This document shows, piece by piece, positions 1 through 64,000 of a stretch of DNA of 64,000 nt. The notes beneath the pieces were generated by a model. It made no database searches, had not been told where the DNA came from, and saw only the letters and a list, made by a program, of their open reading frames with translations. Location of the stretch: positions 41,181-105,180 of the forward strand of contig JAUCBJ010009051.1 in the NCBI GenBank assembly GCA_032718475.1, written 5' to 3'. Numbering within the stretch: position 1 is the first letter of the stretch; each line of letters starts with the position of its first letter. Position numbers and translations under genes: made by a program. Origin of the DNA: Nemertoderma westbladi (taxonomy: Eukaryota; Animalia; Xenacoelomorpha).

Positions 1-272
1 GTAGTCAGCTGATTAACCGGGTTTTAAGTCAGCTGATTAACCGGGTTGGAAGTCAGCTGATTAACCGGGTTGGAAGTCAGCTGTTTAACCGGGTGGGATG
101 TCAGCTGATTAACCGGGTTGGAAGTCAGGTGAATAACCGGATTGGATGTCAGCTGATTAACCGGGTTGGAAGTCCGCTGATTAACAGGGTTTGAAGTCAG
201 CTGATTAACCGGGTTGGAAGTCCGCTGATTAACAGGGTTTGAAGTCAGCTGATTAATCGGGTTGGAAGTCAG
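1..272. repeat. 24-bp tandem repeat (GTCAGCTGATTAACCGGGTTGGAA), ~11 copies, runs off the window start
   Basis: Directly visible periodicity. Joins the 27-bp array through a shared GGAAGTCAG. Confidence 0.95.
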
Positions 273-3200
273 ACAACATAGGGAAGACAGAACCCAGGTA
301 TAACAGAGGGAAGTCAGAACCCAGGTATAACAGAGGGAAGTCAGAACCCAAGTATAACAGAGGGAAGTCAGAACCCAGGTACAACAGAGGGAAGTCAGAA
401 CCCAGGTACAACAGAGGGAAGTCAGAACCCAGGTACAACAGAGGGAAGTCAGAACCCAGGTACAACAGAGGGAAGTCAGAACCCAGGAATAATAGAGGGA
501 AGTCAGGTACAACAGAGGGAAGTCAGAACCCAGGTACAACAGAGGGAAGTCAGAACCGAGGTATAACAGAGGGAAGTCAGGTACAACAGAGGGAAGTCAG
601 AACCCAGAGACAACATAGGGAAGTCAGAACCCAGGTACAACAGAGGGAAGTCAGAACCCAAGTATAACAGAGGGAAGTCAGGTAGAACAGAGGGAAGTCA
701 GAACCAAGGTACAACATAGGGAAGTCAGAACCCAGGTATAACAGAGGGAAGTCAGAACCCAGGTATAACAGAGGAAGTCAGAACCCAGGTATAACAGAGG
801 GAAGTCAGAACCCAGGTACAACATAGGGAAGTCAGAACCCAGGTATAACAGAGGGAAGTCAGAACCCAGGTATAACAGAGGGAAGTCAGAACCCAGGTAC
901 AACAGAGGGAAGTCAGAACCCAGGTACAACAGAGAGAAGTCAGAACCCAGGTATAACAGAGGGAAGTCAGAACCCAGGTACAAAAGAGGGAAGTCAGAAC
1001 CCAGGTACAACAGAGGGAAGTCAGAACCCAGGTACAACAGAGGGAAGTCAGAACCCAGGTATAACAGAGGAAGTCAGAACCCAGGTATAACAGAGGGAAG
1101 TCAGAACCCAGGTATAACAGAGGGAAGTCAGAACCCAGGTACAACATAGGGAAGTCAGAACCCAGGTATAACAGAGGGAAGTCAGAACCCAGGTACAACA
1201 GAGGGAAGTCAGAACCCAGGTACAACAGAGGGAAGTCAGAACCCAGGTATAACAGAGGAAGTCAGAACCCAGGTACAACAGAGGGAAGTCAGAACCCAGG
1301 TACAACATAGGGAAGTCAGAACCCAGGTATAACAGAGGGAAGTCAGAACCCAGGTACAAAAGAGGGAAGTCAGAACCCAGGTACAACAGAGGGAAGTCAG
1401 AACCCAGGTACAACAGAGGGAAGTCAGAACCCAGGTATAACAGAGGAAGTCAGAACCCAGGTATAACAGAGGGAAGTCAGAACCCAGGTACAACATAGGG
1501 AAGTCAGAACTCAGGTATAACAGAGGGAAGTCAGAACCCAGGTATAACAGAGGGAAGTCAGAACCCAGGTACAACATAGGGAAGTCAGAACCCAGGTATA
1601 ACAGAGGGAAGTCAGAACCCAGGTACAACAGAGGGAAGTCAGAACCCAGGTACAACAGAGGGAAGTCAGAACCCAGGTACAACAGAGAGAAGTCAGAACC
1701 CAGGTACAACGGAGGGAAGTCAGAACCCAGGTATAACAGAGGGAAGTCAGAACCCAGGTATAACAGAGGGAAGTAAGAACTCAGGTATAACAGAGGGAAG
1801 TCAGAACCCAGGTATAACAGAGGGAAGTCAGAACCCAGGTACAACAGAGGGAAGTCAGAACTCAGGTACAACAGAGGGAAGTCAGAACCCAGGTATAACA
1901 TAGGGAAGTCAGAACCCAGGTACAACAGAGGGAAGTCAGAACCCAGGTACAACAGAGGGAAGTCAGAACCCAGGTACAACAGAGGGAAGTCAGAACTCAG
2001 GTACAACAGAGGGAAGTCAGAACCCAGATACAACAGAGGGAAGTCAGAACCCAGGTACAACAGAGGGAAGTCAGAACCCAGGTACAACAGAGGGAAGTCA
2101 GAACCCAGGTACAACAGAGGGAAGTCAGAACCCAGGTATAACAGAGGGAAGTCAGAACCCAGGTATAACAGAGGGAAGTCAGAACCCAGGTACAACAGAG
2201 GGAAGTCAAAACCCAGGTATAACAGAGGGAAGTCAGAACCCAGGTATAACAGAGGGAAGTCAGAACCCAGGTATAACAGAGGGAAGTCAGAACCCAGGTA
2301 AAACAGAGGGAAGTCAGAACCCAGGTATAACAGAGGGAAGTCAGAACCCAGGTATAACATAGGGAAGTCAGAACCCAGGTATAACAGAGGGAAGTTAGAA
2401 CCCAGGTATAACAGAGGGAAGTCAGAACCCAGGTATAACAGAGGGAAGTCAGAACCCAGGTACAACAGAGGGAAGTCAGAACCCAGGTATAAAAGAGGGA
2501 AGTCAGAACCCAGGTATAACAGAGGGAAGTCAAAACCCAGGTATAACAGAGGAAAGTCAGGTACAACAGAGGGAAGTCAGAACCCAGGTATAACAGAGGG
2601 AAGTCAGAACCCAGGTATAACAGAGGGAAGTCAGAACCCAGGTACAACATAGGGAAGTGAGAACCGAGGTATAACAGAGGAAGTCAGAACCCAGGTATAA
2701 CAGAGGGAAGTCAGAACCCAGGTATAACAGAGGGAAGTCAGAACCCAGGTATAACAGAGGGAAGTCAGAACCCAGGTACAACAGAGGGAAGTCAGAACCC
2801 AGGTACAACAGAGGGAAGTCAGAACCCAGGTACAACAGAGGGAAGTCAGAACCCAGGTATAACAGAGGGAAGTCAGGTACAACAGAGGGAAGTCAGAACC
2901 CAGGTATAACAGAGGGAAGTCAGAACCCAGGTACAACAGAAGGAAGTCAGAACCGAGGTATAACCGAGGGAAGTCAGAACCCAGGTATAACAGAGGGAAG
3001 TAAGAACCCAGGTATAACATAGGGAAGTCAGAACCCAGGTATAACAGAGGGAAGTCAGAACCCAGGTACAACAGAGGGAAGTCAGATACCAGGTACAACA
3101 TAGGGAAGTCAGAACCGAGGTATAACAGAGGGAAGTCAGAACTCAGATACAACAGAGGGAAGTCAGAACCCAGGTACAACAGAGGGAAGTCAGAACCCAG

Positions 3201-4296
3201 GTACAACAGAGGGAAGTCAGAACCCAGGTATAACAGAGGGAAGTCAGAAACCAGGTATAACAGAGGGAAGTCAGAACCCAGGTATAACAGAGGGAAGTCA
3301 GGTACAACAGAGGGAAGGCAGAACTCAGGTATAACAGAGGGAAGTCAGAACCCAGGTATAACAGAGGGAAGTCAGAACCCAGGTATAACAGAGGGAAGTC
3401 AGGTACAACAGAGAGAAGTCAGAACACAGGTATAACAGAGGGAAGTCAGAACCCAGGTATAACAGAGGGAAGTTAGAACCCAGGTATAACATAGGGAAGT
3501 CAGAACCCAGGTATAACAGAGGGAAGTCAGAACCCAGGTATAACAGAGGGAAGTCAGAACCCAGGTATAACAGAGGGAAGTCAGGTACAACAGAGGGAAG
3601 TCAGGTACAACAGAGAGAAGTCAGAACACAGGTATAACAGAGGGAAGTCAGAACCCAGGTATAACAGAGGGAAGTCAGAACCCAGGTATAACATAGGGAA
3701 GTCAGAACCCAGGTATAACAGAGGGAAGTCAGAACCCAGGTATAACAGAGGGAAGTCAGAACCCAGGTATAACAGAGGGAAGTCAGGTACAACAGAGGGA
3801 AGTCAGAACCCAGGTATAACAGAGGGAAGTCAGAACCCAGGTATAACAGAGGGAAGTCAGGTACAACAGAAAGAAGTCAGAACACAGGTATAACAGAGGG
3901 AAGTCAGAACCCAGGTATAACAGAGGGAAGTCAGAACCCAGGTATAACAGAGGGAAGTCAGGTACAACAGAGAGAAGTCAGAACACAGGTATAACAGAGG
4001 GAAGTCAGAACCCAGGTATAACAGAGGGAAGTCAGAACCCAGGTATAACAGAGGAAAGTCAGGTACAACAGAGGGAAGTCAGAACCCAGGTATAACAGAA
4101 GGAAGTCAGAACCCAGGTACAACAGAGGGAAGTCAGAACCCAGGTATAAAAGAGGGAAGTCAGAACCCAGGTACAACAGAGGGAAGTCATAAACCAGATA
4201 CAACAGAGGGAAGTCAGAACCCAGGTACAACAGAGGGAAGTCAGAACCCAGGTATAACAGAGGGAAGTCAGGTACAACAGAGGGAAGTCAGAACCC
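273..4296. repeat. 27-bp satellite (GAAGTCAGAACCCAGGTAYAACAGAGG), left block
   Basis: Visible tandem array with a 20-bp deletion variant (GTCAGGT) and 26-bp variants. Confidence 0.98.
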
Positions 4297-6278
4297 CCTA
4301 AACAATCAGATTTTTTGCAAAATTTTGAAAATACAATTTTATGTAATCTTAGGTCAGACTGTGAAATATATTTCTTAGGTGATTTTAATATCTGTTACCA
4401 TCACAAAGCATCCCCCATCTGTAAACAGTACCAAAGTATTTTAAATTTGTTTGGTTTAAAACAAATTATTCGAGATTCTACCAGAATTACCAGTAAAACT
4501 TCTACTTTACTAGATCACATCCTTTGTAATAATACCGATATTATTTCTCAATCTGGGGTTTTACCTATAGGTCTAAGCGATCATTTTATAGTTTTTTGCA
4601 CAAGAAAGACACAAAAATCTTTTTTCGGGGATCATAAAACAGTAACAGTTAGGTCTATGAAAAATTACAGCAAGGAACGCTTTTTAAGTTTGTTAGTTAA
4701 TTCTGACTGGGAACCCTGTTTTAAGGCCGCTTTGCGTACACTGTTTTTAAAGATATATTTTTAAAGGCACTTAATACTGTAGCACCAATTAAAGAAATTA
4801 GTCTTAAACAACGCACTGAGCCCTGGATGACCTCGGGAATTCTTAGTAATATCAGAGAAAGAGATAACTATTTGTATAAATTTAGGAAATACCGTGTTTT
4901 AGCTGATTATAATAATTACTGCAAATATAGAAACCTTGTCCAACGGGAAATAAAAAAAGCTAAATCTGAATATTTGTACAACAAAATAAGTGAGAATAAA
5001 GATAATCCTAAAAGTCTATGGTCTACCCTAAAATCTTTAGGTTATAAAAACCTCAAATCTAAATCGAATATTGTTCTGCAAGATAACGGTGAGCTGATTC
5101 ATGATCATACTCTAGTTAGTAATTTATTTAATAATTATTTTACTAATGTTGCCTCTAATTTAGTTAAGAAATTACCGTTATCAAGTAATAAATATAGTAT
5201 AGGGTCCGAAACTCTAAAAAATTTTTATTTAGAAAAGTTACAAAATTCAGAAAAGTTATTTTTAAAACCCGTTTCTGAGGATTTCGTTTTTAAAAATCTA
5301 CTTAGCCTATCAGCCTCAAAAAGTACCGGTCTAGATCTAATACCTGCCCGTTTTCTTAAGGATGGTGCTGAAGTACTTAAAGTGCCTATTACTTTTATTA
5401 TTAATTACTCTATCGTAGATAATGTAGTACCAGACGAACTGAAATTAGCTAAGGTTGTTCCTCTGTATAAAAAGAATAGTAAAGTAGAACCCTGTAATTA
5501 CAGACCTGTTAGTATCTTAAGTATTGTATCTAAAATTCTAGAACGTTCTGTTTTTCTACAGCTGGAGGCACATCTTAGTAGGCTAAATCTGATCTATGAA
5601 CTTCAGTCCGGTTTTCGTAAATCATATTCTACAGACACCTGCCTTATTAACTTAACTGATACAATTAGATGTAATAACGCAAAGGGTTTATATACCGGTA
5701 TGGTAATGTTGGACCTACAAAAGGCTTTCGATACTGTAGATCACGAAATTCTGCTTGGTAAGTTAGGCCTGATGGGTGTAGGTTCTATAGACTGGTTCAA
5801 GTCCTACCTGTCAGACAGAGGTCAAACTGTAGTCATTAGCAAATCGCTGTCTACTGTACAAGAGATTACCTGTGGTGTACCGCAAGGTAGTATATTAGGT
5901 CCTCTGCTTTTTGTATGCTATGTAAATGATATGATAAGTAGTATAGATCCCGATTTTAAACTCATTTTATATGCCGACGACAGTGCTCTTATTTTCTCTC
6001 ATAAAGATCCTATCCATATTTCCCAAAAGTTAAGTGCAGTTCTAGAATCCTGTAATGAGTGGTTGGTTGATAATAAGCTATCCATTCACTACGGTAAAAC
6101 TGAAAGTATTTTGTTTGGTTCCAAAAGAAAGTTAAAGAAGGTAACTAAGTTTGAAGTCACTAGTAATGGACATAAGATTGAAAATAAAAAGGAAGTTAAA
6201 TATTTAGGCGCCACATTGGATAACTGCTTATCAGGAGAAAGTACAGTGAAAAATATTTTCTCGAAAGTTAATCTATCT
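4297..6278 (+). mobile_element. Non-LTR retrotransposon fragment (CR1/L2-group-like APE+RT), truncated at both ends and frameshifted
   Basis: ORF 4315..4764 has APE motifs GDFN, LDHI and SDH. ORF 4827..6293 has RT motifs [27 protein letters not shown] and YADD. The ORF runs directly into satellite, with no 3' UTR or tail. Confidence 0.93.
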
Positions 6279-9200
6279 AGAACCCAGGTATAACAGAAGG
6301 AAGTCAGAACCCAGGTACAACAGAGGGAAGTCAGAACCCAGGTATAACAGAGGGAAGTCAGAACCCAGGTACAACAGAGGGAAGTCAGAACCCAGGTATA
6401 ACAGAGGGAAGTCAGGTACAACAGAGGGAAGTCAGAACCCAGGTATAACAGAAGGAAGTCAGAACCCAGGTACAACAGAGGGAAGTCAGAACCCAGGTAT
6501 AAAAGAGGGAAGTCAGAACCCAGGTATAACAGAGGGAAGTCAAAACCCAGGTATAACAGAGGAAAGTCAGGTACAACAGAGGGAAGTCAGAACCCAGGTA
6601 TAACAGAGGGAAGCCAGAACCCAGGTACAACAGAGGGAAGTCAGAACCCAGGTATAACAGAGGGAAGTCAGAACCCAGGTATAACAGAGGGCAGACAGAT
6701 ACCAGGTACAACATAGGGAAGTCAGAACCGAGGTATAACAGAGGGAAGTCAGAACTCAGGTACAACAGAGGGAAGTCAGAACCCAGGTATAACAGAGGGA
6801 AGTCAGAACCCAGGTATAACAGAGGGAAGTAAGAACTCAGGTATAACAGAGGGAAGTCAGGTACAACAGAGGGAAGTCAGAACCCAGGTATAACAGAGGA
6901 AAGTCAGGTACAACAGAGGGAAGTCAGGTACAACAAAGGGAAGTCAGAACCCAGGTATAACAGAGGGAAGTCAGAACCCGGGTACAACAGAGGGAAGTCA
7001 GAACCCAGGTATAACAGAGGGAAGTCAGGTACAACAGAGGGAAGGCAGAACACAGGTATAACAGAGGAAAGTCAGAACCCAGGTATAACATAGGGAAGTC
7101 AGAACCCAGGTATAACAGAGGGAAGTCAGGTACAACAGAGAGAAGTCAGAACACAGGTATAACAGAGGGAAGTCAGAACCCAGGTATAACAGAGGGAAGT
7201 TAGAACCCAGGAATAACAGAGAGAAGTCAGAACCCAGGTATAACAGAGGGAAGTCAGGTACAACAGAGAGAAGTCAGAACACAGGTATAACAGAGGGAAG
7301 TCAGAACCCAGGTATAACAGAGGGAAGTTAGAACCCAGGTATAACAGAGGGAAGTCAGAAACCAGGTATAACAGAGGGAAGTCAGAACCCAGGTATAACA
7401 GAGGGAAGTCAGGTACAACAGAGGGAAGGCAGAACTCAGGTATAACAGAGGGAAGTCAGAACCCAGGTATAACAGAGGGAAGTCAGAACCCAGGTATAAC
7501 AGAGGGAAGTCAGGTACAACAGAGAGAAGTCAGAACACAGGTATAACAGAGGGAAGTCAGAACCCAGGTATAACAGAGGGAAGTTAGAACCCAGGTATAA
7601 CATAGGGAAGTCAGAACCCAGGTATAACAGAGGGAAGTCAGAACCCAGGTATAACAGAGGGAAGTCAGAACCCAGGTATAACAGAGGGAAGTCAGGTACA
7701 ACAGAGGGAAGTCAGGTACAACAGAGAGAAGTCAGAACACAGGTATAACAGAGGGAAGTCAGAACCCAGGTATAACAGAGGGAAGTCAGAACCCAGGTAT
7801 AACATAGGGAAGTCAGAACCCAGGTATAACAGAGGGAAGTCAGAACCCAGGTATAACAGAGGGAAGTCAGAACCCAGGTATAACAGAGGGAAGTCAGGTA
7901 CAACAGAGGGAAGTCAGAACCCAGGTATAACAGAGGGAAGTCAGAACCCAGGTATAACAGAGGGAAGTCAGGTACAACAGAAAGAAGTCAGAACACAGGT
8001 ATAACAGAGGGAAGTCAGAACCCAGGTATAACAGAGGGAAGTCAGAACCCAGGTATAACAGAGGGAAGTCAGGTACAACAGAGAGAAGTCAGAACACAGG
8101 TATAACAGAGGGAAGTCAGAACCCAGGTATAACAGAGGGAAGTCAGAACCCAGGTATAACAGAGGGAAGTCAGGTACAACATAGGGAAGTCAGAACTCAG
8201 GTATAACAGAGGGAAGTCAGAACCCAGGTATAACAGAGGGAAGTCAGAACCCAGGTATAACAGAGGGAAGTCCGTTACAACAGAGAGAAGTCAGAACACA
8301 GGTATAACAGAGGGAAGTCAGAACCCAGGTATAACAGAGGGAAGTCAGAACCCAGGTATAACAGAGGGAAGTCAGGTACAACAGAGGGAAGTCAGAATCC
8401 AGGTACAACAGAGGGAAGTCAGAACCCAGGTATAACAGGGGGAAGTCAGAACCCAGGTACAACAGAGGGAAGTCAGATACCAGGTACAACATAGGGAAGT
8501 CAGAACCGAGGTATAACAGAGGGAAGTCAGAACTCAGGTACAACAGAGGGAAGTCAGAACCCAGGTACAACAGAGGGAAGTCAGAACCCAGGTACAACAG
8601 AGGGAAGTCAGAACCCAGGTATAACAGAGGGAAGTCAGGTACAACAGAGGGAAGTCAGAACCCAGGTATAACAGATGGAAGTCAGAACCCAGGTACAACA
8701 GAGGGAAGTCAGAACCCAGGTATAACAGAGGGAAGTCAGAACCCAGGTATAACAGAGGGAAGTCAGAACCCAGGTATAACAGAGGGAAGTCAGAACCCAG
8801 GAACAACAGAGGGAAGTCAGAACCCAGGTATAACAGAGGGAAGTCAGGTACAACAGAGGGAAGTCAGAACCCAGGTATAACAGAGGAAAGTCAGAACCCA
8901 GGTACAACAGAGGGAAGTCAGAACCCAGGTACAACAGAGGGAAGTCAGAACCCAGGTACAACAGAGGGAAGTCAGAACCCAGGTACAACAGAGGGAAGTC
9001 AGGTACAACAGAGGGAAGTCAGAACCCAGGTATAACAGAAGGAAGTCAGAACCCAGGTACAACAGAGGGAAGTCAGAACCCAGGTATAACAGAAGAAAGT
9101 CAGAACCCAGGTACAACAGAGGGAAGTCAGAACCCAGGTATAACAGAGGGAAGTCAGAACCCAGGTACAACAGAGGGAAGTCAGAAGCCAGGTATAACAG

Positions 9201-12200
9201 AGGGAAGTCAGAACCCAGGTACAACAGAGGGAAGTCAGAACCCAGGTACAACAGAGGGAAGTCAGAACCCAGGTATAACAGAGGGAAGTCAGAACCCAGG
9301 TACAACAGAGGGAAGTCAGAAGCCAGGTATAACAGAGGGAAGTCAGGTACAACAGAGGGAAGTCAGAACCCAGGTACAACAGAGGGAAGTCAGAACCCAG
9401 GTATAACAGAGGGAAGTCAGAACCCAGGTATAACAGAGGGAAGTCAGGTACAACAGAGGGAAGTCAGAACCCAGGTACAACAGAGGGAAGTCAGAACCCA
9501 GGTATAACAGAGGGAAGTCACAACCCAGGTACAACAGAGGGAAGTCAGAACCCAGGTATAACAGAGGGAAGTCAGGTACAACATAGGGCAGTCAGAACCC
9601 AGGTATAACAGAGGGAAGTCAGAACCCAGGTATAACAGAGGGAAGTCAGAACCCAGGTACAACAGAGGGAAGTCAGAACCGAGGTATAACCGAGGGAAGT
9701 CAGAACCCAGGTATAACAGAGGGAAGTCAGAACCCAGGTATAACAGAGGGAAGTCAGAACCCAGAAACAACAGAAGGAAGTCAGAACCCAGGTACAACTG
9801 AGGGAAGTCAGGTACAACATAGGGCAGTCAGAACCCAGGTGTAACAGAGGGAAGTCAGAACCCAGGTACGACAGAGGGAAGTCAGAACCCAGGTATAACA
9901 GAGGGAAGTCAGAACCCAGGTACAACATAGGGCAGTCAGAACCCAGGTGTAACAGAGGGAAGTCAGAACCCAGGTACGACAGAGGGAAGTCAGAACCCAG
10001 GTACAACAGAGGGAAGTCAGAACCCAGGTACAACAGAGGGAAGTCAGAACCCAGGTACAACAGAGGGAAGTCAGAACCCAGGTATAACAGAGGGAAGTCA
10101 GAACCCAGGTACAACATAGGGCAGTCAGAACCCAGGTGTAACAGAGGGAAGTCAGAACCCAGGTATAACAGAGGGAAGTTAGAACCCAGGTATAACAGAG
10201 GGAAGTCAGAACCCAGGTATAACAGAGGGAAGTCAGAACCCAGGTACAACATAGGGCAGTCAGAACCCAGGTGTAACAGAGGGAAGTCAGAACCCAGGTA
10301 TAACAGAGGGAAGTTAGAACCCAGGTATAACAGAGGGAAGTCAGAACCCAGGTATAACAGAGGGAAGTCAGAACCCAGGTACAACATAGGGCAGTCAGAA
10401 CCCAGGTGTAACAGAGGGAAGTCAGAACCCAGGTACGACAGAGGGAAGTCAGAACCCAGGTACAACAGAGGGAAGTCAGAACCCAGGTACAACAGAGGGA
10501 AGTCAGAACCCAGGTACAACAGAGGGAAGTCAGGTACAACAGAGGGAAGTCAGAACCCAGGTATAACAGAAGGAAGTCAGAACCCAGGTACAACAGAGGG
10601 AAGTCAGAACCCAGGTATAACAGATGAAAGTCAGAACCCAGGTACAACAGAGGGAAGTCAGAACCCAGGTATAACAGAGGGAAGTCAGAACCCAGGTACA
10701 ACAGAGGGAAGTCAGAAGCCAGGAATAACAGAGGGAAGTCAGAACCCAGGTACAACAGAGGGAAGTCAGAACCCAGGTACAACAGAGGGAAGTCAGAACC
10801 CAGGTATAACAGAGGGAAGTCAGAACCCAGGTACAACAGAGGGAAGTCAGAAGCCAGGTATAACAGAGGGAAGTCAGGTACAACAGAGGGAAGTCAGAAC
10901 CCAGGTACAACAGAGGGAAGTCAGAACCCAGGTATAACAGAGGGAAGTCAGAACCCAGGTATAACAGAGGGAAGTCAGGTACAACAGAGGGAAGTCAGAA
11001 CCCAGGTACAACAGAGGGAAGTCAGAACCCAGGTATAACAGAGGGAAGTCAGAACCCAGGTACAACAGAGGGAAGTCAGAACCCAGGTATAACAGAGGGA
11101 AGTCAGGTACAACATAGGGCAGTCAGAACCCAGGTATAACAGAGGGAAGTCAGAACCCAGGTATAACAGAGGGAAGTCAGAACCCAGGTACAACAGAGGG
11201 AAGTCAGAACCGAGGTATAACCGAGGGAAGTCAGAACCCAGGTATAACAGAGGGAAGTCAGAACCCAGGTATAACAGAGGGAAGTCAGAACCCAGGTACA
11301 ACAGAGGGAAGTCAGAACCCAGGTGTAACAGAGGGAAGTCAGAAGCCAGGTACAACAGAGGGCAGTTATAACTCAGGCACAACAGAGGGAAGTTAGAACC
11401 CAGGTACAACAGAGGGAAGTCAGAACCCAGGTGTAACAGAGGGAAGTCAGAACCCAGGTACAACAGAGGGAAGTCAGAACCCAGGTACAACAGAGGGAAG
11501 TCAGAACCCAGGTGTAACAGAGGGAAGTCAGAACCCAGGTACAACAGAGGGAAGTCAGAACCCAGGTACAACAGAGGGAAGTCAGGTACAACATAGGGCA
11601 GTCAGAACCCAGGTGTAACAGAGGGAAGTCAGAACCCAGGTACAACAGAGGGAAGTCAGAACCCAGGTACAACAGAGGGAAGTCAGAACCCAGGTATAAC
11701 AGAGGGAAGTCAGAACTCAGGTACAACTGAGGGAAGTCAGGTACAACATAGGGCAGTCAGAACCCAGGTGTAACAGAGGGAAGTCAGAACCCAGGTATAA
11801 CAGAGGGAAGTCAGGTACAACATAGGGCAGTCAGAACCCAGGTGTAACAGAGGGAAGTCAGAACCCAGGTACAACAGAGGGAAGTCAGAACCCAGGTACA
11901 ACAGAGGGAAGTCAGAACCCAGGTATAACAGAGGGAAGTCAGAACTCAGGTACAACTGAGGGAAGTCAGGTACAACATAGGGCAGTCAGAACCCAGGTGT
12001 AACAGAGGGAAGTCAGAACCCAGGTATAACAGAGGGAAGTCAGGTACAACATAGGGCAGTCAGAACCCAGGTGTAACAGAGGGAAGTCAGAACCCAGGTA
12101 CAACAGAGGGAAGTCAGAACCCAGGTACAACAGAGGGAAGTCAGAACCCAGGTATAACAGAGGGAAGTCAGAACTCAGGTACAACTGAGGGAAGTCAGGT

Positions 12201-12666
12201 ACAACATAGGGCAGTCAGAACCCAGGTGTAACAGAGGGAAGTCAGAACCCAGGTATAACAGAGGGAAGTCAGGTACAACATAGGGCAGTCAGAACCCAGG
12301 TGTAACAGAGGGAAGTCAGAACTCAGGTACAACTGAGGGAAGTCAGGTACAACATAAGGCAGTCAGAACCCAGGTGTAACAGAGGGAAGTCAGAACCCAG
12401 GTATAACAGAGGGAAGTCAGGTACAACATAGGGCAGTCAGAACCCAGGTGTAACAGAGGGAAGTCAGAACACAGGTATAACAGAGGGAAGTCAGAACCCA
12501 GGTATAACAGAGGGAAGTCAGAACCCAGGTACAACAGAGGGAAGTCAGAACACAGGTATAACAGAGGGAAGTCAGAACCCAGGTACAACAGAGGGAAGTC
12601 AGAACCCAGGTATAACAGAGGGAAGTCAGAACCCAGGTGTAAAAGAGGGAAGTCAGGTACAACATA
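6279..12666. repeat. 27-bp satellite, right block
   Basis: Same unit resumes after the LINE. Higher-order blocks of ~229 bp are visible at 11.7-12.2 kb (identical 72-aa pseudo-ORFs at 11737 and 11966). Confidence 0.98.
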
Positions 12667-13007
12667 GTGACCGGGCCTGGGCCTGGTCTGCGACAAGGCT
12701 TGCCGGGCCGTTAAACCGTGCTGAAAATAAATGAATGATGTCATGGGCCGTAATTGTTGAATTATATATATACTCGAGAGCATATAGACTCGAGTATATA
12801 TGAGAGCGCAAAGAGGACAAGAGCGCAAACCAGTTACACTGGCATTTATTTATCAATAGAATAAAAGTCCAAATTAAAAATGACGGTACATATTGTATAT
12901 GGTATAAAACAAACAGATATTGATAAAAAATATTTAATTGATGTTAAAATATTCCGATTCGCTTGTGTTTTTGTTTAAATTTCAGACCTAACACGCTATA
13001 TGTCAGC

Positions 13008-13791
13008 TTAATAAAAGATACGGATAGAGTTTCTTGCATTGTTAGAGACCCCGGCCTTATTTCTGATTTAATAAAAGATACGGATAGAGTTTCTTGCATT
13101 GTTAGAGACCCCGGCCTTATTTCTGATTTAATAAAAGATACGGATAGAGTTTCTTGCATTGTTAGAGACCCCGGCCTTATTTCTGATTTAATAAAAGATA
13201 CGGATAGAGTTTCTTGCATTGTTAGAGACCCCGGCCTTATTTCTGATTTAATAAAAGATACGGATAGAGTTTCTTGCATTGTTAGAGACCCCGGCCTTAT
13301 TTCTGATTTAATAAAAGATACGGTTAGAGTTTCTTGCATTGTTAGAGACCCCGGCCTTATTTCTGATTTAATAAAAGATACGGATAGAGTTTCTTGCATT
13401 GTTAGAGACCCCGGCCTTATTTCTGATTTAATAAAAGATACGGATAGAGTTTCTTGCATTGTTAGAGACCCCGGCCTTATTTCTGATTTAATAAAAGATA
13501 CGGTTAGAGTTTCTTGCATTGTTAGAGACCCCGGCCTTATTTCTGATTTAATAAAAGATACGGATAGAGTTTCTTGCATTGTTAGAGACCCCGGCCTTAT
13601 TTCTGATTTAATAAAAGATACGGATAGAGTTTCTTGCATTGTTAGAGACCCCGGCCTTATTTCTGATTTAATAAAAGATACGGATAGAGTTTCTTGCATT
13701 GTTAGAGACCCCGGCCTTATTTCTGATTTAATAAAAGATACGGATAGAGTTTCTTGCATTGTTAGAGACCCCGGCCTTATTTCTGATTTAA
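13008..13791. repeat. 60-bp minisatellite, 13 near-perfect copies bounded by TTAA
   Basis: Identical 60-nt lines from 13021 to 13790. The only variant is A>T in the copies at 13321 and 13501. Confidence 0.98.
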
Positions 13792-15638
<1,847 letters not shown>

Positions 15639-15780
15639 CTAGATTAATAAATTATATTTAAACCAATCACAGAAGAAGATTAAATAAAAAATACGGTTTA
15701 ATAGAACATCAACAGTCAACATTTGGATCCAAACAATCCAATATCGTTAACAAATGGGCCGATATACAGACTCGGGGTAA

Positions 15781-16070
15781 CTTTATTTGCAAACTAACAA
15801 AAAGTTAATTTTCTTCGCCACTAGGCCAGGGATTACGCACAAAGTCTGACGACTTATTTCCAATGGGGTACGGTCCCCCCAGAACTTTACTCCCCTGAAG
15901 AAACTCCAGTACTCATTTACCTACTACTTAAGGATTCAAGGCAGAGATGCGCCCTGCTGGTCCCTTCAAAGTATTCGTGCCGAAACGAAAACTTCCCTGG
16001 CCCTTGTGAGGATCGAACCCAAAACCTACAGAAGATGTGAATTCAATGCAACCACTACACCGAGGTGGAA
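15781..16070 (-). mobile_element. tRNA-derived SINE (putative)
   Basis: Minus strand has an A-box-like CGGTGTAGTGG (~16062-16052) and a B box GGTTCGATCC (16019-16010), followed by a ~230-nt non-tRNA body ending near AAATAAA. Boundaries are approximate. Confidence 0.6.
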
Positions 16071-16233
16071 CCTGGTGTGATTTGTTTGTTGGTGTGATCA
16101 GTAAAATTTCAGGGCGAAATGTTTATTAATTCGTAATTAACTAATGAATATATGACGTATTAATTATAATATTAAGGTGGGATATAAGGGTCTAGGCCGT
16201 CTCACCGGTCATATAAAGTATTCTCACCCGTCA

Positions 16234-16452
<219 letters not shown>

Positions 16453-16586
16453 CTACAGGAGATAAACACCATATTTAGAGGTCTAGAGGCCACACCACAC
16501 CACCCCCGAGACCCATTGTGTCTACGGTGCTATGACAACGCAGGTTGTTCGCAGGAATAAAGTAGTACAAGGTATTTCAATGCTAC

Positions 16587-17745
16587 TTAACCCTATTACC
16601 ACTGGGGGGGGGGGGGGGGGGGGCGAATCGGCCCCTTCCTAGTTTTTAGTTGCTGTAACTATGCAACCACATTACGTACCGGCCCAATTTTTTGTGAGAA
16701 TTAGCCAAATTTAATGCCGCATCTTTTGCAAAAAACGCCGTTGCAATTGGATTTCTACTTTTCGATGTGGGTGCCACCACAAAATTTGGTCTACAGCACC
16801 AAATTTTTTGAAATTTTCGAATTTTACAAAGTCATTCGTGATTTAGTAATTATTTATGTTTGGGCTATTTTTATTTATTTTTATTGGTTTGGATCACTCT
16901 AATGCTCTATACAAGTACGTAAGTGTAGTGGTTCGCCATTTTTGGTGCACCAAAATTAGGGCGTGGCACTTCAAATTTTGAAAAATACGAGATTCGGAAA
17001 ATTCACTAAAGTTTTGATTTCAAATTAATTTTATAGGTTTTCTGGAGCGCTGAATCGATTGAAAGTATTATAGAAGCATCAAATCCTTTGTGTACGTAAT
17101 TTTCGGTGCACCAAAATTAGGGCGTGGCACTTCAAATTTTCAAAATTACTTTATTCGGAAAAAACACTATAAAGTTTTGATTTCAAAAAATGGCTAACTT
17201 CTAAGTCTTCAGGCTTCTATATTACTTTCAATCGATTCAGCGGTCTGGAAAACCTATATAAATTCGTTAAAATTTAAATTTGGGTTTATTTTCCGAATCT
17301 CGTATTTTTCAAAATTTGAAGTGCCACGCCCTAATTTTGGTGCACCAAAAATGGCGAACCACTCAGTCTTCAGGCTTCTATATTACTTTCAATCGATTCA
17401 GCGGCCCAGAAAACCCATAAAGATGCGTTGAAATAAAAAAATTAGGGGCATTTTCTGAATATCTAATTTTTCAAAATTTGAAGTGCCACGCCCACTTCTT
17501 AGGTGCACGAAAAATAGCATCCACTTTTTTGGAAGTGGAATATAATCACATTCGATTCAGCGTCTTGAAAAACCTACTAAATCTAGCCAACACTGCCACA
17601 CTATTAGTTTTTAGAAAACGAAAAATTTTGTAATTTTGTCCTGGGACTACTTTTATTTTTCATCAAAATTATGAGTCCCTGCTTATGAAATATTAATTTT
17701 TTAAGGTTTGGTAGTGTTCATCTATAATTACCATGGAAGTTAGCA
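16587..17745. mobile_element. Non-autonomous DNA-transposon-like (MITE/foldback) sequence with internal direct and inverted repeats
   Basis: Starts TTAACCCT followed by a poly-G run (piggyBac-type end). A module containing GGTGCACCAAAATTAGGGCGTGGCACTTCAAATTT occurs twice forward (~16940, ~17100) and twice inverted (~17315, ~17475). No matching right TIR was found. Confidence 0.55.
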
Positions 17746-17754
17746 CCTAGCAGT

Positions 17755-20700
17755 TTGCAGGACCACTATTGTCTGTGTCTTAAACAACTAGCATCATTAA
17801 TACACAGATTACAGAAGATGGGCATTTTACAAAGATATCATGACGTCATAACGGATCATCTTTCCAAAGGCTATATCGAACCAGTAGATCATAGGGAACC
17901 AATAAGTAAGGATCAAGTAGCACATTACATTCCACATCATGGGGTGTTGAGAGAAACTCGATTAAGCACAAAATTAAGAGTTGTATTTAATGCATCAGCT
18001 AGAACATTTCCTACCGACCTATCATTGAATGATTGTTTAGAATCTGGCTCGCATTTATTTCCAAATTTGTGTCATTCATTGCTACACTTCAGGCTTCACA
18101 GCATAGGAATCACTGCCGATATTGAACAAGCCTTCCTACGCTGCCAGGTAAATGAAAATGATCAAAACTGTTTACGTTTTTTGTGGATTAAAAGCTGCTC
18201 AGGCATTGTTATTGAAGAAGCAAACATACAGGCATATCGATACACAAGGGCTCTTTTTGGGCTCACTTGTTCACCTCATATTTTGGGAGGGATTGTAAAG
18301 CACCATTTGGACATAGAATCAGAAAGAACGGATCTACAACAGAGTGAAAGGGATGCTATTGAGAAGTTGCGTGAGATTCATGTGGACGATTTATGTTCAG
18401 GAGCCAATTCGGTAGAAGAAGGTAGATTGTTGCAAACAACATGCAAATCTATTTTAGGACGGGCGGGATTTAAAATTAGACGGTGGACCACAAATAGTTG
18501 TGAGTTACAAAGAATGTTTAATACAGTTGAAGAAAGGGCAAGCAACTGTAATAATCGCACAGCAGAAAGTATAATTGAGGAAGATCAATCATTTGCAAAA
18601 ACGAATCTCAGTTTATCACCACCTCAAACGAATACTGTAAGACGCGTGCTTGGTCAATGTTGGGATTTGTCAACAGATACACTTGGCTATGACGTTTTGC
18701 CAGTATATAGCTTTATTGCAACTCTCCCTTTAACAAAAAAAGTCATTCTTCAACTTTCAGCAAGGTTGTACGACCCTCTTGGTTTACTTTCACCATTTAC
18801 GGCTCAATTTAAGGTCATGTTTCAAGAACTTTGTAAGACTAAAGTAAGTTTAGAGTGGAATAGTCCATTACCAGATCATATGGTTAAGGTATTCAAGAAA
18901 TGGTTAGAAGATATACCTCATATAAATAATATAACTGTGCCACGATATCTATTTGACACTACAAGAGACATTGCTACGTTTGAAATACACGGATTCTCAG
19001 ACGCTAGCAAATATATTTATGCAGGTGTGGCATATATTCGCACAACTTACACAGATAACACATCAAGTGTGAAACTATTAGCATCGAAAGCAAAGGTTAA
19101 CCCAGTACCAAAAAAGGGAAACTCTTTGGGTACACCACGACTCGAACTCTTAGGAGCACTCATTATGATAAGATTAATTACATTTGTCAAACAAGGTCTA
19201 AAATTACCATGCAAAGTTTACTTGTGGTCAGATGCAGTAGATGTAATTTACTGGATAAAAGCGACTAGTTCAAACTGCAAACAGTGGGTTCAATCCAGGG
19301 TTACGGAGATACGTTCATTAACTCAACAATTGAAAGGCCAGTGGCGGTTTTGTCCAGGAATACAAAATCCGGCCGACTTACCCACAAGAGGTATGACAGT
19401 AGAACAACTCATAAAGGCAACTACTTGGTTCAATGGCCCAAAGTTCTTAAGCGCAGAAGAGGAAACTTGGCCGAACAAATTAGTTATAGATCCAATAGAG
19501 GTATCCCAAGATTGTCTAAAGGAATTCAAATCATCCATTGTAGCTGTTACGACCATTAAATCACCCGATGAAGTTATTAGCAATTGTTTCCCATACTCCA
19601 ATTATAGCAATCATACTGTAATTATACGAAAGCTTGCGTGGGTGCTCAGGTTTGTGAGCAACATTCGAGCTAGCATACACAAACATCCGCTTTCCCTAAG
19701 TGTAGTTCCTTCGGCAGAAGAAATGACTCAAGCGGAAATTACACTACTTCGAATGATACAATTAGAACATTATAAACCAGAATTAGAATACTTGCAACAA
19801 CCGAAACGTGGTCGATGTCCAAACATTATTAAGCAATTAAACTTATTTATTGACCACCAAGGTGTATTACGCTCCAAAGGTAGAGCACAGACCCCATACT
19901 TAACATGGCAGGCTCAAAATCCAATACTACTCCCACCGAAAGATCATTTCACTAAGCTAGTAATTTTAAATGCTCATCATAAAGTTATGCATTCACGTGT
20001 AAGAGACACGCTGGTACAAATACGGGAAAGATATTGGATCCCCCGAGCGCGTCAAGTCATTAAGAATGTTTTACGAAACTGTGTAACCTGTAAAAGAACA
20101 CAAGGCAGACCTTATACAAAACAGGAAACAAGTCCTTTGCCCATTGAACGCATGACTATCGACACAAGTCCCTTTACTAATGTCGGGATAGATTTTGCAG
20201 GACCAGTGATGGCAGTTAGATCTCTTTCCGATCCGATCGGTTCAACATTTAAGGTTTATATATGTCTGTTCACTTGTGTCGTAGTAAGAGCAGTGCACTT
20301 GGAACTCGTGACCAGCTTAAGTGTTGCAGCATTTATCAGTGCATTCCGACGATTTATAGCAAGACGTGGAGTTCCAGCATTAATTTTTAGTGACAATGCT
20401 TCTACATTCAAACGATCAGCAGCAGATATCAAACTGTATAACAAATTTCTTGACAGTGACATAGTACGCAAGGAGTTTGGAGAACTCTTAACAAAATGGG
20501 TATTTAATGTAGAACGCTACCCGGCGGCATATGGCTTTATAGAGCGTTTGGTCGGTGTGACCAAAGGAGTTCTTCGCAAGACGTTAGGGAGAGCAGTTTT
20601 AACTGAAGAGGAAATTCGTACTGTACTTACATCATGTGAGGCAGTTGTTAATAGCAGACCACTAACCTTTATTTATAGCGACAGCAAAGAAAATTACCAG

Positions 20701-21291
20701 ATATTGACACCCAGCCATTTCTTGGTAGGAAAAAGACTTTGTGCACTTCCATCCCCTACCGTAAAATCAATTAATCTAGATTTGTCTCGAACGAATCTTA
20801 TAAATCGACTTAAATATCAAGAAAGAGCGTCCAATTTATATTGGAAATTATTTCGTGAAGAATACGTCGCAGAACTTCGGCAACACCATCGTTCCCAAAA
20901 TCACAATAACAGGAACACAATCATCCCTAAGGTTGGAGATATGTGTTTACTTCTTGATGAAAAACTTCCAAGATGTCTCTGGAAGTTGTGTATGGTTAAC
21001 AAGTTGATAGTAAGTCGTGATGGAGTTATTCGCGCAATAACAGTAAATGTTGCTGAAAGAGGTCGGGAAGCAAGACTTCTTACTCGTTCCATACGTTATG
21101 TTATTCTATTGGAAATAACAGCGGACAAACCAACTGACACGACTATTAAACCAGATAAAGATAATCTCAAGCCAGTTCTTCCAGTAGAAAATAAGATAAC
21201 AAACGATGAGACAGCGATCATAACTGACAATTCTCGTCTTTCACGCTTGGCTAAGAGAAAAATAAAACCAGGATTTTACAATGCAAAATAA
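17755..21291 (+). CDS. BEL/Pao LTR retrotransposon pol (RT, RNase H, integrase), 5'-truncated
   Basis: Motifs YIPHHGV, LRVVFNAS, ADIEQAF, HVDD, HGFSDAS, PRLEL, NPADLPTRG, an HHCC zinc finger, DFAGP, SDNA and NSRPL in BEL/Pao domain order. No gag or protease; the TTG start is an artefact. Confidence 0.95.
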   Translation: MQDHYCLCLKQLASLIHRLQKMGILQRYHDVITDHLSKGYIEPVDHREPISKDQVAHYIPHHGVLRETRLSTKLRVVFNASARTFPTDLSLNDCLESGSHLFPNLCHSLLHFRLHSIGITADIEQAFLRCQVNENDQNCLRFLWIKSCSGIVIEEANIQAYRYTRALFGLTCSPHILGGIVKHHLDIESERTDLQQSERDAIEKLREIHVDDLCSGANSVEEGRLLQTTCKSILGRAGFKIRRWTTNSCELQRMFNTVEERASNCNNRTAESIIEEDQSFAKTNLSLSPPQTNTVRRVLGQCWDLSTDTLGYDVLPVYSFIATLPLTKKVILQLSARLYDPLGLLSPFTAQFKVMFQELCKTKVSLEWNSPLPDHMVKVFKKWLEDIPHINNITVPRYLFDTTRDIATFEIHGFSDASKYIYAGVAYIRTTYTDNTSSVKLLASKAKVNPVPKKGNSLGTPRLELLGALIMIRLITFVKQGLKLPCKVYLWSDAVDVIYWIKATSSNCKQWVQSRVTEIRSLTQQLKGQWRFCPGIQNPADLPTRGMTVEQLIKATTWFNGPKFLSAEEETWPNKLVIDPIEVSQDCLKEFKSSIVAVTTIKSPDEVISNCFPYSNYSNHTVIIRKLAWVLRFVSNIRASIHKHPLSLSVVPSAEEMTQAEITLLRMIQLEHYKPELEYLQQPKRGRCPNIIKQLNLFIDHQGVLRSKGRAQTPYLTWQAQNPILLPPKDHFTKLVILNAHHKVMHSRVRDTLVQIRERYWIPRARQVIKNVLRNCVTCKRTQGRPYTKQETSPLPIERMTIDTSPFTNVGIDFAGPVMAVRSLSDPIGSTFKVYICLFTCVVVRAVHLELVTSLSVAAFISAFRRFIARRGVPALIFSDNASTFKRSAADIKLYNKFLDSDIVRKEFGELLTKWVFNVERYPAAYGFIERLVGVTKGVLRKTLGRAVLTEEEIRTVLTSCEAVVNSRPLTFIYSDSKENYQILTPSHFLVGKRLCALPSPTVKSINLDLSRTNLINRLKYQERASNLYWKLFREEYVAELRQHHRSQNHNNRNTIIPKVGDMCLLLDEKLPRCLWKLCMVNKLIVSRDGVIRAITVNVAERGREARLLTRSIRYVILLEITADKPTDTTIKPDKDNLKPVLPVENKITNDETAIITDNSRLSRLAKRKIKPGFYNAK

Positions 21292-21568
21292 TTACATACA
21301 GTATTGAACAAATTCGAGTTGGATTATGTAACTTTATCATATATTTAGTGAATAATTGTGTTCTACTTAGTATTATACAAGTAAGATTATTGTTTATATA
21401 GCGGAAACGTATGTAAGTTTATGTAGTACTGTAAATGAAAATTACTTTCAATTTACAATTATGTACTGTAGAATTTATTTATTGTGTTGAGGGATAAATC
21501 ATATCAGTACAGTAGTGTTATGTAATTATTTTATTGATTTAGATTTTGCATGATATGCAAGGGAGGAG

Positions 21569-21850
21569 TGTCGTGCAATATATTATTTTATCCACTTATG
21601 AGATCATACCTCACACTTACATTAATTGATTTACTGTGCAAACAATATGATACAAGTTACAGTACCACTTTATGTGCCAACATGTGTTCGACTCATACTA
21701 TAATTAATTTGATATATGAAGTATTGTGGTGACGGGATTTGTGTAGATTAATTAACATTTATATTATCAAGAAAACAGTAAAGTTTTACATTAAAAGATC
21801 ATTTTCCATTACAACCAAGTAATTGGTTGATACTTGATACATGTACGACA
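21569..21850 (+). mobile_element. 3' LTR of the BEL/Pao element (282 bp)
   Basis: Polypurine tract AAGGGAGGAG (21559-21568) directly precedes TGTCGTGCA. The segment ends TGTACGACA (8/9 inverted termini, TG...CA) and abuts the 20-bp satellite. Confidence 0.85.
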
Positions 21851-22395
21851 ACTGCAGTGTACTTTACTTTACTGCAGTGTACTTTACTTTACTGCAGTGT
21901 ACTTTATTTTACTGCAATGTACATCACTTTACTGCAGTGTACTTTACTTTACTGCAGTGTTCTTTACCTTACTCCCAGTGTACATTACTTTACTGCAGTG
22001 TACTTTACTTTAAGGCAGTGTACTTTACTTTACTTCAGTGTACTTTACTTTACTGCAGTGTACTTTACTTTACTGCAGTGTACTTTACATTACAGCAGTG
22101 TACTTTACTTTACTGCAGTGTACTTTACTTTACTGCAGTGTACTTTACTTTACTGCAGTGTACTTTACTTTACTGCAGTGTACTTTACTTTACTGCAGTG
22201 TACTTTACTTTACTGCAGTGTACTTTACTTTACTGCAGTGTACTTTACTTTACTGCAGTGTACTTTACTTTACTGCAGTGTACTTTACTTTACTGCAGTG
22301 TACTTTACTTTACTGCAGTGTACTTTATTTTACTGCAATGTACATTACTTTACTGCAGTGTACTTTACTTTACTGCAGTGTACTTTACCTACTGC
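21851..22395. repeat. 20-bp satellite (ACTGCAGTGTACTTTACTTT), small block
   Basis: About 27 tandem copies. Confidence 0.97.
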
Positions 22396-23167
22396 TTAAG
22401 GAACGACTATCTCCCCCAGAAGTCTCAGCAGTTTCTCAAATGTCAGCTAATTTTATTTCAAACACTTTTTCAATACCAGGTGTATCTTTTCGTTCAAAGC
22501 ATAAGCACATAAAAGAATATTTCAGAATATTTGAATTATGAGATATGATAGCCTGTGAATTTTCCATTTTAAGTTGCATTATGTCGCGCACTTAGTAGCC
22601 TATTTTGTTATGTAAACCAAGTAGATTACACTGTACTTGTGCAGTTTCTAGATCTAAGGAGATTTACCCTCTGTATTTTCGCGATCTTGGGTTCCATACA
22701 GTATGTCGTGCATTTTAGCGGTAGGAGACTACCCACCCAGTACCCAGTGCAGATTTCTCGGGTTTCTAAATGTAAATCTAGTAGGAGTCTACCCAGTACC
22801 CAGTGCAGATTTCTCGATTTTGATCGTGTTATGTTTGATTTTGTTTGATTCAATTGTTTAATTTTAAACCTAGCAGGATTTTAGTACACGAGGTCTATTA
22901 TATATCCTGATATTTGTGGTTTTAATGTCACTTCACAATTAGGGTAGTGAAAAGACGTGATGCTTTTTGGTTTTGGGTGCATTTAGAATGCCGTGCTGTG
23001 TAACCCCATTTAACGGTAACTTACCTACCATTTTATTACTGTACATTTTAACCTTCACTTTCAATGCGGTTTTAATGTTTTGATGATTTTTAAGTTTTTA
23101 CTGTTTGAATAAATGCCAGCTAGACTGGTGCTGCGCGCGTTTGCGCGATAATCTAAAAAATCTAATC
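22396..23167. other. Unique ~770-bp interruption of the 20-bp satellite, probably a non-autonomous transposon remnant
   Basis: Begins TTAAGG. Contains an internal direct repeat TAGGAG..CCCAGTACCCAGTGCAGATTTCTCG (~22722, ~22782). No coding similarity recognised and no paired TIR seen. Confidence 0.35.
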
Positions 23168-26100
23168 TTACTCCCAGTGTACATTACTTTACTGCAGTGT
23201 ACTTTACTTTAAGGCAGTGTACTTTACTTTACTTCAGTGTACTTTACTTTACTGCAGTGTACTTTACTTTACTGCAGTGTACTTTACTTTACAGCAGTGT
23301 AATTTACTTTACTGCAGTGTACTTTACTTTACTGCAGTGTACTTTACTTTACTGCAGTGTACTTTACTTTACTGCAGTGTACTTTACTTTACTGCAGTGT
23401 ACTTTACTTTACTGCAGTGTACTTTACTTTACTGCAGTGTACTTTACTTTACAGCAGTGTACTTTACTTTACTGCAGTGTACTTTACTTTACTGCAGTGT
23501 ACTTTACTTTACAGCAGTGTACTTTACTTTACTACAGTGCACTTTACTTTACTGCAGTGTACTTTACTTTACTGCAGTGTACTTTACTTTACTGCAGTGT
23601 ACATTACTTTACTGCAGTGTACTTTACTTTACAGCAGTGTACTTTACTTTACTGCAGTGTACTTTACTTTACTGCAGTGTACTTTACTTTACAGCAGTGT
23701 ACTTTACTTTACTACAGTGCACTTTACTTTACTGCAGTGTACTTTACTTTACTGCAGTGTACTTTACTTTACTGCAGTGTACATTACTTTACTGCAGTGT
23801 ACTTTACTTTACAGCAGTGTACTTTACTTTACAGCAGTGTACTTTACTTTACTGCAGTGTACTTTACTTTACTACAGTGCACTTTACTTTACTGCAGTGT
23901 ACTTTACTTTACTGCAGTGTAGTTTACTTTACTGCAGTGTACTTTACTTTACTGCAGTGTACTTTACTTTACTGCAGTGTACTTTACTTTACTGCAGTGT
24001 ACTTTACTTTACTGCAGTGTACTTTACTTTACTGCAGTGTACTTTACTTTACTGCAGTGTACTTTACTTTACTGCAGTGTACTTTACTTTACTGCAGTGT
24101 ACTTTACTTTACTGCAGTGTACTTTACTTTACTGCAGTGTACTTTACTTTACTGCAGTGTACTTTACTTTACTGCAGTGTACTTTACTTTACTGCAGTGT
24201 ACTTTACTTTACTGCAGTGTACTTTACTTTACTGCAGTGTACTTTACTTTACTGCAGTGTACTTTACTTTACTGCAGTGTACTTTACTTTACTGCAGTGT
24301 ACTTTACTTTACTGCAGTGTACTTTACTTTACTGCAGTGTACTTTACCTTACTCCCAGTGTACATTACTTTACTGCAGTGTACTTTACTTTACTGCAGTG
24401 TATCTTTACCTTACTCCCAGTGTACATTACTTTACTGCAGTGTACTTTACTTTACTGCAGTGTACTTTACTTTACTTCAGTGTACTTTACTTTACTGCAG
24501 TGTACTTTACTTTACTGCAGTGTACTTTACTTTACAGCAGTGTACTTTACTTTACTGCAGTGTACTTTACTTTACTGCAGTGTACTTTACTTTACTGCAG
24601 TGTACTTTACTTTACTGCAGTGTACTTTACTTTACTGCAGTGTACTTTACTTTACTGCAGTGTACTTTACTTTACTGCAGTGTACTTTACTCTTACTCCG
24701 CAGTGTACTTTACTTTACTGCGGTGTACTTTACTTTACTGCAGTGTACTTTACTTTACAGCAGTGTACTTTACTTTACTGCAGTGTACTTTACTTTACTT
24801 CAGTGTACTTTACTTTACAGCAGTGTACTTTACTTTACTGCAGTGTACTTTACTTTACAGCAGTGTACTTTACTTTACTGCAGTGCACTTTACTTTACAG
24901 CAGTGTACTTTACTTTACTGCAGTGTACTTTACCTTACTCCCAGTGTACATTACTTTACTGCAGTGTACTTTACTTTACTGCAGTGTATTTTACCTTACT
25001 CCCAGTGTACATTACTTTACTGCAGTGTACTTTACTTTACTGCAGTGTACTTTACTTTACTGCAGTGCACTTTACTTTACTGCAGTGTACTTTACTTTAC
25101 AGCAGTGTACTTTACTTTACAGCAGTGTACTTTACTTTACAGCAGTGTACTTTACTTTACTGCAGTGTACTTTACTTTACTGCAGTGTACTTTACTTTAC
25201 TGCAGTGTACTTTACTTTACTGCAGTGTACTTTACTTTACTGCAGTGTACTTTACTTTACTGCAGTGTACTTTACTTTACTGCAGTGTACTTTACTTTAC
25301 AGCAGTGTACTTTACTTTACTGCAGTGTACTTTACTTTACTTCAGTGTACTTTACTTTACAGCAGTGTACTTTACTTTACTGCAGTGTACTTTACTTTAC
25401 AGCAGTGTACTTTACTTTACTGCAGTGCACTTTACTTTACAGCAGTGTACTTTACTTTACTGCAGTGTACTTTACCTTACTCCCAGTGTACATTACTTTA
25501 CTGCAGTGTACTTTACTTTACTGCAGTGTATTTTACCTTACTCCCAGTGTACATTACTTTACTGCAGTGTACTTTACTTTACTGCAGTGTACTTTACTTT
25601 ACTTCAGTGTACTTTACTTTACTGCAGTGTACTTTACTTTACTGCAGTGTACTTTACTTTACTGCAGTGCACTTTACTTTACTGCAGTGTACTTTACTTT
25701 ACTGCAGTGTACTTTACTTTACTGCAGTGTACTCTACTTTACTTCAGTGTACTTTACTTTACTGCAGTGTACTTTACTTTACTGCAGTGTACTTTACTTT
25801 ACTGCAGTGTACTTTACTTTACTGCAGTGTACATTACCTTACTGCAGTGTACATTACTTTACTGCAGTGTACTTTACCTTACTCCCAGTGTACATTACTT
25901 TACTGCGGTGTACTTTACTTTACTGCAGTGTACTTTACTTTACAGCAGTGTACTTTACTTTACTGCAGTGTACTTTACTTTACTTCAGTGTACTTTACTT
26001 TACAGCAGTGTACTTTACTTTACTGCAGTGTACTTTACTTTACAGCAGTGTACTTTACTTTACTGCAGTGCACTTTACTTTACAGCAGTGTACTTTACTT

Positions 26101-29100
26101 TACTGCAGTGTACTTTACCTTACTCCCAGTGTACATTACTTTACTGCAGTGTACTTTACTTTACTGCAGTGTATTTTACCTTACTCCCAGTGTACATTAC
26201 TTTACTGCAGTGTACTTTACTTTACTGCAGTGTACTTTACTTTACTGCAGTGCACTTTACTTTACTGCAGTGTACTTTACTTTACAGCAGTGTACTTTAC
26301 TTTACAGCAGTGTACTTTACTTTACAGCAGTGTACTTTACTTTACAGCAGTGTACTTTACTTTACTGCAGTGTACTTTACTTTACTGCAGTGTACTTTAC
26401 TTTACTGCAGTGTACTTTACTTTACTGCAGTGTACTTTACTTTACTGCAGTGTACTTTACTTTACTGCAGTGTACTTTACTTTACAGCAGTGTACTTTAC
26501 TTTACTGCAGTGTACTTTACTTTACTGCAGTGTACTTTACTTTACTGCAGTGTACTTTACTTTACTGCAGTGTACTTTACTTTACTGCAGTGTACTTTAC
26601 TTTACTGCAGTGTACTTTACTTTACTGCAGTGTACTTTACTTTACAGCAGTGTACTTTACTTTACAGCAGTGTACTTTACTTTACTGCAGTGTACTTTAC
26701 TTTACTGCAGTGTACTTTACTTTACTGCAGTGTACTTTACCTTACTGCAGTGTACTTTACTTTACTGCAGTGTACATTACTTTACTGCGGTGTACTTTAC
26801 TTTACTGCAGTGTACTTTACTTTACAGCAGTGTACTTTACTTTACTGCAGTGTACTTTACTTTACTGCAGTGCACTTTACTTTACTTCAGTGCACTTTAC
26901 TTTACTGCAGTGTACTTTACTTTACTGCAGTGTACTTTACTTTACTGCAGTGTACTTTACTTTACTTCAGTGTACTTTACTTTACAGCAGTGTACTTTAC
27001 TTTACTGCAGTGCACTTTACTTTACTTCAGTGCACTTTACTTTACAGCAGTGTACTTTACTTTACTGCAGTGTACTTTACTTTACTGCAGTGTACTTTAC
27101 TTTACTGCAGTGTACTTTACTTTACTGCAGTGTACTTTACTTTACTGCAGTGTACTTTACTTTACAGCAGTGTACTTTACTTTACTGCAGTGTACTTTAC
27201 TTTACAGCAGTATACTTTACTTTACTGCAGTGTACTTTACTTTACTGCAGTGTACTTTACTTTACTGCAGTGTACTTTACTTTACTGCAGTGTACTTTAC
27301 TTTACTACAGTGTACTTTACTTTACAGCAGTGTACTTTACTTTACAGCAGTGTACTTTACTTTACTGCAGTGTACTTTACTTTACTGCAGTGTACTTTAC
27401 TTTACTGCAGTGTACTTTACTTTACAGCAGTGTACTTTACTTTACTTCAGTGTACTTTACTTTACTGCAGTGTACTTTACTTTACTGCAGTGTACTTTAC
27501 CTTACTGCTGTGTACTTTACTTTACTGCAGTGTACTTTACTTTACTGCAGTGTACTTTACTTTACTGCAGTGTACTCTACTTGACTTCAGTGTACTTTAC
27601 TTTACTGCAGTGTACATTACTTTACTGCAGTGTACTTTACCTTACTCCCAGTGTACTTTACTTTGCTGCAGTGTACTTTACTTTACTGCAGTGTACTTTA
27701 CTTTACTTCAGTGTACTTTACTTTACTTCAGTGTACTTTACTTTACTGCAGTGTACTTTACTTTACTTCAGTGTACTTTACCTTACTGCAGTGTACATTA
27801 CTTTACTGCAGTGTACTTTACCTTACTCCCAGTGTACATTACTTTACTGCGGTGTACTTTACTTTACTGCAGTGTACTTTACTTTACAGCAGTGTACTTT
27901 ACTTTACTGCAGTGTACTTTACTTTACTTCAGTGTACTTTACCTTACTGCAGTGTACATTACTTTACTGCAGTGTACTTTACCTTACTCCCAGTGTACAT
28001 TACTTTACTGCGGTGTACTTTACTTTACTTCAGTGCACTTTACTTTACTGCAGTGTACTTTACTTTACTGCAGTGTACTTTACTTTACTGCAGTGTACTT
28101 TACCTTACTCCCAGTGTACTTTACTTTGCTGCAGTGTACTTTACTTTACTGCAGTGTACTTTACTTTACTTCAGTGTACTTTACTTTACTTCAGTGTACT
28201 TTACTTTACTGCAGTGTACTTTACTTTACTTCAGTGTACTTTACCTTACTGCAGTGTACATTACTTTACTGCAGTGTACTTTACCTTACTCCCAGTGTAC
28301 ATTACTTTACTGCGGTGTACTTTACTTTACTGCAGTGTACTTTACTTTACAGCAGTGTACTTTACTTTACTGCAGTGTACTTTACTTTACTTCAGTGTAC
28401 TTTACCTTACTGCAGTGTANNNNNNNNNNNNNNNNNNNNNNNNNNNNNNNNNNNNNNNNNNNNNNNNNNNNNNNNNNNNNNNNNNNNNNNNNNNNNNNNN
28501 NNNNNNNNNNNNNNNNNNNATTACTTTACTGCAGTGTACTTTACCTTACTCCCAGTGTACATTACTTTACTGCGGTGTACTTTACTTTACTTCAGTGCAC
28601 TTTACTTTACTGCAGTGTACTTTACTTTACTGCAGTGTACTTTACTTTACTGCAGTGTACTTTACCTTACTCCCAGTGTACATTACTTTACTGCGGTGTA
28701 CTTTACTTTACTTCAGTGCACTTTACTTTACTGCAGTGTACTTTACTTTACTGCAGTGTACTTTACCTTACTGCAGTGTACTTTACCTTACTGCAGTGTA
28801 CTTTACTTTACTGCAGTGTACTTTACTTTACTGCAGTGTACTTTACTTTACTTCAGTGTACTTTACCTTACTGCAGTGTACATTACTTTACTGCAGTGTA
28901 CTTTACCTTACTCCCAGTGTACATTACTTTACTGCGGTGTACTTTACTTTACTTCAGTGCACTTTACTTTACTGCAGTGTACTTTACTTTACTGCAGTGT
29001 ACTTTACTTTACTGCAGTGTACTTTACTTTACTGCAGTGTACTTTACCTTACTGCAGTGTACTTTACCTTACTGCAGTGTACTTTACTTTACTGCAGTGT

Positions 29101-29691
29101 ACTTTACTTTACTGCAGTGTACTTTACTTTACTGCAGTGCACTTTACTTTACTGCAGTGTACTTTACTTTACTGCAGCGTACTTTACTTTACTGCAGTGT
29201 ACTTTACTTTACTGCAGTGTACTTTACTTTACTGCAGTGTACTTTACCTTACTGCAGTGTACTTTACTTTACTGCAGTGTACTTTACTTTACAGCAGTGT
29301 ACTTTACTTTACTGCAGTGTACTTTACTTTACTTCAGTGTACTTTACTTTACTTCAGTGTACTTTACTTTACTGCAGTGTACTTTACTTTACTGCAGTGT
29401 ACTTTACTTTACAGCAGTGTACTTTACTTTACTGCAGTGTACTTTACTTTACTGCAGTGTACTTTACTTTACTGCAGTGTACTTTACATTACTGCAGTGT
29501 ACTTTACTTTACAGCAGTGTACTTTACTTTACTGCAGTGTACTTTACTTTACTGCAGTGTACTTTACTTTACTGCAGTGCACTTTACTTTACTTCAGTGC
29601 ACTTTACTTTACTGCAGTGTACTTTACTTTACTGCAGTGTACTTTACTTTACTGCAGTGTACTTTACTTTACTGCAGTGTACTTTACTTAC
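23168..29691. repeat. 20-bp satellite, main block, beginning exactly at the CK2-alpha donor site
   Basis: More than 300 tandem copies with 21-bp variants (CCTTACTCCCAG). Includes an assembly gap. Confidence 0.98.
28420..28519. other. Assembly gap (100 N)
   Basis: Run of N. The true array and intron length is unknown. Confidence 0.99.
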
Positions 29692-29802
29692 CTTTAGCAA
29701 CTCGTGTAAATAAAATCGAATGTCAAAGTCTGAAAGTGTCTGATAAAGTTGCTTGAAATCGTTGTTATTTACGTTTTCGAAAATTAACGCCGGTGTCCTC
29801 GA
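29692..29802 (-). CDS. CSNK2A1: Casein kinase II alpha, internal exon ([37 protein letters not shown])
   Basis: 111 nt, acceptor CCTTTTAG, donor GTAAGT. Continues in phase 0 from ...VKDPV and matches the CK2-alpha hinge region S106-K142. Confidence 0.96.
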
Positions 29803-29855
29803 CTAAAAGGATATTAAATAATTAAAAAACTAAAAATATGAAGTTATAAATAAAT

Positions 29856-29919
29856 TTAAAGATCCAGTGGTGAGTAGACCTAATGTTATCATTATGTCTA
29901 CTCACCGCTGGATCTTTAA
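29856..29919. repeat. Inverted repeat (30-bp arms, 4-nt loop, 2 mismatches) capping the 51/56-bp array
   Basis: TTAAAGATCCAGTGGTGAGTAGACCTAATG-TTAT-CATTATGTCTACTCACCGCTGGATCTTTAA. Confidence 0.92.
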
Positions 29920-32900
29920 CAACAGCCTGTAACTGTATAACATTAGGTCTCCTCTACTCACCGCTGGATCTTTAACAACAGCCTGTAACTGTATAACATT
30001 AGGTCTCCTCTACTCACCGCTGGATCTTTAACAACAGCCTGTAACTGTATAACATTAGGTCTACTCACCAGTGGATCTTTAACAACAGCCTGTAACTGTA
30101 TAACATTAGGTCTCCTCTACTCACCACTGGATCTTTAACAACAGCCTGTAACTGTATAACATTAGGTCTACTCACCACTGGATCTTTAACAACAGCCTGT
30201 AACTGTATAACATTAGGTCTCCTCTACTCACCACTGGATCTTTAACAACAGCCTGTAACTGTATAACATTAGGTCTCCTCTACTCACCGCTGGATCTTTA
30301 ACAACAGCCTGTAACTATATAACATTAGGTCTACTCACCAGTGGATCTTTAACAACAGCCTGTAACTGTATAACATTAGGTATCCTCTACTCACCACTGG
30401 ATCTTTAACAACAGCCTGTAACTGTATAACATTAGGTCTACTCACCACTGGATCTTTAACAACAGCCTGTAACTGTATAACATTAGGTCTACTCACCACT
30501 GGATCTTGAACAACAGCCTGTAACTGTATAACATTAGGTCTACTCACCACTGGATCTTTAACAACAGCCTGTAACTGTATAACATTAGGTCTGCTCACCA
30601 CTGGATCTTTAACAACAGCCTGTAACTGTATAACATTAGGTCTACTCACCACTGGATCTTTAACAACAGCCTGTAACTGTATACCATTAGGTCTACTCAC
30701 CACTGGATCTTTAACAACAGCCTGTAACTGTATAACATTAGGTATCCTCTACTCACCACTGGATCTTTAACAACAGCCTGTAACTGTATAACATTAGGTC
30801 TAGTCTACTCACCACTGGATCTTTAACAACAGCCTGTAACTGTATAACATTAGGTCTCCTCTACTCACCACTGGATCTTTAACAACAGCCTGTAACTGTA
30901 TAACATTAGGTCTCCTCTACTCACCACTGGATCTTTAACAACAGCCTGTAACTGTATAACATTAGGTCTCCTCTACTCACCACTGGATCTTTAACAACAG
31001 CCCGTAACTGTATAACATTAGGTCTAGTCTACTCACCACTGGATCTTTAACAACAGCCTGTAACTGTATAACATTAGGTCTAGTCTACTCACCACTGGAT
31101 CTTTAACAACAGCCTGTAACTGTATAACATTAGGTCTCCTCTACTCACCACTGGATCTTTAACAACAGCCTGTAACTGTATAACATTAGGTATACGCTAC
31201 TCACCACTGGATCTTTAACAACAGCCTGTAACTGTATAACATTAGGTCTACTCACCACTGGATCTTTAACAACAGCCTGTAACTGTATACCATTAGGTCT
31301 ACTCACCACTGGATCTTTAACAACAGCCTGTAACTGTATAACATTAGGTCTCCTCTACTCACCAGTGGATCTTTAACAACAGCCTGTAATGGTATAACAT
31401 TAGGTCTAGTCTACTCACCACTGGATCTTTAACAACAGCCTGTAACTGTATAACATTAGGTCTAGTCTACTCACCACTGGATCTTTAACAACAGCCTGTA
31501 ACTGTATAACATTAGGTCTCCTCTACTCACCACTGAATCTTTAACAACAGCCTGTAACTGTATAACATTAGGTCTCCTCTACTCACCACTGGATCTTTAA
31601 CTACAGCCTGTAACTGTATAACATTAGGTCTCCTCTACTCACCACTGGATCTTTAACTACAGCCTGTAACTGTATAACATTAGGTCTCCTCTACTCCCCA
31701 CTGGATCTTTAACAACAGCCTGTAACTGTATAACATTAGGTCTACTCACCACTGGATCTCCAACAACAGCCTGTAACTGTATAACAATAGGTATACTCAC
31801 CACTGGATCTTTAACAACAGCCTGTAACTGTATAACAATAGGTCTACTCACCACTGGATCTTTAACAACAGCCTGTAACTGTATAACATTAGGTCTCCTC
31901 TACTCCCCACTGGATCTTTAACAACAGCCTGTAACTGTATAACATTAGGTCTACTCACCACTGGATCTCCAACAACAGCCTGTAACTGTATAACAATAGG
32001 TATACTCACCACTGGATCTTTAACAACAGCCTGTAACTGTATAACATTAGGTCTACTCACCACTGGATCTTTAACAACAGCCTGTAACTGTATAACATTA
32101 GGTCTCCTCTACTCACCACTGGATCTTTAACAACAGCCTGTAACTGTATAACATTAGGTCTCCTCTACTCACCACTGGATCTTTAACAACAGCCTGTAAC
32201 TGTATACCATTAGGTCTACTCTACTCACCACTGGATCTTTAACAACAGCCTGTAACTGTATAACATTAGGTCTCCTCTACTCACCACTGGATCTTTAACA
32301 ACAGCCTGTAACTGTATAACATTAGGTTACTCACCACTGGATCTTTAACAACAGCCTGTAACTGTATAACATTAGGTCTCCTCTACTCACCACTGGATCT
32401 TTAACAACAGCCTGTAACTGTATAACATTAGGTCTACTCACCACTGGATCTTTAACAACAGCCTGTAACTGTATAACATTAGGTCTACTCACCACTGGAT
32501 CTTTAACAACAGCCTGTAACTGTATAACATTAGGTCTCCTCTACTCACCACTGGATCTTTAACAACAGCCTGTAACTGTATAACATTAGGTCTCCTCTAC
32601 TCACCACTGGATCTTTAACAACAGCCTGTAACTGTATAACATTAGGTCTCCTCTACTCACCACTGGATCTTTAACAACAGCCTGTAACTGTATAACATTA
32701 GGTCTACTCACCACTGGATCTTTAACAACAGCCTGTAACTGTATAACATTAGGTCTCCTCTACTCACCACTGGATCTTTAACAACAGCCTGTAACTGTAT
32801 AACATTAGGTCTACTCACCACTGGATCTTTAACAACAGCCTGTAACTGTATAACATTAGGTCTACTCACCACTGGATCTTTAACAACAGCCTGTAACTGT

Positions 32901-33761
32901 ATAACATTAGGTCTCCTCTACTCACCACTGGATCTTTAACAACAGCCTGTAACTGTATAACATTAGGTCTACTCACCACTGGATCTTTAACAACAGCCTG
33001 TAACTGTATAACATTAGGTCTACTCACCACTGGATCTTTAACAACAGCCTGTAACTGTATAACATTAGGTCTACTCACCACTGGATCTTTAACAACAGCC
33101 TGTAACTGTATAACATTAGGTATAGTCTACTCACCACTGGATCTTTAACAACAGCCTGTGACTGTATAACATTAGGTCTAGTCTACTCACCACTGGATCT
33201 TTAACAACAGCCTGTGACTGTATAACATTAGGTCTAGTCTACTCCCCACTGGATCTTTAACAACAGCCTGTAACTGTATGACATTAGGTCTCCTCTACTC
33301 ACCACTGGATCTTTAACAACAGCCTGTAACTGTATAACATTAGGTCTACTCACTACTGGATCTTTAACAACAGCCTGTAACTGTATAACATTAGGTCTCC
33401 TCTACTCACCACTGGATCTTTAACAACAGCCTGTAACTGTATAACATTAGGTCTACTCACCACTGGATCTTTAACAACAGCCTGTAACTGTATAACATTA
33501 GGTCTACTCACCACTGGATCTTTAACAACAGCCTGTGACTGTATAACATTAGGTCTAGTCTACTCACCACTGGATCTTTAACAACAGCCTGTGACTGTAT
33601 AACATTAGGTCTAGTCTACTCCCCACTGGATCTTTAACAACAGCCTGTAACTGTATAACATTAGGTCTCCTCTACTCACCACTGGATCTTTAACAACAGC
33701 CTGTAACTGTATAACATTAGGTCTACTCACCACTGGATCTTTAACAACAGCCTGTAACTGT
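29890..33761 (-). repeat. 51/56-bp satellite derived from the CK2-alpha exon 3' end plus donor site, distal block (~70 copies)
   Basis: Minus-strand unit CCTAATGTTATACAGTTACAGGCTGTTGTTAAAGATCCAGTG|GTGAGTAGA(GGAGA or CTAGA), which reads [14 protein letters not shown] followed by the 5' splice site. Confidence 0.97.
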
Positions 33762-36187
33762 CCTGTAACGCCCTCGCGTCAGCAGATGATAGTGGCAATG
33801 GTGGAATTGGTCTATTGATGAATCCAACTGCACATGCAGCATTGGACAAAATAGACCAAATCTCTAACCGCATCATCCGTTGCCACTTCTCATGTTCTGG
33901 AAGACTGGCTAAGAAGTTTCCTAAGGTGGTTCTGATTGTGTGCTACTCTCCAACTAGTGTTGCCCCTGTAGAGGAGGTGGAAAATTTCTACCACAATCTA
34001 CAAGCAGCAACTGATGGAGTGGATCAGCATGCATTCTTAACATTCCTGGGAGACTTTAATGCAAGTCTGCATCAATCACCTACATCGCCCTGGGCCTATA
34101 GCAATAGTGTTAACCGAAATTCTGTCCATCTTCAGGATTTTATCTCTGGAAATGGATTGTTTTCGGCTGGAACCCAGTTCAAGAAGCGAACTGGAAAGCT
34201 ATGGACTCATAGTGGACCCAGTGGTCACAAGTCCCAGATAGACCATATTCTGTTTCGTAGGAAATACAGGAGCTCTATACAAGACTGTAATGCATTTACA
34301 CTTCGACCCTTCTCCAGTGATCACCGCCTTATTGTGGCCAAGGTAAGACTTAGTCTGCGTGCTAGCAGAACAACGAAATCTGCCTTGCCACGGCATGACT
34401 GGTCCTCTCTGTTGGTCCTCTCTGCTTACTGGGCGGAAAAGCCAACCAACCACCAAGGTTAAGGCTGAATCACCAGCCGATCGCCTCAATGGTTGGAAAG
34501 CCCACTTTGAAAAGCTCCTCAATAATGACAGGGTATTGCCTGATAACTTTATAGAAGTAAAGGTGTCTGAGTCTGTACTCCCAGATATTCCCATTGGCGA
34601 TATCTCCTTTGCAGAAGTGAAGGCTGCTGCAAAGAGCATTAAGACCAATCGTGCCAGTGGAGTAGATGGTGTTCCCCCTGAGGTCTTTAAAATACCTGAG
34701 TGTTTAAAGCTCATCTATCCCATCATAGTAGACATGTACCGTACAACAAGAGTCCCACAAGAAATGAAAACAAATAAGTTGGTGCCAGTTCCCAAGAAGG
34801 GCAACCTAACACTCTATGGTTCTTTTCGGGGAATCTCATTGATCTCGATTGCTGCAAAGCTATACAATAGGATTCTATTAAATCGCATCAGGGATCCCAT
34901 TGAGAGACTGCTCCGTGGAAATCAGAATGGGTTCCGTAAAGGTCGTGGGACCATGGAGCCCATTTTGGCACTTAGAAGGATAATTGAAGAATTATCAAAA
35001 AAGAAAGACAGGCATCTGGCTGTTATCTTTGTTGACTTCTTCAAGGCCTTTGATTCAGTCTCTCGCTCACGTATGTTCAGCATACTTTCATTATATGGGA
35101 TTCCTGATGAAATTATTGCAGCAATCAGATCAGTATACGATGGTTCGACAACATTTGTGTCTACTGTTGACGGTGACACAGAACCATTTGAAGTGTTATG
35201 GGGCGTCCTCCAAGGAGACACACTTGCACCATTCTTGTTCATTATTGTGGTTGACTATGTTCTACGCATGTCCTTAGATCATCATAATGATGATGGGGTG
35301 ATGATAACTCCACCTACTGGCTCCAGAAGTCGAGGAAATCCTGCCAAGTACCTAACTGATCTAGACTTTGCTGATGACTTAGGAGTACTCTCAGAATCAT
35401 TAGAGGGAGCCCAGCGGCTCCTCAGCTCATTAGAACATGCTGCTTCTAGTGTTGGTCTTTTTATTAACTCCAGAAAGACCAAAATTCTGACAGTTAACTT
35501 TGAAAGTCCTCAGCACGTCTCTGATCGGATGAGCATAAGCTCAAAGGATGGTATGCTTGAGCATGTGGACGACTTCTGTTACCTGGGATCATGGATCCGG
35601 AAGTCAGGTGAGGACCTTCGAATACGTAAGGGAAAGGCATGGGCAGCCTTGAATAGGCTTTCCAGGATTTGGAAGTCACCTAGAATTAATCGGAAACTTC
35701 AGGTCCGATTATTCAGAGCAGCAGTAGTTCCAGTACTCCTCTACGGGAGTCCATGCTGGGCTCTAACTGCTGAGGACACCAAATCTCTGGATGGCACATT
35801 CACAAGAATGCTACGCCGGGTACATTGTGTCAAGTACAGTGCACACATCTCCAACCAGACACTATATAACATTGGAGGTGTCTCATTGGTTCCCCCAAGC
35901 TTGACACTAGAACAAAATCGCCTCCGCTTTGCAGGACATTGCTTTCGCCGTGAGGACCAGCCAGTGCATAATCTTGTACTTTGGCAGCCTCATGGAGTGA
36001 ATAAGCATGGTGGACAGCCCATGACTTTCTTGAGACGCATCTTAAAGGACACTGGCCTTAAAGATGCGGATGATCTAGCAAATGTCATGGGTGATAGGGA
36101 GTTGTGGCGGTGCAATTTTGTTGACAAGCCGGCACAGCATTCTTAAAATGCAGCTGCAATGCAGCATGCCGATCCTAGTAGTAGTAG
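33762..36187 (+). mobile_element. RTE-clade non-LTR retrotransposon, 5'-truncated, with an internal deletion/frameshift and a (TAG)n tail
   Basis: APE motifs (CYSPT, GDFNA, QIDHIL, SDH) in 33815..34462. RT motifs (QNGFRKGR, DFFKAFD, GVLQGDTLAP, FADD) in 34359..36146. Very short 3' UTR ending CTAGTAGTAGTAGTA. Confidence 0.93.
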
Positions 36188-36697
36188 TATAACATTAGGT
36201 CTCCTCTACTCACCACTGGATCTTTAACAACAGCCTGTAACTGTATAACATTAGGTCTACTCACCACTGGATCTTTAACAACAGCCTGTAACTGTATAAC
36301 ATTAGGTCTACTCACCACTGGATCTTTAACAACAGCCTGTAACTGTATAACAATAGGTCTCCTCTACTCACCACTGGATCTTTAACAACAGCTTGTAACT
36401 GTATAACAATAGGTCTACTCACCACTGGATCTTTAACAACAGCCTGTAACTGTATAACATTAGGTCTAGTCTACTCACCACTGGATCTTTAACAACAGCC
36501 TGTGACTGTATAACATTAGGTCTAGTCTACTCACCACTGGATCTTTAACAACAGCCTGTAACTGTATAACATTAGGTCTCCTCTACTCACCACTGGATCT
36601 TTAACAACAGCCTGTAACTGTATAACATTAGGTCTACTCACCACTGGATCTTTAACAACAGCTTGTAACTGTATAACATTAGGTCTCCTCTACTCAC
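36188..36697 (-). repeat. 51/56-bp exon+donor satellite, exon-proximal block (~9-10 copies)
   Basis: Same unit, contiguous with the real exon, whose last 42 nt form the terminal unit. Confidence 0.97.
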
Positions 36698-36799
36698 CAC
36701 TGGATCTTTAACAACAGCTTGTAACTGTATAACATTAGGTCCTCCACGTAAGTTCTCAAGAATTTTTATTTCACGTTTAATCTTCTTTTTATTTACTGG
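36698..36799 (-). CDS. CSNK2A1: Casein kinase II alpha, internal exon ([34 protein letters not shown])
   Basis: Manual translation of the minus strand: 102 nt, acceptor TTTGTTTTTAG, donor GTGAGT. Matches the CK2-alpha basic cluster/helix C region (human P72-V105). Not in the ORF track. The symbol denotes the CK2-alpha family; paralogue identity is not established. Confidence 0.96.
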
Positions 36800-36970
36800 C
36801 TAAAAACAAAAAATAGAAAAAACATGCATTATGGGTTGATAATAATTATACTTGTGCGTATAAATAAGATGATGGGTAAAGGTTAAATAAATAAATTGAA
36901 ACTGAAACAACTAACGGTACGGTACATTATGTTTATTATAAGTAACAGTAAGTCCGTTAACCGAAAAGGT

Positions 36971-37496
36971 TTAACCATATCTACCCCCGGGCCTGGGAAT
37001 TTCACTGAAATTTGGTAACAATATATATCTATGGCATATTTTAACAAATTCTTGAAAAAAAAAGCAAAATTCTTTCGAAGAGCCTCAAATATATATGAAA
37101 ATAGTGGTTTTGTGCAAAGCAAAAATATAATTGCGAATAATGTGACATAATATATGTACCTGATTTTCAATTCTTACGTGTATATTTGCGGTTGCGAATT
37201 CAATGGTAATGAAATTGAGTTGATACAAGTAATGCATCTATCATTTTTAGTGCGGGTACCAAAAGTGGATGCATCACTAAATTTTCAAAATTTGTATTTT
37301 TTTAAGCGGACACCAAAAGTGGGTGCAGCACGAAATTTTCAAAATTATTTGTTTCAAAATATTAATTTTAAGTAAAATATAATATAGGAATTATTAGAGA
37401 AAAAAAAAGGGGGGGGGGGGGGGGGGTACTGACGCATCTCCGATGAAGAATATAATTTCGGGCATAATAAAATCACTTATTCTAAACAGGGTTGAT
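36971..37496. other. Possible MITE remnant
   Basis: Starts TTAACC. Internal direct repeat ACCAAAAGTGGRTGCA..AAATTTTCAAAATT (~37258, ~37312) and a poly-G run. Ends AGGGTTGA, merging into the 40-bp array. Confidence 0.3.
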
Positions 37497-40400
37497 AGTA
37501 AAGGGAAGGAAGGGTCAGGGTTGAGTGAACGCCAATAGAAAAGGGAAGGAAGGGTCAGGGTTGAGTGAACGCCAATAGAAAAGGGAAGGAAGGGTCAGGG
37601 TTGAGTGAACGCCAATAGAAAAGGGAAGGAAGGGTCAGGGTTGAGTGAACGCCAATAGTAAAGGGAAGGAAGGGTCAGGGTTGAGTGAACGCCAATAGAA
37701 AAGGGAAGGAAGGGTCAGGGTTGAGTGAACGCCAATAGAAAAGGGAAGGAAGGGTCAGGGTTGAGTGAACGCCAATAGAAAAGGGAAGGAAGGGTCAGGG
37801 TTGAGTGAACGCCAATAGAAAAGGGAAGGAAGGGTCAGGGTTGAGTGAACGACAATAGTAAAGGGAAGGAAGGGTCAGGGTTGAGTGAACGCCAATAGAA
37901 AAGGGAAGGAAGGGTCAGGGTTGAGTGAACGCCAATAGAAAAGGGGAGGAAGGGTTAGGGTTGAGTGAAGGCCAATAGTAAAGGGAAGGAAGGGTCAGGG
38001 TTGAGTGAACGCCAATAGAAAAGGGAAGGAAGGGTCAGGGTTGAGTGAACGCCAATAGAAAAGGGGAGGAAGGGTCAGGGTTGAGTGAACGCCAATAGAA
38101 AAGGGAAGGAAGGGTCAGGGTTGAGTGAACGCCAATAGAAAAGGGAAGGAAGGGTCAGGGTTGAGTGAACGCCAATAGAAAAGGGAAGGAAGGGTCAGGG
38201 TTGAGTGAACGCCAATAGAAAAGGGAAGGAAGGGTCAGGGTTGAGTGAACGCCAATAGAAAAGGGAAGGAAGGGTCAGGGTTGAGTGAACGCCAATAGAA
38301 AAGGGAAGGAAGGGTCAGGGTTGAGTGAACGTCAATAGAAAAGGGAAGGAAGGGTCAGGGTTGAGTGAACGCCAACAGTAAAGGGAAGGAAGGGTCAGGG
38401 TTGAGTGAACGCCAATAGTAAAGGGAAGGAAGGGTCAGGGTTGAGTGAACGCCAATAGTAAAGGAAAGGAAGGGTCAGGGTTGAGTGAACGCCAATAGTA
38501 AAGGGAAGGAAGGGTCAGGGTTGAGTGAACGCCAATAGTAAAGGGAAGGAAGGGTCAGGGTTGAGTGAACGCCAACAGTAAAGGGAAGGAAGGGTCAGGG
38601 TTGAGTGAACGCCAATAGAAAAGGGAAGGAAGGGTCAGGGTTGAGTGAACGCCAATAGAAAAGGGGAGGAAGGGTCAGGGTTGAGTGAACGCCAATAGAA
38701 AAGGGAAGGAAGGGTCAGGGTTGAGTGAACGCCAATAGAAAAGGGAAGGAAGGGTCAGGGTTGAGTGAACGCCAATAGAAAAGGGGAGGAAGGGTCAGGG
38801 TTGAGTGAACGCCAATAGAAAAGGGAAGGAAGGGTCAGGGTTGAGTGAACGCCAATAGAAAAGGGAAGGAAGGGTCAGGGTTGAGTGAACGCCAATAGAA
38901 AAGGGGAGGAAGGGTCAGGGTTGAGTGAACGCCAATAGTAAAGGGAAGGAAGGGTCAGGGTTGAGTGAACGCCAATAGTAAAGGGAAGGAAGGGTCAGGG
39001 TTGAGTGAACGCCAATAGTAAAGGGAAGGAAGGGTCAGGGTTGAGTGAACGCCAATAGTAAAGGGAAGGAAGGGTCAGGGTTGAGTGAACGCCAATAGAA
39101 AAGGGAAGGAAGGGTCAGGGTTGAGTGAACGCCAATAGTAAAGGGAAGGAAGGGTCAGGGTTGAGTGAACGCCAATAGAAAAGGGAAGGAAGGTCATGGT
39201 TGAGTGAACGCCAATAGAAAAGGGAAGGAAGGGTCAGGGTTGAGTGAACGCCAATAGTAAAGGAAAGGAAGGGTCAGGGTTGAGTGAACGCCAATAGTAA
39301 AGGGAAGGAAGGGTCAGGGTTGAGTGAACGCCAATAGTAAAGGAAAGGAAGGGTCAGGGTTGAGTGAACGCCAATAGTAAAGGAAAGGAAGGGTCAGGGT
39401 TGAGTGAACGCCAATAGTAAAGGGAAGGAAGGGTCAGGGTTGAGTGAACGCCAATAGTAAAGGGAAGGAAGGGTCAGGGTTGGGTGAACGCCAATAGAAA
39501 AGGGAAGGAAGGGTCAGGGTTGAGTGAACGCCAATAGTAAAGGGAAGGAAGGGTCAGGGTTGAGTGAACGCCAATAGTAAAGGGAAGGAAGGGTCAGGGT
39601 TGAGTGAACGCCAATAGTAAAGGGAAGGAAGGGTCAGGGTTGGGTGAACGCCAATAGAAAAGGGAAGGAAGGGTCAGGGTTGAGTGAACGCCAATAGTAA
39701 AGGGAAGGAAGGGTCAGGGTTGAGTGAACGCCAATAGTAAAGGGAAGGAAGGGTCAGGGTTGAGTGAACGCCAATAGAAAAGGGAAGGAAGGGTCAGGGT
39801 TGAGTGAACGCCAATAGAAAAGGGAAGGAAGGGTCAGGGTTGAGTGAACGCCAATAGTAAAGGGAAGGAAGGGTCAGGGTTGAGTGAACGCCAATAGTAA
39901 AGGGAAGGAAGGGTCAGGGTTGAGTGAACGCCAATAGAAAAGGGAAGGAAGGGTCAGGGTTGAGTGAACGCCAATAGAAAAGGGAAGGAAGGGTCAGGGT
40001 TGAGTGAACGCCAATAGAAAAGGGAAGGAAGGGTCAGGGTTGAGTGAACGCCAATAGTAAAGGGAAGGAAGGGTCAGGGTTGAGTGAACGCCAATAGTAA
40101 AGGGAAGGAAGGGTCAGGGTTGAGTGAACGCCAATAGTAAAGGAAAGGAAGGGTCAGGGTTGAGTGAACGCCAATAGTAAAGGGAAGGAAGGGTCAGGGT
40201 TGATAGTAAAGGGAAGGAAGGGTCAGGGTTGAGTGAACGCCAACAGTAAAGGGAAGGAAGGGTCAGGGTTGAGTGAACGCCAATAGTAAAGGGAAGGAAG
40301 GGTCAGGGTTGAGTGAACGCCAATAGTAAAGGGAAGGAAGGGTCAGGGTTGGGTGAACGCCAATAGAAAAGGGAAGGAAGGGTCAGGGTTGAGTGAACGC

Positions 40401-41465
40401 CAATAGTAAAGGGAAGGAAGGGTCAGGGTTGGGTGAACGCCAATAGAAAAGGGAATGAAGGGTCAGGGTTGAGTGAACGCCAATAGTAAAGGGAAGGAAG
40501 GGTCAGGGTTGAGTGAACGCCAATAGAAAAGGGAAGGAAGGGTCAGGGTTGAGTGAACGCCAATAGTAAAGGGAAGGAAGGGTCAGGGTTGAGTGAACGC
40601 CAATAGTAAAGGAAAGGAAGGGTCAGGGTTGAGTGAACGCCAATAGTAAAGGGAAGGAAGGGTCAGGGTTGAGTGAACGCCAATAGTAAAGGGAAGGAAG
40701 GGTCAAGGTTGGGTGAACGCCAATAGAAAAGGGAAGGAAGGGTCAGGGTTGAGTGAACGCCAATAGTAAAGGGAAGGAAGGGTCAGGGTTGAGTGAACGC
40801 CAATAGTAAAGGGAAGGAAGGGTCAGGGTTGAGTGAACGCCAATAGTAAAGGGAAGGAAGGGTCAGGGTTGAGTGAACGCCAATAGTAAAGGGAAGGAAG
40901 GGTCAGGGTTGAGTGAACGCCAATAGTAAAGGGAAGGAAGGGTCAGGGTTGAGTGAACGCCAATAGAAAAGGGAAGGAAGGGTCAGGGTTGAGTGAACGC
41001 CAATAGTAAAGGGAAGGAAGGGTCAGGGTTGAGTGAACGCCAATAGAAAAGGGAAGGAAGGTCATGGTTGAGTGAACGCCAATAGAAAAGGGAAGGAAGG
41101 GTCAGGGTTGAGTGAACGCCAATAGTAAAGGAAAGGAAGGGTCAGGGTTGAGTGAACGCCAATAGTAAAGGGAAGGAAGGGTCAGGGTTGAGTGAACGCC
41201 AATAGTAAAGGAAAGGAAGGGTCAGGGTTGAGTGAACGCCAATAGTAAAGGAAAGGAAGGGTCAGGGTTGAGTGAACGCCAATAGTAAAGGGAAGGAAGG
41301 GTCAGGGTTGAGTGAACGCCAATAGTAAAGGGAAGGAAGGGTCAGGGTTGGGTGAACGCCAATAGAAAAGGGAAGGAAGGGTCAGGGTTGAGTGAACGCC
41401 AATAGTAAAGGGAAGGAAGGGTCAGGGTTGAGTGAACGCCAATAGTAAAGGGAAGGAAGGGTCAG
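37488..41465. repeat. 40-bp purine-rich satellite (AAGGGAAGGAAGGGTCAGGGTTGAGTGAACGCCAATAGWA), left block (~100 copies)
   Basis: Visible tandem array. Confidence 0.99.
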
Positions 41466-44400
41466 TTTAAGTTTTAGTTTAAGTTTAAGTTTATTGTTAT
41501 TTATAGGAAAATGTTATAATTAGAACCATCACCAAAGCACAGTTTAGTTGTAATGGAATAAAAAGAAAATGTGTATGCAGTGTGCGAGGCGGTGGGTTGG
41601 TAAGGGTTGCAGCAATAGCCAGGCTAGTCGAGGCTGCCAACCGACCAAGGGTAAATGTACTGTATATGTAACTAAGTATTATATATTTGAAAAAAGATAA
41701 AATAAGAACTGTTATAAACCTTTAATAATTGTTGATCAGGATCACAAGGAAATATAATAATTTAATTAACCATTTTACAATACACTGTAGTGAAGAAACA
41801 GTCCAGTCGCAGTGTATGTGAGAAGGAAATATAATAAGATAGAGCCAGACATATAGGGAGATATTGTGTAATGTATTATTATGACGTTACGTCATGTGTT
41901 CAAATAGGTATGTTTTAAATTGACGTTTAAATGAAAATTTAGATTTGCTAATAATTAGACTAGAGGGGAGACTGTTCCACAATACTGGCCCAGTGACTGA
42001 TAATCCTTGGTGTGCTACATTGAGACGGGTTAACGGTACTACGAATTTGCCTAAAGTAGATGAACGGGTGTTATATAAATGAATATCAGACAATTTAGTA
42101 AAAAAATTTGAAAGAGGGTGATTATTAGAAGATTTTGATATATCGTACATTAACTGGCCTAATTGTAATTCAAATATAGATTCGATTGGCAAAACATTTA
42201 GTGATTTGTAAAGTGGCACAGAGTGAGCCCGGTAGTCACTAAATGTTATGCAACGCAAGATTTTATTAACTTTAATTCTTAGTGGACGTGTTATTGATTT
42301 GCAGGCAGTACCCCAAGCAAGAATTCCATAAGTGATGTAAGGATTAATTAATGTATAATACAGCGTACGTAAAATTTGGCTTGGGAAAAAGTGTCTTAAT
42401 TTATAAAAAAGTCCGGAGGATCTAGATATTTTTTTAAGGATGTAATTTATATGCGTTTTCCAGCTCAAATTGTCATCGATAAAGATACCTAAGTACTTAG
42501 TGCTATTTACCTTAGTAATTTCATTGGCTTTAATTTTAACTTTCGGTAGTCCAAGACAGTTTTTGTTACTAAAAATAGAGTATTCTGTTTTACTAAGATT
42601 AAGTGATAATGAGTTGTCTATAAGCCAGTCCGAAATTTTTTCCAGTTCAGTGTTTGTGTTGTTAATCAATAAATTTAAGTCTGAATTGAAGCCCAGTAAC
42701 GTCGTATCGTCGGCAAATAAAGTTGTCAAAAATTTGGATGCGTCCGGTAAGTCGTTCACATATAAAAGAAACAGCAATGGTGAAAGGACTGAACCCTGGG
42801 GCGTTCCGCAGGTTACCGGAAGAGTGGGTGAGATTACGCCATTTAAGGATACTGATTGTGTACGGTCTGTTAGAAAACTCCTAAGTAAAGTCTGGGGGGT
42901 GCCTCGAATTCCGTAAGATTCTAATTTTTTAAATAAGGTAGAGTGGTTCAGCGTATCAAACGCTTTTTTTAAATCTAGATAAATTGCGCAGATAGATTCT
43001 TTTGAGTCAAGGTGAAATCTAATTTTTTCTGTAACCGTTAGAATAGCCGAAGCCGTAGAAATCCTCTTTCGAAAACCGAATTGTGATGCAGTCAAAATAC
43101 AGAAACGATCTAAATAAGATTGAAGCTGTGAGTATATAACCTGTTCTAGAATTTTTGTAAAAACTGGCAATAATGATATTGGCCTATAGTTATTAGAATC
43201 TAGTGGATCACCCCCCTTAAAACATGGGATTATTTTAGATTGTTTAAGAGAAACTGGATAATGACCTGTTGTGATACATAGGTTAAATAAATATGCTAGA
43301 TGAGGTGCAATGTGTTCAGCAGCAATTTTTAATAATTTACTGGGAAAGTTGTCATTAGTAGCGCTGTTTTCATTTATTTGTAAAAGTAGGTAGTGAATTT
43401 CAGCTACAGAAGTTTCAATAAGAGTAAATGAATTCGAGTGTCGATGGTTAATGTGGCGGGTAGGGCATCGGTTAGATCGGGGTATTGTACTGGCAAGTTT
43501 TGGTCCAATAGTTGAAAAATGTTCGTTGAAAATAGATGCTATTTTATGGGGATCAGACGTTATTTTTGCCCCTACTTCTGTTCTGAAAGCAATTTTGGTA
43601 GGGCTTAGGGATTTCTTATTTTTGTGTAATACAGAGTTAATTACAGACCACGTCTTGCGCATATTTCCTTTGTTTTTTAAAAATTCTTGATTATAGAATG
43701 ATTTTTCAGCGGCTCTGATTACAGTCGTTAAATTATTACGATATGTTTTATAGGCTTTTTGGGTTTCAGAACACGGTGATTTAATATATTTTTCATATAA
43801 TTTATTTTTTTTAGAAATTGATTTAATTAGCAAAGGAGTTAGCCATGGTTTGCGTGCAATTTTTCTTTTTGTAATTATTTTTTTAGGTAAGTGTTTTTGG
43901 CATAATTGATCAAAAGAATTGTAAAAAGTGTCGAATTTTTTATCTGTCGGTATATTATGGGATCGGTAAGCTGCGAGAGGTGGTAATGAAAGGTCGAGCA
44001 AAAAACTATTTAAGTTAAATTTGCTATAATCATAACACATTTTAGTATTGGGTTGTTTGAAAAAAGCAGAATAATTATGAAATAACGCAAATGTTCCAAG
44101 GTGGTCTGTTGTGCCAATTTCTGATAAAAAAAAACGCCGGCAGTAGTAAAATCATTCGTAATATTAGTAATAATATGGTCAAGCGTTGAATTAGCACCGT
44201 GTGCAATTCGAGTGGGTTGTTTTATTAATTGGGAAAATCCGTATGATGAAAGTATCTGTAAGTATCGTGCACTTTCTGATGTCATTTTGTTTAAGTTAAC
44301 ATTGAAGTCACCAGTGAGGACGATATCTATATTTTTATCAGATACTTTCGCCAATGCGGGTTCTAGAATATTAATAAAATTATTGTAATTGACAGACGGT

Positions 44401-44576
44401 GGTCTGTATATTACACCTAACACTAAGGACTTATTGTTGGATTTTTTAATTTGCATCCATTTATTATGAATTCCCGACACAGTCAAGTCGTCTCGTTCCG
44501 TAAAGGTTAGCGTATCCTTAATGTAAATTCCCACACCCCAACCGGAACCTGAGGAACGTCCCTCTGGTCTGTCTCT
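41466..44576 (-). mobile_element. CR1/L2-group (Crack/Daphne-like, tentative) LINE, 5'-truncated, with intact 3' UTR and (TTAAAC)n tail
   Basis: APE motifs (YRPP, GDFN, LDHI) in 44010..44534. RT motifs (YRPIS, QFGFR, DLKKAFD, GTPQGSVLSP, FADD, HLYNTR) in 41887..44040. AATAAA at 41495-41490 followed by TTAAAC repeats. GGTCAG is present at both junctions. Confidence 0.94.
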
Positions 44577-47500
44577 GGTCAGGGTTGAGTGAACGCCAAT
44601 AGTAAAGGGAAGGAAGGGTCAGGGTTGGGTGAACGCCAATAGAAAAGGGAAGGAAGGGTCAGGGTTGAGTGAACGCCAATAGTAAAGGGAAGGAAGGGTC
44701 AGGGTTGAGTGAACGCCAATAGAAAAGGGAAGGAAGGGTCAGGGTTGAGTGAACGCCAATAGAAAAGGGAAGGAAGGGTCAGGGTTGAGTGAACGCCAAT
44801 AGAAAAGGGAAGGAAGGGTCAGGGTTGAGTGAACGCCAATAGAAAAGGGAAGGAAGGGTCAGGGTTGAGTGAACGCCAATAGAAAAGGGAAGGAAGGGTC
44901 AGGGTTGAGTGAACGCCAATAGTAAAGGGAAGGAAGGGTCAGGGTTGAGTGAACGCCAATAGTAAAGGGAAGGAAGGGTCAGGGTTGAGTGAACGCCAAT
45001 AGTAAAGGAAAGGAAGTGTCAGGGTGGAGTGAACGCCAATAGTAAAGGGAAGGAAGGGTCAGGGTTGATAGTAAAGGGAAGGAAGGGTCAGGGTTGAGTG
45101 AACGCCAACAGTAAAGGGAAGGAAGGGTCAGGGTTGAGTGAACGCCAATAGTAAAGGGAAGGAAGGGTCAGGGTTGAGTGAACGCCAATAGTAAAGGGAA
45201 GGAAGGGTCAGGGTTGGGTGAACGCCAATAGAAAAGGGAAGGAAGGGTCAGGGTTGAGTGAACGCCAATAGTAAAGGGAAGGAAGGGTCAGGGTTGGGTG
45301 AACGCCAATAGAAAAGGGAATGAAGGGTCAGGGTTGAGTGAACGCCAATAGTAAAGGGAAGGAAGGGTCAGGGTTGAGTGAACGCCAATAGAAAAGGGAA
45401 GGAAGGGTCAGGGTTGAGTGAACGCCAATAGTAAAGGGAAGGAAGGGTCAGGGTTGAGTGAACGCCAATAGTAAAGGAAAGGAAGGGTCAGGGTTGAGTG
45501 AACGCCAATAGTAAAGGGAAGGAAGGGTCAGGGTTGAGTGAACGCCAATAGTAAAGGGAAGGAAGGGTCAGGGTTGGGTGAACGCCAATAGAAAAGGGAA
45601 GGAAGGGTCAGGGTTGAGTGAACGCCAATAGTAAAGGGAAGGAAGGGTCAGGGTTGAGTGAACGCCAATAGAAAAGGGAAGGAAGGGTCAGGGATGGGTG
45701 AACGCCAATAGAAAAGGGAAGGAAGGGTCAGGGTTGAGTGAACGCCAATAGTAAAGGGAAGGAAGGGTCAGGGTTGAGTGAACGCCAATAGTAAAGGGAA
45801 GGAAGGGTCAGGGTCAGGGTTGAGTGAACGCCAATAGTAAAGGGAAGGAAGGGTCAGGGTTGAGTGAACGCCAATAGTAAAGGGAAGGAAGGGTCAGGGT
45901 TGAGTGAACGCCAATAGAAAAGGGAAGGAAGGGTCAGGGTCAGGGTTGAGTGAACGCCAATAGTAAAGGGAAGGAAGGGTCAGGGTTGGGTGAACGCCAA
46001 TAGAAAAGGGAAGGAAGGGTCAGGGTTGAGTGAACGCCAATAGTAAAGGGAAGGAAGGGTCAGGGTTGGGTGAACGCCAATAGAAAAGGGAAGGAAGGGT
46101 CAGGGTTGAGTGAACGCCAATAGTAAAGGGAAGGAAGGGTCAGGGTTGAGTGAACGCCAATAGAAAAGGGAAGGAAGGGTTAGGGTTGAGTGAACGCCAA
46201 TAGAAAAGGGAAGGAAGGGTCAGGGTTGGGTGAACGCCAATAGAAAAGGGAAGGAAGGGTCAGGGTTGAGTGAACGCCAATAGTAAAGGGAAGGAAGGGT
46301 CAGGGTTGAGTGAACGCCAATAGAAAAGGGAAGGAAGTGTCAGGGTTGGGTGAACGCCAATAGAAAAGGGAAGGAAGGGTCAGGGTTGAGTGAACGCCAA
46401 TAGAAAAGGGAAGGAAGGGTCAGGGTTGAGTGAACGCCAATAGAAAAGGGAAGGAAGGGTCAGGGTTGAGTGAACGCCAATAGAAAAGGGAAGGAAGGGT
46501 CAGGGTTGAGTGAACGCCAATAGAAAAGGGAAGGAAGGGTCAGGGTTGAGTGAACGCCAATAGTAAAGGGAAGGAAGGGTCAGGGTTGAGTGAACGCCAA
46601 TAGTAAAGGGAAGGAAGGGTCAGGGTTGAGTGAACGCCAATAGTAAAGGGAAGGAAGGGTCAGGGTTGAGTGAACGCCAATAGAAAAGGAAAGGAAGGGT
46701 CAGGGTTGAGTGAACGCCAATAGAAAAGGGAAGGAAGGGTCAGGGTTGAGTGAACGCCAATAGTAAAGGGAAGGAAGGGTCAGGGTTGAGTGAACGCCAA
46801 TAGTAAAGGGAAGGAAGGGTCAGGGTTGGGTGAACGCCAATAGAAAAGGGAAGGAAGGGTCAGGGTTGAGTGAACGCCAATAGTAAAGGGAAGGAAGGGT
46901 CAGGGTTGAGTGAACGCCAATAGTAAAGGGAAGGAAGGGTCAGGGTTGAGTGAACGCCAATAGAAAAGGGAAGGAAGGGTCAGGGTTGAGTGAACGCCAA
47001 TAGTAAAGGGAAGGAAGGGTCAGGGTTGAGTGAACGCCAATAGTAAAGGGAAGGAAGGGTCAGGGTTGAGTGAACGCCAATAGAAAAGGGAAGGAAGGGT
47101 CAGGGTTGAGTGAACGCCAATAGTAAAGGGAAGGAAGGGTCAGGGTTGAGTGAACGCCAATAGTAAAGGGAAGGAAGGGTCAGGGTTGAGTGAACGCCAA
47201 TAGTAAAGGGAAGGAAGGGTCAGGGTTGAGTGAACGCCAATAGTAAAGGGAAGGAAGGGTCAGGGTTGAGTGAACGCCAATAGAAAAGGGAAGGAAGGGT
47301 CAGGGTTGAGTGAACGCCAATAGAAAAGGGAAGGAAGGGTCAGGGTTGAGTGAACGCCAATAGTAAAGGGAAGGAAGGGTCAGGGTTGGGTGAACGCCAA
47401 CAGTAAAGGGAAGGAAGGGTCAGGGTTGAGTGAACGCCAATAGTAAAGGGAAGGAAGGGTCAGGGTTGAGTGAACGCCAATAGTAAAGGGAAGGAAGGGT

Positions 47501-50500
47501 CAGGGTTGAGTGAACGCCAATAGAAAAGGGAAGGAAGGGTCAGGGTTGAGTGAACGCCAATAGTAAAGGGAAGGAAGGGTCAGGGTTGAGTGAACGCCAA
47601 TAGTAAAGGGAAGGAAGGGTCAGGGTTGAGTGAACGCCAATAGAAAAGGGAAGGAAGGGTCAGGGTTGAGTGAACGCCAATAGTAAAGGGAAGGAAGGGT
47701 CAGGGTTGGGTGAACGCCAATAGAAAAGGGAAGGAAGGGTCAGGGTTGAGTGAACGCCAATAGTAAAGGGAAGGAAGGGTCAGGGTTGAGTGAACGCCAA
47801 TAGTAAAGGGAAGGAAGGGTCAGGGTTGGGTGAACGCCAATAGTAAAGGGAAGGAAGGGTCAGGGTTGAGTGAACGCCAATAGTAAAGGGAAGGAAGGGT
47901 CAGGGTTGAGTGAACGCCAATAGAAAAGGGAAGGAAGGGTCAGGGTTGAGTGAACGCCAATAGAAAAGGGAAGGAAGGGTCAGGGTTGAGTGAACGCCAA
48001 TAGAAAAGGGAAGGAAGGGTCAGGGTTGAGTGAACGCCAATAGAAAAGGGAAGGAAGGGTCAGGGTTGAGTGAACGCCAATAGTAAAGGGAAGGAAGGGT
48101 CAGGGTTGAGTGAACGCCAATAGTAAAGGGAAGGAAGGGTCAGGGTTGAGTGAACGCCAATAGAAAAGGGAAGGAAGGGTCAGGGTTGGGTGAACGCCAA
48201 TAGAAAAGGGAAGGAAGGGTCAGGGTTGAGTGAACGCCAATAGAGAAGGGAAGGAAGGGTCAGGGTTGAGTGAACGCCAATAGAAAAGGGAAGGAAGGGT
48301 CAGGGTTGAGTGAACGCCAATAGAAAAGGGAAGGAAGGGTCAGGGTTGAGTGAACGCCAATAGAAAAGGGAAGGAAGGGTCAGGGTTGAGTGAACGCCAA
48401 TAGTAAAGGAAAGGAAGGGTCAGGGTTGAGTGAACGCCAATAGTAAAGGGAAGGAAGGGTCAGGGTTGAGTGAACGCCAATAGAAAAGGGAAGGAAGGGT
48501 CAGGGTTGAGTGAACGCCAATAGAAAAGGGAAGGAAGGGTCAGGGTTGAGTGAACGCCAATAGAAAAGGGAAGGAAGGGTCAGGGTTGAGTGAACGCCAA
48601 TAGAAAAGGGAAGGAAGGGTCAGGGTTGAGTGAACGCCAATAGAAAAGGGAAGGAAGGGTCAGGGTTGAGTGAACGCCAATAGAAAAGGGAAGGAAGGGT
48701 CAGGGTTGAGTGAACGCCAATAGAAAAGGGAAGGAAGGGTCAGGGTTGAGTGAACGCCAATAGAAAAGGGAAGGAAGGGTCAGGGTTGAGTGAACGCCAA
48801 TAGAAAAGGGAAGGAAGGGTCAGGGTTGAGTGAACGCCAATAGAAAAGGGAAGGAAGGGTCAGGGTTGAGTGAACGCCAATAGTAAAGGAAAGGAAGGGT
48901 CAGGGTTGGGTGAACGCCAATAGTAAAGGGAAGGAAGGGTCAGGGTTGAGTGAACGCCAATAGAAAAGGGAAGGAAGGGTCAGGGTTGAGTGAACGCCAA
49001 TAGAAAAGGGAAGGAAGGGTCAGGGTTGAGTGAACGCCAATAGTAAAGGGAAGGAAGGGTCAGGGTTGAGTGAACGCCAATAGAAAAGGGAAGGAAGGGT
49101 CAGGGTTGAGTGAACGCCAATAGTAAAGGAAAGGAAGGGTCAGGGTTGGGTGAACGCCAATAGTAAAGGGAAGGAAGGGTCAGGGTTGAGTGAACGCCAA
49201 TAGAAAAGGGAAGGAAGGGTCAGGGTTGAGTGAACGCCAATAGAAAAGGGAAGGAAGGGTCAGGGTTGAGTGAACGCCAATAGTAAAGGAAAGGAAGGGT
49301 CAGGGTTGAGTGAACGCCAATAGAAAAGGGAAGGAAGGGTCAGGGTTGAGTGAACGCCAATAGAAAAGGGAAGGAAGGGTCAGGGTTGAGTGAACGCCAA
49401 TAGAAAAGGGAAGGAAGGGTCAGGGTTGAGTGAACGCCAACAGTAAAGGGAAGGAAGGGTCAGGGTTGAGTGAACGCCAATAGAAAAGGGAAGGAAGGGT
49501 CAGGGTTGGGTGAACGCCAATAGTAAAGGGAAGGAAGGGTCAGGGTTGAGTGAACGCCAATAGTAAAGGGAAGGAAGGGTCAGGGTTGAGTGAACGCCAA
49601 TAGTAAAGGGAAGGAAGGGTCAGGGTTGAGTGAACGCCAATAGTAAAGGGAAGGAAGGGTCAGGGTTGAGTGAACGACAATAGAAAAGGGAAGGAAGGGT
49701 CAGGGTTGAGTGAACGCCAATAGTAAAGGGAAGGAAGGGTCAGGGTTGAGTGAACGCCAATAGAAAAGGGAAGGAAGGGTCAGGTTTGAGTGAACGCCAA
49801 TAGAAAAGGGAAGGAAGGGTCAGGGTTGAGTGAACGCCAATAGAAAAGGGAAGGAAGGGTCAGGGTTGAGTGAACGCCAATAGAAAAGGGAAGGAAGGGT
49901 CAGGGTTGAGTGAACGCCAATAGTAAAGGGAAGGAAGGGTCAGGGTTGAGTGAACGTCAATAGAAAAGGGAAGGAAGGGTCAGGGTTGAGTGAACGCCAA
50001 TAGAAAAGGGAAGGAAGGGTCAGGGTTGAGTGAATGCCAATAGAAAAGGGAAGGAAGGGTCAGGGTTGAGTGAACGCCAATAGAAAAGGGAAGGAAGGGT
50101 CAGGGTTGAGTGAACGCCAATAGAAAAGGGAAGGAAGGGTCAGGGTTGAGTGAACGCCAATAGTAAAGGGAAGGAAGGGTCAGGGTTGAGTGAACGCCAA
50201 CAGTAAAGGGAAGGAAGGGTCAGGGTTGAGTGAACGCCAATAGTAAAGGGAAGGAAGGGTCAGGGTTGATAGTAAAGGGAAGCAAGGGTCGATAGTAAAG
50301 GGAAGGAAGGGTCAGGGTTGAGTGAACGCCAATAGTAAAGGGAAGGAAGGGTCAGGGTTGAGTGAACGCCAACAGTAAAGGGAAGGAAGGGTCAGGGTTG
50401 AGTGAACGCCAATAGTAAAGGGAAGGAAGGGTCAGGGTTGAGTGAACGCCAATAGTAAAGGGAAGGAAGGGTCAGGGTTGAGTGAACGCCAATAGGAAAG

Positions 50501-53500
50501 GGAAGGAAGGGTCAGGGTTGAATGAACGCCAATAGAAAAGGGAAGGAAGGGTCGATAGTAAAGGGAAGGAAGGGTCGATAGTAAAGGGAAGGAAGGGTCA
50601 GGGTTGAGTGAACGCCAATAGAAAAGGGAAGGAAGGGTCAGGGTTGAGTGAACGCCAATAGTAAAGGAAAGGAAGGGTCAGGGTTGAGTGAACGCCAATA
50701 GAAAAGGGAAGGAAGGGTCAGGGTTGAGTGAACGCCAATAGTAAAGGGAAGGAAGGGTCAGGGTTGAGTGAACGCCAATAGAAAAGGGAAGGAAGGGTCA
50801 GGGTTGAGTGAACGCCAATAGTAAAGGAAAGGAAGGGTCAGGGTTGAGTGAACGCCAATAGAAAAGGGAAGGAAGGGTCAGGGTTGAGTGAACGCCAATA
50901 GTAAAGGGAAGGAAGGGTCAGGGTTGAGTGAACGCCAATAGTAAAGGGAAGGAAGGGTCAGGGTTGAGTGAACGCCAATAGTAAAGGGAAGGAAGGGTCA
51001 GGGTTGAGTGAACGCCAACAGTAAAGGGAAGGAAGGGTCAGGGTTGAGTGAACGCCAATAGAAAAGGGAAGGAAGGGTCAGGGTTGAGTGAACGCCAATA
51101 GAAAAGGGAAGGAAGGGTTAGGGTTGAGTGAACGCCAATAGAAAAGGGAAGGAAGGGTCAGGGTTGGGTGAACGCCAATAGAAAAGGGAAGGAAGGGTCA
51201 GGGTTGAGTGAACGCCAATAGTAAAGGGAAGGAAGGGTCAGGGTTGAGTGAACGCCAATAGAAAAGGGAAGGAAGGGTCAGGGTTGAGTGAACGCCAATA
51301 GTAAAGGGAAGGAAGGGTCAGGGTTGAGTGAACGCCAATAGTAAAGGGAAGGAAGGGTCAGGGTTGAGTGAACGCCAATAGTAAAGGGAAGGAAGGGTCA
51401 GGGTTGAGTGAACGCCAATAGTAAAGGGAAGGAAGGGTCAGGGTTGAGTGAACGCCAATAGAAAAGGAAAGGAAGGGTCAGGGTTGAGTGAACGCCAATA
51501 GAAAAGGAAAGGAAGGGTCAGGGTTGAGTGAACGCCAATAGTAAAGGGAAGGAAGGGTCAGGGTTGGGTGAACGCCAACAGTAAAGGGAAGGAAGGGTCA
51601 GGGTTGAGTGAACGCCAATAGTAAAGGGAAGGAAGGGTCAGGGTTGAGTGAACGCCAATAGTAAAGGGAAGGAAGGGTCAGGGTTGAGTGAACGCCAATA
51701 GAAAAGGGAAGGAAGGGTCAGGGTTGAGTGAACGCCAATAGTAAAGGGAAGGAAGGGTCAGGGTCGAGTGAACGCCAATAGTAAAGGGAAGGAAGGGTCA
51801 GGGTTGGGTGAACGCCAATAGAAAAGGGAAGGAAGGGTCAGGGTTGAGTGAACGCCAATAGTAAAGGGAAGGAAGGGTCAGGGTTGGGTGAACGCCAATA
51901 GAAAAGGGAAGGAAGGGTCAGGGTTGAGTGAACGCCAATAGTAAAGGGAAGGAAGGGTCAGGGTTGAGTGAACGCCAATAGTAAAGGGAAGGAAGGGTCA
52001 GGGTTGGGTGAACGCCAATAGAAAAGGGAAGGAAGGGTCAGGGTTGAGTGAACGCCAATAGAAAAGGGAAGGAAGGGTCAGGGTTGAGTGAACGCCAATA
52101 GTAAAGGAAAGGAAGGGTCAGGGTTGAGTGAACGCCAATAGAAAAGGGAAGGAAGGGTCAGGGTTGAGTGAACGCCAATAGTAAAGGGAAGGAAGGGTCA
52201 GGGTTGAGTGAACGCCAATAGTAAAGGGAAGGAAGGGTTAGGGTTGAGTGAACGCCAATAGTAAAGGGAAGGAAGGGCCAGGGTTGATAGTAAAGGGAAG
52301 GAAGGGTCAGGGTTGAGTGAACGCCAATAGTAAAGGGAAGGAAGGGCCAGGGTTGATAGTAAAGGGAAGGAAGGGTCGATAGTAAAGGGAAGGAAGGGTC
52401 AGGGTTGAGTGAACGCCAATAGTAAAGGGAAGGAAGGGTCAGGGTTGAGTGAACGCCAACAGTAAAGGGAAGGAAGGGTCAGGGTTGATAGTAAAGGGAA
52501 GGAAGGGTCGATAGTAAAGGGAAGGAAGGGTCAGGGTTGGGTGAACGCCAATAGAAAAGGGAAGGAAGGGTCAGGGTTGAGTGAACGCCAATAGTAAAGG
52601 GAAGGAAGGGTCAGGGTTGAGTGAACGCCAATAGTAAAGGGAAGGAAGGGTCAGGGTTGAGTGAACGCCAATAGTAAAGGGAAGGAAGGGTCAGGGTTGG
52701 GTGAACGCCAATAGAAAAGGGAAGGAAGGGTCAGGGTTGAGTGAACGCCAATAGTAAAGGGAAGGAAGGGTCAGGGTTGAGTGAACGCCAATAGAAAAGG
52801 GAAGGAAGGGTCAGGGTTGAGTGAACGCCAATAGAAAAGGGAAGGAAGGGTCAGGGTTGAGTGAACGCCAATAGAAAAGGGAAGGAAGGGTCAGGGTTGA
52901 GTGAACGCCAATAGAAAAGGGAAGGAAGGGTCAGGGTTGAGTGAACGCCAATAGAAAAGGGAAGGAAGGGTCAGGGTTGAGTGAACGCCAATAGTAAAGG
53001 GAAGGAAGGGTCAGGGTTGAGTGAACGCCAATAGTAAAGGGAAGGAAGGGTCAGGGTTGAGTGAACGCCAATAGTAAAGGAAAGGAAGTGTCAGGGTTGA
53101 GTGAACGCCAATAGTAAAGGGAAGGAAGGGTCAGGGTTGATAGTAAAGGGAAGGAAGGGTCAGGGTTGAGTGAACGCCAACAGTAAAGGGAAGGAAGGGT
53201 CAGGGTTGAGTGAACGCCAATAGTAAAGGGAAGGAAGGGTCAGGGTTGAGTGAACGCCAATAGTAAAGGGAAGGAAGGGTCAGGGTTGGGTGAACGCCAA
53301 TAGAAAAGGGAAGGAAGGGTCAGGGTTGAGTGAACGCCAATAGTAAAGGGAAGGAAGGGTCAGGGTTGGGTGAACGCCAATAGAAAAGGGAATGAAGGGT
53401 CAGGGTTGAGTGAACGCCAATAGTAAAGGGAAGGAAGGGTCAGGGTTGAGTGAACGCCAATAGAAAAGGGAAGGAAGGGTCAGGGTTGAGTGAACGCCAA

Positions 53501-56500
53501 TAGTAAAGGGAAGGAAGGGTCAGGGTTGAGTGAACGCCAATAGTAAAGGAAAGGAAGGGTCAGGGTTGAGTGAACGCCAATAGTAAAGGGAAGGAAGGGT
53601 CAGGGTTGAGTGAACGCCAATAGTAAAGGGAAGGAAGGGTCAGGGTTGGGTGAACGCCAATAGAAAAGGGAAGGAAGGGTCAGGGTTGAGTGAACGCCAA
53701 TAGTAAAGGGAAGGAAGGGTCAGGGTTGAGTGAACGCCAATAGAAAAGGGAAGGAAGGGTCAGGGTTGGGTGAACGCCAATAGAAAAGGGAAGGAAGGGT
53801 CAGGGTTGAGTGAACGCCAATAGTAAAGGGAAGGAAGGGTCAGGGTTGAGTGAACGCCAATAGTAAAGGGAAGGAAGGGTCAGGGTCAGGGTTGAGTGAA
53901 CGCCAATAGTAAAGGGAAGGAAGGGTCAGGGTTGAGTGAACGCCAATAGTAAAGGGAAGGAAGGGTCAGGGTTGAGTGAACGCCAATAGAAAAGGGAAGG
54001 AAGGGTCAGGGTCAGGGTTGAGTGAACGCCAATAGTAAAGGGAAGGAAGGGTCAGGGTTGGGTGAACGCCAATAGAAAAGGGAAGGAAGGGTCAGGGTTG
54101 AGTGAACGCCAATAGTAAAGGGAAGGAAGGGTCAGGGTTGGGTGAACGCCAATAGAAAAGGGAAGGAAGGGTCAGGGTTGAGTGAACGCCAATAGTAAAG
54201 GGAAGGAAGGGTCAGGGTTGAGTGAACGCCAATAGAAAAGGGAAGGAAGGGTTAGGGTTGAGTGAACGCCAATAGAAAAGGGAAGGAAGGGTCAGGGTTG
54301 GGTGAACGCCAATAGAAAAGGGAAGGAAGGGTCAGGGTTGAGTGAACGCCAATAGTAAAGGGAAGGAAGGGTCAGGGTTGAGTGAACGCCAATAGAAAAG
54401 GGAAGGAAGTGTCAGGGTTGGGTGAACGCCAATAGAAAAGGGAAGGAAGGGTCAGGGTTGAGTGAACGCCAATAGAAAAGGGAAGGAAGGGTCAGGGTTG
54501 AGTGAACGCCAATAGAAAAGGGAAGGAAGGGTCAGGGTTGAGTGAACGCCAATAGAAAAGGGAAGGAAGGGTCAGGGTTGAGTGAACGCCAATAGAAAAG
54601 GGAAGGAAGGGTCAGGGTTGAGTGAACGCCAATAGTAAAGGGAAGGAAGGGTCAGGGTTGAGTGAACGCCAATAGTAAAGGGAAGGAAGGGTCAGGGTTG
54701 AGTGAACGCCAATAGAAAAGGGAAGGAAGGGTCAGGGTTGGGTGAACGCCAATAGAAAAGGGAAGGAAGGGTCAGGGTTGAGTGAACGCCAATAGAGAAG
54801 GGAAGGAAGGGTCAGGGTTGAGTGAACGCCAATAGAAAAGGGAAGGAAGGGTCAGGGTTGAGTGAACGCCAATAGAAAAGGGAAGGAAGGGTCAGGGTTG
54901 AGTGAACGCCAATAGAAAAGGGAAGGAAGGGTCAGGGTTGAGTGAACGCCAATAGTAAAGGGAAGGAAGGGTCAGGGTTGAGTGAACGCCAATAGTAAAG
55001 GGAAGGAAGGGCCAGGGTTGATAGTAAAGGGAAGGAAGGGTCGATAGTAAAGGGAAGGAAGGGTCAGGGTTGAGTGAACGCCAATAGTAAAGGGAAGGAA
55101 GGGTCAGGGTTGAGTGAACGCCAACAGTAAAGGGAAGGAAGGGTCAGGGTTGATAGTAAAGGGAAGGAAGGGTCGATAGTAAAGGGAAGGAAGGGTCAGG
55201 GTTGGGTGAACGCCAATAGAAAAGGGAAGGAAGGGTCAGGGTTGAGTGAACGCCAATAGTAAAGGGAAGGAAGGGTCAGGGTTGAGTGAACGCCAATAGT
55301 AAAGGGAAGGAAGGGTCAGGGTTGAGTGAACGCCAATAGTAAAGGGAAGGAAGGGTCAGGGTTGGGTGAACGCCAATAGAAAAGGGAAGGAAGGGTCAGG
55401 GTTGAGTGAACGCCAATAGTAAAGGGAAGGAAGGGTCAGGGTTGAGTGAACGCCAATAGAAAAGGGAAGGAAGGGTCAGGGTTGAGTGAACGCCAATAGA
55501 AAAGGGAAGGAAGGGTCAGGGTTGAGTGAACGCCAATAGAAAAGGGAAGGAAGGGTCAGGGTTGAGTGAACGCCAATAGAAAAGGGAAGGAAGGGTCAGG
55601 GTTGAGTGAACGCCAATAGAAAAGGGAAGGAAGGGTCAGGGTTGAGTGAACGCCAATAGTAAAGGGAAGGAAGGGTCAGGGTTGAGTGAACGCCAATAGT
55701 AAAGGGAAGGAAGGGTCAGGGTTGAGTGAACGCCAATAGTAAAGGAAAGGAAGTGTCAGGGTTGAGTGAACGCCAATAGTAAAGGGAAGGAAGGGTCAGG
55801 GTTGATAGTAAAGGGAAGGAAGGGTCAGGGTTGAGTGAACGCCAACAGTAAAGGGAAGGAAGGGTCAGGGTTGAGTGAACGCCAATAGTAAAGGGAAGGA
55901 AGGGTCAGGGTTGAGTGAACGCCAATAGTAAAGGGAAGGAAGGGTCAGGGTTGGGTGAACGCCAATAGAAAAGGGAAGGAAGGGTCAGGGTTGAGTGAAC
56001 GCCAATAGTAAAGGGAAGGAAGGGTCAGGGTTGGGTGAACGCCAATAGAAAAGGGAATGAAGGGTCAGGGTTGAGTGAACGCCAATAGTAAAGGGAAGGA
56101 AGGGTCAGGGTTGAGTGAACGCCAATAGAAAAGGGAAGGAAGGGTCAGGGTTGAGTGAACGCCAATAGTAAAGGGAAGGAAGGGTCAGGGTTGAGTGAAC
56201 GCCAATAGTAAAGGAAAGGAAGGGTCAGGGTTGAGTGAACGCCAATAGTAAAGGGAAGGAAGGGTCAGGGTTGAGTGAACGCCAATAGTAAAGGGAAGGA
56301 AGGGTCAGGGTTGGGTGAACGCCAATAGAAAAGGGAAGGAAGGGTCAGGGTTGAGTGAACGCCAATAGTAAAGGGAAGGAAGGGTCAGGGTTGAGTGAAC
56401 GCCAATAGAAAAGGGAAGGAAGGGTCAGGGTTGGGTGAACGCCAATAGAAAAGGGAAGGAAGGGTCAGGGTTGAGTGAACGCCAATAGTAAAGGGAAGGA

Positions 56501-59500
56501 AGGGTCAGGGTTGAGTGAACGCCAATAGTAAAGGGAAGGAAGGGTCAGGGTCAGGGTTGAGTGAACGCCAATAGTAAAGGGAAGGAAGGGTCAGGGTTGA
56601 GTGAACGCCAATAGTAAAGGGAAGGAAGGGTCAGGGTTGAGTGAACGCCAATAGAAAAGGGAAGGAAGGGTCAGGGTCAGGGTTGAGTGAACGCCAATAG
56701 TAAAGGGAAGGAAGGGTCAGGGTTGGGTGAACGCCAATAGAAAAGGGAAGGAAGGGTCAGGGTTGAGTGAACGCCAATAGTAAAGGGAAGGAAGGGTCAG
56801 GGTTGGGTGAACGCCAATAGAAAAGGGAAGGAAGGGTCAGGGTTGAGTGAACGCCAATAGTAAAGGGAAGGAAGGGTCAGGGTTGAGTGAACGCCAATAG
56901 AAAAGGGAAGGAAGGGTTAGGGTTGAGTGAACGCCAATAGAAAAGGGAAGGAAGGGTCAGGGTTGGGTGAACGCCAATAGAAAAGGGAAGGAAGGGTCAG
57001 GGTTGAGTGAACGCCAATAGTAAAGGGAAGGAAGGGTCAGGGTTGAGTGAACGCCAATAGAAAAGGGAAGGAAGTGTCAGGGTTGGGTGAACGCCAATAG
57101 AAAAGGGAAGGAAGGGTCAGGGTTGAGTGAACGCCAATAGAAAAGGGAAGGAAGGGTCAGGGTTGAGTGAACGCCAATAGAAAAGGGAAGGAAGGGTCAG
57201 GGTTGAGTGAACGCCAATAGAAAAGGGAAGGAAGGGTCAGGGTTGAGTGAACGCCAATAGAAAAGGGAAGGAAGGGTCAGGGTTGAGTGAACGCCAATAG
57301 TAAAGGGAAGGAAGGGTCAGGGTTGAGTGAACGCCAATAGTAAAGGGAAGGAAGGGTCAGGGTTGAGTGAACGCCAATAGAAAAGGGAAGGAAGGGTCAG
57401 GGTTGGGTGAACGCCAATAGAAAAGGGAAGGAAGGGTCAGGGTTGAGTGAACGCCAATAGAGAAGGGAAGGAAGGGTCAGGGTTGAGTGAACGCCAATAG
57501 AAAAGGGAAGGAAGGGTCAGGGTTGAGTGAACGCCAATAGAAAAGGGAAGGAAGGGTCAGGGTTGAGTGAACGCCAATAGAAAAGGGAAGGAAGGGTCAG
57601 GGTTGAGTGAACGCCAATAGTAAAGGAAAGGAAGGGTCAGGGTTGAGTGAACGCCAATAGTAAAGGGAAGGAAGGGTCAGGGTTGAGTGAACGCCAATAG
57701 AAAAGGGAAGGAAGGGTCAGGGTTGAGTGAACGCCAATAGAAAAGGGAAGGAAGGGTCAGGGTTGAGTGAACGCCAATAGAAAAGGGAAGGAAGGGTCAG
57801 GGTTGAGTGAACGCCAATAGAAAAGGGAAGGAAGGGTCAGGGTTGAGTGAACGCCAATAGAAAAGGGAAGGAAGGGTCAGGGTTGAGTGAACGCCAATAG
57901 TAAAGGAAAGGAAGGGTCAGGGTTGGGTGAACGCCAATAGTAAAGGGGAGGAAGGGTCAGGGTTGAGTGAACGCCAATAGAAAAGGGAAGGAAGGGTCAG
58001 GGTTGAGTGAACGCCAATAGAAAAGGGAAGGAAGGGTCAGGGTTGAGTGAACGCCAATAGAAAAGGGAAGGAAGGGTCAGGGTTGAGTGAACGCCAATAG
58101 TAAAGGAAAGGAAGGGTCAGGGTTGGGTGAACGCCAATAGTAAAGGGAAGGAAGGGTCAGGGTTGAGTGAACGCCAATAGAAAAGGGAAGGAAGGGTCAG
58201 GGTTGAGTGAACGCCAATAGAAAAGGGAAGGAAGGGTCAGGGTTGAGTGAACGCCAATAGTAAAGGGAAGGAAGGGTCAGGGTTGAGTGAACGCCAATAG
58301 AAAAGGGAAGGAAGGGTCAGGGTTGAGTGAACGCCAATAGAAAAGGGAAGGAAGGGTCAGGGTTGAGTGAACGCCAATAGAAAAGGGAAGGAAGGGTCAG
58401 GGTTGAGTGAACGCCAATAGTAAAGGGAAGGAAGGGTCAGGGTTGAGTGAACGCCAATAGAAAAGGGAAGGAAGGGTCAGGGTTGGGTGAACGCCAATAG
58501 TAAAGGGAAGGAAGGGTCAGGGTTGAGTGAACGCCAATAGTAAAGGGAAGGAAGGGTCAGGGTTGAGTGAACGCCAATAGTAAAGGGAAGGAAGGGTCAG
58601 GGTTGAGTGAACGCCAATAGTAAAGGGAAGGAAGGGTCAGGGTTGAGTGAACGCCAATAGAAAAGGGAAGGAAGGGTCAGGGTTGAGTGAACGCCAATAG
58701 TAAAGGGAAGGAAGGGTCAGGGTTGAGTGAACGCCAATAGAAAAGGGAAGGAAGGGTCAGGGTTGAGTGAACGCCAATAGAAAAGGGAAGGAAGGGTCAG
58801 GGTTGAGTGAACGCCAATAGAAAAGGGAAGGAAGGGTCAGGGTTGAGTGAACGCCAATAGAAAAGGGAAGGAAGGGTCAGGGTTGAGTGAACGCCAATAG
58901 TAAAGGGAAGGAAGGGTCAGGGTTGAGTGAACGCCAATAGAAAAGGGAAGGAAGGGTCAGGGTTGAGTGAACGCCAATAGAAAAGGGAAGGAAGGGTCAG
59001 GGTTGAGTGAATGCCAATAGAAAAGGGAAGGAAGGGTCAGGGTTGAGTGAACGCCAATAGAAAAGGGAAGGAAGGGTCAGGGTTGAGTGAACGCCAATAG
59101 AAAAGGGAAGGAAGGGTCAGGGTTGAGTGAACGCCAATAGTAAAGGGAAGGAAGGGTCAGGGTTGAGTGAACGCCAACAGTAAAGGGAAGGAAGGGTCAG
59201 GGTTGAGTGAACGCCAATAGTAAAGGGAAGGAAGGGTCAGGGTTGATAGTAAAGGGAAGCAAGGGTCGATAGTAAAGGGAAGGAAGGGTCAGGGTTGAGT
59301 GAACGCCAATAGTAAAGGGAAGGAAGGGTCAGGGTTGAGTGAACGCCAACAGTAAAGGGAAGGAAGGGTCAGGGTTGAGTGAACGCCAATAGTAAAGGGA
59401 AGGAAGGGTCAGGGTTGAGTGAACGCCAATAGTAAAGGGAAGGAAGGGTCAGGGTTGAGTGAACGCCAATAGGAAAGGGAAGGAAGGGTCAGGGTTGAAT

Positions 59501-62500
59501 GAACGCCAATAGAAAAGGGAAGGAAGGGTCGATAGTAAAGGGAAGGAAGGGTCGATAGTAAAGGGAAGGAAGGGTCAGGGTTGAGTGAACGCCAATAGAA
59601 AAGGGAAGGAAGGGTCAGGGTTGAGTGAACGCCAATAGAAAAGGGAAGGAAGGGTCAGGGTTGAGTGAACGCCAATAGAAAAGGGAAGGAAGGGTCAGGG
59701 TTGGGTGAACGCCAATAGAAAAGGGAAGGAAGGGTCAGGGTTGAGTGAACGCCAATAGTAAAGGGAAGGAAGGGTCAGGGTTGAGTGAACGCCAATAGAA
59801 AAGGGAAGGAAGTGTCAGGGTTGGGTGAACGCCAATAGAAAAGGGAAGGAAGGGTCAGGGTTGAGTGAACGCCAATAGAAAAGGGAAGGAAGGGTCAGGG
59901 TTGAGTGAACGCCAATAGAAAAGGGAAGGAAGGGTCAGGGTTGAGTGAACGCCAATAGAAAAGGGAAGGAAGGGTCAGGGTTGAGTGAACGCCAATAGAA
60001 AAGGGAAGGAAGGGTCAGGGTTGAGTGAACGCCAATAGAAAAGGGAAGGAAGGGTCAGGGTTGAGTGAACGCCAATAGAAAAGGGAAGGAAGGGTCAGGG
60101 TTGAGTGAACGCCAATAGAAAAGGGAAGGAAGGGTCAGGGTTGAGTGAACGCCAATAGTAAAGGGAAGGAAGGGTCAGGGTTGAGTGAACGCCAATAGAA
60201 AAGGGAAGGAAGGGTCAGGGTTGAGTGAACGCCAATAGAAAAGGGAAGGAAGGGTCAGGGTTGAGTGAACGCCAATAGAAAAGGGAAGGAAGGGTCAGGG
60301 TTGAGTGAACGCCAATAGAAAAGGGAAGGAAGGGTCAGGGTTGAGTGAACGCCAATAGAAAAGGGAAGGAAGGGTCAGGGTTGAGTGAACGCCAATAGAA
60401 AAGGGAAGGAAGGGTCAGGGTTGAGTGAACGCCAATAGTAAAGGGAAGGAAGGGTCAGGGTTGAGTGAACGCCAATAGTAAAGGGAAGGAAGGGTCAGGG
60501 TTGAGTGAACGCCAATAGAAAAGGGAAGGAAGGGTCAGGGTTGAGTGAACGCCAATAGAAAAGGGAAGGAAGGGTCAGGGTTGAGTGAACGCCAATAGAA
60601 AAGGGAAGGAAGGGTCAGGGTTGAGTGAACGCCAATAGTAAAGGAAAGGAAGGGTCAGGGTTGGGTGAACGCCAATAGTAAAGGGAAGGAAGGGTCAGGG
60701 TTGAGTGAACGCCAATAGAAAAGGGAAGGAAGGGTCAGGGTTGAGTGAACGCCAATAGAAAAGGGAAGGAAGGGTCAGGGTTGAGTGAACGCCAATAGTA
60801 AAGGAAAGGAAGGGTCAGGGTTGAGTGAACGCCAATAGAAAAGGGAAGGAAGGGTCAGGGTTGAGTGAACGCCAATAGAAAAGGGAAGGAAGGGTCAGGG
60901 TTGAGTGAACGCCAATAGAAAAGGGAAGGAAGGGTCAGGGTTGAGTGAACGCCAACAGTAAAGGGAAGGAAGGGTCAGGGTTGAGTGAACGCCAATAGAA
61001 AAGGGAAGGAAGGGTCAGGGTTGGGTGAACGCCAATAGTAAAGGGAAGGAAGGGTCAGGGTTGAGTGAACGCCAATAGTAAAGGGAAGGAAGGGTCAGGG
61101 TTGAGTGAACGCCAATAGTAAAGGGAAGGAAGGGTCAGGGTTGAGTGAACGCCAATAGTAAAGGGAAGGAAGGGTCAGGGTTGAGTGAACGACAATAGAA
61201 AAGGGAAGGAAGGGTCAGGGTTGAGTGAACGCCAATAGTAAAGGGAAGGAAGGGTCAGGGTTGAGTGAACGCCAATAGAAAAGGGAAGGAAGGGTCAGGT
61301 TTGAGTGAACGCCAATAGAAAAGGGAAGGAAGGGTCAGGGTTGAGTGAACGCCAATAGAAAAGGGAAGGAAGGGTCAGGGTTGAGTGAACGCCAATAGAA
61401 AAGGGAAGGAAGGGTCAGGGTTGAGTGAACGCCAATAGTAAAGGGAAGGAAGGGTCAGGGTTGAGTGAACGTCAATAGAAAAGGGAAGGAAGGGTCAGGG
61501 TTGAGTGAACGCCAATAGAAAAGGGAAGGAAGGGTCAGGGTTGAGTGAATGCCAATAGAAAAGGGAAGGAAGGGTCAGGGTTGAGTGAACGCCAATAGAA
61601 AAGGGAAGGAAGGGTCAGGGTTGAGTGAACGCCAATAGAAAAGGGAAGGAAGGGTCAGGGTTGAGTGAACGCCAATAGTAAAGGGAAGGAAGGGTCAGGG
61701 TTGAGTGAACGCCAACAGTAAAGGGAAGGAAGGGTCAGGGTTGAGTGAACGCCAATAGTAAAGGGAAGGAAGGGTCAGGGTTGATAGTAAAGGGAAGCAA
61801 GGGTCGATAGTAAAGGGAAGGAAGGGTCAGGGTTGAGTGAACGCCAATAGTAAAGGGAAGGAAGGGTCAGGGTTGAGTGAACGCCAACAGTAAAGGGAAG
61901 GAAGGGTCAGGGTTGAGTGAACGCCAATAGTAAAGGGAAGGAAGGGTCAGGGTTGAGTGAACGCCAATAGTAAAGGGAAGGAAGGGTCAGGGTTGAGTGA
62001 ACGCCAATAGGAAAGGGAAGGAAGGGTCAGGGTTGAATGAACGCCAATAGAAAAGGGAAGGAAGGGTCGATAGTAAAGGGAAGGAAGGGTCGATAGTAAA
62101 GGGAAGGAAGGGTCAGGGTTGAGTGAACGCCAATAGAAAAGGGAAGGAAGGGTCAGGGTTGAGTGAACGCCAATAGTAAAGGAAAGGAAGGGTCAGGGTT
62201 GAGTGAACGCCAATAGAAAAGGGAAGGAAGGGTCAGGGTTGAGTGAACGCCAATAGTAAAGGGAAGGAAGGGTCAGGGTTGAGTGAACGCCAATAGAAAA
62301 GGGAAGGAAGGGTCAGGGTTGAGTGAACGCCAATAGTAAAGGAAAGGAAGGGTCAGGGTTGAGTGAACGCCAATAGAAAAGGGAAGGAAGGGTCAGGGTT
62401 GAGTGAACGCCAATAGTAAAGGGAAGGAAGGGTCAGGGTTGAGTGAACGCCAATAGTAAAGGGAAGGAAGGGTCAGGGTTGAGTGAACGCCAATAGTAAA

Positions 62501-64000
62501 GGGAAGGAAGGGTCAGGGTTGAGTGAACGCCAACAGTAAAGGGAAGGAAGGGTCAGGGTTGAGTGAACGCCAATAGAAAAGGGAAGGAAGGGTCAGGGTT
62601 GAGTGAACGCCAATAGAAAAGGGAAGGAAGGGTAGGTAGGGTTGAGTGAACGCCAATAGAAAAGGGAAGGAAGGGTCAGGGTTGGGTGAACGCCAATAGA
62701 AAAGGGAAGGAAGGGTCAGGGTTGAGTGAACGCCAATAGTAAAGGGAAGGAAGGGTCAGGGTTGAGTGAACGCCAATAGAAAAGGGAAGGAAGGGTCAGG
62801 GTTGAGTGAACGCCAATAGTAAAGGGAAGGAAGGGTCAGGGTTGAGTGAACGCCAATAGTAAAGGGAAGGAAGGGTCAGGGTTGAGTGAACGCCAATAGT
62901 AAAGGGAAGGAAGGGTCAGGGTTGAGTGAACGCCAATAGTAAAGGGAAGGAAGGGTCAGGGTTGAGTGAACGCCAATAGAAAAGGAAAGGAAGGGTCAGG
63001 GTTGAGTGAACGCCAATAGAAAAGGAAAGGAAGGGTCAGGGTTGAGTGAACGCCAATAGTAAAGGGAAGGAAGGGTCAGGGTTGGGTGAACGCCAATAGT
63101 AAAGGGAAGGAAGGGTCAGGGTTGAGTGAACGCCAATAGTAAAGGGAAGGAAGGGTCAGGGTTGAGTGAACGCCAATAGTAAAGGGAAGGAAGGGTCAGG
63201 GTTGAGTGAACGCCAATAGAAAAGGGAAGGAAGGGTCAGGGTTGAGTGAACGCCAATAGTAAAGGGAAGGAAGGGTCAGGGTCGAGTGAACGCCAATAGT
63301 AAAGGGAAGGAAGGGTCAGGGTTGGGTGAACGCCAATAGAAAAGGGAAGGAAGGGTCAGGGTTGAGTGAACGCCAATAGTAAAGGGAAGGAAGGGTCAGG
63401 GTTGGGTGAACGCCAATAGAAAGGGAAGGAAGGGTCAGGGTTGAGTGAACGCCAATAGTAAAGGGAAGGAAGGGTCAGGGTTGAGTGAACGCCAATAGTA
63501 AAGGGAAGGAAGGGTCAGGGTTGGGTGAACGCCAATAGAAAAGGGAAGGAAGGGTCAGGGTTGAGTGAACGCCAATAGTAAAGGGAAGGAAGGGTCAGGG
63601 TTGAGTGAACGCCAATAGTAAAGGGAAGGAAGGGTTAGGGTTGAGTGAACGCCAATAGTAAAGGGAAGGAAGGGTCAGGGTTGAGTGAACGCCAATAGTA
63701 AAGGGAAGGAAGGGTTAGGGTTGAGTGAACGCCAATAGTAAAGGGAAGGAAGGGCCAGGGTTGATAGTAAAGGGAAGGAAGGGTCAGGGTTGAGTGAACG
63801 CCAATAGTAAAGGGAAGGAAGGGCCAGGGTTGATAGTAAAGGGAAGGAAGGGTCGATAGTAAAGGGAAGGAAGGGTCAGGGTTGAGTGAACGCCAATAGT
63901 AAAGGGAAGGAAGGGTCAGGGTTGAGTGAACGCCAACAGTAAAGGGAAGGAAGGGTCAGGGTTGATAGTAAAGGGAAGGAAGGGTCGATAGTAAAGGGAA
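44577..64000. repeat. 40-bp satellite, main block (>19 kb, runs off the window end)
   Basis: Visible tandem array with shortened variants (GGTTGATAG, GGTCGATAG) and multi-kb higher-order duplications. Confidence 0.99.

Follow-up and report, generated by a model that had tools for sequence, protein, structure and literature searches.

The large introns of the CK2-alpha gene of Nemertoderma westbladi are filled with intron-specific tandem arrays, two of which probably derive from the 5′ splice-site regions of their own introns; the arrays probably grew by local tandem duplication and unequal exchange and are probably tolerated through splicing at the first donor. The locus is a large new example of a pattern known from chicken, lancelet, and human genes.

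Exons, introns, and array families

The window, by which we mean the whole 64,000-nt stretch of contig JAUCBJ010009051.1 that was analyzed, contains four CK2-alpha exons (A–D, minus strand, 528 nt in total; table 1). AG and GT dinucleotides are present at all of their boundaries, exon C is matched at 65 of 65 positions by CK2-alpha chains (E 1e-40), exon B matches the CK2-alpha residues given in table 1 (E 7.6e-16), and the exons also match the Pfam Pkinase domain. These boundaries and matches bear out the coding length and intron sizes of the first-pass annotation, which was made from the sequence alone. In gene order, the introns measure more than 27.2 kb, 6,895 nt, 13,239 nt (intron B–C, including a 100-N gap), 619 nt, and more than 15.5 kb, the first and last values being lower bounds because these introns run past the window edges.

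Tandem arrays account for 46,163 nt, or 72% of the window, and belong to six families, each found in one orientation and in one intron. The units are mutually unrelated: pairwise scores do not exceed the shuffle maximum, save for the 27-bp unit and its own 20-nt deletion variant, and the pair of 24-bp and 27-bp units is borderline relative to shuffles. The earlier proposal of a separate satellite family for each large intron is therefore upheld. The GC content across 2-kb windows is 0.34–0.50, and the window contains four LINE fragments and one BEL/Pao pol frame; flanking LTRs were looked for around the latter and none were found. Two of approximately 10 array ends lie within 3 nt of one of the eight splice junctions, a coincidence with a chance of ~3e-5 under random placement.

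Table 1. Exons, tandem arrays, and retroelement fragments of the CK2-alpha window
Feature	Position	Strand	Remarks
40-bp array, distal part	44577..64000	-	Runs off the window
LINE (endonuclease + RT)	41466..44576	-	Inside 40-bp array; 3′ end with 6-bp microsatellite
40-bp array, proximal part	37500..41465	-	Ends ~700 nt upstream of exon A acceptor
CK2-alpha exon A	36698..36799	-	102 nt; last 43 nt + donor seed the 51/56-bp array
51/56-bp array, first 10 copies	36187..36741	-	Copy 1 is exon A's own end; authentic donor at 36697
LINE (endonuclease + RT frames)	33762..36186	+	Splits one 51/56-bp unit; antisense to gene
51/56-bp array, other 72 copies	29897..33761	-	Ends 94 nt before exon B acceptor
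Inverted partial 51/56-bp unit, array 3′ end	29856..29889	+	Pairs with last pseudo-donor copy
CK2-alpha exon B	29692..29802	-	111 nt; residues 106–142, human CK2-alpha numbering
20-bp array, main part	23184..29691	-	Starts at exon B donor; contains N gap 28420–28519
20-bp array, distal part	21851..22388	-	Split off by 795-nt insert 22389–23183
BEL/Pao retrotransposon pol frame, 1,187 aa	17728..21291	+	Intron B–C
CK2-alpha exon C	16258..16452	-	195 nt
CK2-alpha exon D	15519..15638	-	120 nt
LINE (RT), 5′-truncated	13792..15490	-	Sense; begins ~30 nt past exon D donor
60-bp array, 13 units	13008..13791	-	99% identity; just 3′ of sense-strand LINE
27-bp array + 20-nt deletion-variant units	275..12664	-	Broken by LINE 4297–6278
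LINE fragment (endonuclease + RT)	4297..6278	+	Inside 27-bp array; 7-nt direct repeat at both ends
24-bp array	3..272	-	Window edge; 9-mer in common with 27-bp unit

Arrays at the donors of exons A and B

The first-pass annotation placed the starts of two arrays at donor sites, and closer analysis supports and sharpens this placement. The 51/56-bp unit joins the final 43 nt of exon A to 8–13 nt of the intron, so that, as in known exon-junction minisatellites, the first unit spans the exon–intron boundary and the following units repeat the splice signal. There are 82 tandem copies, with periods of 56 (46 times), 51 (33 times), and 50 (once). Copies 1 and 2 are identical to the end of exon A and its donor, most others have one difference per 51 positions, the exact donor 8-mer is retained in 74/82 copies and its GT in 78/82, and units with variant donors reappear at spacings of 377 and 209 nt. 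This exon end and the first intron bases are the only coding-derived sequence with extra copies in the window, where no extra copies of exons B, C, or D were found. At its 3′ end the array carries an inverted partial unit, which is predicted to form a hairpin with the last pseudo-donor copy (−44.1 kcal/mol, z −10.65). Use of donor 2 would cause a frameshift (56 nt), and use of any later donor would include an in-frame stop at 36638–36640.

The 20-bp array is a perfect repeat from intron position +3 of the exon B donor (342 units parsed); its start falls at intron positions +1 to +3, and it is thus without clear exon sequence. Its donor-like copies are weakened, with 612 occurrences of GTAAAG versus 2 of GTAAGT.

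Whether units are private to the locus was judged by k-mer depth, for the 51/56-, 20-, and 40-bp units, in independent read sets (the runs are termed X1–X4, and X1 and X3 represent one sample). A 535-nt contig over 36689–37223 has no differences from the window in X1 and X2 (depths 37.9 and 26.8). The 51/56-bp contig in X2 has a depth of 954, equivalent to 35.6 copies, and the same 31-mers occur on average 32.8 times in the window; the k-mer depths of this array fit a single locus. For the 20-bp array, depths across libraries correspond to 1–4 times the window's own copies. In X3, 31-mers with 118–156 window occurrences have depths of 2,000–2,361, or 16–17 per copy, at a low-copy depth of 16–22; in X2, consensus k-mers show a roughly 4-fold excess (14,000/128 = 109 per copy versus 26.8 for single copy), and the summed depth in X1 is also above the window copy number. 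One X2 contig links the 20-bp repeat to letters absent from the window; other loci, a longer allele, or sequence concealed by the N gap could account for it. The relative depth of the consensus is ~4-fold apart between X2 and X3, but X1 and X3, from one sample, also differ, so that real length variation is inseparable from library bias. The earlier suggestion that units are locus-private thus fits the 51/56-bp array; the 20-bp array stays within a few-fold of its window copies, and the values for the 40-bp array are rough and library-dependent.

The X4 reads contain a transcript-like contig of 785 nt (depth 1,478) in which exon C, exon B, exon A, and an upstream exon are contiguous, with junctions at 36698/29802 (A–B) and 29692/16452 (B–C). 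It has no differences from exons A (36698–36801) and B (29691–29803), including the variants of copy 1, and its loose end at 29691 corresponds to window positions 16419–16451 in exon C. The unique intron sequence at 36805–37000 has zero depth in X4. This contig uses authentic first donors only; as in known exon-junction minisatellites, the most upstream donor is the one used, at the level of contigs, in which rare isoforms are invisible. The source of the contig may conceivably be a processed retrocopy instead of a transcript.

Origin of the arrays

We propose that the ancestral intron was short and that the first duplication reached across its boundary with the exon. Of the duplications that touch an exon, only those across a junction preserve the mRNA. 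Such an event would have been neutral, as exon and donor survived in the upstream copy and the downstream copy turned into intron. Only ~94 nt of intron A–B are neither array nor LINE, which argues for a short ancestral intron, and given that a 51-nt duplication in an intron of ~100 nt would often span the junction, the coincidence with donors can be explained without a special mechanism. The arrays may then have expanded by slippage and unequal exchange, with blocks of 4–7 units and of kilobase scale recurring inside them; in the 40-bp array, variant sub-blocks reappear at 2,538–2,665 nt. Growth would halt at exons, where selection removes exon-altering changes, and each intron would therefore end with its own family. 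Choice of the first donor would follow the 5′-to-3′ scanning shown experimentally for human F7, and it is likely because splicing picks this donor that the arrays are tolerated. Retroelement insertions sit in four arrays, and the arrays appear to be older than the insertions given that the 27-, 40-, and 51/56-bp arrays are each interrupted by a LINE, which in one case splits a unit. The local origin claimed in the first-pass annotation is retained for two arrays, since one is a reiteration of its own exon end and donor with depth that fits one locus, and another starts at a donor. Arrays abut two of the four donors and none of the four acceptors, a very small sample, and this asymmetry is not predicted by the neutral model.

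The 24-, 27-, 40-, and 60-bp arrays might instead be dispersed or transposon-borne satellites that landed in the introns and then expanded, as exemplified by the transposon-carried satellite-like arrays described in oyster (PMC7492417), although we consider this unlikely. No local seed copies of these four units were found in the unique DNA of the window, and the 60-bp array lies at the 3′ end of a LINE, its start ~146 nt past the stop of the sense LINE RT frame. This array had been thought to copy the end of the adjacent LINE; no second template for its unit was found in that LINE, which has one copy in the window, or in the window's unique DNA, so that such copying is conjectural. The 40-bp array, which extends over more than 26 kb (at least 589 units in the window), has a proximal flank region that adjoins a dispersed repeat, whose depth reaches 1,910 compared with 37.9 for single copy. 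Low-depth contigs in all four runs, at about single-copy depth, consist of a flank, one 40-bp-like unit, and another flank; they tentatively suggest that one unit already present was the starting point of this array too, and there may be a related copy elsewhere in the genome. Against a dispersed origin, the summed depths of the 40-bp unit in X1 (~1,030 copy equivalents) and X2 (~2,600) are just ~1.7–4.4 times the number of window units, a rough comparison in which the window truncates the array (X3, at 0.9 per window copy and far under its single-copy depth, is unusable), each family has one orientation within one intron, and the families are without similarity to each other.

The first-pass annotation had proposed a lineage-specific process, perhaps breakage linked to transcription or splicing, that amplifies 20–60 bp of DNA at or near splice signals, with the products filtered by splicing compatibility. 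We regard this as improbable. Arrays are seeded at the donors of two consecutive introns, and the imbalance between donors and acceptors would also fit such a process; however, nothing observed requires coupled breakage, and junction-spanning duplication in an intron of ~100 nt suffices. The 24-, 27-, and 40-bp units share CTGAC followed by pyrimidines on an AG-free sense strand, and the 27- and 40-bp units do contain the sequence (CTGAC followed by at least eight pyrimidines, without AG) that had been taken to mimic a branch point and pyrimidine tract. Nevertheless, the pattern was defined post hoc, composition-preserving shuffles match it at 2.6% (27-bp) and 8.2% (40-bp) in its strict form and at 13% and 42% in its loose form, and the four real acceptor tracts of the gene are T-rich, unlike the C-rich array units; the mimicry is suggestive only. 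The absence of AG from 23,390 nt of the 40-bp sense strand is similarly explained by low unit diversity, as the 547 forty-nucleotide units represent just 26 distinct sequences and AG-creating substitution types (0/10 seen versus 19/110 others; P ~0.18) are not significantly depleted. In the 27-bp array, AG-creating types do occur (2/8 versus 35/73 others), likewise without significant depletion, and filtering by splicing compatibility is thus not supported.

Long-read assembly artefacts, in the arrays or in their sizes, are a very remote explanation. A 100-N gap does lie inside the 20-bp array, and all contigs covering position 37486, in all four runs, differ from the window at that position, but repeat units occur at tens to thousands of times single-copy depth in the reads of two other studies, in which the junction of exon A with its array is recovered without differences. 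In X1, one contig runs from the 20-bp array into the insert at 22389, and misassembly would hardly produce LINEs inside units, one of them flanked by a short direct repeat. Least credible of all is a function of the arrays, for example as tandem U1-binding sites against premature cleavage, in transcription timing, or in tuning CK2-alpha dosage: 78 strong near-identical donors persist, the first two copies being identical to the exon, and a stable hairpin masks the last pseudo-donor, but high identity is expected from homogenization alone, the other arrays lack such a signal, and published cases are presented as instability rather than function (PMC12954441).

Comparison with known systems and implications

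Our preferred reading, local duplication with splicing at the first donor, places the locus among published systems, and the view that the pattern is lineage-specific and new is not supported, given the accounts from chicken (PMC12954441), lancelet (PMC3087553), and human (PMC1557585). Sequence or exon stuttering was described in 2026 for genes of the GC-rich dot chromosomes of birds, namely chicken, and regarded as absent from other vertebrates (Hron et al. 2026, PMC12954441). As reported there, locally expanded motifs of tens of bases, one or few per intron, form blocks that exons separate from each other and that leave the exons unaltered, with spans of up to 23.5 kb, and some blocks begin at an exon edge and copy a donor or acceptor into the intron (PMC12954441). 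The CK2-alpha arrays likewise are intron-confined, locally expanded motifs that differ by intron. The chicken loci are portrayed as GC-rich and free of interspersed repeats, with imperfect repeats, 1–44 exon copies (median 4), and demonstrated length polymorphism (PMC12954441), whereas here the GC content is 34–50%, five retroelement fragments are present, the satellites are homogeneous, there are 82 exon-end copies, the 40-bp array alone exceeds 26 kb, and the host is not a bird. The GC-rich setting is a feature of the chicken context and not of the stuttering pattern itself.

The lancelet "mirage" minisatellites of Adh3 and the globins BflGb6 and BflGb9 similarly have repeats that span the exon–intron boundary, with the splice signal kept in many units of 10–160 bp, regular splicing intact, and turnover by unequal exchange, although the units reported are few (3–6 in the globins) compared with 82 here (PMC3087553). 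A likeness in splicing is also seen with the human donor-reiterating minisatellites described for F7 (the 37-bp VNTR of IVS7), interferon-inducible 6-16, CBS, LMNB2, and PDGF (Borensztajn et al. 2006, PMC1557585). In the F7 type, the first monomer lies across the exon–intron boundary, further copies of the same donor follow, and splicing takes the most upstream of them, which is explained by 5′-to-3′ scanning; the human arrays listed have 5–25 pseudo-sites versus 77 GT-bearing pseudo-sites here, and transcripts of 6-16 and CBS are additionally spliced at the two sites that come next (PMC1557585). The gigantic satellite-filled introns of Drosophila Y fertility genes resemble the CK2-alpha locus in their tiny exon fraction and in the dominance of intronic tandem repeats that must be transcribed through (Fingerhut et al. 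2019, PMC6508621). However, those are described as megabase introns with simple 5-bp satellites common to introns and genes, in testis-specific Y-linked genes (PMC6508621), in contrast to the complex 20–60-bp units found here, each confined to a single intron of a housekeeping kinase gene.

These comparisons extend the reach of the pattern to a moderate-GC, transposon-bearing animal locus, and its occurrence there argues against the need for high GC content or for G-quadruplex stress as the cause. It is doubtful that stuttering, rather than being peculiar to bird dot chromosomes, is a general animal process biased to 5′ splice sites, with the strong donors of highly transcribed genes as duplication hotspots, and able to enlarge each intron of an essential housekeeping gene to tens of kilobases with 77 intact pseudo-donors remaining unused. 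For genome annotation, such arrays mask small exons and yield many false exon-end matches. The locus offers a natural extreme test of splice-site choice, in which one authentic donor of an essential kinase gene is followed by 77 GT-bearing copies with the same exonic surroundings.

Exons, introns, and array families of the CK2-alpha locus

The four CK2-alpha exons, A to D in transcript order, total 528 nt. Exon B corresponds to CK2-alpha residues 106–142 (E 7.6e-16), immediately before residues 143–207 of exon C, and all 65 exon C residues align to CK2-alpha chains (E 1e-40), with 94–97% identity to the CK2-alpha proteins of most animals. Intron lengths are >27.2 kb, 6,895 nt, 13,239 nt (containing a 100-N gap at 28420–28519), 619 nt, and >15.5 kb, in exact agreement with the sizes given in the first-pass annotation. 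No RNA run is listed as containing the exon C–D stretch.

Features of the CK2-alpha locus
Feature	Position	Description
Exon A	36698–36799	minus; AG/GT boundaries
Exon B	29692–29802	minus; AG/GT boundaries; CK2-alpha match
Exon C	16258–16452	minus; AG/GT boundaries; CK2-alpha match and Pfam Pkinase
Exon D	15519–15638	minus; AG/GT boundaries; Pfam Pkinase
24-bp array	3–272	uninterrupted
27-bp array	275–12664	interrupted by LINE 4297–6278
60-bp array, x13	13008–13791	uninterrupted
20-bp array	21851–22388 and 23184–29691	split by 795-nt insert; contains N gap
51/56-bp array	29897–33761 and 36187–36741	split by LINE 33762–36186
40-bp array	37500–41465 and 44577–64000+	split by LINE 41466–44576; continues past window
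LINEs inside arrays	4297–6278, 33762–36186, 41466–44576	long open endonuclease/RT frames
BEL/Pao pol	17728–21291	1,187-aa open frame; Peptidase_A17, Integrase_H2C2, DUF5641

Tandem Repeats Finder and k-mer mapping yielded six array families, every one confined to a single intron and a single orientation, that together occupy 46,163 nt (72% of the window). Two comparisons apart, we detected no similarity between families above shuffled controls: the 27-bp unit resembles its 20-nt deletion variant, and the 24-bp and 27-bp units match at a borderline level. To that extent the claim that each large intron holds a different satellite is upheld. No seed copies of the 24-, 27-, 60-, and 20-bp units rose above shuffles in the window's unique DNA, where the 40-bp unit has a marginal match within a LINE frame (score 20 versus a shuffle maximum of 17). 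Metagenome scans for exact matches to a 32-nt consensus string of the 20-bp array and a 36-nt consensus string of the 40-bp array gave 0 hits.

Pfam models identify four LINE fragments (RVT_1, Exo_endo_phos) and the BEL/Pao pol frame. LINE 33762–36186 interrupts a single 51/56-bp unit, LINE 4297–6278 is bounded by a 7-nt direct repeat, and LINE 41466–44576 has a 6-bp microsatellite tail, another of the three array LINEs having a 3-bp tail. Given that LINEs have inserted within units, the arrays are not brand new. No LTRs were found around the BEL/Pao frame, whose relatives share 32–38% identity among the 120 listed (36–38% for the best ones); the named relatives among those listed come from cnidarians, a clam, and spiders. 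Between this frame and the exon C acceptor lies a 161-bp tandem repeat of ~3 copies (16931–17439; 85–86% identity). The 60-bp array lies ~146 nt past the stop codon that ends the RT frame of a sense-strand LINE and had been proposed to copy the LINE end; however, neither the LINE nor the window's other unique DNA contains a template copy of the unit.

Donor-bearing arrays and first-donor splicing

Both arrays next to exon donors are real and well beyond chance. The 20-bp array in intron B–C starts at the donor of exon B, with perfect repetition from intron position +3 onward. Exon B itself has GTAAGT as its authentic donor; the array units have the weaker GTAAAG, which occurs 612 times in 342 parsed units (GTAAGT, 2 times). 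The left junction of the insert that divides this array (22389–23183) is seen in a contig from public run X1.

The 51/56-bp array in intron A–B begins 43 nt within the exon and reiterates the donor: on the gene strand each unit contains 43 nt from the 3' end of exon A, followed by the donor 8-mer and 0 or 5 further bases, so that it is more than a donor-starting array. There are 82 copies (copy 1 being the true exon end), 10 ahead of the LINE and 72 beyond it, and they are spaced by 56 nt (46 times), 51 nt (33 times), or 50 nt (once). The exact donor 8-mer is present in 74 copies and GT in 78; copies 1 and 2 match over all 51 nt, and most others carry one synonymous difference. Units with variant donors reappear at spacings of 209 and 377 nt. 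The window has no extra copies of exons other than A. Only ~94 nt of intron A–B is neither array nor LINE, including a 34-nt inverted partial unit that forms a near-perfect 28-bp hairpin with the last pseudo-donor copy (29845–29935, minus strand; −44.1 kcal/mol, z −10.65). This hairpin is a head-to-head duplication at the 3' end of the array, ~55 nt ahead of the exon B acceptor.

Four public sequencing runs, X1–X4 (X1 and X3 from one sample; X4 without a recorded library type), were aligned to two short window stretches. In X4 a single 785-nt contig (depth 1,478) joins exon B (29691–29803) to exon A (36698–36801) with 0 differences in both; one end enters exon C, its loose end being window 16419–16451, and the other enters an upstream exon outside the window. 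Because of these junctions and the absence of X4 depth over the unique intron beside exon A, the contig behaves as a spliced transcript in which the first donor of each array is used, although an intron-less contig may also be a retrocopy and contig data are blind to rare isoforms. Splicing at donor 2 would add 56 nt and shift the frame, and later donors would bring in an in-frame stop at 36638–36640. First-donor use agrees with the 5'-to-3' scanning described for human F7 (PMC1557585). Exon B and its acceptor region are uncovered in X1–X3, which is uninformative given that conserved genes are filtered there.

Read depth and the locality of arrays

A 535-nt contig over 36689–37223, identical to the window in X1 and in X2, gives reference depths for a single copy of 37.9 (X1) and 26.8 (X2). 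The X2 contig of the 51/56-bp array has depth 954, equal to 35.6 copies, and its 31-mers average 32.8 occurrences in the window; this depth fits one locus and an array private to CK2-alpha. For the 20-bp array, exact-match contigs in X3 reach depth 2,000–2,361 with 31-mers found 118–156 times in the window, or 16–17 per copy against a low-copy depth of 16–22, which fits the CK2-alpha locus alone. Strict privacy is argued against by X2 (29624–29689; depth 14,000, or 109 per copy, ~4x single copy), by a summed depth in X1 that is high as well, and by one X2 contig linking the repeat to sequence absent from the window. The ~4x depth per copy in X2 versus ~1x in X3 may reflect an individual copy-number difference or library bias. 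The 40-bp array gives a rough measure: summed depth is ~1,030 (X1) and 2,600 (X2) copy equivalents versus 589 parsed units of an array that exceeds the window, and X3 yields 0.9 per window copy, a strong under-representation. The first-pass idea of local origin is borne out for the 51/56-bp array and, with at least approximate agreement, for the 20-bp array; the evidence on the 40-bp array is no more than rough.

The flank and first unit of the 40-bp array (37449–37517) have ~92–95% matching contigs at about single-copy depth in all four runs. These run on both sides into sequence not in the window and may represent an unexpanded paralogue or allele, a hint that a single unit, already present, gave rise to the array. 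No second copy of the proximal flank was found in the window. Position 37486 is A in the window and G in every covering contig. Between this array and exon A lies a dispersed repeat (37150–37400; X1 summed depth up to 1,910 versus 37.9), beside a long C-run/T-run tract (37399–37431) at which reads are apparently cut.

Higher-order repeats were sought by lag identity, the signal of which is blurred by indel drift. Short-variant 40-bp units (29 and 23 nt) at 50240–63900 recur at intervals of 2,538 and 2,665 nt, which suggests duplication of kb-scale blocks within the array; comparable recurrences in the 27-bp array have spacings of 229 and 1,531 nt.

Origin of the arrays and relation to known systems

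The first-pass annotation proposed that splice- or transcription-coupled breakage amplifies local DNA, with the products filtered by splicing compatibility. Branch-point mimicry is literally present in the 27- and 40-bp units; however, this pattern was selected after the fact and shuffles produce it, the strict form occurring in 2.6% (27-bp) and 8.2% (40-bp) of composition-preserving shuffles and the loose form in 13% and 42%. CTGAC occurs in the 24-bp unit too, and the gene's own acceptor tracts, unlike the branch-point-like units, are T-rich. AG, the sole dinucleotide absent from the 40-bp unit, occurs 0 times in 23,390 nt of that array's sense strand versus ~319 expected from composition, an absence explained by low unit diversity (the 547 units of 40 nt comprise just 26 different sequences). 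Selection against AG is not significant: AG-creating substitution types are seen in 0/10 cases versus 19/110 for others in the 40-bp array (P ~0.18), and in 2/8 versus 35/73 in the 27-bp array. A splicing filter therefore gains no backing, and this locus offers no support for a splice-coupled mechanism.

Set beside the observed exon/intron map, unit copies, and splice junctions, the most economical reading is that short tandem duplications would arise locally and grow via slippage and unequal exchange (cf. the 209/377-nt and 2.5–2.7-kb recurrences), with exons probably acting as barriers to growth because exon-changing variants are removed by selection. A donor-spanning duplication would leave the mRNA unaltered provided the upstream donor is used, and would thus be the sole surviving kind that touches an exon; a 51-nt duplication in a ~100-nt intron would often cross a junction.

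This pattern has already been described. Hron et al. (2026; PMC12954441) report "sequence stuttering" in chicken dot-chromosome genes, in which each intron has one or a few locally expanded, exon-isolated motifs of highly polymorphic length, together with "exon stuttering," in which an exon edge and its donor or acceptor are copied (1–44 copies, spans ≤23.5 kb). The literature matches listed for "sequence stuttering" and intron concern birds. Lancelet "mirages" (PMC3087553), as described, are the same phenomenon at small scale, and donor-reiterating minisatellites are reported in human F7, 6-16, CBS, LMNB2, and PDGF (PMC1557585). In contrast, the giant introns of the Drosophila Y are described as megabase-sized with simple satellites common to introns and genes (PMC6508621). 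The CK2-alpha locus is a large further case of the donor-array pattern. It stands out by its scale, by having donor-seeded arrays in two consecutive introns of an essential gene, and by a setting that is neither GC-rich nor transposon-free.

What the first reader, a model, noticed from the sequence alone, without database searches (positions are those of the whole stretch)
23168..29697. 20-bp satellite repeats the first 20 nt of the intron, with the donor disarmed
Seen: the intron begins AAG|GTAAGTAAAGTACACTGCA and continues as (GTAAAGTAAAGTACACTGCA)n, so the unit equals the donor region plus one A. Known: +5G is a key U1/U6 contact. The consensus repeat GTs read GTAAAG or GTACAC and lack +5G, leaving GTAAGT only at the true site; a minority GTAAGG variant does keep +5G. 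This is a second, independent donor-anchored array in the very next intron. Alternative: the array arose nearby and spread up to the donor, where selection stopped it.
Basis: partly seen in the sequence, partly recalled or inferred. Interest (0 to 1): 0.7.

Follow-up and report, generated by a model that had tools for sequence, protein, structure and literature searches.

The report
Minisatellite starting at a splice donor
A 20-base repeat copied over 300 times starts at the first base of an intron in an animal-type casein kinase 2 gene, and an assembled transcript-like sequence is spliced at the normal site; it likely grew in place from the intron's first bases and is an ordinary example of a repeat type already known from human and amphioxus genes.

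Summary
Observation confirmed. A CK2-alpha intron (29691-16453, minus strand) opens with a 19-nt unit, followed by about 320 copies of a 20-mer with one extra A. The array continues for 27 more units (22388-21851) beyond a 780-bp insertion. A spliced contig joins 29692 to 16452, so the true donor is used. Word depth in two DNA runs is only about 1.5x and 3.7x the window's own count, which argues against an abundant genome-wide satellite. 'Disarmed' is only partly right. Consensus GTs are weak, but no weaker than in shuffled units (26 of 47). The minority unit makes 32 AG|GTAA sites, 25 of which score above two of the gene's four real donors in a U1-pairing calculation. The neighbouring intron carries 68 intact donor copies. 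Best reading: a locus-born minisatellite seeded at the donor, with the extra-A unit spread by drift and the first donor chosen by position. Closest known: the human ABCA7 intron-18 VNTR; also F7 intron 7 and amphioxus 'mirages'. This scan noted the same kind in several other genomes. New member of a known kind; low interest.

The parts
29692..29802 (-). CK2-alpha coding exon (residues 106-142 equivalent), upstream of the array
   Evidence: phmmer to PDB, E 7.6e-16, full length; covered by the spliced contig
29673..29691 (-). True 5' splice site and first, 19-nt repeat unit
   Evidence: junction 29692|16452 in one 785-nt contig; best U1-pairing score of 1068 GT sites scanned
23169..29691 (-). 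Main 20-bp array, about 320 units, with higher-order variant blocks
   Evidence: 279 20-nt units average 97.6% identity to consensus
28420..28519 (.). 100-N assembly gap inside the array
22389..23168 (.). 780-bp non-repeat insertion splitting the array (likely a mobile-element fragment; class not identified); holds a strong donor-like site at 23024
   Evidence: no second copy in the window; variant order continues across it; one of its junctions is also in run X1
21851..22388 (-). Distal piece of the same array, 27 units
   Evidence: TRF; a rare variant occurs only at 22010 and 23209
17728..21850 (+). 3' part of a Pao/BEL LTR retrotransposon; its LTR (about 21569-21850) abuts the array's far end
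   Evidence: Pfam Peptidase_A17, Integrase_H2C2, DUF5641; LTR termini read
16258..16452 (-). Next CK2-alpha exon (143-207 equivalent); acceptor at 16453
29897..36741 (-). Context: 51/56-bp array in the preceding intron, copying the exon's 3' end plus an intact donor; split by a LINE (33762-36186)
36698..36799 (-). Preceding CK2-alpha exon
   Evidence: translation; loose end of the spliced contig

Best explanation
This is a 20-bp intronic tandem array whose first unit is the real splice donor; it likely arose in place by duplication of the intron's first ~19 bases and likely spread its extra-A unit by neutral repeat turnover, not by selection to disarm donors. Shown: the anchoring, the unit variants, the split by an insertion, the far end at an LTR, and splicing at 29691. 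Inferred: (1) slippage at a junction built of near-identical pentamers (TAAAG|GTAAG TAAAG) seeded the duplication; (2) internal units were amplified and homogenised while the boundary unit stayed fixed, because it is the donor; (3) the 8-bp palindrome in each unit may help slippage; (4) the real donor wins because it is the first and strongest site after the exon, as shown experimentally for human F7 intron 7; (5) rare use of internal sites would add a stop 15 codons into the intron, so such RNA would likely be degraded. The array is probably tolerated filler with no function.
For: Anchoring at +1. The intron position is shared with 8 of 79 CK2 loci from metagenome contigs (65 contiguous, many probably transcripts; 3 other gaps; 3 not scorable). 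Those introns are 34-1251 nt and none begins with this unit, so the intron predates the array. A spliced contig (785 nt, depth 1477.7) places 16452 next to 29692. Pure-array contig depth over single-copy depth is 185-219 in X3 and 493-546 in X2, against 118-149 such words in the window. The same calculation on the neighbour array gives 22 and 34 against 25 (rough). The neighbour array contains coding-exon sequence (score 46 of 50), which shows that junction duplication happens in this gene and that 68 intact donor copies are tolerated. There is no deficit of donor strength against shuffles. Precedent: the F7 abstract and introduction (PMC1557585); amphioxus boundary units escape homogenisation (PMC3087553 passages).
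Against: No ancestral, array-free allele or close relative was available, so the direction (19-mer first, 20-mer later) is not shown. Resemblance of the exon tail to the unit is weak (13 of 407, 38 of 400 and 27 of 400 null cases reach the score). Run X2 holds about 3.7x the window's count, which leaves room for a few other loci. One X2 contig joins 34 array-like letters to a flank not found in the window, though only at depth 4 against a single-copy depth of 28. Only 18 of 80 single-base insertions would remove GTAAGT, a mild hint of a filter. U1 energies are a crude stand-in for a species-trained donor model.
Confidence: 0.65

Rival explanations
1. The array was born further inside the intron, and a deletion later fused it to the donor hexamer, using the shared AAGT/GTAA letters; selection stopped the loss at the donor.
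For: The first unit reads equally well as GTAAGT plus the last 13 nt of a unit. Deletions occur here: the retrotransposon's 5' part is missing from the window, and no array units lie beyond it.
Against: It needs a second event and a unit that happens to resemble the donor in its first ten bases. The adjacent intron shows direct junction duplication. Repeat expansion adds internal copies and does not move an array's ends (established knowledge, recalled).
Confidence: 0.2
2. Selection filtered which unit could expand: an unchanged 19-mer would have multiplied GTAAGT sites, so only the extra-A, non-donor unit was tolerated.
For: The unchanged 19-mer in tandem scores -7.2 kcal/mol against -4.7 for the 20-mer, and 18 of 80 single insertions remove GTAAGT. 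There is no AG|GTAA site in the first 444 nt. Two other arrays in this gene are almost AG-free on the sense strand.
Against: 26 of 47 shuffled units with 3 GTs are as weak or weaker. 32 AG|GTAA sites have spread; 25 are AAG|GTAAAGTA at -7.9, against -5.6 and -6.7 for two real donors. A 444-nt site-free run follows 23% of random starts. The neighbouring intron tolerates 68 identical donor 9-mers.
Confidence: 0.1
3. The 20-mer is a dispersed satellite family and one block landed at this donor.
For: X2 word depth is 3.7-3.9x the window's count; one low-depth contig has a foreign flank.
Against: X3 is only 1.45-1.6x. An assembly gap inside the array and allele length differences can absorb the excess. 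A truly dispersed element in the next intron gives summed depths of 1e5 and more, with dozens of different flanks, whereas this array shows one foreign flank among the 7 loose ends listed for DNA runs.
Confidence: 0.05

Closest known systems
Human ABCA7 intron-18 VNTR (De Roeck et al. 2018, PMC5954066; passages read)
   Same: The array flanks the exon directly, its first two bases are the donor GT, the unit is short (25 bp) and the size is similar (12 to about 427 units).
   Different: In ABCA7 a cryptic donor one unit in is used and length affects splicing. Here the consensus unit differs from the first unit by one base and is a poor donor; no internal use was seen (contigs only).
Human F7 intron-7 37-bp VNTR, with 6-16, CBS, LMNB2 and PDGF as cited there (Borensztajn et al. 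2006, PMC1557585; abstract and introduction read)
   Same: A minisatellite at a donor, with the most upstream site used.
   Different: The F7 unit includes 4 exon bases, repeats an identical donor and has 5-9 copies. This unit starts at +1, does not repeat the full donor and has about 350 copies. The neighbouring 51/56-bp array is the closer match to F7.
Amphioxus 'mirage' minisatellites (Adh3, globins, PGBD5; PMC3087553 and PMC3902484 passages; the original 2002 paper was not held)
   Same: Several splice-boundary repeats in one invertebrate gene, units of 10-160 bp, not all keeping splice signals, normal splicing, boundary units escaping homogenisation.
   Different: Mirages span the boundary, and exon bases in this unit are not demonstrated. 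The arrays here are far longer (kilobases, against 3-6 units for the globin gene).
Satellite-filled giant introns of Drosophila Y genes (PMC6508621; search listing and start of abstract only)
   Same: Introns inflated by tandem repeats.
   Different: Megabase scale and testis-specific; by my recall they are made of abundant simple satellites, not units tied to the local splice site.

Membership tests
Donor-anchored intronic minisatellite (ABCA7 type) | First bases of the array are the used GT donor | tested here: met
Donor-anchored intronic minisatellite (ABCA7 type) | Head-to-tail units of minisatellite size, each beginning with GT | tested here: met
   (a few rare variants begin otherwise)
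Donor-anchored intronic minisatellite (ABCA7 type) | Confined to one locus | tested here: inconclusive
   depth 1.5x (X3) and 3.7x (X2) the window count, calibrator 0.9x and 1.3x; no genome held
Donor-anchored intronic minisatellite (ABCA7 type) | Variable copy number between alleles | tested here: inconclusive
   two samples differ about 2.5-fold in normalised depth, but library bias could do this
Donor-anchored intronic minisatellite (ABCA7 type) | Internal units used as cryptic donors (seen in ABCA7, not required of the class) | not testable with these tools
   only assembled contigs were available; they drop rare forms
'Mirage' / F7-type boundary-spanning repeat | Unit includes exon sequence across the boundary | tested here: inconclusive
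   exon-tail score reached by 13 of 407, 38 of 400 and 27 of 400 nulls; clearly met only by the neighbouring 51/56-bp array
'Mirage' / F7-type boundary-spanning repeat | Donor sequence reiterated identically in the copies (F7 definition) | tested here: not met
   GTAAGT occurs once within the repeats; not filed as F7-type
'Mirage' / F7-type boundary-spanning repeat | Normal splicing persists | tested here: met
Abundant genome-wide satellite DNA | Many thousands of copies, beyond one locus | tested here: not met
   about 190-550 copies of consensus words per single-copy depth (rough, from contig depth)
Intron created by tandem duplication of an AG|GT site | Novel intron position with repeat-derived ends | tested here: not met
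   same position in 8 of 79 other CK2 loci; the acceptor end is not repeat-derived

The most novel reading that the evidence does not exclude
In this genome, intron gigantism in an essential housekeeping gene is seeded by the splice signals themselves: donor regions and branch-point/pyrimidine tracts are each amplified into kilobase arrays, and a splicing filter decides which units may expand (donor-less units here; AG-free branch-point-plus-pyrimidine units in the 27-bp and 40-bp arrays). If this holds genome-wide, it is a rule for how satellites are born and a natural library for testing splice-site choice.
Probability: 0.15. Interest if true: 0.6.

Novelty: new member of a known kind. Interest (0 to 1): 0.22.

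Why it matters
On its own it matters little: donor-anchored minisatellites are described in human and amphioxus genes, and splicing here is normal. The locus is a convenient natural comparison, because adjacent introns of one conserved gene carry an array with 68 intact donor copies and an array with mostly dead ones. About 46 kb of the 64-kb window is tandem array. A genome-wide count could show whether such arrays are born at splice sites and filtered by splicing.

Tried and rejected
No whole genome was held, so the direct genome search for the 20-mer and a species-trained donor model could not be run. No RNA holder was listed. Run X4 is recorded as 'DNA?' and I infer it is a transcript library, because its contigs join exons; the one joint whose ends are printed has CT..AC ends. 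X4 has no cover on the 70 array bases laid, and its one listed loose end at the exon-3 acceptor is exon 2 (329 lesser rows not shown). Contigs drop rare forms, so this is no evidence against low-level cryptic use. The exon itself was not covered by X1-X3 contigs, so the exon-array junction was not seen in independent DNA. A two-unit pattern found 0 matches in metagenome contigs, which is uninformative for an animal. The idea that the unit derives from the exon tail plus donor was inconclusive. The idea that the intron was created by the repeat was rejected. Missing exons hidden in the gap were rejected: exons 106-142 and 143-207 are adjacent in the protein. No Rfam family in 15400-37600 and no tRNA in the window. 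The folding z-score of -3.4 is not used as evidence, since shuffles are an unfair control for a repeat with an internal palindrome. The organism's clade was not determined. Paper searches gave no listing that I could tie to this gene or genome; the library lacks most subscription papers, and no supplements were read.
Full report
Gene context. The window holds four exons of a casein kinase 2 alpha gene on the minus strand: 36799-36698, 29802-29692, 16452-16258 and 15638-15519. The second and third match human CK2-alpha 106-142 and 143-207 over their full length, so no exon is missing between them. The intron in question is 29691-16453 (13,239 nt). About 46 kb of the window is tandem array, with a different unit in nearly every intron. 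The repeats and the protein look animal-like (my inference); the clade was not determined.

The observation. The intron opens with a 19-nt unit and continues with a 20-nt unit carrying one more A. TRF reports 324.8 copies at 23175-29689 and 26.9 copies at 21851-22388. The core 13-mer occurs 343 times against 0.17 by chance, all between 21840 and 29700. The two pieces are one array: the order of rare variants runs on across the 780-bp insertion, and one rare variant occurs only at 22010 and 23209. The far end abuts the LTR of a truncated Pao/BEL element, so the original distal boundary is lost. A 100-N gap lies inside the array. If an array end were placed at random, landing in the first three bases would have a chance of roughly 0.5% for a 619-nt intron like the next one, and 0.2-9% for the orthologous lengths. 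This is my own after-the-fact arithmetic.

The donor is used. Run X4 is recorded as 'DNA?' but behaves like a transcript library (inferred). One 785-nt contig at depth 1477.7 covers 16351-16454 with its letters 1-104 and 29691-29803 with its letters 102-214. This puts 16452 next to 29692. Its other loose end matches the preceding exon's end. Another contig skips 15639-16257 with CT..AC ends. Contigs cannot exclude rare cryptic use.

One locus or many. No genome was held, so I used contig depth, which the tool warns is rough. Single-copy depth is 27.9-28.8 in X2 and 10.8 in X3. Pure-array contigs have depths of 14000-15500 and 2000-2361. That is 493-546 and 185-219 copies, against 118-149 such words in the window. 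The neighbouring array gives 34 and 22 against 25. X1 was left out of this count because no pure-consensus contig was listed for it. The excess (1.5x and 3.7x) fits a gap inside the array and allele differences. A few other loci are not excluded: one X2 contig has a foreign flank at depth 4. An abundant satellite is unlikely.

Is the donor disarmed? By duplex energy with a recalled U1 5'-end motif, the true donor is the best of 1068 GT sites in 29691-21851 (-12.2), and consensus-unit sites score -3.0 to -4.7. But shuffled units with three GTs are as weak or weaker in 26 of 47 cases. Among shuffles with any GT, 1605 of 1939 are as weak or weaker. [quoted passage not shown] There are 32 AG|GTAA sites, and the commonest (25 copies, -7.9) outscores two real donors of this gene (-5.6 and -6.7). 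None lies in the first 444 nt, but that holds after 1289 of 5534 random starts. In favour of a filter: an unchanged 19-mer would score -7.2, and only 18 of 80 single insertions remove GTAAGT. Against any need for one: the preceding intron has 68 extra copies of its donor 9-mer. Reading on into the array meets a stop 15 codons into the intron, so leakage would probably be degraded (inferred).

Origin. The intron position is old: 8 of 79 CK2 loci from metagenome contigs have a short intron at the same place, and none starts with this unit. The neighbouring array contains coding sequence (score 46 of 50), which proves that junction duplication occurs in this gene. For the 20-mer, a resemblance to the exon tail exists but is not significant enough (13 of 407, 38 of 400, 27 of 400). 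Local birth from the first intron bases is the simplest account (0.65). Deletion-fusion of a nearby array cannot be excluded without an ancestral allele (0.2). Selective disarming (0.1) and a dispersed satellite (0.05) are less likely.

Comparison with what is known. It works like the ABCA7 intron-18 VNTR, whose first two bases are the donor and which reaches about 427 units (PMC5954066 passages), and it meets the two structural features of that type that I could test. It is not F7-type, because the donor is not reiterated identically (PMC1557585 abstract and introduction). Strict 'mirage' membership is inconclusive, because exon bases in the unit are not shown (PMC3087553 and PMC3902484 passages). 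F7 supplies the mechanism for silence, a preference for the most upstream donor; its transfer to this organism is inferred. PMC10078293 (passages) shows that repeat effects on splicing are common in humans but adds nothing specific. Six earlier notes of this scan describe the same kind in other genomes. I had reached the F7 and mirage papers before seeing them, and they are not independent support.

Verdict. The feature is real and anchored at a used donor, probably at a single locus. 'Disarming' is descriptive, not demonstrated. New member of a known kind; interest 0.22. The boldest open reading is that splice signals seed, and splicing filters, kilobase arrays throughout this genome. It is prompted by the AG-free, pyrimidine-rich 27-bp and 40-bp arrays and has about a 0.15 probability.

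Noticed in passing
window 275-12656 and 37495-63965 (minus strand): The 27-bp and 40-bp arrays in two other introns of this gene are 71-76% pyrimidine on the sense strand, carry about one CTRAY per unit and almost no AG (observed/expected 0.08-0.12 and 0.00 in the stretches measured). They look like a branch point plus pyrimidine tract without an acceptor. Their anchoring cannot be judged in this window.
   Followed up: partly
window 29897-36741: The 51/56-bp array copies about 45 nt of coding exon plus an intact GTGAGT donor (69 copies of the 9-mer including the true one); the 51-bp unit would be in frame. A textbook 'mirage'.
   Followed up: partly
window 29856-29889: An inverted copy of the 51-bp unit ends that array and is predicted to form a long hairpin about 55 nt before the exon-2 acceptor.
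   Followed up: partly
window 4258-6293, 33758-36146, 41887-44618, 13938-15488: LINE-type reverse transcriptase ORFs sit inside three arrays, and one lies just after the donor at 15518.
   Followed up: partly
window 15822-16087: A very high-copy short interspersed element in the 619-nt intron (summed depth 1e5 and more, many flanks); no Rfam or tRNA match.
   Followed up: no
window 16587-17727: An element beginning TTAA-CCCT with internal inverted and direct repeats (16927-17525), resembling a piggyBac-type non-autonomous element (label recalled). It meets the truncated Pao element, which suggests a deletion that may also have removed the array's original far end.
   Followed up: no
window 16200-16241: A 22-bp duplication begins about 16 nt into the next intron; the raised depth there suggests it belongs to a small repeat family.
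   Followed up: no
window 29681-29716: The exon's last bases are predicted to pair with the donor region in the RNA; weak and untested.
   Followed up: no
window 13008-13791 and 3-272: Further unrelated arrays (60 bp and 24 bp) lie in the intron after 15519; the next exon lies outside the window.
   Followed up: no

What the first reader, a model, noticed from the sequence alone, without database searches (positions are those of the whole stretch)
29803..29919. Antisense copy of the exon/donor unit forms a hairpin ~55 nt upstream of the next acceptor
Seen: the exon+donor array ends in one inverted partial unit (29856-29885) that forms a 30-bp stem with the last forward unit and covers that unit's GTGAGT. 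Only 53 nt of unique AT-rich intron lie between it and the exon at 29802. Inference: in pre-mRNA the arm could mask the acceptor-proximal decoy donor, or pair with any upstream unit (including the true exon end) and loop out the array, like docking/selector pairing. It may also simply be the template-switch scar of array formation.
Basis: partly seen in the sequence, partly recalled or inferred. Interest (0 to 1): 0.7.

Follow-up and report, generated by a model that had tools for sequence, protein, structure and literature searches.

The report
Backwards unit ends splice-donor repeat array
An intron of a CK2-alpha kinase gene holds a long repeat of an exon end with its splice signal, closed by one short backwards copy that is predicted to fold into a hairpin, but the one transcript seen uses the first signal as in known genes, so the hairpin is likely the scar of a DNA copying slip and not a splicing switch.

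Summary
A minus-strand CK2-alpha intron (36697-29803) holds 82 units of exon end plus donor. It ends in the window's only inverted unit, 29856-29889 (34 nt), which forms a 28/30-bp stem over the last donor (z -6.8), 53 nt before the acceptor. The splicing role is weakly supported at best. One arm can cover 1 of 78 GT donors, and two more lie within 250 nt of the acceptor. The arm fits 20 other units perfectly; once pairings over 150 nt are allowed it leaves the last unit, and loop-out to the exon end weighs 0.2% or less. A spliced contig of run X1 joins the first donor to the acceptor. That is the behaviour published for F7-type donor minisatellites and amphioxus 'mirages', where no masking element was found. 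The arm spans the repeat junction, so it is no older than the array: most likely a template-switch scar. No DNA reads or second haplotype were available, so an artefact is not excluded. This scan has noted donor arrays and inverted exon copies on other DNA, but no note held both.

The parts
36698..36799 (-). CK2-alpha exon, 102 nt (34 codons); its last 44 nt or so plus the donor are the source of the repeat
   Evidence: Translation, Pkinase match E 0.018, covered letter for letter by the spliced X1 contig; gene named from the exon at 16452-16258 (E 1e-40)
36692..36697 (-). True donor GTGAGT (unit 1), the one used in the X1 contig
36187..36741 (-). First block of the donor minisatellite, units 1-10 (51 and 56 nt)
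33762..36186 (+). LINE-type retrotransposon piece (endonuclease and reverse transcriptase frames) inserted into the array, antisense to the gene
29890..33761 (-). Second block of the donor minisatellite, units 11-82
29890..29919 (-). Last forward unit (82), 5' side of the predicted stem; donor at 29905-29900; differs from the arm at 29907 and 29895
29856..29889 (+). Inverted 34-nt copy of a 51-nt-type unit, spanning exon end, donor and the repeat junction; 29889-29886 is the hairpin loop
29803..29855 (-). 53 nt of unique A/T-rich intron with the acceptor AG; its predicted pairing hardly changes whether or not the arm is free
29692..29802 (-). Next CK2-alpha exon, 111 nt (37 codons)

Best explanation
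The 34-nt arm is an exact backwards copy of the array's consensus unit, likely left by a template switch or fold-back repair at the end of the array, and the correct donor is likely chosen by exon definition (first donor after the acceptor) with no need for the arm. Shown: the arm, its identity to 20 of 82 units, its span over the repeat junction, the return to normal orientation after 34 nt, and one spliced contig using donor 1. Inferred: DNA synthesis left its template at the array's 3' end, copied 34 nt of a unit backwards and returned. Two routes fit. (S1) The 16 nt at 29905-29890 are the original intron start; their near-match to the exon 51 nt earlier seeded the slippage, and the arm was inserted there, which would make the ancestral intron about 69 nt. 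(S2) A switch at the unit's self-complementary TATA gave a perfect palindrome that later lost 2 nt and took a point change. In RNA the stem is predicted to form briefly and then may swap to a better-fitting unit upstream; either way it ties up one decoy.
For: The arm contains the junction between donor and exon copy, so it cannot predate the duplication. Both stem mismatches lie in the forward unit and neither is compensated; the 29907 letter is shared with units 75, 80, 81, i.e. spread by repeat turnover regardless of pairing. Unit 82 is the weakest of the 82 partners near the arm in the model (-41.5 against -52.3 kcal/mol for unit 77). 78 of 82 units keep GT and 66 of 82 match the true donor from -3 to +8, with no excess of donor-breaking changes (variant letters 1.1% per site around the donor, 1.3% in the rest). 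The X1 contig joins 36698 to 29802 with a single copy of the exon end. The true donor is predicted less open (0.32) than the mean of its 69-unit class (0.53), so predicted structure does not track use. Both flanking introns are long (over 27 kb upstream, since the previous exon's end is not in the window; 6895 nt downstream), the setting in which upstream donors win (PMC9225289). F7: only the most upstream of identical donors is used, unchanged by deleting or adding units (PMC1557585). Single template switches make such stems (PMC5453318, PMC8794818); fold-back insertions of mostly 5-34 bp are documented in yeast (PMC11724301).
Against: No outgroup or second haplotype, so the ancestral state and switch points are reconstructed, not observed; microhomology is only about 2 nt at the inner junction. 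The arm sits exactly over the decoy nearest the acceptor, and in a transcript folding as it is made that stem forms first (span 80). The three decoys within 250 nt of the acceptor all carry the -2 variant whose class has the lowest predicted openness (0.31, 4 units, range 0.22-0.44). The splicing evidence is one contig from one run, labelled 'DNA?' by guess, from an individual that may lack the array or the arm; contigs drop rare forms. None of the other arrays in the window has such an end, so terminal inversion is not a routine product here.
Confidence: 0.8

Rival explanations
1. Same origin, but kept by selection: the stem forms as the RNA is made and hides the donor 103 nt from the acceptor, which would otherwise pair with it across a short intron.
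For: At 80-nt span the arm pairs with unit 82 with probability 1.000 and halves its predicted openness (0.22 to 0.11). The stem is -41.5 kcal/mol and could be kinetically trapped. Across short introns the downstream donor is favoured (PMC9225289). Units 80-82 share a variant with lower predicted openness.
Against: Units 81 (159 nt) and 80 (215 nt) stay uncovered within the same range. Opening the inner 5 bp costs only 5.3 kcal/mol and exposes a toehold for better partners; with longer spans the arm moves to units 81, 79, 77. Mismatches are uncompensated. Known arrays splice correctly without such an element.
Confidence: 0.1
2. The arm pairs with a far-upstream unit and loops out the array, bringing the true donor next to the acceptor, like docking/selector pairing.
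For: One arm can pair with any of 82 units; pairing with unit 2 (34/34) would leave donor 1 free and close to the acceptor.
Against: No specificity: 20 perfect partners; modelled weight 0.0018 for unit 2 and below 0.0001 for unit 1, whose pairing would cover the true donor. The arm is made 6.8 kb after the true donor. The units are not shown to be alternative exons, and only one mRNA form was seen.
Confidence: 0.03
3. The inversion is a sequencing, amplification or assembly artefact.
For: No DNA run holds it: X1 has no contig over 29852-29905 and the metagenome scan found nothing; neither blank is proof. Fold-back chimeras are a known artefact of amplified DNA (recalled).
Against: The sequence returns to the right strand after 34 nt and runs into an intact acceptor that the transcript uses; the arm differs from its neighbour at 2 places and matches other units, unlike a plain fold-back read.
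Confidence: 0.07

Closest known systems
Donor-spanning minisatellites: human F7 intron 7 (also IFI6/6-16, CBS, LMNB2, PDGF as cited there; PMC1557585: abstract, introduction, results section 10, discussion read) and amphioxus 'mirages' (PMC3087553: abstract and passages of section 16 read)
   Same: First unit spans the exon-intron boundary; identical donors repeated into the intron; the most upstream donor is used; end units diverge from the homogenised middle.
   Different: 82 units against 5-26 in the human cases cited; split by a LINE piece; closed by an inverted unit, which the passages read do not describe ('inverted' and 'hairpin' occur 0 times in PMC3087553).
Short template-switch mutations, four-point model (PMC5453318: abstract and section 4; PMC8794818: abstract and opening)
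   Same: A short reverse-complement copy of adjacent sequence, then return to the original strand, giving a long stem with a tiny loop in one step.
   Different: Those papers infer events against an ancestral sequence; none is available here. The template is a repeat unit, so the exact source copy cannot be named.
Fold-back templated insertions at DNA breaks in yeast (PMC11724301: abstract and section 15); small inverted triplications (PMC13334657: abstract only)
   Same: Inverted insert of the same size class (mostly 5-34 bp), with 0-5 bp microhomology at the far join.
   Different: The yeast events are primed by a 10-bp inverted microhomology; I found no such primer here.
Dscam-type docking site/selector pairing and donor-masking stems such as MAPT exon 10 or SMN2 exon 7 (features recalled; the latter seen only in search listing)
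   Same: One sequence able to pair with many partners; a stem over a 5' splice site.
   Different: Here the partners are unused decoy donors, pairing has no specificity, there is no conservation or compensation in view, and no alternative product was seen.

Membership tests
F7-type donor minisatellite / mirage | First unit spans the exon-intron boundary | tested here: met
   Unit 1 is the end of exon 36799-36698 plus donor
F7-type donor minisatellite / mirage | Donor repeated unchanged into the intron | tested here: met
   78 of 82 keep GT, 77 of 82 GTGAGT, 66 of 82 identical from -3 to +8
F7-type donor minisatellite / mirage | Most upstream donor used in mRNA | tested here: met
   One contig, one run; minor forms would not show
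F7-type donor minisatellite / mirage | Copy number varies between alleles | not testable with these tools
   No second haplotype or DNA reads
Template-switch mutation (four-point model) | Reverse-complement copy of nearby sequence | tested here: met
   34/34 to 20 of 82 units; 30/34 to the adjacent one
Template-switch mutation (four-point model) | Return to the original strand | tested here: met
   Intron, acceptor and exon resume in gene orientation after 29856
Template-switch mutation (four-point model) | Microhomology at the switch points | tested here: inconclusive
   About 2 nt at the inner join; arm ends fall at or in 2 of the unit's 3 self-complementary 4-mers
Template-switch mutation (four-point model) | Four points map onto an observed ancestral sequence | not testable with these tools
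   No outgroup or whole genome held
Docking site/selector system (features recalled) | One site pairs with several partners, one at a time | tested here: met
   In folding models only
Docking site/selector system (features recalled) | Pairing activates an alternative exon and leaves its splice sites free | tested here: not met
   Pairing covers the partner's donor in every case
Docking site/selector system (features recalled) | Mutually exclusive mRNA forms | tested here: inconclusive
   One form seen, from contigs that drop rare forms
Docking site/selector system (features recalled) | Conserved pairing with compensatory changes | not testable with these tools
   No relatives; within the locus 2 of 2 mismatches are uncompensated
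Known RNA family (e.g. miRNA precursor) | Reaches an Rfam gathering score | tested here: not met
   3 matches, all far below cut-off (26.7 of 160, 23.8 of 48, 18.5 of 42 bits)

The most novel reading that the evidence does not exclude
One copying slip created a self-made antisense guard: the arm silences the decoy donor closest to the acceptor while the RNA is being made, helped by a variant that closes the next two, and this is what let a donor array grow to 82 units inside an essential kinase gene.
Probability: 0.08. Interest if true: 0.65.

Novelty: new member of a known kind. Interest (0 to 1): 0.22.

Why it matters
As read here it is an ordinary repeat-end scar on a large example of a known oddity. 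The locus is still a handy natural test: 78 GT donors over 6.9 kb, three within short-intron range of the acceptor, one covered by a stem. Deleting the arm would show directly whether first-donor choice needs help near the acceptor. If it does, it would be a splicing safeguard born in a single mutation from the very repeat that created the hazard.

Tried and rejected
No whole genome is held, so other arrays of this genome could be checked only inside the window: 0 further inversions in 8 array blocks. Run search: 3 runs listed, 1 holds the stretch (share 0.37), no RNA holder on record. X2 and X3 laid nothing; X1 has no contig over the arm, which proves nothing. A second X1 contig on 29811-29847 with 7 other letters in 37 was dropped as a chance A/T-rich match. 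Exact 23-nt pattern in metagenome contigs: 0. Rfam: nothing at cut-off, miRNA reading rejected. Transposon terminal repeat rejected: the arm is a copy of this gene's own exon end and donor, and the only other long inverted repeat is unrelated (16927-17525). Selection against decoy donors: not seen (4 of 82 lose GT, all by the same change). The 'intact GT' line was off by one place and printed 0; one search gives the right counts, and the donor window is shifted by one base. U1 pairing energies (11-nt U1 end, recalled) do not separate true and last donor (-10.8 against -11.0). Motif search for the next CK2 exon below 15500 found none. Literature for a donor array with an inverted end: one search gave 0 papers, one search gave 5 with 2 of 4 terms and none on this, searches gave the arrays only; subscription papers are not searched and no supplements were read (those of PMC3087553 align mirage units and could show inverted ends).

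Full report
Setting. The window is eukaryotic, probably animal (spliceosomal introns, LINE pieces and a Pao-type element; the animal range of Pao elements is recalled). On the minus strand lie four exons of a casein kinase II alpha gene: 36799-36698, 29802-29692, 16452-16258 and 15638-15519 (the third matches human CK2-alpha at E 1e-40; 3 of 4 match Pkinase). The intron in question runs 36697-29803, 6895 nt. It holds 82 units of 51 or 56 nt, each the last part of the upstream exon plus its donor, split after unit 10 by a 2.4-kb LINE-type piece.

Observation. Confirmed. Arms 29856-29885 and 29890-29919 pair at 28 of 30 places around a 4-nt loop. The fold has z -6.76 as RNA and -14.7 as DNA, with 0 of 200 shuffles as stable in each. 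It ranks first among 16 short-range inverted pairs in the window and is the only reversed stretch in 8 array blocks. The copy is really 34 nt, 29856-29889, since the loop belongs to it. 53 nt of unique intron separate it from the exon.

What the arm is. Read as a unit, it covers exon end, donor and the junction where the next unit begins. That junction exists only because of the duplication, so the arm is no older than the array. It equals 20 of 82 units at 34 of 34 places but its neighbour, unit 82, at only 30. Of the two stem mismatches, the one at 29907 is shared by units 75, 80, 81 and 82, so it spread by repeat turnover; the one at 29895 is private to unit 82. Neither is matched by a change in the arm. 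After 34 nt the sequence returns to gene orientation. This is the product of a switch-and-return in DNA synthesis as modelled in PMC5453318 (section 4 read), which PMC8794818 (abstract and opening) shows can make a stem in one step; yeast breaks give fold-back inserts of mostly 5-34 bp (PMC11724301, abstract and section 15). Two routes fit and cannot be told apart here. In S1 the 16 nt at 29905-29890 are the original intron start: they match the exon 51 nt earlier at 8 of 10 places, which would explain the 51-nt period by slippage and the private letter without a new mutation, and would imply an ancestral intron of about 69 nt. In S2 the switch happened at the unit's TATA and the palindrome later lost 2 nt. 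With about 1.2% variant letters per site in the array, S1 needs fewer extra events, but end units are known to escape homogenisation (PMC3087553), so this is weak.

Which donor is used. Run X1 holds 0.37 of the words. Its 785-nt contig covers exon 29802-29692 without a difference, runs on one side into the exon at 16452, and on the other into a single copy of the exon end followed by unique exon sequence. Laid on 36630-36950 the same contig covers 36698-36801 without a difference and its loose end is the exon at 29802. So donor 1 of 82 is joined to the acceptor. Limits: one run, one study, kind guessed as DNA although the contig is exon-only over three joints; the individual may differ from the one assembled; contigs drop rare forms.

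Can the arm explain that choice? 78 of 82 units keep GT and 66 are identical to the true donor from -3 to +8. One arm binds one unit. Units 82, 81 and 80 lie 103, 159 and 215 nt from the acceptor, all under the 250-nt limit for pairing across an intron (PMC9225289, passages), so two close decoys stay free even when the stem forms. In a simple model over all 82 partners, unit 77 takes 0.51 of the weight, unit 2 takes 0.0018, and units 1 and 82 under 0.0001. A full fold of the last 1108 nt puts the arm on unit 77 at 0.83. With limited span it sits on unit 82 (80 nt, 1.000), 81 (150 nt, 0.875), 79 (250 nt, 0.856) or 77 (400 nt, 1.000), and opening the inner 5 bp costs 5.3 kcal/mol. So masking of the last donor is a short-range, kinetic outcome; in a cell, where proteins limit long-range pairing (recalled), it may well be what forms. 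The 53-nt acceptor region is predicted much the same with the arm free or blocked. Against my reading: the -2 variant carried by units 80-82 has the lowest predicted openness of the six donor classes (0.31 against 0.53). But it is one mutation in 4 units, and the true donor itself scores 0.32.

What is known. In human F7 a 37-bp unit repeats the donor; only the most upstream is used, deleting or adding units changes nothing, and no masking structure was found; IFI6, CBS, LMNB2 and PDGF are similar, the first two with some use of the nearest decoys (PMC1557585: abstract, sections 4, 10, 12). Amphioxus mirages do not disturb splicing (PMC3087553). Between long introns the upstream donor is preferred (PMC9225289 section 6), and this 102-nt exon has long introns on both sides. 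No arm is needed. I found no paper on such an array with an inverted end, within the limits of the library. Earlier notes of this scan list 8 donor arrays in other genomes and several inverted exon or donor copies; none is near this place or like this sequence. They are unchecked notes; one gave me the mirage paper, which I read.

Verdict. A real, lineage-specific inverted unit at the end of a large donor minisatellite. Most likely a template-switch scar (0.80); selected masking of the nearest decoy 0.10; artefact 0.07; loop-out 0.03. It works like a template-switch hairpin and belongs to an F7/mirage-type array; it fails the docking/selector test on the feature that pairing should leave splice sites free. 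Interest 0.22.

Noticed in passing
window 29691-21851, minus strand: The next intron also starts at once with a tandem array (20-nt unit, about 325 + 27 copies) whose unit resembles that exon's end and donor; it has 28 GGTAAAG words, no inverted unit, and the X1 contig splices across it correctly.
   Followed up: partly
window 36641 and the 51-nt units: 51-nt units are 17 codons with no stop in the exon's frame, while donors 2 and 3 would shift the frame (+56, +107 nt); any use of near decoys would likely be degraded.
   Followed up: partly
window 33762-36186, 41466-44576, 4297-6277: Three of the large arrays are each interrupted by a reverse-transcriptase-bearing LINE-type piece; the first ends in a short three-letter tail that matches its insertion site in the unit.
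   Followed up: partly
window 17728-21288 (+): Pao-type retrotransposon frame of 1187 codons (Peptidase_A17, integrase zinc domain, DUF5641) inside the intron before the exon at 16452.
   Followed up: no
window 16927-17525: Long imperfect palindrome (76% over about 600 nt, 89% over 152 nt), likely a miniature inverted-repeat element; similar words recur near 37260-37345.
   Followed up: no
window 37495-64000, 275-12656, 13008-13791: Further intronic arrays of 40, 27 and 60 nt units; about two thirds of the window is tandem repeat inside one CK2-alpha gene, whose previous and later exons were not found in the window.
   Followed up: no
window 29830-29803, minus strand: A second AG lies 27 nt before the acceptor; its use would add nine codons ending in a stop.
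   Followed up: no

Follow-up and report, generated by a model that had tools for sequence, protein, structure and literature searches.

How is a 5' splice site chosen when the intron behind it offers the same site again and again? The question is raised by a gene for the protein kinase CK2-alpha of Nemertoderma westbladi, in which the end of one exon and the donor that follows it are multiplied within the next intron. The whole stretch of DNA analysed (64 kb, hereafter the window) carries four exons of the gene, named A to D in order of transcription. Their features, placed in part with a contig from run X4 that is described below, are:

36799-36698, minus strand: CK2-alpha exon A, 102 nt and 34 codons (PVNKKK...KDPV), from translation with flanks and tblastn to CK2-alpha (85-88%)
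36684..36697, minus strand: true 5' splice site and initial 14 intron nt; the X4 contig departs from the genome at 36698 and resumes at the start of exon B
29803..29855, minus strand: unique 3' end of the intron with its acceptor, the joint being present in X4
29802-29692, minus strand: CK2-alpha exon B, 37 codons, from tblastn; the X4 contig links it to exons A and C
16452-16258, minus strand: CK2-alpha exon C, from catalytic loop to activation segment, matching solved CK2-alpha chains (E 1e-40)
15638-15519, minus strand: CK2-alpha exon D, from tblastn, flanks and domain match

Translation with flanks gives one open frame through exons A-D, with canonical AG and GT ends. The exons resemble CK2-alpha of insects, sponges and vertebrates about equally (159-162 of 176 residues, in a comparison with 120 stored proteins). 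Transcript-like junctions in X4 join exon A to an upstream exon, A to B and B to C. Open exons, the E value of exon C and these spliced junctions uphold the naming of the gene as CK2-alpha in an initial annotation made from the sequence, and the first base of exon B is 29802, where that annotation had put the acceptor. A tblastn search with three CK2-alpha proteins matched exons A-D only; since the 64 kb hold just these four, the gene runs beyond both ends of the window. A candidate exon near 12720 was rejected for want of a CK2 match in tblastn, and an Rfam search of 12600-37500 returned zero matches. The basic stretch of exon A at 36790-36799 reads PVNKKKIK, against PVKKKKIK in stored CK2-alpha proteins, and X4 has the same letters as the window.

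The intron between exons A and B (6,895 nt) is occupied by the following elements, in the direction of kinase transcription:

36187..36697, minus strand: upstream block of the donor array, with 9 extra donors and the first part of a unit split by a LINE
33762..36186, plus strand, antisense to the kinase: 5'-truncated non-LTR retrotransposon of 2,425 nt, from ORFs, domains and junctions
29897..33761, minus strand: downstream block of the donor array, with 72 extra donors, 51- and 56-nt units and higher-order duplications; multi-copy unit contigs in X1, X2 and X3
29856-29889, plus strand: 34-nt inverted copy of a 51-nt-type unit junction, in the assembly only

Each unit of the array consists of the last 42 nt of exon A and 9 or 14 nt of the intron. 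Counting the true one, 82 units bear a donor; of the 81 extra donors, 77 retain GT. Identity to the true donor extends over positions -3..+6 in 68/81 extras and over -20..+8 in 59/81, while the whole unit core is identical to the true one in only 1/81. These counts agree with the annotated picture of some 80 copies of an exon end with an intact donor, nearly all in the original local context. The array does not fill almost the whole intron as first described: the two blocks (511 and 3,865 nt) add up to 4,376 nt, or 63%, and are separated by the retrotransposon. Two further features had been overlooked, the inverted copy and an A>G change at -22 found in all extra copies but two.

The first unit (36739-36684) spans the exon-intron boundary at 36698/36697 and the others follow head to tail, within the 10-160 bp unit size of minisatellites; the later units keep the splice signal as counted above. 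Tandem Repeats Finder scores of 6218 and 876, for a threshold of 50, place the array far beyond chance. The units are about 99% alike and fall into 35 types arranged in blocks of higher-order duplication, the units at the edges being the most divergent. Donor letters differ at 5/567 positions (0.88%) and core letters at 36/3,360 (1.07%), a comparison of small counts in which shared variants are non-independent. The donor positions and the remainder of the unit drift alike, without a hint that selection acts to preserve or to destroy the donors.

The junctions between units provide a view of the origin of the array. They are of the 51-nt type in 31/81 cases and of 56-nt types with two spacers in 31/81 and 11/81. 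The main junctions finish with GA, the dinucleotide found in the exon just before the unit, and a 2-nt GA overlap fits both lengths. An origin through GAGGA microhomology predicts 54-nt units and was discarded, as 0/81 junctions are of that type; of the GAGGA/GA microhomology initially proposed, the GAGGA part therefore fails. It is likely that a local duplication of 51-56 nt started the array and that its later growth took place without function. In the simplest account a short duplication joined at the 2-nt GA overlap would have seeded it, and slippage or unequal exchange would have expanded it both before and after the arrival of the retrotransposon. The ancestral intron was probably short, given that only about 53 nt of unique intron are left.

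The insertion in the array, missed in the initial annotation, codes for endonuclease (PF03372/PF14529) and reverse transcriptase (PF00078) domains, is truncated at its 5' end and finishes in a short tail of TAG repeats with a 2-nt overlap at the target, which together are the marks of a non-LTR retrotransposon. It has an internal gap and a frame change near 34411-34419, seen as a two-frame tblastn match, and is 41-56% identical to intact relatives; it may be RTE-like. It splits one unit and rare unit variants are present on both of its sides, which suggests that the array predates the insertion. The 5' end of the insert (33762-33780) repeats eight letters of the adjoining target unit and may mark template jumping.

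The surroundings are equally rich in repeats. Tandem repeats make up 72% of the window, which also holds several retroelement fragments, and the next intron has a satellite of its own:

23175..29691, minus strand: 20-nt satellite starting at +1 of intron B-C, its copies without the +5 G of the donor

The first 19 nt of this satellite hold the donor of exon B, and in the 20-nt copies the +5 G is lost through an additional A; 27 variant copies read AAG|GTAAAG. Two neighbouring introns thus have arrays that begin at the donor, with intact copies in intron A-B and spoiled ones in B-C. A second block of the 20-nt satellite (21851-22388) has rare variants in common with the first, and the stretch before it resembles part of a SINE-like sequence near 15880-15960, a resemblance only. 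An assembly gap of 100 N lies inside the satellite at 28420-28519, and intron B-C may for this reason exceed 13.2 kb. The same intron contains a BEL/Pao LTR retrotransposon in antisense (17728-21291, plus strand) with an open frame of 1,187 codons and domains PF05380, PF17921 and PF18701. The intron preceding exon A is filled by a 40-nt satellite of more than 23 kb (37495-63965), and exon D is followed by a 27-nt satellite of about 10 kb (275-12656). Each is split by a LINE fragment, at 41495-44580 and 4300-6320, respectively, and each is rich in pyrimidines on the transcribed strand. Thirteen near-identical 60-nt units and a decayed LINE reverse-transcriptase fragment, which the units follow, occupy 13008-13791 and 13938-15050.

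Contigs from other data sets bear on the existence of the array. Five runs from three studies contain the nearby unique stretch or part of it, and four of them (X1-X4) were compared at two edge stretches, X5 and X6 having a small share of it or none. X1 and X2, which belong to different studies, each yielded a 535-nt contig that reaches from the upstream intron across exon A and into the first donor without a difference from the window, at depths of 37.9 and 26.8, respectively. Unit contigs reached depths of 153-498 in X1 and 954 in X2. The ratio of unit to single-copy depth, scaled by word counts in the window, corresponds to 14-18 units in X1 and about 72 in X2, compared to 81 in the window; contig depth is a rough measure open to library bias, X1 or X2 may be the source of the assembly, and for X3 no single-copy contig is listed at exon A for normalising. 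The array is real and its length is likely polymorphic, with an apparent variation of about five-fold between samples. It is very improbable that the array was created by assembly or that this gene copy is dead. The depth in X1 fits only its 14-18 units and no array-spanning record is found among those listed, but unit contigs are multi-copy in two studies, the unique contig leading into the first donor is the same in X1 and X2, and 35 unit types with higher-order structure are present; a dead gene is at odds with open exons and spliced junctions. The two findings named in advance as fatal to the initial reading, an artefact and an untranscribed copy, are thus contradicted by multi-copy DNA contigs and by the spliced contig of X4.

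This X4 contig (785 nt, depth 1,478) covers 36698-36801 with 0 differences, continues into exon B on one side and into an upstream exon on the other, joins exon B to C as well, and has the exon-type letter at -22. When laid on the last unit it still has exon-type letters and runs on into the unique part of exon A. The first donor is therefore used, since the contig joins the complete exon A to exon B; this is exactly the junction expected from the earlier claim that the most upstream donor wins. X4 is labelled 'DNA?' and was judged to be RNA by its behaviour, as its share of the words in the exon C-D stretch is 0.25, compared to 0.27 expected from exons alone. It is unlikely that the contig stems from a processed DNA copy: X1-X3 are without the joined form and X4 is without cover of the unique intron, though filtered data have holes. 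Use of the authentic, most upstream donor in normal mRNA is thus documented by one contig from one run of a third sample, and minor forms are possible. No record on unit junctions or decoy junctions is found among those listed for X4, where rare forms are dropped in making contigs.

Use of any other donor would be costly to the product. Splicing from the second donor adds 56 nt and leads to a stop in exon B, and with later donors the extended exon itself contains a stop, at its codon 54; the translations were made for 7/81 decoys with the final exon coordinates and apply otherwise to all decoys that pass the second donor. A first unit of 51 nt would have been read through in frame; the 56-nt first unit is a single case and supports no claim of selection. 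RNAs with premature stops are removed by nonsense-mediated decay.

Repeats of this type have been described before, and the arrangement is less puzzling than the initial annotation took it to be: the same layout was described and tested in human F7, in four other human genes and in lancelets, according to the sections of the literature drawn on here. In the 37-bp VNTR of F7 intron 7 the pseudo-sites are functional, only the most upstream site is used, and the pseudo-sites become active once this first donor is mutated (Borensztajn et al. 2006, PMC1557585). The same source reports the layout in 6-16 (IFI6), CBS, LMNB2 and PDGF, with 4-8 extra donors in F7, up to 25 in 6-16, 15-20 in CBS, 10-15 in LMNB2 and 16-18 in PDGF; in 6-16 and CBS the next pseudo-sites are also used (PMC1557585). 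As in this group, the first unit of the CK2-alpha array lies across the exon-intron boundary, identical donors follow, the most upstream one is used and array length probably varies. It differs, as far as those accounts go, in its 81 extra donors, far above 4-25, in a unit that is mostly exon (42 of 51-56 nt; 4 of 37 in F7), in its occurrence in a non-human animal, in being split by a LINE and in having its last donor 103 nt from the acceptor beside an inverted copy.

The lancelet 'mirage' minisatellites of the globins BflGb6 and BflGb9, Adh3, troponin C and PGBD5 are given in the parts cited as unstable in length and compatible with normal splicing (PMC3087553, PMC3902484). The CK2-alpha array differs from these in having far more units (BflGb6 has 3 and 6), in the likeness of its units, about 99%, and in the satellite that opens the adjoining intron at +1. 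A looser parallel of context is offered by the giant Y-linked introns of Drosophila, which consist mostly of satellite and transposon DNA (PMC11207136, in the portion used); the present introns measure kilobases rather than megabases, the gene is a housekeeping kinase, and the repeat derives from its own splice junction. The splice-donor minisatellite, or mirage, is thus an already published repeat type, and the present array is larger than the published cases compared here.

What singles out the first donor in the CK2-alpha transcript? It is favoured neither by sequence nor by predicted structure. An RNA structure that would favour it was considered and rejected: predicted openness is 0.35 at the true donor and 0.52 on average at the decoys, and neither region folds better than shuffled sequences. 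Its distinction is its position, 102 nt behind a pyrimidine-rich acceptor, transcribed first and between long introns. The acceptor upstream of exon A has 15/17 pyrimidines while the AG sites within units have 5-9/17; such weak sites may nonetheless be usable, as the real acceptor of exon D has only 9/17 and equals the best unit AG. Human data and minigenes indicate that, of equal donors, the upstream one is favoured between long introns and the downstream one between short introns, in the sections of that work on which we draw (PMC9225289). Three decoys within 250 nt of the downstream acceptor count against a positional reading, because the same human data, to the extent cited, favour the nearest donor there (PMC9225289).

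The locus is probably best explained as a near-neutral minisatellite, each unit of which takes in the end of an exon together with the 5' splice site, with extra donors that are out-competed rather than disabled. We hold that the choice of the first donor is positional, by analogy with F7 and with the human minigene and genome data. The first donor alone would pair across the 102-nt exon with the strong acceptor upstream, and exon definition together with the order of transcription would pick it. Rare slips would go to nonsense-mediated decay, and carrying the array would then cost little. Some leakage to decoys is plausible here, since 6-16 and CBS also use the next pseudo-sites, as described in the part of the F7 study used (PMC1557585).

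That same leakage could be read as a device by which the array tunes the dose of CK2-alpha, more units leading to extra donors and decay or gathering U1 snRNP. The retention of GT in 77/81 donors, the premature stop in every decoy product and the apparent length variation between samples would suit such a role, which we nevertheless regard as quite unlikely: the donors are without excess conservation, the array is interrupted by a LINE, a 56-nt first unit is enough to account for the stop (47/81 listed full-length units have this size), and a contig joined at a decoy is absent among the X4 records listed. The suggestion of a U1 landing platform or expression rheostat in the initial annotation finds no support, given donors that drift as the other positions do, the LINE inside and a length that appears to vary about five-fold. 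Removal of intron A-B in steps, through AG sites and donors of the units, is very doubtful. Every unit does contain four YAG sites, with one of the AGs owed to the -22 change, as well as a branch-like word, CTAAT. The YAGs end at offsets 15, 21, 40 and 50 of the unit and the GT of the donor starts at 43, so that YAG never directly abuts GT and a zero-length recursive site is absent; introns from unit to unit would be only 30-35 nt long, and use of a unit AG would leave additional exon letters in the product, of which the X4 contig has none.

The inverted copy at the end of the array suggests another way in which decoys might be restrained. It pairs with the last unit (29890-29919) over 30 nt with a 4-nt loop, and the predicted hairpin (-42.2 kcal/mol, z -10.9, 0/200 shuffles as stable) covers the last extra donor at 29905. 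This donor would define an intron of 103 nt; the other decoys near the acceptor lie at 159 and 215 nt. The array could thus be a burden tolerated partly through a fold-back copy that locks the donor nearest to the acceptor, with the inversion kept as a compensating change. The fit is close, as exactly this donor is covered and the fold is predicted to be stable; we think the account improbable even so, since an unstable array can be expected to produce a snap-back at its end as a by-product, and any such copy must cover part of a unit. One arm would be unable to cover the decoys at 159 and 215 nt simultaneously, it also has perfect matches at 20 array sites and over 23 nt in the region of the true donor, and, uncovered by the runs, it may be private to a haplotype or a product of assembly. 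The arm is seen in the assembly only, and no contig of X1, X2 or X3 is listed over it or over exon B (29692-29889); this hole is neutral on the hairpin because exon B, certain to exist in DNA, falls within it as well and the records are filtered. The arm having no run cover and a snap-back being expected, a protective role of the hairpin is unlikely, and the model in which the array grew into the intron-definition range of the acceptor and was then locked by its own 30-bp fold-back hairpin is held at the same low probability. No counterpart of the hairpin is found in the F7-type and mirage cases as far as their published descriptions were used, in a general literature search not aimed at hairpin-masked arrays.

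Under the preferred explanation, a near-neutral minisatellite whose extra donors are out-competed by position, no new splicing mechanism is needed. The locus takes a known repeat type to 81 extra donors, roughly threefold the highest number given in the cited sections for the published cases compared, and even so the first donor remains in use, in a conserved kinase gene and in another animal. It is also a handy natural substrate: ordinary short reads can tell junctions of the true donor from those of decoys by the letter at -22, and a premature stop marks every error. Its importance would grow if the hairpin turned out to be real and necessary or if array length altered kinase dose. Were the hairpin model true, a housekeeping kinase gene would possess a self-made splicing safeguard, and alleles of about 15 to 80 units would provide a natural dose series for the choice among identical donors.
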